Positions 1-64,000 of a stretch of DNA of 64,000 nt are shown in pieces. Made by a program: the position numbers and the translations under genes. The notes beneath the pieces are model-generated. The model saw only the letters and a list, made by a program, of their open reading frames with translations, made no database searches and had not been told where the DNA came from. Source of the stretch: Octopus bimaculoides (taxonomy: Eukaryota); NCBI RefSeq assembly GCF_001194135.2, contig NC_068984.1, positions 77,516,383 through 77,580,382 of the forward strand, in the 5' to 3' direction. The first letter of the stretch is position 1, and the number at the start of each line of letters is the position of its first letter.

Positions 1-155
1 ATGTCCGAGGTGCAGGCGCGTCAGTGAAACTCTCAAGCATGCCTTCGTTCATTGTGAGGAGTTGAGGGTGTTGATGACCTATGTCGAACAACTGATGTCG
101 GATGTGAGGAAAATCTGTCTGGAGAGGAAGTACTTGCCTCACAGCGTGCATGAGA
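1..155 (+). mobile_element. Tx1/L1-clade LINE ORF2 C-terminal remnant (CCHC region)
   Basis: Translates as CPRCRRVSETLKHAFVHC, the CxxC..ET..H...C motif at the end of L1/Tx1 ORF2. A related segment recurs near 1950-2010. Confidence 0.55.
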
Positions 156-802
156 AAAGATGGGAAAATGTAGTAAGAAAGTTGACCATGAATGGGGCCG
201 TACTGGTGTAGCCGGTCATAATGGCGAAGAAGGAAGAAAACATGTTACTGCCCCAAAAAAGGGGAAAAAACAAAGGTTCAAAATTGGCGGGTTGAATAAA
301 CAATCAGACCAATCATGTACAATTAATATATATTTTAACTTAGTTATATATTGTTTCAAATTATTTTTTAACTCATAACGACTTTCATTACAGTTTTCAT
401 CCACAAACATCAAGACTCCTCTCCCGTAATTTGTCAATTGTTTGTCCCTGCCCCCTTATCTATGTAAGCCCATTATAGGCCAATAAAGAAATCACTCTTG
501 CCTGTCGGTTCCTAGACATGCATCGAGTCACACCACTCGCATACACACTCGCACGCGCGGATGTTCGTTTTATTTGCTTTGAGACATGTAGATGCAAAAC
601 ATGTCCATGTGATGTTACAAGCTTTTCCTTCAATTAACCTTATATGTTAACGCATTACATCCAATAATAAATATGTTATGACTTATTACGAACGTTTTAC
701 AAATTCTTATTTTCTTGTCTTTTACATGCAAGATGGTGACCGCTCTTTCTCGCATGCAATTATAAAATTTATAGGATGTCACTTACTGACAATTACTACA
801 GG

Positions 803-865
803 TTGTACGCAAATGAGTTCATTAGTGGGGTCCGGAACTCTTGTGAGAAAAAAATTTCGCGTCCC
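803..865 (+). repeat. Dispersed copy of the gcaaatgagttcatta.tggggtccggaactc repeat
   Basis: Aligns by eye with 11867-11940 (+) and 11410-11483 (-). Confidence 0.8.
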
Positions 866-949
866 GAGCGGTACAAACTAGTTGCGCCACTGTTCGAACC
901 ACGTGCTGAGTCCACCAAGAGTATCTTCTCTCACCCTCCTAGCTGCAGA

Positions 950-2215
950 AACTTGGGCTGTTGAAGGACATACTGTTTAATCTGGGATGCGGAAGTATTG
1001 TGTTAGCATGCGCGGAAGACGTCACTGTAATGGCGTAGGATACCGCGTAAGTTGAGGTAATGGGCACCATTCTAGGAATACGTGGCAAAGATGTTAATCA
1101 TGAGCAAAGATTAACTGGGACAAGTCGACATGGATGTAACATATAGAGAGGTTTGTCCATACTATCGGACAGCGTAGTGTACTAGACAGAAAGACTTATT
1201 AAGTTACTAGGAATCTGGTTTGGTCCGGTCCTTCAGGTGGATAAGAACTGGGTTGAGACGGTAAACAGTGAGGCCAGTCACACCCAGAGATGGGATGTCT
1301 GGCATGAAAACTCAGACAGATGTGACGAAAGTATACATTACTTCCGTTATAATTTACCGCCTGATCGTTGTGCTTGTCTCAGTTTTTTTTCGACCAGACT
1401 GGAATGTCTGTTTTTCCACGCCATGTCGAAAGGAGGTGTTCAACTGATCAAGCGATCCATCTACTGCTTACAATCTCTGCGTGGAAGGCTCGATATACTA
1501 TGGTTGTTGATGTGTTGACATGCACTAAGGCTACGGAAGCTACAAAGATTATTTGTTGGTCAGCGGCTGTAGTCACCCTTTGTCATGTAGGTCCTTTCAC
1601 AGTTCATTTCTTTGATGGAGCTGCGCTTCTGGAAAAGACCAAAGCTGGACGCCTGACATCTAAATGTTGCCTGATGCCCACAGCCCTCTATGAATAAGGT
1701 CAATGCAGTCGGTGGAACTTCCATGTTAGAGATCTTCAGAGAACCAGTTGTGGGGAAGAGATAAGACGTTTTCGAAGGAAGTATGGAGGTTATGAATAGC
1801 GATGAGCATCAATGGTAGTCTAGTCCGGAGAACTTTCATCTGAGAAATTAAATATAATTTTCAGAAATTTCTGGCTTGGAGATGCTACTGTGGAGTACAG
1901 CCAGTTCGAGATAAACACTACAAACACTCTACAAGTGTCGCCTGCCGAACCTGTCTGAGATTCGAGAAAAGTAACAAAACCGTTTTGCATGCATTCACTC
2001 AGTATCTCAGCTGACATGTTGAGTTATCTTGAGTTTATCGGGAAGATTTCTCCACTGCTTTCTTGTAACTGGATTTCTCCACTGCCTTCTTGTAAAAGAA
2101 AGTGAGGATGGAAAGGAAGATGTTCTCTGCCAGTAAATTTGTAAAGAGTTAGTTAACAATAATAAACACAGTACGAATGAATGAGTTCACGCTAGACGGC
2201 AAAGCGATGATTTAC
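950..2215 (+). mobile_element. Decayed Tx1-like LINE (RT to 3' end)
   Basis: Frames give VLACAEDVTV (decayed YADD), KINWDKS, LLGIWFGPVLQVDKNW and KFLAWRCY..PVRDK..TVLHAF. Many stops and frameshifts. Confidence 0.65.
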
Positions 2216-3903
2216 ATTTAGGAGAGGGTACTTGATCTTATGTCTGAAGCGTCCGTTAAGTAGTCCTATATAAAGTCCTCTTCTCTAAAGACTACGTCAT
2301 ATATATTACTTAATTCTATTTATTGACAAAAACTATAGAAGTTGTTCCTTTTAAAATCAGAAAGCCATAGGATGCGGCTATCGCCGGACCAAAATTAATA
2401 ATTTCTAAAGAGGCCCTATTTAAAGACGTCTTGCCATTTTGTTTCATGTTTATATCGATGTTTTATCAATGCTAGATCGAAGTTTAAAATTAGAAATAAT
2501 ACAATGACACTTCCGACGAACGTTAACAAAGTTTGGTAGCTTGGAGCTCCTAACAGCACCACCTTAGTGCAGATCACTGAACTAATAACAGCAGACTCAA
2601 AATGTCTAACTTGTACTATGAATCAACATATGAGCTTTTAAGGAATTGATCAACCTTCAAGAAATAACAACCAGAGAAGGGTTTAAACAGCAGCAACAAC
2701 AACAACAACAACAGCAAAACATATATTCCATCACTGAAGTTAACGGGCAAAGTTCAAACTCAGCGATAATGAGAAAGAAGCCACGGAAAAAGGAAGCACG
2801 TAGTCGCTAGATCTACGAGAAATAGGAGTTGAATCTCACTCAGATTACTACTCCTCACTATCATAAAATAAGAAAGAAGACATTGTATAATGTAGTCATA
2901 GACATATAAAAACATCAGATGATTAAAGCTGAAACATCCTTGATCATGGATAATCAGAGGTTAAACAACGAAAATCAATAATCAAATATTTATCCTATGA
3001 TGTTTGTTTCATATATTAAAATGCCCAAAAATCAAAACCACTTCATCCTGAAGATAGGACTCTGAAGTTATGGAAACGTTAATAAATTTTGGTAGGTTAA
3101 TGCTGAAAGCAAACTGTGAAGAATTAAGAAGAAAATACAGCAAATAATCCTTAATAAGATTACGCAAACATGGTCTTATTAGAAAATGTTTAAAAGACTT
3201 TCGAAAGTATTTGTGGAAGAAGTAAAGAGTTAATTGACTCTTTCTTCCATATCTGCACTTAGAATAAATCATTGGCTAGTCAGTCCATTTCTTGAAATCC
3301 GAATCGGCTATACCACAGAATATCCAATCAAGAACATGAGTGGTTCGAATCTGTGTGGTAAAACGCCATCCATTAACAATTTTACTTTTAAAAAGATCTT
3401 ATTTTTATAGCGTCGTACTTAATTTTACTGGAAAGTAGATAGTGTCGTTCGCTGTCGGCCTACTGAAGAAATGTTGATGCCGATTTGTTGCTAACGAACA
3501 GGCGTACCATTATCAATATTCAGTTAAATAAACCAATAAACCACTACCAAATATTTCTCTCGAGTTTGTTTCCTTTACATGCCTCGAATGTAGATTTGTT
3601 TTTTGGGGGGCTTTTTTCAATGTATAGGCGGTTCGCTATAAATTTCACCAGGGACACAAAATAAATTTAATGAAAAAAAAACCAATTACGCAAGACGCTT
3701 CTGTTTGCTGATACTGTCTGTTATAGAAAATCAGCAAATTTGTAAAAAAAAAAAAATTCAAAATATGCGAAGGAAATTTTCGAATATTGGTGGTATATAA
3801 CAAAGCATTAAATATTAGGCAATTTTTCACACGCTATATAAGCCGTGTAGTTCTCACTCAGTGTATAAGACAGTGCTCAGCTTAACGACCGAGAGGCACA
3901 TAC

Positions 3904-4826
3904 CAGCGGTTGTAAATAATTGATTGGAACCTTTCCAATCAATTATTTTCCTAGCAATCAATTAATTTTAATTGGGATACAGGCCAATCAATTATTGCAA
4001 TTAATTGCAATTAAGTGCCAATTATTTTGCCGAACGTAAGAAATACCATATATTTTGGAGTGTTAGCTTCGATTTAGATAATGATAGGAAAATAAAAGGC
4101 ACGTCTTATAGTTTCAAAAAAGTTTCGTTATCAGAAAACGTTCCAAGTTCAATTTTATTGATTTAGAATAGGGAACAAACAACATGTATACTCTACATTA
4201 TACAATACAAATAAATTGAAGGTCTTTAATTGAAAGTGTCTCAAACGAGTAGCACAATTAAAATGTTCTACTATAGTAAAATGTCATGAACGATTGCAGA
4301 TTTTTGGAACTAGGTCTTCAACACATTCTCGGCAGTCAGAACCAAGAATCACTTGACAGTGATTATTTGACACCATACACAATAGCTAATTCCCAAACAT
4401 GACAGAATGTGTGAATCATTCTCGGCAGTCCTAACCAAACGTCAACACTCGACAGCGGTTATTTGACAACATACACAATAGCCACTTCCCAAGCATGATA
4501 GACTGTCTATCATTCTCAGCAGTCCGAATCAAGCATCAACACTTGACAACGTACACAATAGTCAATTCTTAAGCATGAGAGGATGTGTGAATCATTCTCA
4601 GCAGCTAAGACAAAGCGTCAACACAATGCCTCAAATAATTGAACGTCGAATGAAGTATGAGCCATTTGAAAAACTTTCGCTGACAATGTTGCAATTAACT
4701 GCAATTAATTGCAATTAATTGATACTATAGCAATCAATTATTTAATTGGCAGTACGACCCCCAATCAGTTAATTGGACCAATATATTGCAAGTAATTTTT
4801 CATCAATTAATTTTTTACAACCCCTG
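3904..4826. mobile_element. hAT-like non-autonomous DNA element (MITE)
   Basis: TIRs cagcggttgtaaataattgattg and the reverse complement of caattaattttttacaacccctg. Subterminal CAATTAATTG-like arrays at both ends. Imperfect flanking duplication gcacatac / gcacgcgtac. Confidence 0.65.
4324..4625 (+). repeat. Tandem repeat of about 93 bp, about 3.3 copies, inside the MITE
   Basis: Units begin cattctc(g/a)gcag at 4324, 4417, 4511 and 4593. Confidence 0.9.
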
Positions 4827-5387
4827 GCACGCGTACATCAATTCTTCGAGGAAGAAGATATACAGTACAAGATTGCGAAACACTATTGAAATGATGAACA
4901 TTATTGTTTCAAACTAAACATAACGTACATTAAGCAATGAGTTCGTAGATGGTTAATGGGTTAGATGGGTGCTGATAAACGAAAAAGAAAAACTCCTGAA
5001 ATATGTCATATATGCCCATTACCCATTTTTCATCGTCGACTCGTTGTTTACATCAGGCATCGCAGATACGAAACGTCGTAAGAAAATCGGTGCTGGCTAT
5101 AATTTCTATAGAAAATTCGTGGAAATAACCCCAACAAATGGTATAATAGCACTGCTAACACAGTAGAACACGGTACTGACTTACAAAAATGTTCAATATA
5201 CTTTGTAGTATATTATGGTTGCATAACAAAATACCGAGTCCCTACACGTCAATGATACTTATAAAGAATAATGAAAGTTAATTACAACAAAAGATTAAAT
5301 TCGAACGTGGCCGTGTCTTCAGTACAGTCTTTGGAAGAAAGCCAGCGTATGTGTACACGCGTGTGTACACGTATGTGTGTGCGTGTA

Positions 5388-5419
5388 AGAGAGAGAAAGA
5401 GAGAGAGGGAAGAGATAAG

Positions 5420-5452
<33 letters not shown>

Positions 5453-5690
5453 AGGAATACTTCCAATGCAAAGATTAGAGAGAAAAGACAACTGGATATT
5501 GCTGGAAAATGTGGTTTGGGAGAAAGAATTGAAGCGGGTACTAAACGTATTGACTTCAGTTTTGCAAATGATATAGCCATCTGTTATAACATTACTGAAC
5601 AACCAAAAGGAACATTACATATATATATATATATATATGTGTGTGTGGGTGTGTGGGTGTGGGTGTGTGTGTGTGTGTGTGTGTGTGTTT
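5388..5690. repeat. (GA)n plus (TA)n/(GT)n microsatellites
   Basis: Seen directly. They explain the RE-repeat and CV-repeat ORFs. Confidence 0.95.
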
Positions 5691-6399
5691 CTACAGCATC
5701 GATTAGTAACCGTTGCAATTGCAACCTTACTACACACACACACAATGAATTCCTTGTCTGGTACCACTGGGACCGGGGTGCCACCGGGTAACTGAATTTT
5801 CCAGATATCTTGTCATCACACTTTAAATTACCATAACACCTTACAAAACCCATGAAATGCCTGTATATATATACGTAAATATTATCATTGATCTTCTGTG
5901 TATAGCGAAAAAAATCGAAAAAACGAGAAGAAATAAAAACATAATTTTAGTAAAAAAAAAACAAATCCTAACCTAATTAAATTGTATTGTAAATGCAGTG
6001 ATGTAAAACATAATACTGTAAACATCTATTTTAGATACAGTAGAAGCTTAATTTCTGTTACCAACAATTAATTAACATAAGTTAGCACAAATTCTGTTTG
6101 CTCTAATTAGCAACACATTTTCCTCTTAATAAAATATACATTAGTAATTAGCACTTAAATTCACTTTACCACAATTTTTTTTTACACATTTCGCTCTCAA
6201 CTGTGTCTATAATGAAAATAAAATTATCTTTACTTCTTAAATATTTAAGCACTTAACACTAAACTGCATTATATAAAAATAGAAGTTATTCTTGTATAAG
6301 TTATTCGGGGAATGGGCGTGTTCATTGGCTGCTGAGGTTGAAAGTCCAGAGACGGGTAAGGTTTAAGAAGCAAGGAGGCAGGGTGAATTTGATGAGATA

Positions 6400-7060
6400 G
6401 AGAGGGGTCATATGGAGGAATCTCCGACATCAACTGTGAAAGATGTATCAGCGTCCGTATTGATGGATGGAATTTGGAATTTTTTTCCTGTAAATTTCTT
6501 CAGCATCTCCCGTATATCCGCTTGCCGACATGTCTTTGCTCTTTCATGAAGAAATTCATTCTTAACGACATGAAACTGCTTGACGCCATTTACATTCATG
6601 TACGTTGAATGCAAAAGAAATAAATATATCCAGCACTTTCTTTGCTGCCTTCCACAAAGCTTTAGATTCTGTTTCTTCTTACTCTTCATCTTTGTTTTCC
6701 TCGGTATTGGGGCCCAATACGAAAGTTATTTCTTCATCATTCAAAGATATAGCGATAGGAACATTGCTGTTAATATCAACCTAATCTTCAATTTCTTCCT
6801 CATTCATGCCTTGATTTTGTCTTCACCAGTGCACATATCTCTCTAATCACTTTGCATAACGGGTTGGTTCGAAAACCTTCAAAATCAACCTCACTCTACT
6901 CATCTATAAAAATTGTCATCAACCCCAATTTTCTCCAACAACGTCGACAAGTCTCAGTTTTTACACTATTTCATGAAAGAGATTGCGTAGATATGGCATC
7001 CTTCACATTGAAAATCTGCTGGAAATCTTCAATTGTTCCTTTTTCATAGCTAACCAAGTG
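6400..7060 (-). mobile_element. pogo/Tigger transposase C-terminal remnant
   Basis: Minus strand reads FNVKDAI...VKTETCRRCWRKL...EEEIED*VDINSNVPIAISLNDEEI, resembling Tigger C-termini. Interrupted by stops. Confidence 0.5.
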
Positions 7061-7269
7061 ACTCATGAAATCGTGACGTTAATACATTTTCAAATTTTGG
7101 ACGAGGCCTTAATCCATAGGCTGACTTAGGTATGTCGTATGTGAAGGTAAAACAATTCAAGAAATATTGCCTATGGAGAGCTCTTCAGAAGGTTGTGAAA
7201 CAGATAATCAACACCTCGTTTTTAAGACTAAATTAAAATTTAAGAAAGAGTTCTGAGAGGTCTTCAGAA

Positions 7270-9150
7270 ATTATCAGAAATAACAAAAATCGATTTACAG
7301 CTATTGATAACTTTGGCGGGTTTCCTAAAGAAGTATAGCAAAAAAGGAATGACATTGTTGATTAGGTAACACGAAACCATCTTATAAGAAGAAAGAGCAA
7401 GGACTAAATGGATTACAGCAACAATAGAAATTGCAGAAGAACGGCAACAGCTAAAAGCAATGAGAGATATTGACGAATTCAAAAGACTGAGCAGTAGATT
7501 CCGATGTGCAGCTAAAAAAAACAAAGAAAAGAAAACATAAAAATGATTAAATGAAGAAGTAATACAAAATAGCAGTAGAATATCAACAAAAAGGTTGAAC
7601 TAGAAATATCTTCAAGAAAATATAAGAAAGTACTGGAAAGTTAGTTCTTAGAATCGGATTACTAATGAACAGAAATGGAGAAGACATTAGTGAAGGAGAT
7701 ACTATTAAAACACGACGAGAAGAATATAGAGGTAGAATTTCAAGATTTATACATCAATGGAATGTGAAGAGGCACCAAACATAATGGGAACAGAGATATA
7801 TTGGGTTATTTCTGAAGTAGCAACAAAAAAGGCATCAGGTTGTAGTGATATTTAGAAGTGTTGAAAGTAGATGATAAAAATGTTATTATTAAAATATTCA
7901 CAAAACTTAGTTAAAGCATTTAGATGACGAGGCAATGGCGGAAAGGCTGAAAAACATTTAAATACAACCCTATTCCTTGGAATGGTGTGCACAACAATAT
8001 AATAATTACAGGACAGTCGACCTCATATTTCGTATAAGCAAGATCGTTCAGAAAATTATAAAAACGGCTTCATCCATCTTTGGAGATGAACTTAGCTACA
8101 GAACAAACTAATTTCAAGAAAGGAACGGCAACAAGAGACAAAACTGCAAACCTATGATAGAAATAGGAAATATCTAGGAACTACAGTCAAGTGTTCAATA
8201 TATGCTTCGTTGATTTACAGAAAAACTGTGGTGTGGATATCATTAGTTTGGGTGTAGCTGAAAGAAATAGGTATGCCGGAACATTTAATCCTCATACAAG
8301 ACCTTTATTCAGAGTAAGCTATAATAAAAACGATTCGGTGTCTAGAATTGCTAGACATCGAAAGACGAATTTGCATTTTCTTCTAGTACAGTATAAATAT
8401 CATGAGGAGAGAGTTAAAATGAAAGGGTAGACAACTGATAGTCTGAGATAACCGGATGATACAATTGGCAGTCTGAAATAACCGGATGACACAATTGGCA
8501 GAAAAGGAAGACTCTAACAAGTACACAAGAAAAGGTATGAAAAGGGTGTGCTAAAGTTGGATTCAAATTAAATATTACAAACAAACCTAAAGTTTTGTTA
8601 AATTTAAATATGAAAAGGAAAGACTAAGATTGGAGGTCGGACGATGAAAGCATGGACAAGTTTTCTCATTTTGAATCCAATATGGAAAAGCAGTTTAGTG
8701 CTGAAATAAAATTTGAAGAAAAAGAATAGCTATCGGAAAATCTGTTATGATGAGACTACAAAATATTGTGAAAGATAAGGAATGTCGCAAAAACCAAAAG
8801 AATATTGCTAAAAATCAATGATGTATTCAGTAATGTTGCATAATGGTGAATGCTGGACAATTAAAAAAAACAAAATGGAAGGAAAATTTATGCGCTCGAA
8901 ATGTTGTGTTGGAGATGATTAGTTAGAATAGCATGAACGGGAAGAGCAAACATATCTATACGGTAGCAAATGAAACTTGAAATTACGGTGTATGCATCAA
9001 ATGTCAAAGATTAAAATTTTTTTGGTCACATTATTATGAGAGACAGCATAAAGGCATATGTCAGGATAAATTGAAGGTAGAATAAGAAGGCGATCATACA
9101 TGCAGTGGATAGAAAAGATAAAGGAAGCAAGCGAAGTGACAACCGTGAAT
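7270..9150 (+). mobile_element. Decayed RTE (BovB-like) LINE
   Basis: Contains EQTNFKKGTATRDKTANL (cf. EQxGFRKGRGTRDQIANL) and VFSNVA..GECWTIKK...ALEMLCWR-like RT C-terminal motifs. Confidence 0.65.
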
Positions 9151-9194
9151 CCTACTCATCCCAAGGAATAGACAGAACTGGAGACAGAATAAGA

Positions 9195-9221
9195 TACATA
9201 AGCTGTAGATAGATAGCTAGC

Positions 9222-9283
<62 letters not shown>

Positions 9284-9477
9284 TGCATATATATGCAAGT
9301 GTGTATGTAGGTATGTAGGTATGTATGCGCGCGTGTGTGTGTGTATATATGTATATGTACACGTATACATACATGTATATATATATACATACATATATAA
9401 ACACATATCTATGTATGTGTGTGTATATATATATATGTATACACATACACACGCACACACACATACATACATACATA

Positions 9478-9518
<41 letters not shown>
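9195..9518. repeat. Compound microsatellite (TAGA/CAGA/TATG/TA/CA/GA)
   Basis: Seen directly. Confidence 0.95.
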
Positions 9519-9520
<2 letters not shown>

Positions 9521-9841
9521 GCGATAGGTAAAATGGGCCTAAAGAAAATCTGTGAAGATGTGAAAACACAACTACTTATTGATTAACTCTAAACAAGATC
9601 CTTTTCAAAACTATTATTATTATGATTCTGCAAACATAATAATTACATAGTATATTGTATGCTCTAATATATAATTATACTACACAGACATATTTTGATT
9701 TGCAGAAGAATTTTTTTCTTCCCATGTCATCATTTGTGTAACCTTCTTGTCCTTCTTTTCCTCTTTCTTTTCCCTCCTCTTCTTGAGATTTCCTATCATC
9801 TAAAACAAAAATGATGCACTGGGTAATGCAATTATAGATGC

Positions 9842-9843
<2 letters not shown>

Positions 9844-9881
<38 letters not shown>
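9844..9881. repeat. Poly(T) tract, 38 nt
   Basis: Seen directly. Confidence 0.95.
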
Positions 9882-9884
<3 letters not shown>

Positions 9885-10018
9885 AAAAAGACATAGGATA
9901 TACAAGCTTGAATGCATTTGATTGGCGCTCAGCTAAATCAGAGCTAAACTAGACTTAACAAAAAAAGAGAAAAAAAAGATTGTAAATAAATCAAGTGGAG
10001 TTACATCAACATCGATAA

Positions 10019-10235
10019 TGGTTTCAAATTTTGGCACAAAGCCAGCATTTTCGGGGGAGTTGGTAAGGCGATTACATCGACCATCGTCCTCGACTGGTAC
10101 TTATTTCATTGACCCCGAAAGGATGAAAGGCAAAAATCAACCTCAACGAAATTTGAACTCATAACAAAAAGACGGTCGAAATGCCGCTAAGAATTTTGCT
10201 CGGCGTGCTAAGGACTCTGCCAGCTTTTCCTTTCA
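10019..10235 (-). mobile_element. SINE family X (ggtttcaaattttggcac...gaaaggcaaagtcgacctc...gaatttgaactc)
   Basis: Homologous copies at 18662-18855, 18890-19075, 19255-19465, 20625-20836 (+), 21528-21715 and 56013-56210. B-box-like gagttcaaat on the element strand. Confidence 0.8.
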
Positions 10236-10289
10236 GCCTTTTGAGGTCGATAAAATAAAGTACAAATAAGTACTGTTTGCTTTCTTGCT

Positions 10290-10620
10290 TGATGGGGCTG
10301 GGGTCATCCCAGATTAGTAGTTCTATAAACGTGATCATGCGTAGAGCCGACCAGGTCCACCAGTGCTCTCTGTCGCTGACGGTACTGTGCCAGCCCCTCT
10401 ACATCCTCCAAAGTGACGTCAATCCTCTTTGCCAAGGAGATCGACCGCATGTGTGGTCTGGCTGCTGGGGTCACGTACTTCTTATGAAATCCCCTTTGGG
10501 GCCACTGCTCTATCTGCCAGAAAACGAAGCTCCGCATCTACAATGCATCAGCCCTCTCTATTCTCTGATATGGAGCAGAAACGTGGCCCCTCTCAAAATC
10601 AAGTACTGGGCACTAAAATT
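10290..10620. mobile_element. RTE LINE 3' fragment with an internal inversion
   Basis: 10290-10480 on the minus strand reads RIDVTLEDVEGLAQ..QRALVDLVGST (RTE C-terminus). 10484-10620 on the plus strand reads KTKLRIYNASALSIL*YGAETWPL (upstream part of the same ORF). Confidence 0.7.
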
Positions 10621-11252
10621 TCTGGCCTTTCACCAAGATTTATAATTATTGCTATTTCTACTTCTAGCACTTTAAAAAAACAAGAACTTGAAAAAAATCA
10701 AGCATATTTGTCCTTAAACAAATATTGTCGTGCATTACTCAACTTCTAAAAATTAAGAGGTAAGTGTTTCTGAGATAGTACGTATATACCGATGTCTATT
10801 TGTATATCTACCAGAAACATTTTATAATTTTTGTATGAAAATATCTTTTAGCTATTGAAATAAACTTAAAATTAGGATGATAATGATGAAGAACACTGAC
10901 GGCGATCACCGTTGCTGCGTAACCTATCAGTATTACTGCCCAAATATCGTTATATACCGAAAACTCCGTGTCATGTCCACGACTTATTGCTGTTTTGTGA
11001 ATTTTATGTTTATCACAGTGTAGGGTGCGTTATTACACAAAAATTTTATTGTCCAGTTTAGTATGTGAGGAGGAGTCAAAACAACTGATTGATGAATGAG
11101 AAGACACCGAGGAAATGCATATCTACCAAATGTGATAAAAATGAATGCGACTAGAAGAAATATGAAATTCAAGGTATTGTCAGAGCAAAACGTTAGTGTT
11201 GCCAGTTGATGAAATGGTAGGATTTAGCAATGCGTAAAAGGCATTCATGAAA

Positions 11253-11418
11253 GCGCGTAGTCTAATTGTTTAGATGTTGAACTCATGATCGCAAGACAAT
11301 GGTTTCGATTCCCAGACTGGCGATGCGTTGTATTCTTAAGCAAAACACTTCATTTTACACTATTCCAGTTCACTCATCTGTAACTAGATAACTCTGCGAC
11401 GGACTGGCGTCCCGTTCG
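11253..11418 (+). mobile_element. Degenerate tRNA-derived SINE
   Basis: B-box-like ggtttcgattccc. The head resembles the SINEs at 16491 and 49247. Confidence 0.55.
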
Positions 11419-11940
11419 CCAAATTTTTCCCCACGAGAGTTCCGGACCCCAGTTATGAACTCATTTGCATACAGCCAAACAGAGCTCAGCTACCAAACTA
11501 ATTTATGAGCGCATAACAAGTGATAGGCGATAAGATAAGGTCACTTGAGCAAGGAATGACCATGCTTCTTTTCACTTTTAATAATGCTTGTTCATGTTCT
11601 TGTTTCAACCATAACTGCCTCTGTGTAATTATTTGTATTGTTTACTTTGTAAAACAGTAAGGGGAGAGGGTTACTAGCACATCTCCCTCCACCCACATTT
11701 TTCCTATCCACATCGATAATAGGTATAGATGCAAATCTATCTAATTACTTGTCTCCTCCTAAAATCAGGCTTAACATGGCGATCGGTCGACTTACAATAC
11801 CGATCTTCGTCTTGAGTTTACTTGGTAGTGTGTGTTTGTTTATTTGATAACAAGATCAAGGTGAGATCTGATTGGCTGCCAGCAAATGAGTTCATTACTG
11901 GAGTCCGGAACTCTCGTGGAGACAAAAATTTCGCGTCCGT
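11410..11940. repeat. Inverted repeat with 70-80 bp arms around a 380 bp spacer; possible foldback element
   Basis: The reverse complement of 11410-11483 aligns to 11867-11940. Confidence 0.75.
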
Positions 11941-12402
11941 TCAGGAGGCGTGTCGACTTACCCGCCGAGCCAGGCATCCATTGCACAAGAAATGACTCTG
12001 GATCATGAATATAGAATATTAAAATTTTATAAATTCGTAATATGTACATGAAAAGAAACTTGCTTTGAAATGGACCAGATAGGATGAAGTTCTTGTAGCT
12101 TTTGTTATTGTTCTTGTTCTCATTCGTCTCTATCCATTTTCCACCTTTTCATTCATCAATGTTGTTTATAATTTATCCAGTAGGTTTCGGGAAAATTTAC
12201 TAATTTACAATATATAATTATGGGTTTTCTCGGAGCTTAGAAAGTTTCGATTGAATAAGCAATCTCATTAGTGAGACGAAATATAATTTGATGACAGTGT
12301 CCAATTTAATCAGAGAAAGGAACATACAAAAACGCCATTAACACCCAGTTCATTCAGAAGATCAGCTCGAGATTTTGAACTGTAAATAGACATAGCTCCA
12401 TC

Positions 12403-13075
12403 GGGATCTCTTCAGTTTGGCTCACAGACTTTTTAATTAGTTTTTTTTTTTCAACTAAACAGTTCGAAACTTCGTATATCGGTGTAATTTCTCACGCTGA
12501 ACACGGTTTACTTTCAACATTTTTGACAAAATTTCGTATTCTAGAAGTTATTTCATGTTAAAGTTATCGTATTTGGGTAATTTTAACCAATCAACGACGC
12601 GTATTCAGCTGGAGAAACCTACTGCTGTTTGCGATGGTAATCGAAGAGCAACAACTTCCAGGCCATCTTCACTAAATATGCGCTATCTCTCCTACACCTC
12701 TCACTCTCTCTAACATACTCTCTATCTCATTTCTTTGAGTATCATCCTATATTTCATGCACCCCTAGCCAAGCCAGAGAACACACTGTATAATCCACACA
12801 TGGTTGAAAAGTACATTTAGTACAGATGACCCGGAAGTTGATGCTCTTTGATTACTATCGCAAAAAGCTGTAGGTTGAATACGCCTAGTTGGTTGGTTAA
12901 AATTACCCAAATACAACAACTTCAACACGAAATATCTTCAAGAAAACGAAATTTTATCAAAAATGTTGAAAGTAAACCGTGTTCAGCGAAATTACACCAG
13001 TATACGAAGTTTCAAACTGTTTAGTTAAAAAAAAGAAATAATCAAAAAATCTGTGAGACAAACTGAAGAGATCTC
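12403..13075. mobile_element. MITE with about 205 bp TIRs (PIF/Harbinger-like)
   Basis: 12403-12609 is an inverted copy of 12874-13075. ATC flanks both sides (12400-12402 and 13076-13078). Confidence 0.75.
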
Positions 13076-13123
13076 ATCATCGTTCCAAATTAAACGTAAG
13101 GGATGAACAAGGAAACTTTATAT

Positions 13124-13228
<105 letters not shown>

Positions 13229-14274
13229 ATTGCACGCGCGTATAAATTCGGCAATCTCTTCAATATAATGATATAACTTTAGACCAAAAGTCTAGCTGTG
13301 AAATATGAAGAGAGTGAAGGAGACCCAGTACAGAGAGAAGAGGAGAGAGAAAGGGTGAGAGAGATGACGGGAAAGATTGAAAAGAGGGGACAGGAAGACG
13401 AAAAAGTGAAACTGGATACGAGAAGTATTGGAAAGAGCGGTCCTTCAAATCACTTCCTGTTGACAGTAAGAATGGACAATCTTGGTTCATCGTCAGGCGG
13501 GACACACCGCTAAAAATATTCATTGTAACTTCACGTGAGGCGTTCTGTTCAGAAAGTCTTGCAGGCCGCAGATTGTCCTTGACTGCTCTGGAGAAAGGAC
13601 ATACGTATAATGTCTATAAAAATTTTAAAAAATGATTCACGATTGAAACGCTTTTGATCAGAAGTACACTCACAGGTGTAGATTAGTTTTCGTTAATAAA
13701 ATAAATTAGCCAACAGCCTGGTCCTTCCGTCAGTGAGAAATGCTTAAAGGAAGGGCACATTAAATAATGTTGTCCGTCTCTTATAGAAAAAAAAAATAAG
13801 AGCACTGTATGAAAAGTTTTGATCATAGGCAAAGTCAATCAGAGATGAACCGAGGCAAAGTAACCACAGTAAAGAAAAACTTTTTAGATATGAATTCCTT
13901 GATCTGCCTGAAAAAGCAGACAGAATGGCTACCGTGAAAACACCTTCGATCAGACCTAGAAAGAAGCAACATAATTAACGCCCTTAAAAAATGCATTCGT
14001 GAACTCATATATTGAACGTTTTGTAGGCGTACAAAATGAAAGCTCGAATGGTCCAACAATGTCTGTAAGCATGCAGTCATCTTAGTCTTTCAGTTCTTTC
14101 GCTGTAGTATTGTTTTAAAGGAATGCATGACACAGAAAACGATGTCTCCTTGCTTTCATTGTAATGGCAAATAATTCTTTGGTACCATATCTGGTGAAAT
14201 GTTTTTCCAGGCGTTCTTCTGAACTGGTTTCGTGAATTTGCTGAAAGTCATAGGAACTGATATCTTTGAACTAA

Positions 14275-15345
14275 TGCAATTTAGAACATGTAAGCATCGG
14301 AGTTTGTCGATCGGGCAAAAAGATGTTGTCTGCAAACAAAACAGCAATTTGTTGTCCTTAACTGAGTCTAACAATCCAATTAAATAAGGTTTAGTCTTTT
14401 TCTGGAATGTCATTAACTTACAGCTCGGAAAATATGCATGTTTATACTCATTATAATACAAGAAAATCGAAATCGAGGCTGATCAGCCTCGTTTTGATTT
14501 TGCACATGCGCTTTAATTCTACTTCCGATTCGGTAGTTTTGCTCTCCATGATTTGCATATGTTGGCTTAATTTTAAGGAAAACAAATTATATAAACAAAC
14601 TGAATACATTAATTGATGAAGTTAAACTAGCAAAATCTTATCTATCGTCTGCTTAATTGTCAGCATCAACAACATTCTCATTGGTGATTCGTAAACGATT
14701 CATTCTAACAGGAAGTAAGTGACATCTTCAATGTATATTTCGCTCTCTCTTTCCTTTTTTTTTTCCTTTCTTATTTATCTCTCTCTGTTTCTCTCCCTGT
14801 ACTTCTCTTTCTCCTTTCTTTCTTATTTACGAACTCCAGTTCGTCTTTTTCTGAGATTTATTGCTTCTCTTTCATTCTCTGAATATGTCTACTTTTGTTT
14901 TTATGTTTATCACAAAAACAAATTGATAAACAGTTTCCAAATAAAGTAGACACTCGTTTGTAGGACCAGATAAGGAAACTAACATTATTAATTACCTTCG
15001 CTCTTTACGTACTGAAATAAGAAGGCACTCACTTCCTAATCATACGCCTTTTCACAGAAGACATAGTGCCTACGTTCACAAAACCGATCTTAACTGAGAG
15101 CAAAATCAAGAAGGAACTCTCTAAGTAGTCTTTCTCCATCCGTGATCCCTGGTAGAACTGTTTTTTTTTTTTATTTACGTTCCCTGGTTAGCATGAAGTT
15201 TACCGTGAGAATAAATTGTCCTTAAAATATATATATGTACAGTTTTCATGTTTTATGAAATAAATGTACGTTCTATACATTCTTTATGTCACATAGTGTT
15301 TACATGAAATTATGGGATGTCATTGTCGTCACTTCCGGATTTTAT
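14275..15345 (+). promoter_or_regulatory. Repeated promoter/first-exon module, copy A
   Basis: gcacatgcgc 14502-14511, cttccg 14522, uORF 14616-14630, donor GAA|GTAAGT at 14714/14715, cacttccggat about 15330. Homologous to copies B-D. Confidence 0.65.
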
Positions 15346-16490
15346 CGCAATTCACTTTCATTTTTTGGGGTAATTTACTTTCACTTTTTTTTATGACAGT
15401 AAACTGCATGTTAAACCCGTTCACTCAAGGTTTTGCGAGTACACCAATGATGCCACAGTCCAAAGCAGACATTTTAAAAAATATTAATTAACGCTCCGAC
15501 TTATTTTCGCATGCGCGCGCGTGTGCGGTCTCGCGCCATTTATTTTGAAATTACTCTACAGTTAGTCTTTATCCAGTTTTTGTGAGAAAATGTTTGATCA
15601 AAAGCATTCCAACCATGCCCATCTTGATTTATGGAGCAAAAGTTTTTCCTAGACAGCATTATCGTGTCTTTCTCATCATAATGGTCCAGATCAGAAAGTT
15701 CTTCAAAAATATTTAACAATCTGATTTAATTTTCTCTTTTTGCATATGCAGTTATATTTGAATTCAAATTGCAACTGAAGCAGTAAACAATATGAATCAA
15801 AATGAATACAGTTTAAATAGCCTTTAGTAATGCAATTCAGGATAATTAAGAATTGCAATTGATATTTGTTACCACACACAAGAATTCAATTGGAAAATTT
15901 TCATTACTTTTTCTTTACTGGGTTCAGAAGAAAAGGCAATGCCTATGGCCTTTGCAGACCCTCTGATGTCATAGAGATTGAATCTATTAATGTTTCCTTT
16001 GAATTATTGCAAGTCACCCTTGTGGGAAAGACATGAGTACAGAACAAATTCCAGAGGGCCATTATTCTGTAAAGGAAGGATTAGGTATTATGGCTGATGC
16101 AGGGCCTGGTGAACTGGGTTTGGTGCAAAAGGTGTGATAAGAGGAGAAGAAATGAGTAGAACAGGAATGCCTGAGTGTAGTTGGCATGGGTCCAGACAAC
16201 ACTGAAGAGTAGAGTCCATTATAGAGCAAGCAGAAAAGGCTGAGACAACAAAATGCCTATGGCCCAGAGGCTGGACAATGTCTTCAAATAATATATGCCA
16301 GACATTGAGGTGGCTCTTTTCCAAATGTTACGGTTTTAACATGTCTGTGTGAGAAGCAGTAGCACCATCCCTGAGGGGGAGCCATTCTTCATTGTGGTTT
16401 TCATGTGATTTTTGCAGAAATGTCAATATTGCTGGCAGATGAAGTATCTTGTAGACTTGGAGAGAAGGGTTAGTCATTGGGATGCAGTAC

Positions 16491-16872
16491 TGTTGGCACT
16501 CCGTCGCTTACGACATCGAGGGTTCCAGTTGATTTGATCAATGGAACAGCCTGCTCATGAAATTAACGTGCAAGTGGCTGAGCACTCCACAGACACGTGT
16601 ACCCTTAACGTAGTTCTCGGAGATATTCAGCGTGACACAGTGTGATAAGGCTGACCCTTTGAATTACAGAGACAACAGAAACAGGAAGTAAGAGTGAGAG
16701 AAAGTTGTGGTGAAAGAGTACAGCAGGCTTCGCTACCATCCCCTACTGGAGCCTCGTGGAGCTTTAGGTGTTTTCGCTCAATAAACACTCACAACGCCCA
16801 GTCTGGGAAACGAAACCGCGATCCTATGACCGCGAGTTCACTGCCCTAACCACTGGGCCATTGCGCCTCCAC
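16491..16872 (-). mobile_element. tRNA-derived SINE family Y, full length with TSD
   Basis: A/B-box head gtggaggcgcaatggcccagtggttagggc...ggtttcgtttccc. 9-bp TSD atgcagtac at 16482-16490 and 16874-16882. Second copy at 49247-49627. Confidence 0.9.
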
Positions 16873-16996
16873 AATGCAGTACTAGCTATGTGAAGAATGT
16901 TTTTTGCTAGGAGTAATCCTCATTGATATTGTGGTCCAATAATTTGTGTGATTGCGAAGGGTCTGGTTGTGTGTTGCTCATTTGCAAGAGAGGCGT

Positions 16997-17393
16997 AATA
17001 CTCTCTCTTTTACTTGTTTCAGTCATTTGACTGCGGCCATGCTGGAGCACCACCTTTAGTCAAGCAAATCGACCCCAGTACTTATTCTTTGTAAGTCTAG
17101 TACTTATTCTATCGGTCTCTTAGGCCGAACCTCTAAGTTACGGGGACGTAAACACACCAGCATTGGTTGTTAAGCGATGTTGGGGGACAAACACAGGCAC
17201 ACAAACTTATATATATATATATACATATATACGACAGGCTTCTTTCAGTTTCCGTCTACCAAATCCACTCACTAGGTTTTGATCGGCCTGAGGCTATAGT
17301 GGAAGACTCTTGCCCAAGGTATCACGCAGTGGGACTGAACCCAGAACCATGTGGTTGGTAAGCAAGCTACTTACCACACAGCCACTCCTGCGC
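16997..17393 (-). mobile_element. tRNA-derived SINE family Z (major octopus-type SINE)
   Basis: Head gcgcaggagtggctgtgtggtaag...gggttcagtccc with a central (TA/CA)n. Near-identical copies at 43311-43735 and 56321-56697. Confidence 0.9.
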
Positions 17394-17811
17394 ATGTGTA
17401 GCAATTCTGTTTTCTTACTGTTGAAAGAGAGAAGATTAGCATATCCCCATTGGGGAATGCTTTTGAATCCTATGTCCATGGAATCAGTGTGGTGTCTTCG
17501 TTGCAAGTAGATGATGCAGGGTTGGAGATGTATTAGGCTGAATGTAGTACCGTGGTTAAGAGTGTGCATTGTTAAACATGAAGGTAAGTAGGCTACTGAT
17601 GTATAGAAGAAAGAGAGAAGGGAACGAAACTGAACCATGAGGCACACCAGAGTTGATGGAGTGAGCAATAGAAAGAGTTCTATCACCATACAGTACAATT
17701 TGATAGAAAGCTACCAATCCAAGTGATGAGATATGGTTGGAACCTGTTGTTAAGCAGCTTCAATAAGAGAATCATGTACCAGGCATGGTCAAAAGCATTT
17801 CATATTCTCTA

Positions 17812-18205
17812 CATCATCATCGTCGTCATCGTTTAATGTCCGCTCTCCATGCTGGCATGGGTTGGACAGTTTGACTGACGGCTAGCAAGCCAGAAGGTTA
17901 CACCAGGCTCTAATCTGATCTGGCAAAGTTCCTACAGCATGATGCCCTTCCTAACGCCAACCACTCTGAGAGTGTAGTAGGTACTTTTTATGTGCCACCA
18001 GCACCACTGGCATCAACCACACTCAAATGGTGCTTTTTATGTGCCACCGGCACTGGCAACGACCATGCTTGAATGTTGTTTTTTACATATCACTGGCACA
18101 GGAGCCACAGTCAGGCGGCACTGGTGATGATCACGCTCAAATGGTGCTTTTAACGTGCCACTGGCATGGGTGCCAACTAGGTGATACTGTCATTGGCCAC
18201 GACAT
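17812..18205 (-). mobile_element. RTE-derived 3' UTR/tail element with (GAT)n end and internal minisatellite
   Basis: catcatcgtttaatgtccgctctccatgctggcatgggttggac... shared with 19090, 23366, 27392, 41283 and 46607. Confidence 0.8.
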
Positions 18206-18219
18206 ATATATATATCTAG

Positions 18220-18445
18220 GTGTGTGTGTCTTTGTGTCTCTGTTTGTCCCCCCATTACCACTTGACAACCAGTGTTGGTGTGTTTACATCCCTGTAACTT
18301 AGTGGTTCAGCAAAAGAGTCTGACAGAATAAGTACCAGACTCAAAAAATATGTATTGGGGTCAATTCATTTGACTAAAAATTCAAGGCAATGCCTCAGCA
18401 TGGCTGCAGTCAAAAGGGACTGAAACAAGTAAAAGATAAAAGACA
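18220..18445 (+). mobile_element. SINE family Z, 3' half
   Basis: Reverse complement of the 5' part of the 16997-17393 copy. Confidence 0.7.
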
Positions 18446-18659
18446 AACGTATGTCTTTTAATTCTGTCTTGTTTGACTTTGATTCCAATTGCTGTCAACT
18501 CCATGTTCATTCTTTACACACTATTAACTCTTTTATATCAATCCACTTGTCTGAGACTACGCTGGTCTCATTATACAAAAATTTATCATTTTAAAATGCA
18601 TGTATTTAAATTTAAACCTTGCATCATAATTTTATGCTCAGACGCTAACTTAATAATAA

Positions 18660-19465
18660 TATGAATTTCAACGTTTGGCACAAAGCTAACAAGTTCAAGG
18701 AAGTGGGATACTCAATTACCCCAGTGCTTCAGTGACACTTACTTTATTAATCCCAAAAGGAGAAAAGGCAAAGTTGACCTCAATGGAATCTGAACTCAGA
18801 ACATAATGCCACTAAGCATTTTGTCTAGCATGCTAACAATTATGCCAGTTCATTGTCTTAGCTTAATGATAATAATAATAATAATAATAGTTTCAAATTT
18901 TGCCACAAGGGCAACAATTTTGGGGGAGGGGATGAGTCGATTACATCAACTGGTACTTATTTTATCAACCCTGAAAGGATGAAAGGTAAAGTTGAACTCA
19001 GAAGATAGTGACAGGCAAAATACCACTAAACATTTCATCCGGCACGCTAACGGTTCTACCAGCTTACTACTTTCTTGATAATAATAATCATCACCGTTTA
19101 ACGTCCGTCTTCCATACTGGCATGGGTGGGATGGTTTGATAAGAACTGGCCAGGCAGAAGCCTGCACCAGACTTCTGTAACTGTTTTAGCAGGATTTTTA
19201 CAGCTGGATGCTCTTCCTAACACCAACCACTCAGCAGACCAATAATAATAATTATTTCAAATTTTTGCCATGGGCAGCTTGGGGGGAAGTGGGGATGAGT
19301 CGATTCTATCGCCCCCAGTGTCCAACTGGTACTTATTTTATCGACCCTGAAAGGATGAAAGGCAAAGTCGATCTTGGTGGAATTTGAACTCAGAACATAG
19401 CAACGGCTGAAATACCACTAAGCATTTCATCCAGTGTGCTAATGATTTTGCCAGCTTGCTACCAT
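18660..19465 (-). mobile_element. Cluster of three family X SINEs plus one RTE tail
   Basis: Three successive copies separated by (AAT)n or RTE-tail sequence. Confidence 0.8.
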
Positions 19466-19484
19466 CTTAACAACAACAACAAAA

Positions 19485-19830
19485 CAAGTGACAAAAAGAT
19501 AGATGCGAATAGGCTAGAAAGATTTCAGACAAAAATCATGCCCCCCTCATTGATATGACTCTCCCAATTGGCATAACTGTATCTGTCAAGACCTACTAAA
19601 AACTGAGCAAGAATAAAGATCTTAAAGTAGAAATTGGCAAAATGTGAAACCTCAAGACTAAAACAATACCTTTTGTCATAGGTGCCCTAGGAATGACAGA
19701 AAAAAGGGCTGATTCCTACCTAGCTCATCAGATATCAGGAAACCCTAAAATGGCAGAAATTCAAAAGATAATACTCATGGGAACTGCCCATATCTTACAT
19801 AAAATACTGTCTATATAATCTAAAATTTTA
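19485..19830 (+). mobile_element. R4/Dong-like non-LTR element, restriction-like endonuclease C-terminus
   Basis: Reads ANR....DFRQKSC.LIDMTLPI...KTY*KLSKNKDLKVEIGKM*NLKTKTIPFVIGALG...EIQKIILMGTAHIL, a PD..D..K RLE-type tail. Confidence 0.65.
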
Positions 19831-19889
19831 AAACAAACTTATAATTTTCTTATGTTTTCTTAAACATTCTCTAGAGCAATACTGTGTGC

Positions 19890-20535
19890 AAAACCAAATT
19901 GTATGATGCCAGTGTGTGAACAGTCATGCTACACAGCAGTGAAACATGGGCTGTGACCACAGAGGACATGCGAAGACTTGAAAGAAATGAAACTAGTATG
20001 CTTCACTGGATGTGCAATATCAGTGTGACAGTGTAAGTGTCTTAAAAGAAAAATTGGGCATAAGAGGCATCAGATGTGGTGTACAACAGAAGCAACTGTG
20101 CTGGTATGGTCATGTAATGCATATGAACGAGGATAGCTGTGTAAAGAAGTGCCAATCTCTAACTGTGGAAGGAACCTGTGGACGAGGTAGACCCAAGAAG
20201 ACATGAGACAAGGTGGTGAAGCATTATCTTCAAAAGCTGGGTTTCATGGAGGCAATGACAAGTGAGTGAAACCTTTGGTGATATGCTGTGCTTGAAAAGA
20301 CTCATCAAGTGAAATCCTAGTTGTGACCAGAGTCAGTGACTTGTAAAAGCACCCATGTTGGTGACATGTTAAAGGCATACACTACACTTTTGGAGTGGTT
20401 GGCATTAGAAAGTGCATCCAGCCATAGAAACCAAGCTAAAAATCAGATGGGAACTTGGTACAGTTCTCCAGCTTACCAGTTCCAGTCAAACTGTCTAACC
20501 CATGCCAGCAGGGAAAGCAGATGCTAAATGATGAT
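19890..20535 (+). mobile_element. RTE LINE 3' end
   Basis: LKEKLGIRGIRCGVQQKQLCWYGHVMHMNEDSCVKKC..GRGRPKKT, followed by the 3' UTR and (GAT)n. Confidence 0.85.
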
Positions 20536-21744
20536 GACAATCTTATTTGGATCATCAACTAATATTTTTGAAAAATGTCCGATTCTGGTTTTTCATTTTT
20601 GGAATACCAAAATAGCTTTTCCTTTTGGCAGAATCATTAGCACATTGGACTGGACTAAATACTTAGCAACATTTCATCTAGCTCTTTATGGTCTGAGTTC
20701 AAATGTTGCCACAGTCAACTTTGCCTTTCATCTTTATGTGTTCAATAAAATAAAGTACCAGTCAAGTTCTTGGGTTGATGTAATAGATCATTCCCCTCCC
20801 ACTGAATCTGCTGACCTTGTGCCAAAAATTTGAAATAGTCATTGGTGACATTTGATATACCATTTTAGTCAAAATTCTTTCACTTGCTTTATTAGTTGGC
20901 ATAAACTCATATGACTTTATTTTGGTATCTCCAGTAGCTTCATAAATCATAAATTAAGATGGTGGGATTTACAGCAACTTTCTATTCAGTGATGCTTAGG
21001 GAGTTATGCAAATACCCTTTCTTGACAATTAAGGTACTAGGAATGCACCTATTCTTGACAATGCATCTAGAGGGTTTTCCAAGCACATTCTACACAATGG
21101 TATTCAGGGAGTTAACCAAACTCCTGCTGGAGGAGTTTGGAAGCAAGCAGCTTTTCCCTTCCTTATAGGGTTGGTTGATTTAGGAGTTTGGGGCAGGAAG
21201 TATAATCACTCAAATTGTAATGTTTAAATCTTGTGAATTTAGGCAACAGAACTTGAATGTCTCTGGGTTGGGAGATAAGATAAGTATGTTTCTCAGACAT
21301 GTATGGTTTTAGGGCACTAAGTTGTTTAGAGCAAGTGTGCATGCTTTTTTTGTTCCAAAGGATAGTATAGTTGTCTGGATTGCAAGATATATGGTTTCCC
21401 TCCCATGGGCAGTTATATGCTTTTTTTTTCATCATGGATTTGTGTCTCTAAAGTGTCTAATTTAATTTAATTCAATGTTTATAATCAAAAACTTCAACCA
21501 TTTATCTTTATCAATTTCTACTAGTATTGGTTTCAAATTTTAGCACACGGTCATTTGTTTTTTGAGGAAGGAGTAAGTTAATTACATTGACCCCAGTGAA
21601 AAGATGAAAGGCAAAGTTAATCTCAGCAGAATTTGAACTTAGAATGTGAGGACTGATGAAATGCCACAAAGCAGTTTGCCCAGCATGCTAATGATTCTGC
21701 CAATTCATTGCCTTGTATTCTTCTAATATTTATATCCCATAGTA

Positions 21745-22618
21745 CAAGGTGGTATCAAAAAGTTCCCAAACTAATTCTGTAGCATGCCAACAGTTGGCAG
21801 CACATGGTTGTATGTGCAGTGACCTTCATGAGACAGTGTGCCAAGTGAAATTGCTGTTGACCTCACAAATTGTGAAATTTGTGTTTTTATGATCACATGT
21901 ACACTGTAATCTGTGATTTTTGTCATGGACAGGAAGTTTGAACAACTAGCTAACGTGAAATTTTGCACTAAACTTGGGAGGCTTGTTACAGAGGCATTGA
22001 GCATGCTTCAGTAAGCCTACGGTGATGAGGCAATATGTTGTAGACAATGTTTTGAGTGGCACGGACACTTCAAAAGCAGAAGAACCTCCCTGAAAGATGA
22101 TGAGCAATGTAGAAGACCTGCCACAAGTGTCAATCCCGGTAATATGAAGAAAATTCATCAGCTTGTGCATGAGGATCATCAGAGGACAATCAACAACATT
22201 GCTGATGTTATTGGTCTGTCATATACTCGCATGCAGGTAATCCTAGCATCCGAGAAGAATTGGATTTTTCACAAAGACAATGCATCCTGTTACTGAGCTC
22301 TCCTCACTCATGAGTTTCTTGCCAAAATCAACATGGTACCACTTCCGCACCCACACTGTTCACCAGATTTAAACACCATTGGATTTCCATCTTTTCCCCA
22401 TTTCAACATTGTTGTGGAGATCAAGTGTGAATTGCAGAAGGTCCTCAACTTGCTTATAGAAAACAACTTCCAGGCCAGATTCCAAAAATGGCAGGAATGC
22501 TAGCCTGTTGTATTGCTGCACAAAGTTACTATTTCAAAGGGGATAATGTTAGAACTTATAAAAATCAGTTATTTTTTATTAAACATAACGAGTCTGAGAA
22601 CTTTTTGATACTACCTTA
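21745..22618 (+). mobile_element. Internally deleted mariner with both TIRs
   Basis: TIRs caaggtggtatcaaaaagttcccaaact and the reverse complement of agtctgagaactttttgatactacctta, with TA on both sides. HTH region reads LQ*AYGDEA...CFEWHGHFKSRRTSLKDDEQCRRP. Confidence 0.85.
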
Positions 22619-22734
22619 TATCTTTCAAAATCATAATAACATTGAGAATTTCAGACAATGAAATTTTGTTATTAACAATGTAGCTGACATACTGATACTT
22701 TATGGATACTAACTTAGATGGAAAAATTATACCT

Positions 22735-22815
22735 GGTCACTTTGGTGTAATAGCAAGCATGGTTTCCTAGACCAGATTATGAGAGATAATTAGTTCGAGT
22801 CCTGTAGGTGGGCCT
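22735..22815 (+). pseudogene. Degenerate tRNA-like sequence (possible Arg-CCT pseudogene or lone SINE head)
   Basis: A-box tggtgtaatag, anticodon arm tggt-ttCCTag-acca, B-box gttcgagtcc, partial acceptor stem. T stem broken by extra sequence; no oligo(T) terminator. Confidence 0.35.
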
Positions 22816-23365
22816 GTGGACATTTGTTCTAACATGGATTGCTGTTCACAGAGTGCCTAATGTGCCTAAATGAATGTTTATAATAAAAAAAAGTTGTTAA
22901 CCATAGTACTTAATCAAATGAATATTAAATTTCTATTTAACCCAGTATAATGTATAATTTAACATTTTTCTCAGAGCATGGTGGTAGTGGTGGTGATAGT
23001 GAATTCCTGATGTCCACCATTCAGCATTTGTAGATAGTCAAATTATTCTATGGTTTGTTTTGCTTTTGCTTTTATAATTGTTTTCAGATTGTATTCCAGT
23101 GAAATAATCACAAAAAAATTAATAAAAAAGCTGGTTTGTTAGAGTCAGTTATTCTGCTGATGTTTAAATTGGTGGATCTTTTCATTTGTTCTCAGTTTCA
23201 GTCTTTCTGGTAGTGTATCCCACCTTTTCTGCCAAATCTTGTGAGCAAGGCATTTACCACGAAAAGGGCAACATAATAAATCCAATATTAAATTAGTTCT
23301 ACTTTTTACAATATCTCTGGGAAAAGTGGGATGGAATTTGAAGGGCCTTTATATAATGAAGATAT

Positions 23366-24170
23366 CATCATCATCTTTCCATGCTGGCATGGGTTGGACA
23401 GTTTGACTGAGGGTTTGCAAGCCAGAAGGCTGCACCAGGTTCTAATCTGATCTGCCAAAGTTTCTACAGCTGGATTCCCTTCCTAATGCCAACCACTCTG
23501 AGAGTGTAGTGGGTACTTTTTACATGCCACTGGCACGAGGGCCAGTCAGCCAGTACTGGCATTGACCACGCTTGAATGGTACTTTTTTACATGCCACCAG
23601 CACAGGCGCCACTGTCATTGACCATGACAATGACTTCACTTGGCTAAACAAGTCTTTGCAAGCGCAATTTATTGCCAAATGATTGAAGGGTACTCTTAAA
23701 TGGGTTGGTTATGCTGCACTGGCCTAGGCCATGGTTATGGTCTCACTTGGCTTGCCAGGTCTTCTCAAGCACAGCATGTCTCCAAAGGTCTCAGTCACTT
23801 GTCATCGCCTCCGTGAGGCCCAACTTTCAAACGTTGTGCTTCACCACTTCATCCCAGGTCTTCCTGGGTCTACTTCTTTCACAGGTTCCCTCTACTGCTA
23901 GAGTGTGACACTTTTTCACACAGCTGTTCTCATCCATACGCAACACATGACCATACCAGTGCAGTCGTCTCTCTTGCACACCACATCTGATGCTTCTTAT
24001 GTCCAACTTTTCTCTCAGGGCACTTGCACTCTGTCGGGTTTGCACACTGAGATTACACATCCAGCAGAGCATACTAGCTTCATTCCTTGCAAGCTAATGC
24101 ATGTCCTCAGCAGTCACGGCCCATGGCTGTTCACACACATGCGTCATATAGTCTACCTTTTACTCTGAGT
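23366..24170 (-). mobile_element. RTE LINE 3' end with UTR
   Basis: ORF 23827-24072 reads LREKLDIRSIRCGVQERRLHWYGHVLRMDE...RPRKTWDEVVK. Confidence 0.85.
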
Positions 24171-25955
24171 GAGAGGCCCTTTGTCACCAGCGGAGGTAGG
24201 AGCTCTCTGAACTTTGCCCAAGTTATTCTTATTCTAGCAGCTACACACTCAGAGCATATGTATATGCTACTTCCAATCCAGGACACAACTAGTCATGCTT
24301 TTATATCACCATTCATTGAATTGAATTAAACGCTTTCTTCAAGTAGATAAATGTGAAGACAGTAAATAACTTCATATTGTGTATCATCATCATCATCATC
24401 ATTATTTTAGCATCCACTTTTACTTTCTTCCTTGGGTCAGACAGAATTTGTTGAGGTATATTTTCTAAAATAAGTGGTCATTTCTGTCACCAGTCTTCAC
24501 CTGTTTCCAAACATGATAATATTTATGCATAGCTGGACATGTTTTTTCATATGAAAAAAATAAAAGCTGGCATCACTTCTATAATGGTGACACTGGTTTG
24601 CAACTATCATGGAATAATAAGACGAGGAAACACAAACACACCCACATGTATGATAGGCTTGTTTCAGTTTCCTGCCAAATTCACTCACACAAACTTGATC
24701 TGCCTGATGTAGAACTTTCCCAATGTGCCACATAGCAGAACTGAATCCAAAGCCACATCGCTGGGAGCAAACTTTTTAACCTCATAGCTGTGCCTGGAAA
24801 TGCTTAGAGGGAAGATCTTTGAAACCAGGTGTGGACATGATTCATGTACTATAAGGATTTGCCAAGATACCCTCCAATCTTGAGTGACATGGATAGATAC
24901 ATCTATCACTCAGTGGTGTGTAGTGGTTGTAGTTTTGGGTGTGTTGCCACACCCAATGCCACCAAATTTCAAGCAGGGATATGACAAAAGTTTTCCATCA
25001 AGATTTGTGATTAATTTAATGATTAAGGTTAATACTTATGAGGAATTTGCCATTTTCAATGGGTGTGCAGTGTGCACCTAACAAACCCAGAATATACACC
25101 GCTGCTATCACTACACTTTATTAGGATTGGTATTGATTAATTCAGTGTGGATGAGCTGAGACGAGTCAATTCTCTTGGACCAGGAAAGAAAACTGGATTG
25201 GATGGGATCTCAATAAGCAAAATCAGAATAGCATGTGCAACATAGTTGATGAAATGTGACAAGGTGAAACAATAGTATCTTAAGAACATAGTTCCTGTTT
25301 CCAAATTGGGATTGCTTTCCGTTAAGGATAACTACAATATTCCTCAGCAAAGCTTTATAATGGGCTGGTTTCAACCATTAGCCCCAAACTGAGATAGAGT
25401 GTAGTTTCTGTAACAAACAGATGACTCATGCAATCTTTGGCTTTTCAGAGAATTATAGGGAAAAGAAATGAATATGCATATTATTTTACCTAGTACAACC
25501 TCATTTAACTAAAATATGACAATTTCCCTTTTTCCAGAAGCTTTCAGTTTTGCAAAAGATTTCACAATCTCAGAGATTTGAATATGCAATGACCTTCAAA
25601 ATTTGTTTACAAAAGGAGAATCATTATAAAAGCCTAATTAATGGTGATTGCAATGACTATAACAGATAAGCCTAGATATTCACAGAATATGATGAGCTGT
25701 CATAACGAAGGCATGAGAAAGGGTAAAGAAATAAAACAATAAATTTTAAGTGATTTGTAAGACAGACAGCAGTATAGAGATTATAATATTCAGGTATAGT
25801 AGTGTAAGTTAAGAAGTTTGCTTCTTCATCTTATGGCTTTGGGTTCACTCCCACTATGTAGCACCTTTTGGTAAGTTCTATAACTTCTGGGTGATCAAAG
25901 TCTTGTGAGGGAACTCGGTCAAGGGAGTCAGAAAGAAACCTATCATATACATATA

Positions 25956-26396
25956 CAGGTTGTCGTCAACTTACGACCGATCGACTTTACGATGATTGGC
26001 ACGCCAGCTCCTGGCAGCAATAATAAATAGTCCAGTTGAAATCTAACGGGCTTAATTTCTTAGAAATTAACCTGTCTACAGATGGTGTCAGCTAACAAAT
26101 GCTTCCCCTAAGTTTGGTTATTGATTGCCATTGTGTTGGATGACTATCCTGTTGTGGAGACATCGAGGCAACCTTGTGTTTGTTTATAAGACGACTGCTT
26201 GAGACTCCAAAGTTTTGACTAATGCCAGTATAATAGTATAATACATAATGCTGTGTTTAACTTTTACCTGAGAATGTACTTTAAGAATGTAAAAATATAA
26301 AACAAATCTATGTAGGCCTATAGGCTGACTTATGACTAAATTGACTTACAACCAGTCAGTCAGAACCAATTGTGGTTGTAAGTCAACAACAACCTG
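25956..26396. mobile_element. Tigger/pogo-type MITE inserted in the TA-rich part of a family Z SINE
   Basis: TIRs caggttgtcgtcaacttacgacc and the reverse complement of ggttgtaagtcaacaacaacctg. TA duplication at 25954-25955 and 26397-26398. Confidence 0.8.
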
Positions 26397-27391
26397 TATG
26401 TATATATGTATATGTATATATATACATACAGGTATGATTGGCAAAAAAATACTGAATCCAGCAATTCATTTAATGAATATACAAATTATGTATGAACAAC
26501 TTCAAGTTTCATACTTGAGAAGAAAATTTAAAGAGAAAGGAGGATAAAGATTATGTCCCTCTAATGCATTTAATGAAGAGTATTGTTAATATTCTTTTAT
26601 GCTTCGGTCATTAGACAGTGGTCATATTGAGAGACTGCCTTGAGAAATTTTATTCAGACAAATCAACCTAGCTCAGTTACCTATGAAACCGAGGTCACTT
26701 TTGTTCCACCAAGTAAGGGAAACAAAAGAAAAAATATATTGAACTGAGCAAAAGTGACTTCAAACAAATACACACCAACCATCAGTTTTCCTTCAAGCAC
26801 ATAATAAAACAGCTAGCAAGTCATATCTGAGACCTGATGGACAACAATATTCCACACACTATCAAGTGGAATATTGCAGAGTGATCTAGGCCATAAAGTA
26901 ATGGGTCAAAAAAGTGAAGGCTTTGTATAGCTGAAAGAACATATATATCTATATTAGATCAAAAGATTTCACTGACCTTCTAAAATCAAAGTAGGAAACT
27001 TTTGCAAGATGTATGCACCTCAGCAAGTTTCTCTTATCGAATCAGATTCAGCATATAGTCTAATACACTTTAGGCTTTTCATTTTACTACTCCCACTAGG
27101 GATAGTTTGTTTAGATGTAAATACTCTACATTTACATTCTTCATCTAATGGATTAAAGGGACATAATTTCTATCTTCCTTTCCTAAAACATTTTCTTCTC
27201 ATTTTTCGTATAATTTGGTCTCTTTTTCTTTTCTTTTCTTTTTTTTTTGCTTTCCTTTTTTTCTCATATTCCCTCACAAAGTAGTGATGTCACTTGAATC
27301 TTAGTGATTGCCAGATCATGCCCATTTGATTACTGCACTCTCCGAACATGAAACTTGAAGTAGTTGACATCTAACTCCTGCATTCTTTATA

Positions 27392-28245
27392 TCATCATCA
27401 TCATCTAGTGTCTGTTGTCCATGCTGGCATTGGTTGGACAGTTTGATCTGTGCTGGTAAGGTGAGTGGCTGCATCAGACTCTAGTCTGATTTGGCATGGT
27501 TTCAATGACTGGAGGCCCTTCCTAACACCAACCACTCCAAGAGTGTAATGTGTGCTTTTACATGCCACCAGCACAGGTGCCAGTTTGCATGACACCAATA
27601 TCTGCCGCAATTATGATTTCACTTGGCTTGATGGGTCTTCTTCTCAAGCACAGCATATTGACATGGTTTTGGTCATTTGTCATTGCCTCCTTGAAGCCCA
27701 GCTCTTGAAAGGTGCTTTCCATGTACCACTGGCATGGGTGCTAGTTTTGCAACACCAGCATTTGGCCACATTGCCTCTGTGAGGCCCAAAATGTACTTTT
27801 TATGTGCCTCCGGCATGAGTGTCAGTTGTGTGACACTGACAATGCCCACAGCTATGATATCACTTGACTTGACAGGTCTTCTCAAGCACGGCATATCGCC
27901 AAAGGTCTCGGTCACTAGTCATTGCCTCCATGAGGCCCAGCATTTGAAGATTATGTTTCACCACGTCATCCCATGTTTTCCTGGGTCTCCATCTTTCACA
28001 GCTTCCTTCCATTTGTAGAGATCGGCATTTCTTCACACAACTGTCCACCTCCATATGCATCACATGACCATACCAATGCAGTCTTGCACACCACATCTGA
28101 TGCCTCTTTTGCCCAGCTTTTTTCTCAAGATGCTTACACTCTGTCATTGATGCACACTTGCATTGCACATCCAGCGAAGCATACTAGCTTGATTTCTTTC
28201 AAGCTTATGCATGTCTTTGGCAGTCACAGTCCATATACACATACA
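27392..28245 (-). mobile_element. RTE LINE 3' end with UTR
   Basis: ORF 27860-28168 reads LHWYGHVMHMEVDSCVKKC..WRPRKTWDDVVKHNL. Confidence 0.85.
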
Positions 28246-28789
28246 TCATCATCATCATCGTCGTTTTATCACCCACTTCTCCAAGCTTGCTTGGGGCACA
28301 TGAAACTCATTGAGGTAGATTTTCTACATCCACATGCCTTTCTGTTAACAACACTGTAAAGTGATTGGTGTTAGGAAGGGCATCTAGCTGTAAAAAACCA
28401 TGCCAAAAATAATGGGTCTTCTGACCAGTGTAGTAGAGCAGAAATTACACATCCAATATATGCCAGCATGGAAAGTGGATAAGATAATCATAGTAATGAA
28501 CATCACATTTTAACTTTTGTCACGTGTCTGTGACTTCCTGACTATTACTTAGAGCCTCTTGATAGGAACATGACAAAACGAAATCTTCAGTATTCTTCTT
28601 AATATCTTAAATAACACTCTGTTTCAATACCACTTACATGTAGGCGTATGTAAGAATAAGAAAAAAAAATGGGGTGGGGTGGAGTGGGGGCAAATGAACC
28701 AGTGAAGTCACGTGAGCCTTAAACTCAATCAACGACTGTTCTGAGGGGGTGTTTAAATGGCACCACATTGTGGCTGAAACATTATACTC

Positions 28790-29740
28790 GTTGTTGTGAT
28801 TTATTCGTTGGTGTCATATGCAATGTGAATATTTTCGAGTTGACCTTCTTTTGGTGGCGATATGACATGTAATCCGATCGATCAGATAAACATTGTTGAC
28901 AGAGAGAAAAATAGGTCGCTTAGGCTTTTTTTTCTAGGAAGTATTTTTTCTATCGGTCCTTTAAAATAGATAGCGTTTTCTACACGTTTGCTGTAATTTC
29001 TTCACAGGAAATATACAATTACTCATTATAATATTTTCCTTGTCACTCAACGAATCAATGACCAGCCTCGTTTTCATTTTACACATGCGCTTTAATTCCT
29101 CTTCCGGTCAGACATTTTCTCTTCTGACACATATGTACGGTAACTTACGTCCAAGATAAACAAACTATATAAACAAATTAAACATATATATATATATATA
29201 TTCGGTGATGGAGTCAAAGTAAGAAAACATTATCTGCCGTCTGTTCGATCGTCTGCATCAACAACGTTCTCGACGTCATCTTATAAACAAGCCATTGGCA
29301 ACAGGAAGTAAGTAATGTTTCGTTTCTCCACTATCTCGAATTTACTAATTGGCTCAACTCTGTCTCTTCGTATCTCTGTCAGATTATTTTTATAACATTT
29401 TCTTCACGTTTATAATGATTGTTTTTTTGTTTACTCCTTTGACCTATATGTGTCTTTTTTTATTATTAAAACAAAAGCAGCAACCTTACATAAATTGATC
29501 ACCGAAGTTCCAAACAAGTGAGCAATCTTTTGTGTCTAAATTAGAGATGGAAATTTTTTTATTGGCTAATGAACCTAATATCGTCGATGTTGTGTCATTT
29601 CCTACGAAACCTTTCCACTTTGCTCATCGTAAACTCATGTGACCTGTTCGGGTATCTCCGGAAGCCGTCAACTTCTGGATCTTATTTTGCAGTAACTGAA
29701 AGTTAGACAATATTTGGATATATTTACCTTTGCGAATTAC
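28790..29740 (+). promoter_or_regulatory. Repeated promoter/first-exon module, copy B
   Basis: acacatgcgc 29081-29090, cttccggtcagacatttt 29101, uORF 29208-29222, donor at 29307/29308, paired ETS-like element 29641-29681. Confidence 0.7.
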
Positions 29741-30150
29741 CGAATTCCAATTTTTAAAAATTATTTTATCTGCATTAAGTGTTTTTTTCTTTATTTGATA
29801 AATCGTAAAAGAATTTTAAAAAATTTTCTCCAAAATAGAGATGGAAGTTTTTTTTTTTATTGACTATTGAACCTAATATCATCGATGTTGTATCACTTCC
29901 TACGAAACCCTTCCACTTTGCTCATCGTAAACTCAAATGACCTTGTTCGGGTATCTCCGGAAGCCGTCGACTTCTGGATCTTATTTTGCCGTAACTGAAA
30001 ATAAGTATGTGGATATATTTAAAATAAGTGTATATATTTACCTTAGACAATAAGTATGTGGATATATTTACCTTAGCGAATTACCGAATTCCAATTTTTA
30101 AAAGATATTTTATCTACATTGATTTTTTTCTTTACTTAATAAATAGAAAA
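29541..30150 (+). repeat. Direct tandem duplication of about 296 bp within module B
   Basis: Units start tagagatggaa at 29541 and 29837. Confidence 0.9.
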
Positions 30151-30284
30151 CATTTTTTTTTTTAATGTCCTTAATTTCAAAATTTCAATTTTTCCGTACG
30201 TTTCACCCTTGTAACATCTTGTCCCGTCTTTTCCGGGAAATATTTTAGACACACAAGCACACGCTTACATGAATGTGTGTACAA

Positions 30285-30661
30285 ACGAAAAAGATTGAGG
30301 AAAACCAGTTACAAGAAACATCAGATGTGTGCAAGAGAGAAGACTGCACTGATTTGGTCATGTGATGCATATGGATGAGGACTCCTGCTTAATGAAGTGC
30401 TGATCTCTACTTGTGGAGGCAACCTGGGGAAGGGGTAGACCCAGGAAGATGTGGGACGAAATGGTGAGAAAGGATCTTCAGATGTTGGGCCTTAGGAAAT
30501 GACAAGGATACTGGAAGTTGTGATTTGCTGTACTTGAGAAGACACGTCAAGCTAAGTAACATCACTGTCATCCATACAGGCTTGTCCTTCACAGGTGCTG
30601 GTGCCATGTAAAATGCACTTGTGCCAGTGACATGTAAAAAGCACCCAGCACACTCTGTAAA
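30285..30661 (+). mobile_element. RTE LINE 3' end
   Basis: Same family as 19890-20535. Confidence 0.75.
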
Positions 30662-31520
30662 GTGATTGATGAGCCAGGTTTAATGAAATTATAATGGATT
30701 GCACCTACACCAAGCCACCAAATACACACCATCAGCTTCTTTTGATGAATTTTGCATTTTGGACTGTTTTGGTGGCTCTCTGTATCATTTGGCCCAGTTG
30801 GCTGCAGTATACTTCGGCTGTGATTGATGAGCCAGGTTTAATGAAATCATAATGGATCGCACCTACACCAGACCACCAAACACACACTATCAGCTTCTTT
30901 TGATGAATTTTGTATTTTGGACTGTGTTTTGATGCCTCGTCTTTGTCCAACCATTGTACTGAATGTTTACAGTTGTATTGGATCCATTTGTTGTCCCATG
31001 TTACAATTATATTCAAAAATAAATGATTCATTTTTGTGACAAGAAAGTAGCATAATGCAAGCTTCAAAATGTTGCTGTTTCTGATTTTCATTGAGTTCAT
31101 GTGGAACCCACTTATCCAACCTTTTCACTTTACCAATTTGAACTAGGTGAGTCAATATTGTTTGCTTGCTAACACCAAACAACAACAATAATTCACAGGC
31201 ACTTTGAGATGGATCTGACTTGACAGTGGCTTTCAGTTCATCATTATCCACTTTTGTTTCTGGTTGATCGCGTTGCTCATTTGTGAGGTCGAAGTTACCA
31301 GAACAAAATTTTGCAAACCGATTTGATACTGTCTGCTGTGTAATAACATTAGAATGAAATAGTCCATTAATATTCTGAGCTGTCTGTGTGCTGTATTTCC
31401 AAGAAAGAACTCATATTTCAAAACTATATGAATTTCTGACTTATCCATCTCTAAACAAAAATAGCAAAAAACGATTTATAAATACTTTAAAGTGCAAAAT
31501 GAGTTACAATACAGAAACAG
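30662..31520 (-). mobile_element. Mariner (DD34D) transposase remnant, 3' truncated
   Basis: MDKSEIHIVLKYEF.. and DELKATVKSDPSQSACEL...KVKRLDKWVPHELNENQK (WVPHEL motif), plus KLIVCVWWSGVGAIHYDFIKPG. Confidence 0.9.
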
Positions 31521-31859
31521 ATGTGTCAGCTTTCTAACAAAAATTAAAGATTGTCAGAATATAATAATGGTGCAAAATGAGCAGCTGTCAAAGTTTACCA
31601 TATACCTTACTACAAATTTCATACTTGATGACCTAATATTTACAATTTAATCAAACTTGTCTATTTCAAAATAGTTCCATCTACTGTTAGTACATCACCC
31701 CTAACATTTATTTATTTTTTTTATTTATGTGTTTCAGCCAAGTGGCTGCGGTCATGCTGGTGCACCACCGTGAGAACATGTTTCAGTTTTAGAACACATT
31801 TCAGAGTCAACATGTTAAAGTAATGTTGTTCTCAACATTAATTGAGCTTTTGACTGGAT

Positions 31860-32870
31860 CGCCACCTGAAAACTTTTTCCTTCCCAGAGGTCAACTCATC
31901 TCTCATCTCTTGGATTGGTAGCTTCCTATCAGATCATACCATTGCAGTATGTGTTGACCATATTCTTTCTGCCCTTAGTGTTCTCCAGGGTTCTGCTCTA
32001 TCTCCCACTTTCTTCTGTTCATCAATAACCTGCTTAGCACTACATGTAACAATGCCTAATTACATGCAGATGACATGACCCTTCAGTCCTCAATCTTCTC
32101 GAATTATGCAAAATTCACAATGCAACCGAGACACCGCACTCCAAATCTGCATTGATTCAATTAAAGGAAACCTTGCACGCATCCTCCTCTATTAGCACAA
32201 AAAAGAACTTGAGCACTACTCATGAAGACTATACCACAACACTATAATCTCTCTAAATTATGAGTGGCACACAACTTGAGCCTTCTCAATCTCCCCAAGT
32301 GTTAGGCCTCACTATATCTGAGGATCATTCCTGTCAAAAAGCATATCCATAGCATAAGTTAGGACAGCATCCCAAGAACTAGCCCTTCTCTTTAGCCCCC
32401 AACCACATATGTTACTCTCCAAGGCTTAAGTGATTCCCACAACAGTATACTGCTCCCAAAATTGGTATGGTGCTGCTACAAACACTAACATCCTGGATCA
32501 TACCTGGACACAGCTGATTGACATTCCTTGGCGAATAGATACACTCCAGCCTTTGGTCCACAGGCATGTTGTTTCTTCTCTATCCTCTCACAACTATAAT
32601 GGTCTCTGTTCTTCAGAGCTGGCCGGAATCTTACCTCTGCTACTCAGGTACCACTGTCCCACTTGTCTCCCCGCCTCTTGGCACCCTTTGTACATCTAAC
32701 CAGCCTTTTTCTCACATTAATCACTGATCACAATCCTTCAACCTCAGAACATAAGCCTTCTGGAATCTTCTACATGCTCATAGTTTTTTGGTAGGTATTG
32801 CCCTGCAACAGTTTAACCTGAACATTAAGGACATCAATTTCACTAGTCTCAGAGGGCCTCAAAAGTCATG
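31860..32870 (+). mobile_element. Decayed CR1-like LINE RT and 3' region
   Basis: PGFCSISHFL.., ADDMTL (YADD) and LQPLVHRHVVSSLS..YNGLCSSELAGIL. Confidence 0.7.
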
Positions 32871-35279
32871 GGCTCTGCTTTTCCTTCTAGACTCAACAAG
32901 TGACAAAAGAAGAATTGCTACCTTTTATGAAGGACTTCAACTTTGGAAATAAAACTGGGAAAAGGGACTTTATCTGAAGAGTAAATCTTCTTGCTGGAGG
33001 GCGAGAGTAATCATGAGCTTTACCAAAAATTCTATGACAGGTAGTGATGCTTGAGCAGTTGTGTGGTGGGGGAGCACTCTGTTTGCCTATTGCCTCAGAC
33101 CATTGGAATTATTGATTATCTGACCAAACACACAATGAACAACTCCCTTCCACTAGAAAAAAGACTATCAAATCTTAAAGTTTTTGGTTCTAAGAAAGTC
33201 ATGTGTTGATCACTCATAGTCAGCCAACCATGTAGTCCAGGAAAATATGACCAATGATGTTCTTTGTTTTAGTCAGAGACATGATGGTCCATACCATTGT
33301 GACAATATTTGTTTCAACATTGTAGCTATGCATTCACATTTTGTCACTTGTTAAAAACACTCTTCAGAAAGTTTGCATCAGCATTTAATTAATTAAAAAG
33401 CTCCTGATTGTATCCCCATTCTTCTATTTTTTTGTTTTTTCTATCAGCTGATGTGGCTCAAATTTTTTTGGAACATGCAGTATTTTCAATTTTTCTTTTA
33501 AATTTATGATACAAATGATTACATTTGCATTGTTATTTGGGAAACTTAATGGGGTGTCAGGAAAGAGTTTTCACAGATTTGCTTGTTCTTTGGTAATGTG
33601 ATCATCATATTTTGTTTTGGAAGAAATATCATCTAGATTTCTAACCATTTCTAATGGATGTTCTTGATTTGAAACCCACTTATGGCATTGTTTAGAATTC
33701 AGACAATCCTCCCTGTAGGGTTGCTGCAACACAAGGAAAGTTTCCATAAAAGGTTTTTGCAGTTTCAAACATGATTTTATACAAGTATGCTACTCTTTGA
33801 ATTCTTCAACATGCAAATTGCAAAGTGCATTAAACATGCATTCATTTTTGCTTGTGTAGATTCGCACCAGATCATTTGGTCTTTCATACACTTCTCCTTT
33901 TACCATCTTGTGCTGCTTGTGGTCACTTCCTCTCCTTCAGGTAATTCTTTTATTGACGTCCAACACTCTCTATCACCACCTTTGCCATCCACTACTCATG
34001 CTCTTTCTAAGCAACTAACTTTACCACTTCTATACTACTAACTGCTTCTCATCCTCTGGTCACTTATTATTTACATCAATCACACTCTCTTGATATCATT
34101 TCTATCACTCTCTATTGTCAGAAACAGCTGCTATTAGTGTCTCTGTTCCATTACCCTATGCCATTACAACTACTCTGCTTTTACTAAATCTCATTATTAG
34201 TTCACTAACACTGTCTCTCCCTTTTCTCTCTCCTCTTTCATGGTATCACCCAAATTACATTGTTTCCTTCATTCTTTCTCACCCTAGTTCATCTTCTGCA
34301 ATCACTCTTTTCTATCCATTCTATTGGCAACACCCTAAAGGAATAGAGACAACATCTATCATTAAGGATCCCTTTTTGTCTTGTAAAGTACAAAGCAATG
34401 TTAGTAGTGCTAGTGCCATGATAAAATGTGCTCAATATATTAAGTACTTGGCAAACTAGTGGAGGCATTGTAGGTGTGAGAACACTTTACTTTTGTCTTG
34501 TTGAAGACATAATATCTCTATTGCCGGTGCCATGATGAAATGTACCCAGTACACTCTGTAAAGTAGTTGGTTTTAGGGACAGCATCCAGCTATAAAAACC
34601 TTGCCAAAATAAAACATATGGATGAAATGTCCTTTGATCTTGCGAGGAAGGCAAGGACTCCAAAGAAGAACTGACTTATCCTAGTGTGAAAAGTACATGT
34701 AAAATAATAGTGATCTCAATTGAATAGGTCTTCTCTTGTACAATGTGTCATCTATCACAGACATTTATCACCTCCTTTGTAAGACACAGCTTCTTAAGAT
34801 AAGTTTTCATCACTTCTTTCAGTATCTAATAAGCAGTTGAGGACAGCGTACTGAAAGCATAACAGCCAGAACAAAAAACAGGTAGAAATAGTTCAGAAAA
34901 CAACTAGAACCCCTTCAACTGGTTCCACCCACTTGGAGAGCTTGACATTTCTTTACACAGCTGACATAAACATCAAATGCTCATACTAGAGCAGTCTTCC
35001 ATCCAATGCCTTTTATTTTCAGTTTTTCTTTCATCTCATTTATGCTCCATAGTTAGTGCGTGTAAACATTACACATCCCTCACTGCTTACTTGCTTCATT
35101 TCTTCACATATAATAGTTCTCCTGATCTGAACCCTCAAGGTTACTACATCTGGGAGATTGCTGGGCAGGGGGCCAAATGGCTTTACACCACTTATGGAGT
35201 AGTCATGTCATTTATGTCCAGTATAAACAGAATACCAAGCAGTGCTTTGACAGGCAAAGATATGGAGATAGTGAGATGG

Positions 35280-35990
35280 TGAAACCATTTGGCTTCAAGT
35301 GAATTATATGTTTGTCATTCAAGCATTCCAAGAAAATATCAGAACCTATGTATCATGAATTGCTACAAGAGTAAAGCATTAGAAAGAAGAAACTATAGAA
35401 AAGTTATGAAATTAATGGAAGTGCTCCTGATTAAAAAGAAAATTAGCCTAGATGAGATGCAGTGTGGTTTTGTTCCAGGACAAGATATCAATGACTCTGT
35501 ACTCTGGTGGTCACTAAAAAACTTGTGATAGCTAAATGGTTTGTGAAGGCTATGTAAAGCATGTAGAGTGATACTGTTAGCAAAGTGTCAATTAACTAAA
35601 TGTTCAGTGCAGAAGTTAACAGATTGATGTCCATCAGAACTCAATTATCAACTCTCTGCTGAGTTGATGAATGGTTTCCTGTGGGAATTCTAGTGTGCTG
35701 ATGTATTAGCTCTTATAAGATGATGATGGTGAGAAAAAAATTCTACACCTGAAAGCAAAATCTAGAATTCAGAAGCTTTAAAGTAAATTTAGCAAAGACA
35801 AAATTTCTCGTAAACATAAAAGACAGAACTCTATTGTTTTGGGGAAGTGGCCAAGCACACTATGTAGAGGAATAGATATGAATTCTTTAAGATGCATCAA
35901 ATATCAACTATGGACACACAAAAGAGCCACAGTCAAGCTGACAGAAGAATTAAACCTTGTACGAGGCACTTAAATAGGAGCAGTTATCAG
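35280..35990 (+). mobile_element. Old RTE RT fragment
   Basis: KKISLDEMQCGFVPGQD (cf. IDEMQFGFMPGR); heavily decayed. Confidence 0.55.
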
Positions 35991-36059
35991 TTAGAAAACA
36001 TGTGAAACAGATTCATTCAAATGTTTAGAAATCTGTCCAAAGGAGTTCATGATTTTTGC

Positions 36060-36265
36060 AATATACTTGTTCAAACACTTTAATCTTACATTATTTAAAT
36101 TTAACGGATTTTTGTCCTCATCTCGTTTGTTGTTAACACAACATTTCAGTTGATATACCCTCCAGCCTTCACCAGGTGTCTTGGGGAAATTTCGAACCTG
36201 GGTTCTCATTCCTAAGGTATTTTTTGGGGTTAGTAGCCCACGCACTTAACCACTATGCCATATAC
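36060..36265 (-). mobile_element. tRNA-headed element with Penelope-type hammerhead, copy 1
   Basis: Minus strand: atatggcatagtggttaag..ggctactaacccc..ccttaggaatgagaacccagg..gacacCTGGTGAaggctg..caactGAAAtgTTgtgtt. Confidence 0.75.
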
Positions 36266-36269
36266 CCAC

Positions 36270-36520
36270 AGACATATGGTGTAGTAGTTAAGAGCACAGG
36301 CTACTAACCCCAAGATTCTGGGCAGTGATCTGAATAATAATAATAATAACATCGAAAAATACCTTAGGAATGAGAACCTAGGTTCAAAATTTCCTCAAGA
36401 CAACTGATGAAGGCTGGAGGGTATATCAGCCGAAACATGTTTAACAACTAACAAGATGAGTACAAATATCTGTCTAATGTTAATAATGTACATAATTCCT
36501 CATCTCTTAAATACAAAACT
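36270..36520 (+). mobile_element. tRNA-headed element with Penelope-type hammerhead, copy 2
   Basis: Homologous to copy 1 and to 58915-59180. Confidence 0.8.
36399..36442 (+). ncRNA. Minimal type I hammerhead ribozyme motif (core and stem II intact; stems I and III decayed)
   Basis: CTGATGA 36404-36410, extra A, stem II ggctg/cagcc, GAAA 36432-36435. Confidence 0.55.
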
Positions 36521-36699
36521 TTAATCTTAGCCAAAAAACCTAGAAGTGACATAAAGTAGGTGATCTAATTAGCAGTTGAAGACATGTATTGAACTATTAT
36601 AGTACGTGTTTAGAATCACATGATCATAAAAATTCTTGACCAGCCAATCCAGAGTTGCAAAGATCATGTGAGAGGAAACGAGTTTTGCTGGGAAATATG

Positions 36700-37200
36700 C
36701 AACCATTCCTAGACCTATTCTTTTGGTTGTCATTCTTGTTCACCTTTTGGTCCTCATCAAAATCCTTTTCATCAGTAAAGAAACCGTAACATAATGGGAT
36801 TCTTGAAGTGCTTAAGCTTATTCACAAGCAGTTTCACTGGATCACATTGTTCTCTTTGGTCTTACTAGACATGACCTGCCCTTCCTCATTATACTGGACT
36901 TATGCCTGATATCTTTGTGCACCAAACTGATAGTGAGCTCCTTGACTGTGGTCCTCACCAAATTTGGCTTGCTGTTGTTGATGTCATAGTTGATGTCATA
37001 GATGATGTCCTGCAGCAGAATATGCATTTTCCTCTTGGCCACAGATGACACATCCTTACCAGAGAACTCCAACTTTTTCCAGATCTTGTATATGAAAGAC
37101 ACATCTATGTTCAAGAAGCTTATGACCTCCAGGCACTGTGGTTAGCGGCAAGAACTACAAGCACAACATGCCTTTTCATTTCCTGTTTCAGACTGGAATG
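36700..37200 (-). mobile_element. maT/DD37D-like mariner transposase N-terminal remnant
   Basis: NIDVSFIYKIWKKLEFSGKDVSSVAKRKMH...LVHKDIRHKSSIMRKG. Confidence 0.6.
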
Positions 37201-38329
37201 TGTTATAGTCTTGCTGTTGATGTGTCTGAAAGAGAAATAAGAAAGTTAAAGTTTCAGCATATGTCACATAACATTGTTATCTAAAACTTGTGTTCACAAA
37301 TACCTAGTGTACATGTATGTATGACAGACTTCTCTACTGTTTTCATCTGCTGAATTCCTCTTATAAAGCATTGGCCAGTCTAAAGCTGGCATTTGCCCAA
37401 GATGCTGTGCTGTGAGATTGAGCTTGAAATCATGCAGCAATAATCTTGTCTCCAGTACCAATTTTATATTGAGAAGCTTTCTATTGCTTTATTCTTACAG
37501 TTTCTTCAGATGGCCCTCAAAGTCATTCATTGATCACAGTACATTTAAATGAAAGTAATAGTAGCAGGCAGCACTTTATTTTCTTGTGATTTGCAAGGTT
37601 TTGTATTACCAGCATTTAAGTTAGTGTAAAGATCAATCTATCATCTTTTATGAATTCTATTCTTACATTTATACCCCAAAATTGGAGTTTAGCTTCTAAT
37701 TCAGATGACTAAACTTGTTTGTATTTTCAATTTCTTATTTCATGTTGCTTGATGTTAGCAAGATTAAGTAAATAAACAGTCATTGCGTAAAAATACTGAA
37801 CATCAATAAATGTCTGAATATTTGCATTTCTTTGATGCTTTCATAACCTCTCGTTTTGGTAAGTTGTACAATGCTTGGTAGTAATGGTCATGAATGTTTT
37901 ATTGTGAAGTCTAGCTCTTGGTTTTTACTGTTTATTCTGAAGATGGTGATCCAGCAGAGCCATGATAAGACATAACTGTTCCATTTCCATTGTACATTTT
38001 TCTTATATGCATTTTTTTTTTCTTTTCAAATGCTAGGGTGTGATTTGAGAGGGAATTGGCTCCTGTATTTGACAGGTCAAAAGACTATGTAGATGTTCCT
38101 TCTTGGTTCATGCTTGAAGTTTGCCATGCTCCCTAATGAATTATTACTCAAAGGCTCTTTGAAACACGAGATGTGTTTCCAATAAAGGTCCAATCAAATT
38201 TAGATGGAGATATTCTGTAATGAAATATAAATTATGAAATTAATTCATATTTAATTTCTTACAAATATACTAAATAAAAACGCTGAAACCATGTGATGCT
38301 TAGAGGCATTTCATTTTTGATGTTCCTTT

Positions 38330-39330
38330 CGAAAATATATACATTGACATTTTGAGTGACGTGTCTTGGTTGTGTGTGTCGTATGTTTTATTCATTTGTG
38401 TCGTATCCAGTTAAGAGTCCTGATCTTGGTGAAAGGGTAGGTTACAGCGTAGAAATACAGTAGAAGACAGGGAAACTAACGACTTCTCAATCAGGCAGAG
38501 GCTGTTGTTGGTTTAAGAAAAATAGGTCGATATTTATACTCTCATTTTCTCAAGAGGTTTGCTTTTTCTACATTGAGCCTCATTTTCCTTTTGAATAAAT
38601 ACTTCCGGTAGTTTATCTGTGACTTTAGTTATTAGTTTATATCTTATTTCTGCTTAGAAAATATATAAACAATCATTATTATAATATTTCTCCTGTATGT
38701 CAACGAAATCGAGTTGCAACCTCGTTTCCATTTCGCACATGCGCAATAATTCTTCTTCCGGTCAGACATTTTACCTTACCGTGACTCGTAGACGTTAATT
38801 TATCTTTAAGGAAAACAAATTTTGTAAACATTTAGCGATGAAGTTAAAGTAGGAAAATACTATCTGTCGTCTGCTTCATTGTCTGCGTCAATAACATTAT
38901 CATTGGCGACTTGTAAACAATTCGTTCCAACAGGAAGTAAGTAACATATTTAATGCTGTCTCACTCTTTCTCTATCTCTCTCTCTACACCAATTAACTCC
39001 ACTCCCGCTCTTTTTTATCTGTTTATCGGATGTTTTTTTAACTTTTACTTGGGCTTTTTACTTTTTTTCTACATCTTCATTATGCTGCGCTATAACCTCC
39101 GACCATACGTTTGTTTTTGTTTTGTTTCATTGCAAAATGGGGTCATTGAAATAGAGAGCCAGTCATGTACTTTCTCCCTTCTCCATAAAGTTGTAAAAGC
39201 TTTCCAACGTTAAAAATTATTACTTATGATGTCTGGAGTGCTATTTCATATGAAATCTTCCCGCTTTGCTTCGTATGTGAATGTTGACCATGTTCGGCTG
39301 TTTCCGGTAGTTGTCGACTTCTGGATCTGA
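38330..39330 (+). promoter_or_regulatory. Repeated promoter/first-exon module, copy C
   Basis: gcacatgcgc 38735-38744, cttccggtcagacatttt 38755, uORF 38838-38852, donor at 38936/38937, paired element 39286-39327. Confidence 0.7.
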
Positions 39331-40689
39331 ATCTAAGAATATGTATATAATAACATTCAGCGGCATTGTTTCGGATTCAGTATGCCATTTAACCCGCTGT
39401 AATAGTTTTATGAATTTTTTTTTTAACTGTGTTTTCAACATGGATTACAATCCTAGGAATTTAAAAAAATTTAATTAAAAATATTTTTGCCATTCCTCAT
39501 TTTTTCTTTTGTTTTTGGTTTTCTTTTTTTTCTTTTCTTTTCCATGTTTGTGTGCAACCAGAACCAAATAATATTTAAAAAAAAAAAAAATTTGACATCA
39601 TTTTGTCACATTTTGCTGGACATGCTATGTGACTATACATCACTTGTACATGGATCATCTCATCTCACTGCTTGAGTCACGTATTTAATCCATCTTTTGA
39701 TATACACCCAAAACGAAGCTCACTTTGCAACCTTGCTTCAGGTTTAGTCCCACTTCACATTATCATGGGCAAGTATCTTCAACTATATCCTTGGGCTAAC
39801 CAATGTGATTTAGTAAATAGAAACTGTGTAGAAGCCTGCCATAAATATGCTCTTGTGCCTCGCCACTATTTGACAACTAGTATTAGTTTGTTTACGTCCT
39901 CAGAAGTTAGTGGTCCAATGAAAGAGACCAAATAGAACAAGTACTAGGCCTAAAAAATAAATATGAATTGGTGTTTATTTGTTTGACCAAACAGTGCCCC
40001 GGCTTGGCCACAGTCCAATGACTGAAACAAGTAAAAGAAAAATGATAGTGGCTTCCAATATCTCAGAAGTTCAGTTTGGTACTTACTAAAAGAATCCTCT
40101 TTTCTCAGTGTTGTCATGAAAGACAATCACCAAATCTGTTTTGCAATGTTGCCAACTGTTTTTCCTTTGAAAAACCTTTGCCCAACTTAGGAGTGTGTAG
40201 TTAGCATCCTCATTTGCACTTTGTCTCTGAATTTTTGAGGGTAGAAAACCCTTCTTATTGCAGAATTGTGGTGATCTTTGGTGTGTACTTTTTTTTTTTT
40301 TTCTATTGGAAATAGAAAAAGAAAATTTGAAGAAAAGATTCAAAAATTAAGTGGGGAGCAAAAATACAAATTACAAAAAAAATTTTTTTTTTTTCAGAAT
40401 CATAGTCTTTCATGTTGAAAACTTAGAAAACCAAAGAAATTGTTGAGAAAAATGTAAAAAGAATTACAGCTGGATAATTGGTGTGCTTATGTTGAATATC
40501 TGTCCATTCATTGTTAGCATTTTTACTGAGCATTATTTTTTTCTATTTATGGGTTTTAGTTTTTCCTGTACATTTATCTTGTAATTCAGGAAAATAAATT
40601 GGAAAAGAATTTCTTTTAAAAAGAGTTTGTTTCTTTTTTTTTCTTCCTCTGCCTTCTTTCCTTCATTACTCCTATCAGTATTCCTTCTG

Positions 40690-41090
40690 GTTTTCTCTTT
40701 ACTACCATAGTCGTAAGCATGGTTGTGTTGTTAAGCCACACACTTTGCATCTATGTGCATTCCCACTGCACAAACATTTTTGGCAAATGTCTGCTACTAG
40801 AGCCCTGGGCTGACCAGTGCCTTGTGAGGGACTGTGGCAGATCAGAATTGTGTAGAAGCCCATGTGTGGTAAGAAGCTTGCTTCCTAACCACAAGGTTCG
40901 GGGTTCAATCCCACTGCGTGGCACCTTGGGCTAGTGGTGTTTTTATATCCCCCATAACTTAGTAGTTCGGCAAAAGAGGCTGATAAAATAAGAACTAGGC
41001 TTACAAAGTCCTGGAGTCAATTTCTTCAGCCAAATCCCTTTAAGATGATGTTTCAGCATGGCCGCAGTCAAATGATTGAAACGTGTAAGA
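40690..41090 (+). mobile_element. Rearranged or degenerate family Z SINE pieces
   Basis: Head gtgtggtaagaagcttgcttcctaaccacaaggttcggggttcaatccc at about 40865. Confidence 0.65.
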
Positions 41091-41247
41091 GAATAAAGTT
41101 AAAGAATGTGTTTATCCCAACCATCACCATTGCTTAGCAACTGCTGTTAGTTTATATCCACTTTGCTTTGCTGTTCAGCAAAGTAAAACAGCAGAAAATA
41201 AGTACCAGACTTAAATTAGTACTAGAGTCAATTTATTTGGCTGTACA

Positions 41248-41282
<35 letters not shown>

Positions 41283-41285
<3 letters not shown>

Positions 41286-41525
41286 GCCTGACTGGCCTTT
41301 GTAGGGTGTTTTCGTGGCCGTTTTCGTGCGGGTGACACGTAAAAGCACCCACTACACTCTCGGAGTGGTTGGCGTTAGGAAGGGCATCCAGCTGTAGAAA
41401 CTCTGCCAAATTAGATTGGAGCCTGGTGTTGCCATCCGGTTTCACCAGTCCTCAGTCAAATCGTCCAACCCATGCTAGCATGGAAGGCGGACGTTAAACG
41501 ATGATGATGATGATGATGATGATGA
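41283..41525 (+). mobile_element. Young RTE-tail element ending in (GAT)n
   Basis: Near-identical in reverse to 46607-46832. Confidence 0.85.
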
Positions 41526-43310
41526 AACTCTTCAAAGCAGTGCCCCAGCATGGCTGCAGCCTAATGACTGAAACAGGATTAAAGACAATCTTCTAAAAAG
41601 CAATAAATTTATGCTATCCATCATGAGGCTCTCTTTTGCCTTGAAAGGTCCAGTGCAAGTGCCATATTATCTGTGAGTAGTTAGTAAATCAAATGAAGCA
41701 GTGACAGTACAAAGCTTAAGAGAGTTCTGTAGTCTAACTGATGGTAAGGCAACTTGTATTGTGCTGGTGCTATAAAAGATTGCATCCAGTGCTATGTAAA
41801 GTGGTTAGCATTATTAGCAAAGGCATCCAGTCATAATAGCCATGCCAAAACTTATGTGGTCCTCTGACCTGTTGGATCCTGTCAAACTGTTCAATCCATG
41901 CCAATGTAGAAAGTGGCATGTAGAATGATGATGATGACCTGTAGACACTTACAATGGTTAACTCTAGTTTTTTTGTCTTTTCCAATGTTTCTAGCATTGT
42001 ACTCTGTCAATTGTATATGTTGCCTATGTATGTATGTATGTATGTGCTTACCTATGTATCTAAAAAAATCCAAGTGGAGTATAAAGCATCTCATGATTTT
42101 TCCAGCATATTTCTCTCCATAGAACTTAATAAAATCATTACATATTCAGAGAAGATATATCTACTAGAAAGATCTGATAAAATTAAAACACCTGAAAAAA
42201 TTCATGCAGTCTTAGATAAAATTTCTAGACACTGTTAAAAAAAATATCTGACTTCATGATTTTAGAAATCAGTGGCTGTAGCAAAACTATTATTATATAT
42301 TCAAACAATTTGGATTAAGCCAACAGTGATGAACAATGCATGGTATTAAACAAATTACACACCCTGAATGTGAATTTAGTTGGGGTATATAAAATCAGTT
42401 TCCTAAGCAACTCCCATTATAATTTTTTTTTTTTTTTCATTTCGGAGGGAAAAGAAAAAAATTTTGAAACTTTTTTCTTTTTGAATTCTAATATCCTATC
42501 TCACACCACCTTTTTATTTTAAAGTGCAAAAACCAGCTTTTTTTCTCTCCTAAATTATGTATTTTGAACATAGGATTTTATGATGCTGACAAAAATGTTT
42601 TGCAATTTCTTCTCATCTGTTTTGAAGTGTACAATCAACTGTAGAAGATCGGGCTCACTCCATCTCTGTATCTGTTTATTATACATTTTTTTTAGACAAG
42701 TCTGGATTTTTTTATTTCTCTTTATAAAAGATCTTTTTTTTTTTTAAATTTAAGAGCAAAATACCTGTACTAAATAACTGAAGTTGTATATATTCAATAA
42801 TTATAAAATTATTTTTTTGTAACCTTTTGACAAAAATCTTAGCAGAGAATTTTCCAAAAAAAGAATTTTTTTTTATTCAGATTTAGGTTTGATGTTCAAA
42901 GCAAATCCAAAAATTTTTCTATGAAAATATGCCATTAAAAGTTACAGTGTATACATCATACAACCATAATTACATATAGGAATATATATACATCACAAAT
43001 ATAGGTCTATGTTTGTGTATATGTATATATTATATGTATTTATGTACTCTCTTTTACTCTTTTGTTTCAGCGTGTTTGTGTATGTTCATATATACACATA
43101 TACCATAGTTTATAGATATACATGTGTGTCTATGTATTTTCATATGTCTACAAACAGTTAGTTACATACACAGTAATGGGGAGTCAAAAATAAAAGTCTG
43201 AAGAAATATTTTTTGTAATTGCTGAAAATTTCATAAAAATTCAAGGATGTTTATATGATAGAAACAAAGACCTGTGATTACAGTGGTTTTGAAACTATGA
43301 AATATATATA

Positions 43311-43533
43311 TTACTCTTTTACTTGTTTCAGTCATTTGACTGTGGCCATGCTGGAGCACCGCCTTTTTTAGTCAAGCAAATCGACCCCAGGATTTATTCT
43401 TTGGAAGCCTGGTACTTATTCTATCGGTCTCTTTTGCTGAACAGCATATATACGGGGACGTAAACACACCACCATCGGTTGTCAAGCGATGCTGGGGGGA
43501 CAAAGACAGACACACAAACATATAGACACACAT

Positions 43534-43580
<47 letters not shown>

Positions 43581-43733
43581 TACGATGGGCTTCTTTCTGT
43601 TTCTGTCTACCAAATCCACTCACAAGGCTTTGGTCGGCCCAAGGCTATAGTAGAAGACACTTGCCCAAGGTGCCACGCAGTGGGACTGAACCCGGAACCA
43701 TGTGGTTGGTAAGCAAGCTACTTACCACACAGC

Positions 43734-43735
<2 letters not shown>
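43311..43735 (-). mobile_element. Family Z SINE
   Basis: Near-identical to 16997-17393. Confidence 0.9.
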
Positions 43736-43775
<40 letters not shown>

Positions 43776-43829
43776 TAATATGATGTGTAAGTAGTAGGCA
43801 GGGTGTATGATGCCTGTGTGTGAACGGCC

Positions 43830-44283
43830 ATGCTATATGGCAGCAAAGCATGCATAAGAAGCAGATGTGTTGTGCAAAAGAGATAACCATGCTGGTATAG
43901 TCATGTGATGTGTATGAGCAAGGATGAGCACAGTTGTGTAAAGAAGTGCTGATCTCTAACTGTGGTCGGAACCTAGGAAGAATGGGATGAGGTGGTGAAG
44001 TATGATATTCAAATGTTAGGTCTCATGGAGGCAATGATAAGTGATCGAGATCTTTGGCAATTTGCTGAGCTTAAGAAGTGAAACCGTAGTTGTAGCTAGT
44101 GTTGATGACCTGTAAAAGGGACCCACTACATTCTTGGAGTGGCTGGCATTAGGAAGGGTGTCCAGTATAGAAACCAAGCCGAAATCAGACTGGAACCTGG
44201 TACAGCTCTCTGGCTTACCAGTTCCAGTCAAGCCTCTTAATCCATGCTTGCATGGAAAATTGACACTAAATGATGATGATGAT
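43830..44283 (+). mobile_element. RTE 3' end
   Basis: Same family as 19890-20535, with (GAT)n tail. Confidence 0.75.
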
Positions 44284-44479
44284 CTCATTGTCTTAAAGAT
44301 AACATTTTGGCAGAGATGCAGATGATGTATTTATGTTTACATGATTATGTGCTTGTATATGTACATAAATGCATGTATATAATTTCTGTATAATTATTAT
44401 AAATACACCTCCTCCCTCTACCTGCACCTACTCACTACATTCCCTCAAGATTTCTTCTGGAGTCATAATGGTGTTATCA

Positions 44480-45250
44480 GTGCAGCAGCGTTCATTTATT
44501 GTGGAATCTTATTTCAGATCAGGCCTTTTTATCAGTAGGTGATGGATTTACTCCTTTGACAATTTATCAGTTACTGATTTTAAGAGCGAATATCCAAATA
44601 TTCCTCCGCCAACAAAGCAGGCGATTAATGTTCTTATTAAAGAGTTTAGGAAGACGGGTTCAGTTGAAAACAAGAAACACGTTCATCTATGTACCCGCCT
44701 TTCTGATGATGTTGTGGAAGATATCCGTCAATGAATTCTTTGCACTCCCAGAAAATCTATGCAACGTTTGTCTCATGAAACTGGATTATCTGTTGGTAGC
44801 TGCCATATTGCTCTTTGCAAATTGCTGAAATTGTACCCATACCACGTGTCTTCTTTACATGAACTTGTTCTTGCTGATTTTACCAAAAGATTGGATTACT
44901 GCAAATGGTTTCAAGAAAACATGGATGACAACCTTCTTCAGTGACAAGGCTTGGATTCACCTATTGGTATACCTAAATTCGCAAAATACTCGCATCTGGA
45001 GTGCTCTCAATCCTCACGAATTTGTTGAATCACCCTTACATGCAGTGAAGATTGGTGTATGGATGGCTATCAGCAGGTGAAGAATAGGAGGACCAATTTT
45101 TTTCTCTTTTTTTTCCCAAGAAACCTTGAATTTGGAACATTATTGTGAGATAATTGATCAGTTTGTTGAGCAGCTAACTGAGAATGAAAGAAGTAATGTA
45201 TGGCTTCAACAGGGCTAGCAACCACACTTTGTGTCACTTATGACAAACTT
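44480..45250 (+). mobile_element. Tc1/mariner superfamily (DD37D/DD41D-type) transposase remnant
   Basis: FRKTGSV..., PRKSMQRLSHETGLS..LKLYPYHVSSLHEL..DFTKRLDYCKWF and FFSDKAWIHL..YLNSQNTRIWS..NPHEFVESPLHAVKIGVWMAIS. Confidence 0.85.
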
Positions 45251-45956
45251 TTGAACACAGGTTGATCATGAAAGATTCTGAACTCGCCCTCATTAAGCAC
45301 TCAAAAACATGCTCCAGTACGTTCGGGGCGACGGTGCCTCGTGTGCGTCTGCTTGAGTTGTCTGTTCGGCCCTATTTGCCAGTGCATGTGCGGTGGGGCC
45401 GCGAAGCTCTGCGTGCATTGCCGCCACATTGGCCACCCTGTGCTGTCTTTGCCTGTCTGGTTTCACGCCTGTGCGTCGTCAAACAGGTCAGTGCGGGAGC
45501 CATGAGGCAGGTGTCGGTGTTCATGTTGGGCTAGCACGTCCACCTCCCAGTCGTTTCGGCCTGCATGGTTCAGAGATGACAGATGACTGCAATTATTTGT
45601 AACATGAAGTGCAGTGCTGAAGATCTACTCACCTGTGCAAGTATAGTTAAACAATTGTTAATATGGTGGTAATGCTGTAGGTTGGCAATAGGATATATAG
45701 GTGTATTTGGTTCTCTTGCCCATTATATATCTTTTATGTTTTGGTGTGATGTACACTTCTTTTGATACCCTCTCATTTTTTTTCACTTGTATGCTTATCA
45801 TTTACCTCTTGTATTCAATGCACTATTTTGGCTAACTACCTAGTGATGGCAGTTGATTTCTCTTATACACTATACCACCACTTGTATAATATGGCATGGC
45901 AGTGGACCCAACCATATTCAATATTTCAGCTACCATTATCTCTCTCTCATCAAGAT

Positions 45957-45997
<41 letters not shown>

Positions 45998-46606
45998 TCA
46001 GAGATTGTGTCAGATCTATTTATATTCAATACAGTCTACTATCACCCTTTCTCTTCTGACAACCATGACTTCCTCTCTGCCAGGCCTCTCAATACTGACA
46101 TACATCACTCTCTTACTATTGCCCATCTTTATTACTATTCATCACTTGATCTCTCTCTCCAGTAAACATGTAAATGCTACTAGTTTCTCTACTATTGTTC
46201 CATATTTTTACTATCTTTCTCTATTTATTTCCTCATCCACCACTCTCCCTAATTGTTGTTTCTTCTGTTGTACTCTTGTTCCCTTCACTCACCCACTCTG
46301 ATTCTTCCGTCATTGGTTTCCTGTTCACTCCTTGTTTTTCTTACATTGAACAGTTAGTGACATTGTAGAGTAGCAAGAACCCTTTGGTCTTGTAGGGTAC
46401 TGGGCAGTCTAAGAGGTCTTATAAGTTTTCAAGTTTTAACATCTTTAAAAGGTGTTGCTGGAGTAATTGTACACTTTGCATGTAAGGCTTCTATCAGCTT
46501 TGATGTCCCTTTCCAAGCATACCATGAATGATCTGAGAAACTTGAAACTCATTTGAGTGTCTTCTTTGGTTCAACTTGGTTTCTTCTCTTAACAGAATGG
46601 TCTAAG

Positions 46607-46832
46607 TCGTCGTCGTTGTCGTTTAACGTCCGCTTTCCATGCTAGCATGGGTTGGACGATTTGACTGAGGACTGGTGAAACCAGATGGCTACACCAGGCT
46701 CCAATCTGATTTGGAAGAGTTTCTACAGCTGGATGCCCTTCCTAACGCCAACCACTCAGAGAGTGTAGTGGATGCTTCTACGTGTCACCCGCACAAAAAC
46801 GGCCACGCTCGAAATGGTGTCTTTTATGTGCC
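46607..46832 (-). mobile_element. Young RTE-tail element running into the assembly gap
   Basis: Family match. The sequence just after the gap continues with the same UTR minisatellite unit. Confidence 0.85.
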
Positions 46833-47793
46833 NNNNNNNNNNNNNNNNNNNNNNNNNNNNNNNNNNNNNNNNNNNNNNNNNNNNNNNNNNNNNNNNNNNN
46901 NNNNNNNNNNNNNNNNNNNNNNNNNNNNNNNNNNNNNNNNNNNNNNNNNNNNNNNNNNNNNNNNNNNNNNNNNNNNNNNNNNNNNNNNNNNNNNNNNNNN
47001 NNNNNNNNNNNNNNNNNNNNNNNNNNNNNNNNNNNNNNNNNNNNNNNNNNNNNNNNNNNNNNNNNNNNNNNNNNNNNNNNNNNNNNNNNNNNNNNNNNNN
47101 NNNNNNNNNNNNNNNNNNNNNNNNNNNNNNNNNNNNNNNNNNNNNNNNNNNNNNNNNNNNNNNNNNNNNNNNNNNNNNNNNNNNNNNNNNNNNNNNNNNN
47201 NNNNNNNNNNNNNNNNNNNNNNNNNNNNNNNNNNNNNNNNNNNNNNNNNNNNNNNNNNNNNNNNNNNNNNNNNNNNNNNNNNNNNNNNNNNNNNNNNNNN
47301 NNNNNNNNNNNNNNNNNNNNNNNNNNNNNNNNNNNNNNNNNNNNNNNNNNNNNNNNNNNNNNNNNNNNNNNNNNNNNNNNNNNNNNNNNNNNNNNNNNNN
47401 NNNNNNNNNNNNNNNNNNNNNNNNNNNNNNNNNNNNNNNNNNNNNNNNNNNNNNNNNNNNNNNNNNNNNNNNNNNNNNNNNNNNNNNNNNNNNNNNNNNN
47501 NNNNNNNNNNNNNNNNNNNNNNNNNNNNNNNNNNNNNNNNNNNNNNNNNNNNNNNNNNNNNNNNNNNNNNNNNNNNNNNNNNNNNNNNNNNNNNNNNNNN
47601 NNNNNNNNNNNNNNNNNNNNNNNNNNNNNNNNNNNNNNNNNNNNNNNNNNNNNNNNNNNNNNNNNNNNNNNNNNNNNNNNNNNNNNNNNNNNNNNNNNNN
47701 NNNNNNNNNNNNNNNNNNNNNNNNNNNNNNNNNNNNNNNNNNNNNNNNNNNNNNNNNNNNNNNNNNNNNNNNNNNNNNNNNNNNNNNNNNNNN
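46833..47793. other. Assembly gap (961 N)
   Basis: Run of N. Confidence 1.
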
Positions 47794-49246
47794 AGCACAA
47801 GAGCCAGTTCACGGGCACTGGCAACGATCTCGCTCGGTATCTGTGGTAATATTCAAGAGCAAAGTGGTGTTATCTGTAAGTCTAGATCAGTCAGTACTAC
47901 TGAACCTATTCTTCTGAACTTTCTTAAAATCCAGCTCCTCATAGTCACCAGCTGTTGCTGGAGAGTACAGTGCAGATCTCTGATGAAAACAATGAGTACC
48001 AATGTGTCACAGCTCAAACACCATGATTTCATAATGCACTGAGATCACTTGTGCTACGCTGTTGGTGCTCATGCCCTCACTGGTTCAATGAATGCTTGGC
48101 AGGATTCCATATGCTTTCAAGATCTTAATTGCTTCAGAGTTCGTAAACTTTATGACAGCATGTTGTCTGTTATTCTTTACTTCTTTTATTCTCTAAAGAG
48201 TCAAATCAACAGCAAAGCTTCTGAAGAACAGATATGGATGTTATTCTGCATTTGAAGAACATGCTGGGGTACCTTCTAGATGTGATTGATGAGGATGCAG
48301 ATATGCCACTTCATTACTGGCATTGACATTCATATGTTCATTGTGACTGAACTGAAGATGGTCAGGGCCTCAGCTGAAGCATTTGAAGAACTATCACTTG
48401 AACAGCATTCTGATAAACATCTGCAACGTATTGCTGATGAGTGTGACAAATAAAAATTGTTATCCCTTTCCAACATAATTTCTGATCCCAAATCCTAATC
48501 ATTTACCCTAACAAACACATTCAGTAACATCTATAGTCTGACCTGTATCACAGAAAAAATCTACAATCATATCATCTCAACTAAACAAGGGCAGCTATTG
48601 ATTTCAAGGTTAGATATTGCTAAAATGTTTTCATTAAACAGTGTGTGACTGTCATGCAAATCCTGGTACTTCAGAAGATAATACTTCCCCATTTAATTCC
48701 TACTTCTGTGCCACTATGAACACCTTACTTGACTTCCTAGTGACCTCCACACAATCTTAACAGAACTTTAATTGACATTCACCTATATATTAATGCAAAT
48801 ATGTTCTTTTGCTTAAGTCATCACTCTCTCCTGCACACAATGTGAACTTGTTGAACTTTGTCGCTTGTATTCTTTGGCCTATAGCTACATGTCCTTACCA
48901 GTGATTTACTACATTTAGGCACAGATATGCTGTGTGGTCAAGATGTTCACTTCAGAACCACATTAAGAGTTCAGCCCCACTGCATGGATATTGTCTACTG
49001 GTATCCTGTACTATAGACACAAGTTGAACAGTACTTTGTGAGTGAAACTGGTAGATGAAAACTGAAGCATATTGTGTGTATGTTAATTTTTTTGTGTTGC
49101 TGTGTTTGTTGGGACGAGTTTGTATTTTCCCAGGTCTTGTGCATTCACTAATTATAAACAAAAGTCTCGTTCAAGTAGTGTTGTTTGTTTCCATCTCTCT
49201 GGATAACCATATGTAGACTTTGTTGTTCAGTAAACTAAGGGATTAT

Positions 49247-49627
49247 TGTTGTTGGCACTCCGTCGCTTATGACGACGAGGGTTCCAGTTGATCCGATCAA
49301 CGGAACAGCCTGCTTGTGAAATTAATGTGCAAGTGGCTGAGCACTCCACAGACACGTGTACCCTTAACGTAGTTCTCGGGGATATTCAGCGTGACACAGA
49401 GTGTGACAAGGCTGGCCCTTCGAATTACAGGCACAACAGAAACAGGTAGTAAGAGAATGTTGTGGTGGAAGAGTGCAGCAAGGTTCGCCACCATCCCCTG
49501 CCAAAGCCTCGTGGAGCTTTAGGTGTTTTCGCTCAATAAACACTCACAACGCCCAGTCTGGGAATCGAAACCGCAATCCTATGACTGCGAGTCCGCTGCC
49601 CTAACCACTGGGCCATTGCGCCTCCAC
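49247..49627 (-). mobile_element. Family Y tRNA-derived SINE with TSD
   Basis: Near-identical to 16491-16872. TSD agggattat at 49238-49246 and 49629-49637. Confidence 0.9.
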
Positions 49628-50717
49628 TAGGGATTATCAATGTGCTTGGAAACTGGTGATGGTTAGTATCAGGAAGTGTATTCAGCTGTAGAAAACTCTG
49701 CCCCAGCATAGTTTCATCATGCATGGAAAAATAGACATTAATACAATGATAATGATGATATCAATATACTACATGCTCGTTGAAAAATGTTTCTCTCTCT
49801 CTCTCTCTGGTTGAGACCCAGTCTTGAAACATTGATTTTCTCTTCCCATCACTGATTACAAACCTCATAATTATAATTTAGGTTACCACTGATTTTGATG
49901 CAAAAGTTTGAAAGCCAACTATTGTCTTTCTGTTTATTTAGCACTAATTCCTCTGTGTAAGATTTCTAAAATAAGTTCCAGCTGTGTTGTTCTTTGGTTG
50001 ACAATCAATTGTTTTTGCCACACTGTTATCATGGCAGTTATCACCAGAGAATCATAAACCATATAGATATTAAGACCATATAGTTTTAAAGAACTACAAT
50101 ATAACCAACCCCAGTGACCCCAATGTCCTTGTCCCACATGAAGCAGAGTTTTGTCTTCATCAGCAGATCTATGAACAGAGGTTTCCCAGCCAGGACCATC
50201 TTGTATTATCCTTCATGATGGTATAGTGTATAAGTGACTGCATCCACTATGCCCAATTGTTTATTGTTCTTGTCTGTTTTTTTTTCTTTTTTTTTATGTG
50301 ATTTGAGATAAATTTGGTAGATGCATTTTAGCAAGCCAAACGATTTTGTTTGCTTATTTTGATTTTTGTCTCTTAAAGTGTAATACCCTCGAGAAACTGA
50401 ACATTGTAAGCAATGTGCGTGTATACATTTTGCAAACAGAGAAAAAAAGATTATGTACGAAAGTGTAGATGTCAAATAATGATGTAATGATTGATAATTA
50501 CACTTCTTATTCACTTAGGGAGCATAATCTTTTGTCACAGGAAGCATTTTGCCAAACATAAGAAAGATGCGTTTAATGACGTCAAAAATTTAGAACATTA
50601 ACAGCTCTTTCGAGTATAAGATTAGTCTATATTGAATTGCCAGTCAGATTTCGATGATCACGCTCTGGAATAAGATAGCATAAGATTTTGTTATTTCGTT
50701 ATTGTTGATCTTGTTTT

Positions 50718-51630
50718 CAAGAAATACATTGACATTTTGAGTGATGTCTCTTTACTATGGTCGTCATGGTGATTTATTCGTCGGTAGTCTGTTTGGTTAA
50801 GCGTTCAGAACCGTGGTGGCATGGTCTTCACGAATAAAATAGCGAAGAGCGTAAACATACGGTTGAACTTACGGAAAGTAGCGATTTCAACCGAACGCAA
50901 TTTAGAAACGAGGCAATGTGACATGTAAACTGGTCGATCAGGCAATAAACTGTTGGTTGAATGAAAATTAGGTCAGCATTTTCATTCGCTTCTTCCCTGT
51001 TGAGCCTCGCTCCGAAAACAACATTTATTCATTATAATATTCGTGTTATTCAACGAAATCGGGAAATAACCTCGTTTTGATATCGCACATGCGCCTTAAA
51101 TCTTCTTCCGGTCAGACATTTTTGCATTTATGATTTGCATACGATAACTTATTTTTCAAGAAAACAGATTGTAAAATCAAACTGAACAAATATATTTAGC
51201 GATGAAGTTAAAGTAACAAATTATTTGTCGTCCATTTAATCATCTGCATGGAGAACGTAATCATTAGCAATCCGTTCCAACAGGAAGTAAGTGACACATT
51301 CAGCGCCCTCTCACTCTCTCTTTCACCAATTGTGACCATTCTGTCGTACTTTTTCTTCGTTCTTTTCGCGTTCATATTTGTTATTCTTTTATATTCTCTG
51401 AACACGTGTGTGTACATATCGGTCTTTTATGTTTATTGCAAATTGTACATCAAAGGATTCAAATAAGACTCAAAACAAGGGGAAATTGTTCGTTAGTAAC
51501 GAATTGTTTTCGTAGTACCATTTAATACAAAATCGGCCTACTTTGCATCATTGGTAAACGTAAGTGGATACATATGACCTTGTTCTCGTATCTCCGGAAG
51601 CCCACGACTTCTGGATTGGAATTCACGATT
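50718..51630 (+). promoter_or_regulatory. Repeated promoter/first-exon module, copy D
   Basis: gcacatgcgc 51085-51094, cttccggtcagacatttt 51105, uORF 51202-51216, donor at 51286/51287, paired element 51576-51616. Confidence 0.7.
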
Positions 51631-51644
51631 ACCCTAATCGGGTA

Positions 51645-51675
<31 letters not shown>

Positions 51676-51700
51676 CATAATTACGAAAATAGCTTTTGTT

Positions 51701-52197
51701 GGTAATCTTCAAGTTTAGGGATGTAAAAAAAGTAAATATAAATTTACAAGGGAAATAACTTAACGTCTTGCTAGCATTATCCGTACTACTCTGAAATGTT
51801 TTTTTTTTTTTAGCTGTTTATAAATCACACACGTTTTTTTGTTTTTTTGTCTAAAACAGCATGCGACGGAATTTTTTCTTATAAAAGTTTAAAATGTTTT
51901 TTCCTTTTCCTTTTCCAAAACGGAAACGAAATGGTTTGCAGAGTGAGGGTCAGCATGCAGTTCTAGAAATTCACCTACTCAACATTATAAACTTCAGAAA
52001 ATAAACGAATGTTTTTTTCTTTTGGGGTTGAATTCAGCCGGTACTTTGATATACAATCACGTGTGTGATTTATTTATAAACAGCTAAAAAAAAAAAACAC
52101 ATTTCAGATTAGTACGGATAATACTAGCAAGACGTTAAGTTATTTCCTTTGTATATTTTTATTTCCTTTTTTTACATCCCTAAACTTGAAGATTACC
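51701..52197. mobile_element. Foldback MITE with about 135 bp TIRs
   Basis: 51701-51833 is an inverted copy of 52060-52197. TSD not resolved. Confidence 0.8.
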
Positions 52198-54631
52198 GTA
52201 TTGGTATATATGTTTGATTTTACAATGGCAATTTAGCTTTATTTTGGTGAAATAAATCGAAAAATTGTTGACTTCCATTGTTTCTGAGTTTTGTGTCCAT
52301 TTCAGTCTTCCTGGCATTGTATCCTATCACAGCTTCATTTAACTTTTAACACAAAATATTCACTCTTCCCATACACTACATCTGCTTCTGTCTTTGTCTC
52401 CCCCAATACTGTCTTGCAACCACTTGTCACCTTTATCCAATTTGCAGTTGTCATTACTTTTTCTTACCTCCTCTACTTATCCACTCAACACTTGTTCATT
52501 CATTATATTCACTGCTTGACCTATTCTCCATATCTTTCTTTTCCAAACAGTCTTGAACCCTCAACTCATGTACACTTCCAGATCATCTGTCCCACTTAGT
52601 ACACTGAGGTTTTCCACAGATGCCTCATAGCTACCATTTTTCTCTTTTCCTTTCTTTGCCTGGGTTACTCCACCCCACCCCTCTTCTAAAATGTGAATAG
52701 TGTTATGGCCCCCACTACATCAACAAACTTGTTTTGCTCTGATCCCTTCTCTCATAATTTAGCCTCTCATTTCCTAGCATACAGTTACCTATCTCAGGGG
52801 TCTGCAGTCTTGTAAGCATGGTGACCTCACAGGTGCTGATGGCAAGAAAAAAGCACCCAGTACATGCTGTAAAGTGATTGGTGTTTCTATGGTATCAAGC
52901 CATAGAAATCATGCCAAAGTAGACTGGAGCATAATACAAACCTTGAACCCATTGGATCAGGTCAAACTATATCCAACCCATGCCAGCAAAGTTAAAAGCT
53001 GTTAAATGATAATACAATGTTGATGATGATTTCATATATATATATGAGAGTATCAGATGAATCTACCTCACGGCAGGAGACACAAATGAGGGCAGCGACA
53101 TCAAACTCCCTTATTGACCAAATACCACATATCAGAAGAGGCCCTCTATAATAAGTGTATAATAAGGTGCCCCAGCATGACCACAGCTTTGAGGTGAAAC
53201 TGATAAAAAAAATGTGTGTGTGTGTACTGGCATGACTAGGGTTAGGAAGTTTGCTTTCAAACTATGTGGTTTGGGTAGAATACCAGTCAACGATGGTTGC
53301 AATATAGCATTCTATACAATATGCCTGGGTTGACCAAGTAAAATTAGCAGAAAGAAACTGAAAAAGCATGTAATGTAATATATGTGTGTATGAGTTCATA
53401 TTTTATCTTATCCTTATGTGTATTTGCTGACTGTAAAGAATAGCCTGTGAATATAAGCAGTGTACATTGCAGCCAATTGTGAAAAACATGTCCAGACTTC
53501 TTGATGTGTTGTGCGATCTTTGTAAACAAAAGGATCATTCAAACATTGATTGTTTCCACTTCATTGTATATGCATGTCCCAGCAGTTGTTTGATAGATTA
53601 GGAGATTATTATCTTGCTTGGAAGTAGGTAAGGGTTGGAGACAAGGGGTATCCAGCTATAGAAAATTTGCCTCAGTAAATTCCATCTGACCCATGCAAGT
53701 GTAGGAAAGTGAACGTTAAAATGATGATGGTGATTATGTTTGTGTTTCTGTTTTTCCGTACTATCATAAATATGTTACTGAGGCATTATTTTGCAGCTGG
53801 ATGTCCTTACTGTCATTAACCCTTGCTTGCTTTCAAACAATGAATCTATTATTTATGTGTCTTTGAAAGCATAAAGAAAACAGATAATTTGTTGACAGCA
53901 GAGCTGATAATAAATTGCGACTTTGTTAGTGTGATGTAAACATAAGCACAGACAACACACATACCTACAATAGTTGTCTTCCAGGTTCCATCTACCAAGT
54001 CATTCACAAGGCTTAGGGCTATAGTAGAAAACATTTCAAGGTTCCCGGCAGTGGGACTGAATCCAAAACCACATTATTGGAAAACAAACTTCTTAACTAC
54101 ACAGCTATTCCTGCACCTGTATATCATCATCATTTTTACATCTGATTTCAATGCTTGTATGGGTTGAAATCCAGTAGATTGATGGACCACATATTGCTCT
54201 AGTGCCTCAGTTTTGACTTTGTTTCTATGGCTGGTTACCTTTTCCAATGTCAACCACTTAGGAGTGCTTTTTTTACATGGCACCACCACAAGTGATGTTG
54301 CCTTGTAACTTACAAGACTAGAGAACCTTCTTGACTGAGAAGGAAAAGAGGACATATGGTGTTAACTCTCTGTGGTGGGGTATTCTGAGTTTTAAGCATG
54401 TTGAGAGGGGCATGAACAGATTTATTTTTGTGAAGGAGAGTGTGATGATAAGTTTCTTATGGCTAGAAAGCTTTTAATTGCAGGTCATTTTGATGCAGGA
54501 TTACAACAATGTTTGTCCAATTTTCTACTAAATACTGAAGAATATTATGACCTCATGATTGTCATGTGTTATACTTTATTCAATTCCATCTATGTTAGGC
54601 TATATTAAAGGTTTTGCTTCATAGAAAACAT

Positions 54632-54727
54632 AGAGAGGCTTTATCTGTAAGGCTTTATTAGAGAGGCTTTATCTGTAAGGCTTTATTAGAGAGGCTTTAT
54701 CTGTAAGGCTTTATTAGAGAGGCTTTA
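54632..54727 (+). repeat. 28-bp tandem repeat, about 3.4 identical copies
   Basis: agagaggctttatctgtaaggctttatt at 54632, 54660 and 54688, plus a partial unit. Confidence 0.95.
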
Positions 54728-56012
54728 TTATTTGAAAAGATAAATGAAAAACTGAAGTTTGATAAGATGTAGTTATATTAAGATTGCTTTTGTAAAATTA
54801 GTACCCACTTCTAAAGACATAGCTCTTCAAACAGTTTTATAAAGCTACCACTTCTCATTATGAAGGCTTGATAATGCATGCAAAAGATAGGTAACTGGTA
54901 AGGGAGAAATTATTAACTCCCTTTCAGTTTTGAAACAATGAACTAAAACTTTTTTTTCAGTCCAAAGAAAGAAAAGTTTTTGTGAACATTCTAGCTTAGA
55001 AGTTTAGTGTGCTAACCTGGTTTATCTGGCAGGAACTTTTATGCTTTTCAACAAGGGCAAATTAGAAACACCACACAATGGATGAGCCTATCTGTTGATT
55101 TCAGTGATTGAAGCACTCTTTGTAAAGCATTTTATTATGAAAATGAATGTATCTATGTTCTTGCTGTTCAAAAATTTTTCTCTACATCATCAGAACAATC
55201 TTGTCACCACTGCAAATAGCCAGAAGGCTTATTAGAAGTCTATTATAAGTGACGGAAGCACCCTTGTTAAGTTGGATATACAGATTTCCTTTTGGTATTA
55301 GTACTGCTTCTATTGCTAATAATTAATTTTTAATAAGCCTGCTGACTATTTGTGACATTAGTGTTTGTAAAGATGTTGATATTCTAAACATTGTAGCAGT
55401 GAAATTTAACTAGCATCAAAAACTGATGGGATTGAGGGAATAAGGTGTAAGCAGAGTGCATCTTTCTCCCTGGCCTGAATGTTTCTGACATAACACAATC
55501 CTCTCATGGTGCCAAAGAGTGGAGTTAAGCCATGTGACAGATTTCAGTTCTCCATAGCAGGCTATGGCACAATCTGGACTTGGGCCTAAGGTGCCAGCAT
55601 AAATACTGCCATGCATTTTGTTTAACATTTTAATGATTGCCAGTTCATCTTGACACACATGTGTGCGCATACATACACATACACACAGCAAGAAGTTTTC
55701 TCCACGACAAAATACAGTGAATGTCTTATGGATTTGAATATAACTCAAGCATATTTGAAATGGTAGCAAGTTTGTATTTATGAACATCATTGCTTAGTGC
55801 TTTAATTCCATACTTTATTTACAGTAAACCAACAATTAGTGCAATCTGAAAAAGGCAATATTCATAATCCACATTAAAGGTTTGTGGAGCAGATGCATGA
55901 TATGCTCAGAATATAAAACTTCTTGTGATCTATTTGAAAACTATCTTCATGAATTTGAAAGTAAAATCTCAGGAATGCATTTTCCACCAAAGTAAGTTCA
56001 ATTATAAATAAT

Positions 56013-56697
56013 GGTTTCAAATTTTGGTATGAGGCCAGCAAGTTTGTGGGAGGTGGTAAGTCAATTACATCAACACTTATTTTATCAACCCTGAAAAGAT
56101 GAAAAGTTAAGTTGACTACAGAGGAATTTGAACTTAGATCATAAAAACGGATGAAATGGTGCCAAGCATTTTCCCTGGTGTGCTAATGATTCTGCCAGCT
56201 TGCTGCCTTCAATTCAGTTCTGAATAATGATAAATATTATATTTCTTAACATGATTTTCTACAGTTTAGTAAGTTTGTCTAATAAAATGGATTGTGACAT
56301 GGTTGATGTTTATGAACAACTCTTTTACTTGTTTCAGCCATTTGACTACAGCCATGCTGGAGCACCGCCTTTAGTCGAGCAAATCGACCCCAGGACTTAT
56401 TCTTTGTAAGCCTAGTACTTATTCTATTGGTCTCTTTTTGCCGAACCACTAAGTTACGGGGATGTAAACACACCAGCATCAGTTGTCAAGCAATGGTGGG
56501 GGGACAAACACACATACATATATATATACATATATATGACGGGCTTCTTTCAGTTTCCATTTACCAAATTCACTCACAAGGCTTTGGTCGGCCCGAGGCT
56601 ATAGTAGAAGACACTTGCCCAAGGTGCCACGCAGTGGGACTGAACCCGGAACCATGTGGTTGGTAAGCAAGCTACTTACCACACAGCCACTCCTGCA
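56013..56697 (-). mobile_element. Family X SINE (56013-56210) and family Z SINE (56321-56697)
   Basis: Matches to the other copies in the window. Confidence 0.85.
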
Positions 56698-57123
56698 CAG
56701 GAATTTGTTTGCAGGAAAAACATGGGTATGAAAAGGAAGGAATTGTAATAGTGTGAGTGACTTCCTGCTAATCATTTGGATGTCATTGTGTTGAAGAAGC
56801 AAAAAGCATATCAAATGTTGGAGCAGTTTTCCACAAACTGAGCATTTTAAAGTCTAGAAGTAATAAGCACTACTTGTTTTCATTTTATTACATCTTACAT
56901 GGGCTTTGAGCTTAATCATTTCTTTCTGTGTACTTGAGATCTCATTTTCATACGATTAGTTTGTAAACACTTCTAGCTTTAAAATAATTTATCTTTCAGC
57001 TTGGTGATTTTATTTTCAATTAAAAACATGTAATAATTTTTGAAAGAAAGTGAGTTTGTTAGTTTGTGGGAAAGCTAAACTTAAACATAGTTCTTTATTT
57101 TATATATTTTTGCATCCAGTAAC

Positions 57124-57330
57124 TTAACCCTTTCGTTAATATATTTCTAACAGAAATACACCCCTTAGGTGTTTCAATTATATTCTAAAACAATAATGAA
57201 TTTTCACTGGTTTCAAAACAATTTTAATTTTTTTATTTATCAACATATTAATCTGGTATTTGGAACCTGGTTTAACAAACTATTTTACAATTTTTGTTTC
57301 AAAACTAATTTAATTACAGGTGAAGACAGG
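57124..57330 (+). mobile_element. piggyBac-like MITE end (TTAA-CCCTTTCG)
   Basis: ttaaccctttcgtta..atatttct; homologous to 58497-58640. Confidence 0.55.
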
Positions 57331-58496
57331 TATATTAAACAAAATATAAATATTAAAAAATTTTTTTAAACATCTGCATAGAAAATGAGTTATTAACTAG
57401 TCTTCAGTTGGGCAAACTACAGAATTTTATTTAGAAGTGTACATATAACTGGATTATCTATCAGTTGAACTTAATGCACATGGGACAGGTGTACCATAAA
57501 GGTAAAATTGGACAAAATACTGAAATTTATCTTTGAAGAAAATTAGAAAATGTAATACACAGAAACATAGTAAGGTCCACTATACAAATTAATCAAAATT
57601 AATTACACACCTTATAGGCAAATTAAAATTACAGATAAAAAAAAAGATAAAAACAAGGTAAATTTGAAAAAAGAAATATATAATTGAAATTACATATGAA
57701 AATTATAAATAAAAAAAATCTAATGGTTTCGTTTTCTTGGAAAGATTGTGGCTAGATCTAGTCTCTTCCAAAAAACAACGAAGAGAAATAATTTTCAAAT
57801 TCTTACTACATTCAGGTACAAATTCTGTTTTTTCTATTGCTGTCAGAACTGTTGTCAGTTTTATTCATTTTTGGAAATCGAAATATCTGATCCATAATCA
57901 AACATTTTTATGTTCACTATGTATTTTACAAAATTTTCCTATCTTTCAAAAATCCTTCAAATTCAAACTTGCTACTTCAGAGCATAAAACAAGTATCTAT
58001 TTCCTGTCCATTGTAAAAACAAAAATGTTTCAGACAATTAAAGTGGGAAAAAGAAATTGGGAAAAGATTTCCAAAATCTTGCAGTGTTCAATTACCACAT
58101 AAAATAATGGCAGACAGTAATAACTCAATTGTTTACCTAATGAAATTATGTTTTCACAAATTTACTGACAAGATTTGTGCTAACAAAAGTATTAGCTGCT
58201 AAATAAATCTAAATTGAGCCAACAAGGAAAAATCTCTATGTGTTTGCAATGTTTCCTGTAACAAATAACTAAATTTCTTAATCACACTACTGACTCAACC
58301 CCCCCCCCCAACAAAAAGGACACCTTGGGTAGTGAAGTCCTAGATATACTCACTGTGCTTGGAAAAGCAAAATGCTCATCACCTGAACAGTTTCAATCAT
58401 GGCTTCATTCAGTCATTAACAACTTAATCCAAGAACGGACTTGTCTTCATGTTTCAATTGTGAAAATAATAAAGAATTTTAGAGTATCTGAACAAA

Positions 58497-58640
58497 TTAA
58501 CCCTTTCGTTACTATATTTCTGACCAAAATACACCCCTCATGAGTTTCAATTAAATTATAAAATAATCATGAATTTAGACTAGTCTCATTAAATCCCTGT
58601 AACTTTTTTATTTATCAATGTGATATTTGAAACATAATTG
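58497..58640 (+). mobile_element. piggyBac-like MITE end (TTAA-CCCTTTCG)
   Basis: Homologous to 57124-57330 in the same orientation. No matching right TIR seen. Confidence 0.55.
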
Positions 58641-58914
58641 AAGAAAGGGTTCTTAATCAATTCTATTGCATAATTTTTGTCTCAAAGTTCTCCATGTACT
58701 GGGGTAATGCTAGTGTCTCTCACATGTAAATATTAGTTTAGCTTCACAAATTGTACTCGCGTCATAATATTGGAAACATATTCATCGCCAAAAGGTTCCT
58801 GATTGCTCCAGTAATTTGTTATTCTGGGTAACTGTCTAATACCCATAATAATATTTATTAAGGAAGGATAGGAGAATTTTAGATTTATAAGCCCTAAAAT
58901 TCACTCCATAATTG

Positions 58915-59180
58915 CCCACGGGCATATGGTGTAGTGATTAAGAGCGCAGGCTACTAACCCCAAGATTCCGAGTTCAATTCCAAGCTGCGGCCTGAATAAT
59001 AATAATAATAACATCGAAAGATACCTTAGGAATAAGAACCCAGGTTCGAAATTTCCCCAAGACACCTGATGAAGGCTGGAGGGTATATCAGCTGAAATGT
59101 GTTAACAACAAACAAGATGAGGACAAATATCCGTCAATTGTAAATAATGTACATAATTTCTCATCTCTTAAATATAGAAC
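58915..59180 (+). mobile_element. tRNA-headed element with Penelope-type hammerhead, copy 3 (most complete head)
   Basis: A-box tggtgtagtga, B-box gagttcaattcc, (AAT)n, then gacacCTGATGAaggctg..cagctGAAAtgtgtt (core 59066-59097). Confidence 0.8.
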
Positions 59181-59199
59181 TGTGCACATTGCCTGTTTT

Positions 59200-59790
59200 T
59201 GATTTTGTTGACTACACATTATAGTAGTGTCAGTTGGGCACTGCGAGAAAAACAGCACCATGACATTCACTCTGCCAGAAATTTGGAAATGACATGTACT
59301 GCTTGGCATTTGCCCCAGAAGCTCCAATACGAACATTTCAGAGTGTTTGGTTGTCAATTTGAGGACATGTACCGAGAGTGATAAAAATCAAACACCTCAT
59401 GGTCTTTGGAGTGATCTCTGGTGATGGCAACATTATGTCTCCATTCATCTTCCCACACTCACCTTCCCAGACTGCATCCCCCTTGATTATTGCGTGGGGT
59501 GTAGTTGAGTGAGAGACTAGCAAAACTCTCTGAAACACTAAAGATGAACTGAAAGCAAGGATTATGGCAGCATTCACCAACTTAAACAACGAGACTGTCC
59601 AGAAGAGTTGCAGTAGATTCAGAAATCGTCTGGAAGCTGGGGTTGAAGCCAATGGTAATTTTATTGAATAAATTGCTCTTCAATATTTCAAGATTTTTTT
59701 CTGTAATTTTGGTAAAATATATTTGTTAAAATGAGATGTCATTTTTCCATGTTTGCATAGTTTAGATAACAGTTTATTCACTGCACCCTG
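59200..59790 (+). mobile_element. Internally deleted maT/DD37D-like mariner with right TIR
   Basis: MVFGVISGDGNIMSPFIFP..PLDYCVWGVVE..DELKARIMAAF..SCSRFRNRLEAGVEANG. Ends ...cactgcaccctg followed by TA. Confidence 0.8.
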
Positions 59791-59885
59791 TATCACTAGC
59801 ACATAAAAACATGTATTATGTCTATTAAATACTATTTATCTCACTAGATGGAGTACTTCTTTTGTTGATCTTACCATCATGTTAT

Positions 59886-59923
<38 letters not shown>

Positions 59924-59935
59924 TATATACACATA

Positions 59936-60450
59936 CAGAGGTTGGACAAAATAATGGAAACGCCTTAAAATCTCAAACAAATTTATTTTAATATGAGTAG
60001 GACTGCCTTTGGCAGTAATTACTGCTTGAATTCTACGAGGTATAGACTCGTACAAAATTTTAATTGTTTTCAAAGGAATTTTTGTCCACTCTTCAGCTAA
60101 AACAGTCCCTAGTTCTTGTAGTGATGATGGAGGATATCGACTCCTTACTTGTTTTTCTAAAATGCACCATAAATGTTCAATAATATTGAGATTTGGGGAC
60201 TGTGGTGGCCAGAATGTTCCTCGTGCCATTCAATAACAACTTTAGCAGTGTGAATTTGTGCATTATCATCCTGAAAGATTGTTTCCCCTCGGAAACAGTT
60301 CTGCACTATAGGATGAATTTGATCTAATAAAATGCTTAGTCTTGACTATTAATTCTGCCATGAAGGGAAACCATTGGGCCAGCGGATTTCCAAGATATAG
60401 CCCCCCCTCCGATCTTCACAAATGCTCCTCCATGTTTAACAGTTGGAAGA
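59936..60450 (-). mobile_element. Tc1 (DD34E) element 3' part with TIR
   Basis: WPPQSPNLNIIEHLW..SIPRRIQAVITAKG. TIR cagaggttggacaaaataatggaaac follows a TA at 59934-59935. Confidence 0.85.
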
Positions 60451-63400
60451 AGACATATTTGTAAGCCTTAAGGGTTTTAATTGTGTGTTAATCTATGTAT
60501 TGTGGTTTCTATTCAGGTTTGGCATTATACCTGGTGCACTAAAATTGTACATTCCAAAAACATGAAAACTAAGGTTTCTCTCAGAACAGAGAAGTATGGA
60601 AAACACTGGGCAAAATACTCTTGTGTTATGGCCTTTCTCATGATTTGGTATGAAATATTTCAGATTTTGTCCAGTAACATGTGTTCAGTGATACACATGA
60701 TCAGAAAAATAGAGATTTGTTGTTGGCAAGTTAATGGTAGTTTTTCAACTGCATTTTCAGTTGGAGGAAGTTATTGATAAAAATGAATGAAAGAAGCTCC
60801 CAGTGTTCGAGTGTGTGTGTGTGTGGGGGTACACAGTATAGGGCTGGCCTCAGTACTTTGGCACTAGCTCTCTTTTTTATTTGTTCATGTTTTTGTTTTT
60901 TTTGGCAAGGATTGGATTAGTCTAGTGTTAATTTGAATTGCACTTCAACAGTACATTTACATATGGTGTCAGATTACTGATCATCATGTAATACATTAAT
61001 TAAATGAAATAAAGATTAAGCAGCTTAACCAATATCAGTTATCCAAGCAATCAAGTCATATTCTCTCATGTTAAATGTTTCCTGGTGGTGATGTTGTTAT
61101 TGTCAAGAAGGGTAAAATAAATCATGGCAAAATTTCAAATATGGCATGTTACAGCATTTTGTCCAATAATCTACCAATTCTGCACTTCACTGCTTTCTTA
61201 AAAGTTATAACTGAATTGACTATATTCCTTTCCAAAATATATGACCTGCAGCTGTAAGAATTCATCATTATCTAGCGTGTAAATTAACTGAAAATTTTCA
61301 GTTTCTCATTGTCTTCAAAGTGTACGATATCTCTCTCTTTCTCTCTTTCCCCTCTTCTTTTTTTCTTTTGCTGTTCACCTATGTGTGTGCACACACATAC
61401 ATCTATAATGTAAAAAAATGTTTGTTATTAATAACTTCCCTTTCATCTTAGTATTCAAGAATTACTTAATATCTCCTTAGGTCAACTGGATATCTCATTG
61501 CTTTGCAGCTTGCTACCTGTTTTTTTTCAAAACACACTGCTCCCAAAATTAAAGGGTTCTGATATTTGAGCAATATGTATATAGTGGACATCTTTTACTT
61601 TCTATTTGGCAATATGAACTAGCTGGTTATATCTGTCATCAATCTAAGTTTTAGTGTTTTAGTTTAGTTGTCTATAAAGTTTGATTTCAGCCAGTATTAG
61701 TCCAGTATGAATCTGATTTAAAAGATTTGACCAAGTGGAACAAATAAGTCATAATTTGGGACTCTGTAGTCCACTTGAGTAGGGCACTTATAACATTTGC
61801 ACATACTGACCTTTACTGTGTAGAAACATTTTTCCATGTTGAGCTGTTTTTCTACATGGTCACTCAACTTGTTAGAAACAGCAGCAAAATTTCCCCTCAA
61901 ATCACATTCTACCAAAAGGAAGAACATTGGATAACAGTATTGGATACTTCTGACAAGGGTGGGTGGTCATAGCCTGAATCTCGTCTACTTAGCTAGCATT
62001 GACCTGGGCCTAAAGATATTTCCATCTTTCAGGATACAGCTTCCCTTTTTAGAATACACAATTGTTACATACAAACTGATTGTCTCTCACTCCTCTCACA
62101 AAAAAAAAAAAAAAAGCGGTGGGGAGCTGGCAAATTTTCACTTGCAAACATCTTACTAAATCATGAACCAACCAGCACAACTATCCCTCGCTAACATATG
62201 TAATTGTAATTTCATTGACAGATTAAAGAAAATTATAGGAGAGAATATAAAATGGCAACATTGCCAGGTGTGTGTAATTCCACAAATTGAGTATCAATAT
62301 AAAGCTTAGATAATTTTTGTTTTCTTAATTCAGATTGTGGCAATAAAAACATAACAAATGAAATTAGGGCATCAGTTTTTAACTAAGTTGTAGTGATGGT
62401 AATGAGTTAGATGAAAGCAGTAGGAAATATTACACAGTTAATGGTTTAAGGTGGAGTTGTCTGGAATGGTAGTGTTATGTGTGCACTGCATGATGAAGAG
62501 AGTGATCTTATCAGAGTGAGCCAATACTACTGCTGCTGCTACTACTACTACTACTAATAATAATAATAATGCCAAAGGCAACACAAAACTGATTTGATGT
62601 GAAAATGGTTGATTTATGGATTTCATTGCTATTTGTGTGAGTTCTGTTTTGTGTTTGTCATTTGGTTTATGGCAGTAGAATGTTCCGAATAAATGGTGGC
62701 GGAGAGGAAATATATATCTGAACTAACTTGTATGCTTGAAATATTGGAACCGTCTTCATCTTAGGCTACAGCACCACCATACACTTGTATACCCCCATCC
62801 CTTCAATGTTTCTTGCTTTGTTGTTGTAGTTAACATAAATATGCAGAATATATGGTTAGTGATATGAAGTGATAAAAGACACTAACATTCACATAGATGG
62901 TGGAGATGTTTTATTGATTTACTTACACAGAAAAGATGGAAGGTTCTGGTCAGAATATTTGGCAGTTGTTTAAACATTTTGTTGTGCGTCTGTGTTTGCA
63001 TAAACGTGTGTGTGTGAGAGGGAACGATAAATGATTTACTACTTTATTTGTTTGTTTGTGTTCCAGTAATAATGCTAGAGGAAAAGCTAGTCCTTCATAT
63101 ATCAAAGAATTACTATGTGGAACAAAAGACTTCAAAATAACAAAATAATTGTACCCAATTGGACAAATAAAAACTTTGTTTTACATGTATATGTGTGTGT
63201 GTGTGTTTATGGAGGAGTTTTGAAGTAAGGTGGTTTAGGCAGCTTTGATTCAGTCTAACTGAGTTGAATGGAAGTTGGAAATTTCATATAGATGGACAAT
63301 TGGACATGTTTTTATATTTGCTGTTGATAATGCTTCCATATTTTTCTCTGCCAGTGTCTTCAAAAGCAACTGATGAATAGCTAAGATTAGATGAAACCCA

Positions 63401-64000
63401 CTGAATAAGTAGAGATAACAGTAGTTGTTGTTAAGCTAAGGACTATTAGTTTCACACTCAATATATCCAGAGGATATATGTTTTTATATTGTTACATGTG
63501 CATACTCACACATGTAAGCACAACACATTAGTGTATATCCAACAAACTGGCTCATGTGTAACTTTGTTATTCATTAAATCAATACAAATAATTGTTAGTT
63601 GCCTGGTCATTCAAAAAACACCATGCAACACTTGTATGGAATCAATATGTTACTTTTGTAATTAATTGATAGTTAAACAGTATTAATGTTATTGATAATG
63701 TTTATTGCAAATCTACAAATGAGAAATTTATCATTTAATTTTGACATATTTATTCCAAATTTATTACGAATAAGATATTTATTTTAATATAGGAAATATA
63801 TTTGCTGATCAGATGACTTGATCCAAGATGAATTGAAACTGAAGCAATTACGTCATGAAAGTGTCATTCTAATCATCTAATAACACACAAAACTTGTTAA
63901 ATTCACTTTTAATTTGATGAAGTATCGAAATTTTTGTCATGTAACTGCAGCTGTTTGAAAGTTTGTTAATGGCCAGTTCTTATAGGCCTCAGTTTCTTTT

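What the first reader, a model, noticed from the sequence alone, without database searches (positions are those of the whole stretch)
14275..51630. Four tandem, same-strand copies of a 1 kb promoter and non-coding first-exon module, spaced 10-15 kb apart
Seen: a block recurs at about 14.5, 29.1, 38.75 and 51.1 kb, with its ETS motif at 14522, 29101, 38755 and 51105. The copies have diverged, but the same motifs survive in the same order: acatgtaa..tcgatca/gggca..tgttg (decayed in C), ttataata, aacgaaatc-like, cctcgttt, (g/a)cacatgcgc, cttccgg(tcagacatttt), gatgaagttaaa, tgtcgtc, and an invariant AACAGGAA|GTAAGT about 180-205 nt after the ETS motif, followed by CT-rich sequence. I saw no TIR, TSD, tail or LTR signature. 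Established: GCGCATGCGC (NRF1), CCGGAAG (ETS/GABP) and GCCATTTT (YY1) are typical TSS-proximal motifs, and GTAAGT is the consensus 5' splice site. Inference: these are duplicated promoters with 5' UTR exons under motif-level constraint, while the sequence between them was replaced by transposons.
Basis: partly seen in the sequence, partly recalled or inferred. Interest (0 to 1): 0.8.

Follow-up and report, generated by a model that had tools for sequence, protein, structure and literature searches.

The report
Four duplicated promoter/first-exon islands in octopus
Four old tandem copies of a roughly 1 kb promoter-like block ending in a perfect splice donor sit at the start of, and inside, a long stretch of octopus DNA whose CpG loss suggests germline methylation, so they are most likely alternative promoters with non-coding first exons of one gene, an ordinary kind of gene architecture.

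Summary
Exactly four same-strand copies of a 0.9-1.0 kb module lie at 14.1-15.7, 28.8-30.2, 38.3-39.3 and 50.7-51.6 kb. They are 64-75% identical. The motifs keep the same order, and an invariant AACAGGAA|GTAAGT follows 181-206 nt after the ETS-like site. No fifth copy turned up in the rest of the window or in 49.5 kb of unlinked octopus DNA.

The new evidence is a CpG footprint. CpG observed/expected is 0.82 from 1 to 14.1 kb and 0.27 from about 15.75 kb to the window end, with a matching TpG/CpA excess. The modules score 1.03-1.46, while no other 1-kb window in the depleted domain exceeds 0.64. A repeat family with copies in both regions shows the same contrast, and an annotated Octopus vulgaris gene start shows the same step. 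In octopus, methylation marks gene bodies and spares promoters (PMC9476566).

The modules therefore look like unmethylated promoter islands. The first one sits at the 5' edge of a methylated transcription unit of at least 48 kb. No paralogous coding exons lie between the copies.

Best reading (about 0.5): tandemly duplicated alternative promoters with non-coding first exons of one unidentified gene. Transcription, splicing and gene identity are untested. This is a new member of a known kind and of modest interest.

The parts
14130..15750 (+). Module A, the 5'-most copy, with its CpG-rich 3' extension. Core homology is 14282-14757. The CpG-undepleted state runs in from upstream and stops abruptly at about 15750.
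28770..30160 (+). Module B. Core homology is 28861-29349. The CpG island spans 28750-30250. It contains a local tandem duplication of about 300 nt (29535-29817 / 29829-30157).
38310..39340 (+). Module C. Core homology is 38482-38979. The CpG island spans 38250-39500.
50700..51640 (+). Module D. Core homology is 50917-51330. The CpG island spans 50250-52250 and includes the adjacent hairpin element at 51701-52197.
14502..14529 (+). Promoter-like core of A: NRF1-like GCACATGCGC (14502-14511) followed by the ETS-like CTTCCGAT (14522-14529). The same core is at 29081-29118, 38735-38772 and 51085-51122, where it continues into AGACATTTT.
14448..14458 (+). TATA-like TCATTATAATA, invariant in all copies. 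Also at 29023-29033, 38673-38686 (with a TAT insertion) and 51029-51039.
14616..14630 (+). Four-codon upstream ORF, ATG-AAG-TTA-AAC-TAG. The start and stop are kept at the same position in all copies. Also at 29208-29222, 38838-38852 and 51202-51216.
14707..14720 (+). Invariant AACAGGAA|GTAAGT, a consensus 5' splice site overlapping an ETS consensus (ACAGGAAGT). The last exon base is 14714.
29300..29313 (+). The same invariant donor block in B. The last exon base is 29307.
38929..38942 (+). The same invariant donor block in C. The last exon base is 38936.
51279..51292 (+). The same invariant donor block in D. The last exon base is 51286.
29657..29680 (+). Second conserved block, TCCGGAAG-N6-ACTTCTGGAT, 307-350 nt after the donor. 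Also at 29956-29979 (duplicate), 39303-39326 and 51593-51616. In A there is only a weak counterpart near 15325-15350.
15332..15541 (+). Extra promoter-like cluster found only in A: CTTCCGGA (15332), AGACATTTT (15467), CGCATGCGCG (15508) and GCGCCATTT (15533). It ends about 200 nt before the CpG-depletion step.
15751..64000 (.). CpG-depleted domain: o/e 0.27, TpG/CpA o/e 1.35-1.37, GpC control 1.06. It is read as a germline-methylated transcribed region and is interrupted only by modules B, C and D.

Best explanation
An ancestral segment of about 1 kb was duplicated in tandem three times, long ago. It carried a promoter core (TATA-like box, NRF1-like site, ETS site, YY1-like AGACATTTT), a non-coding first exon with a tiny upstream ORF, a consensus splice donor and a proximal intronic block. 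The four copies are now 64-75% identical.

All four copies have stayed free of germline DNA methylation and under motif-level constraint. Everything between them decayed and filled with transposons.

Copy A sits at the 5' boundary of a transcription unit that is methylated in the germline and runs rightwards for at least 48 kb, past the end of the window. Copies B, C and D are internal unmethylated islands in that unit.

The most likely working is that each island initiates transcription, and each non-coding exon 1 splices from its GTAAGT donor to shared downstream exons that lie beyond the window or were not recognised in it. Promoter choice would then change regulation and the 5' leader, but not the protein.

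Shown here: the duplication, the constraint, the non-coding nature and the CpG footprint. Inferred: methylation state, initiation, splicing, a single host gene and the + strand of that gene.
For: Four same-strand copies:
- Exactly four copies, all on the + strand, with the same motif order.
- Invariant columns are clustered.

The modules are the only CpG islands in the depleted domain:
- The modules have CpG o/e 1.03-1.46. None of the 390 other 1-kb windows in 15.75-64 kb exceeds 0.64.
- The island limits coincide with the limits of homology.
- 51 of 68 CpG sites in the modules are copy-specific, so the signal is regional and not motif conservation.

The CpG step sits next to copy A:
- CpG o/e is 0.82 before module A and 0.27 after about 15.75 kb. 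TpG/CpA rises to 1.35-1.37 while GpC stays near 1. Poisson P = 4e-168.

The depletion is regional, not an age effect:
- One SINE-like family keeps 9 of 12 ancestral CpGs in the copy at 10.0 kb. Six copies inside the domain keep 0-4, at similar non-CpG divergence.

Control and literature:
- At an unlinked O. vulgaris locus, CpG o/e falls from 0.4-1.0 to 0.1-0.3 at the start of an annotated gene.
- In octopus, 5mC lies on the gene bodies of broadly expressed genes and is absent from promoters, intergenic DNA and transposons (PMC9476566).
- ETS, NRF1 and YY1 motifs are promoter-enriched and can act as initiators in human (PMC11160661).

No coding alternative:
- No paralogous exon-like segments lie between the units at the DNA or ORF level.
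- No shared ORF exists in the modules.

Organism:
- The window is octopus-like. Its mariner fossil is 81% identical in protein and 90% in DNA to O. vulgaris copies, and the repeat families are shared.
Against: - No RNA, CAGE, chromatin or bisulfite data were available, so initiation, splicing and methylation are all inferred from sequence.
- No downstream shared exon was found. The two searches with concatenated ORFs returned nothing. They are weak negatives, because the second search also failed to report a mariner-like ORF included in its query, although no mariner ORF other than 30970-31410 was ever confirmed by a separate search.
- The strand of the methylated unit is not independently established, because TA skew proved unreliable in the control locus.
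- In the control locus, CpG depletion continues across a 4.8 kb spacer between two annotated genes. Continuous depletion therefore does not exclude four adjacent genes.
- The invariant 14-mer contains an ETS consensus, so it may be conserved as a binding site rather than as a donor.
- Copy A has a degraded ETS core and a separate, stronger promoter-like cluster about 600-830 nt downstream. The true first start site may not be in the module core.
Confidence: 0.5

Rival explanations
1. Four separate tandem genes, protein-coding with very short or fast-evolving exons or long non-coding. Each has its own promoter and first exon and ends before the next module.
For: - The regular 9.7-14.6 kb head-to-tail spacing is typical of tandem gene arrays.
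- Promoters and first exons of non-coding genes are often the only conserved parts.
- CpG depletion can continue across a spacer between genes in the control locus.
- The searches for exons here were insensitive.
Against: - Apart from the modules, no collinear similarity survives between units at the DNA level (word 7) or in ORFs of 22 aa or more.
- Coding exons would be expected to be at least as conserved as a 5' leader that is 64-75% identical.
- The CpG step occurs only at module A, with no recovery before B, C or D.
Confidence: 0.2
2. Duplicated intragenic regulatory islands (enhancers, boundary or factor-landing sites) that do not start stable transcripts. AACAGGAAGTAAGT would be conserved as an ETS site, paired with the inverted ETS site about 190 nt upstream, and not as a splice donor.
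For: - ACAGGAAGT is a canonical ETS consensus (own knowledge).
- The upstream CTTCCGG is its inverted partner.
- Unmethylated islands also mark enhancers.
- A second ETS-containing conserved block lies about 300-350 nt downstream.
Against: - The full GTAAGT, beyond the ETS core, is invariant in all four copies.
- A TATA-like box, an NRF1-like/ETS/YY1-like core and a conserved 4-codon upstream ORF with a preserved stop fit a promoter with a leader.
- High-affinity NRF1, ETS and YY1 sites are depleted in enhancers relative to promoters in human (PMC11160661).
- Module A lies at the edge of the methylated domain, where a start site is expected.
Confidence: 0.13
3. An old interspersed repeat (a non-autonomous transposon) that happens to have four copies here.
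For: - The homology has roughly common left and right limits.
- The window is repeat-rich.
- The genome itself could not be searched.
Against: - All four copies have the same orientation and even spacing.
- There is no copy in the other 27 kb of the window or in 49.5 kb of unlinked octopus DNA.
- No terminal inverted repeats, target-site duplications, tails or transposon ORFs were found.
- Unlike the old repeats around them, which lost their CpGs, these old copies keep full CpG content.
- A metagenome scan gave only a chance match in a bacterial coding sequence.
Confidence: 0.07
4. The modules lie antisense inside, or just beyond the 3' end of, a methylated host gene on the - strand whose promoter is to the right of the window. 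They would drive antisense or nested transcripts.
For: - CpG depletion is strand-blind.
- The strand could not be confirmed.
Against: - The depletion boundary would then fall within about 1 kb of module A by coincidence, roughly a 1 in 12 chance given the spacing (inference).
- No - strand exons or ORFs were recognised.
Confidence: 0.1

Closest known systems
[quoted passage not shown] Chelicerate sDscam 5' cassettes with alternative promoters (PMC4835542).
   Same: A head-to-tail array of paralogous first exons made by tandem duplication. Each has its own promoter-like region and its own splice donor, with spacing of several kb.
   Different: The exons here are non-coding, so promoter choice would not diversify the protein. 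There are only four copies. The shared constant exons were not found. Splicing and promoter choice were not demonstrated.
Genes with several alternative untranslated first exons, for example the glucocorticoid receptor NR3C1, NOS1 and CYP19 (own knowledge).
   Same: Non-coding leaders chosen by alternative promoters. The function is regulatory only.
   Different: To my knowledge those first exons are not recognisable paralogues of one another. Here the four are clear duplicates with conserved motif order.
Unmethylated CpG-island promoters inside methylated domains. In octopus, gene-body methylation spares promoters (PMC9476566).
   Same: Islands of 1.25-2 kb with CpG o/e of 1 or more inside a strongly CpG-depleted, presumably methylated, transcribed region.
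   Different: G+C is only 32-37%, far below vertebrate island criteria. The methylation state is inferred from mutational footprint only.

Membership tests
Multiple-variable-first-exon cluster (Pcdh/UGT1 type) | Tandem, same-orientation array of paralogous first exons | tested here: met
   Four + strand copies, E 1e-110 to 1e-131, 64-75% identical.
Multiple-variable-first-exon cluster (Pcdh/UGT1 type) | Each variable exon has its own promoter | tested here: inconclusive
   A conserved TATA-like/NRF1-like/ETS core and an undepleted CpG island are present at each copy. There are no initiation data.
Multiple-variable-first-exon cluster (Pcdh/UGT1 type) | Each variable exon ends in a 5' splice site | tested here: met
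   GTAAGT is invariant in all four copies. Its use in vivo is not tested.
Multiple-variable-first-exon cluster (Pcdh/UGT1 type) | All variable exons splice to common constant exons | not testable with these tools
   No RNA data were available. No downstream exon was recognised in 51.6-64 kb (a weak negative).
Multiple-variable-first-exon cluster (Pcdh/UGT1 type) | Variable exons encode a variable part of the protein | tested here: not met
   No ORF is shared by the four copies. No ATG-initiated frame reaches the donor in all copies.
Tandem array of complete paralogous genes | Paralogous downstream (coding) exons in every unit | tested here: not met
   Between units, only the modules and transposon fragments are shared.
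Interspersed repeat / transposable element family | Dispersed copies in both orientations | tested here: not met
   No copy was found elsewhere in the window or in L001 plus L005, 49.5 kb of octopus DNA. The whole genome was not searchable.
Interspersed repeat / transposable element family | Terminal inverted repeats, LTRs, a tail or target-site duplications; transposon ORFs | tested here: not met
   None is shared by the copies. There are no transposon-like ORFs in the modules.
Unmethylated promoter island in a gene-body-methylated gene | CpG undepleted over 500 nt or more within a depleted domain | tested here: met
   o/e is 1.03-1.46 over 0.9-1.4 kb, against a maximum of 0.64 elsewhere in the domain.
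Unmethylated promoter island in a gene-body-methylated gene | Measured absence of 5mC at the island and presence of 5mC in the flanks | not testable with these tools
   This needs bisulfite or nanopore methylation data from the species.
Known structured RNA genes (snRNA, spliced-leader RNA, tRNA-derived elements) | Match to a curated RNA family, a conserved structure or an Sm site | tested here: not met
   No Rfam match at gathering score and no tRNA. The consensus fold is -7 kcal/mol with no covariation. No Sm-like site follows the donor (read).
Mutually exclusive internal exon array (Dscam type) | Conserved acceptor and donor flanking a coding exon | tested here: not met
   The exon is non-coding. 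An AAG about 120-145 nt before the donor is present in all copies, but it shifts by one base and is weak evidence for an acceptor.

The most novel reading that the evidence does not exclude
An octopus gene would carry a protocadherin-like array of paralogous promoters whose variable exons are entirely non-coding. Tandem duplication would then have been kept purely to multiply regulatory inputs, through stochastic or cell-type-specific promoter choice, or through leader and upstream-ORF variants, with each copy protected from the gene-body methylation around it.
Probability: 0.2. Interest if true: 0.5.

Novelty: new member of a known kind. Interest (0 to 1): 0.35.

Why it matters
If confirmed, this would be a clear invertebrate example of alternative promoters multiplied by tandem duplication and kept for regulation alone. 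It would also give four natural variants of one octopus promoter for studying which motifs matter.

The analysis also has a practical use. In octopus sequence, the CpG-decay footprint by itself locates the 5' edge of a methylated transcription unit and its internal promoters. That could help annotation where RNA evidence is thin.

It does not overturn anything known.

Tried and rejected
- Coding on the minus strand. A frame of about 20 codons with a conserved stop and a 3-nt indel looked suggestive. Other frames look equally 'conserved', copy A has an in-frame stop just upstream, and there is no conserved acceptor. Rejected.
- Structured RNA or spliced-leader gene. No Rfam match, no tRNA, no conserved fold and no Sm site. 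Rejected.
- Pfam scan of ORFs of 60 aa or more from the first ~27 kb of the window gave nothing. Targeted ORFs confirmed only mariner and DDE fragments.
- Two protein searches with concatenated + strand ORFs, from 51.6-64 kb and 14.7-51 kb, gave no hits. I treat these as weak negatives, because a mariner-like ORF in the second query also produced no hit.
- Exact look-up of a window ORF to find the source contig returned nothing on record.
- The O. vulgaris locus of the best mariner hit was hoped to be orthologous. It is only a paralogous transposon copy, and was used instead as background and as a methylation-footprint control.
- A metagenome scan with the 21-specified-base NRF1..ETS pattern gave three hits. 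All are one bacterial coding sequence that looks Rho-like by eye (no family search was run) at 48% G+C, so this is a chance match.
- TA and GC skew as a strand indicator looked consistent in the window but failed in the control locus. Dropped.
- A search for cephalopod literature on promoter motifs found nothing specific.


Full report
**1. The observation**

Reading the four places and aligning them shows a real four-fold repeat on the + strand. A profile built from the copies finds exactly four matches in the 64 kb window, at 14282-14757, 28861-29349, 38482-38979 and 50917-51330, with E 1e-110 to 1e-131. Nothing else matches on either strand.

Pairwise blastn identities are 68-75% over 250-320 nt. 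Over 421 ungapped columns the identities are 64-73%.

- CTTCCG starts at 14522, 29101, 38755 and 51105.
- The 14-mer AACAGGAAGTAAGT is exact at 14707, 29300, 38929 and 51279, against 0.07 expected.
- The last exon bases would therefore be 14714, 29307, 38936 and 51286.

Invariant columns are clustered, in runs of 14, 14, 9, 8 and 6. Shuffling gives P = 0.004 for the longest run and P = 0.0007 for four runs of 8 or more.

- Copy A reads CTTCCGATTCGG, not CTTCCGGTCAGACATTTT.
- The literal YY1 string GCCATTTT is not in any core. Copies B-D have AGACATTTT.
- Homology is wider than described. It starts about 380 nt before the ETS site. It includes a second conserved block, TCCGGWAG-N6-ACTTCTGGAT, 307-350 nt after the donor in B (twice), C and D.

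**2. The assembly gap**

The gap at 46833-47793 lies in the C-D interval, far from both modules. Its left flank is a repeat copy cut off by the gap. No reading frame is at stake. Only the C-D spacing is uncertain.

**3. What the modules are not**

- Not a known RNA. There is no Rfam match at gathering score, no tRNA and no conserved fold.
- Not coding. No ORF of 35 aa or more is shared in position by all four copies, and no ATG-initiated frame reaches the donor in all copies. A short minus-strand frame that looked conserved is no better than other frames.
- Not a recognisable transposon. The copies share no terminal inverted repeats, flanking direct repeats or tails.
- Not dispersed, as far as could be checked. 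There are no copies in the rest of the window or in 49.5 kb of unlinked octopus DNA.
- Not found in metagenomes. A scan with the 25-nt pattern (21 specified bases) hit only one bacterial coding sequence, by chance.

**4. The surroundings**

The organism is octopus-like. A fossil mariner at 30.7-31.65 kb is 81% identical in protein to an Octopus vulgaris entry and 90% in DNA to an unlinked O. vulgaris copy. Many short repeat families are also shared.

Between the modules, 13-38% of each interval is recognisably repetitive. This is a lower bound, because the reference was tiny.

Apart from the modules themselves, sensitive DNA comparison and ORF-level comparison find no collinear similarity between the four units. 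In particular, there are no paralogous exon-like segments.

**5. The CpG footprint, the main new evidence**

CpG observed/expected by region:

| Region | CpG o/e | Source |
|---|---|---|
| 1-14.1 kb | 0.82 | |
| Four modules | 1.03-1.46 | |
| Inter-module sequence, about 15.75 kb to the window end | 0.27 | |

In the depleted sequence, TpG and CpA rise to 1.35-1.37 while the GpC control stays near 1. The step after module A is abrupt at about 15,750.

The islands span 28,750-30,250, 38,250-39,500 and 50,250-52,250. These limits coincide with the limits of homology. None of the 390 other 1-kb windows in the depleted domain exceeds 0.64.

Most CpG sites in the modules (51 of 68) are present in only one copy. 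The islands therefore reflect a regional lack of CpG decay and not conserved CpG-containing motifs.

A same-family control excludes an age artefact. A SINE-like copy at 10.0 kb keeps 9 of 12 inferred ancestral CpGs. Six copies inside the domain keep 0-4, at comparable non-CpG divergence.

A positive control comes from an unlinked O. vulgaris locus. There, CpG o/e falls from 0.4-1.0 to 0.1-0.3 at the start of an annotated gene.

Published octopus methylomes place 5mC on the bodies of about 14,000 broadly expressed genes. They find it scant or absent in promoters, intergenic DNA and transposons (PMC9476566).

The simplest reading has three parts:
- Module A stands at the 5' edge of a germline-methylated transcription unit.
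- That unit extends for at least 48 kb.
- Modules B-D are unmethylated islands inside it.

**6. Mechanism**

Each island carries, in conserved order:
- a TATA-like box;
- an NRF1-like GCACATGCGC;
- an ETS site;
- AGACATTTT in B-D, which is compatible with the degenerate YY1 consensus as I recall it;
- a four-codon upstream ORF whose start and stop are preserved in all copies;
- a consensus donor.

ETS, NRF1 and YY1 motifs are promoter-enriched and can position initiation in human (PMC11160661).

I therefore favour tandemly duplicated alternative promoters with non-coding first exons that splice to shared downstream exons. My confidence is about 0.5.

The caveats are substantial:
- There are no expression or methylation data.
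- No downstream exon was identified (both weak negatives).
- The strand of the host unit is not confirmed, because skew analysis failed its control.
- CpG depletion can bridge a gap between genes in the control locus, so four adjacent genes are not excluded.
- The invariant 14-mer contains an ETS consensus and might be conserved for that reason.
- Copy A has an additional, stronger promoter-like cluster at 15,332-15,541, just before the methylation step. That cluster may be the true first start site.

**7. Comparison with known systems**

The architecture works like the multiple-variable-first-exon clusters (protocadherins, UGT1, GCNT2: PMC1885805; chelicerate sDscam: PMC4835542). It fails one of their features, because the variable exons here are non-coding. 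The shared constant exons also could not be tested.

It also resembles genes with several untranslated alternative first exons, except that here the exons are clear paralogues of one another.

**8. Verdict**

It is now backed by an independent mutational footprint. The kind of architecture is known, the gene is unnamed and function is untested. Interest is modest, at about 0.35.

Noticed in passing
window 15332-15541: A CpG-dense promoter-like cluster found only in unit A: CTTCCGGA, AGACATTTT, CGCATGCGCG (near-perfect NRF1 palindrome) and GCGCCATTT (YY1 core). It ends about 200 nt before the abrupt CpG-depletion step at about 15750. It may be the real first start site of the transcription unit.
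   Followed up: partly
window 29535-30157: A local tandem duplication of about 300 nt inside module B (29535-29817 vs 29829-30157, blocks 88-94% identical). It doubles the second conserved block.
   Followed up: partly
window 51701-52197: A hairpin, MITE-like element with 111-nt arms that are 94% complementary. It lies directly 3' of module D, is still CpG-rich, and extends island D.
   Followed up: no
window 30663-31650 (-): A fossil mariner transposon with Transposase_1 and Mos1 HTH domains and frameshifts. It is 90% identical in DNA to an unlinked Octopus vulgaris copy, which places the window in or near the genus Octopus.
   Followed up: yes
window 16491-16872 and 49250-49627: A pair of repeat copies, 90% identical, that still have CpG o/e of about 0.7 inside the depleted domain. 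This fits recent insertion. One copy carries a one-mismatch copy of the donor 14-mer (16680-16693), which is probably chance.
   Followed up: partly
window 10015-10226, 18651-19457, 20626-20843, 21581-21734, 56008-56201: A SINE-like family of about 210 nt with a (TAA)n tail. CpG retention depends on location: 9 of 12 ancestral CpGs are kept outside the depleted domain and 0-4 inside it. This serves as an internal control for regional methylation.
   Followed up: yes
window 12405-13073 and 3920-4800: Two more foldback or TIR-like elements in the CpG-normal upstream region. One is an inverted repeat with 273-nt arms (85%). The other has ends rich in caatcaatta and internal tandem repeats of about 94 nt at 4324-4624.
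   Followed up: no
window 59885-60229 (-): A Tc1-like DDE_3 transposase C-terminal fragment in an ATG-initiated 115-aa ORF that runs into a (GT)n microsatellite.
   Followed up: partly
L001 (O. vulgaris OX597816.1:129951676-129980816): CpG depletion (o/e 0.17-0.30) continues through the 4.8 kb between two convergent annotated genes. In octopus, continuous depletion therefore does not by itself prove a single transcription unit.
   Followed up: partly
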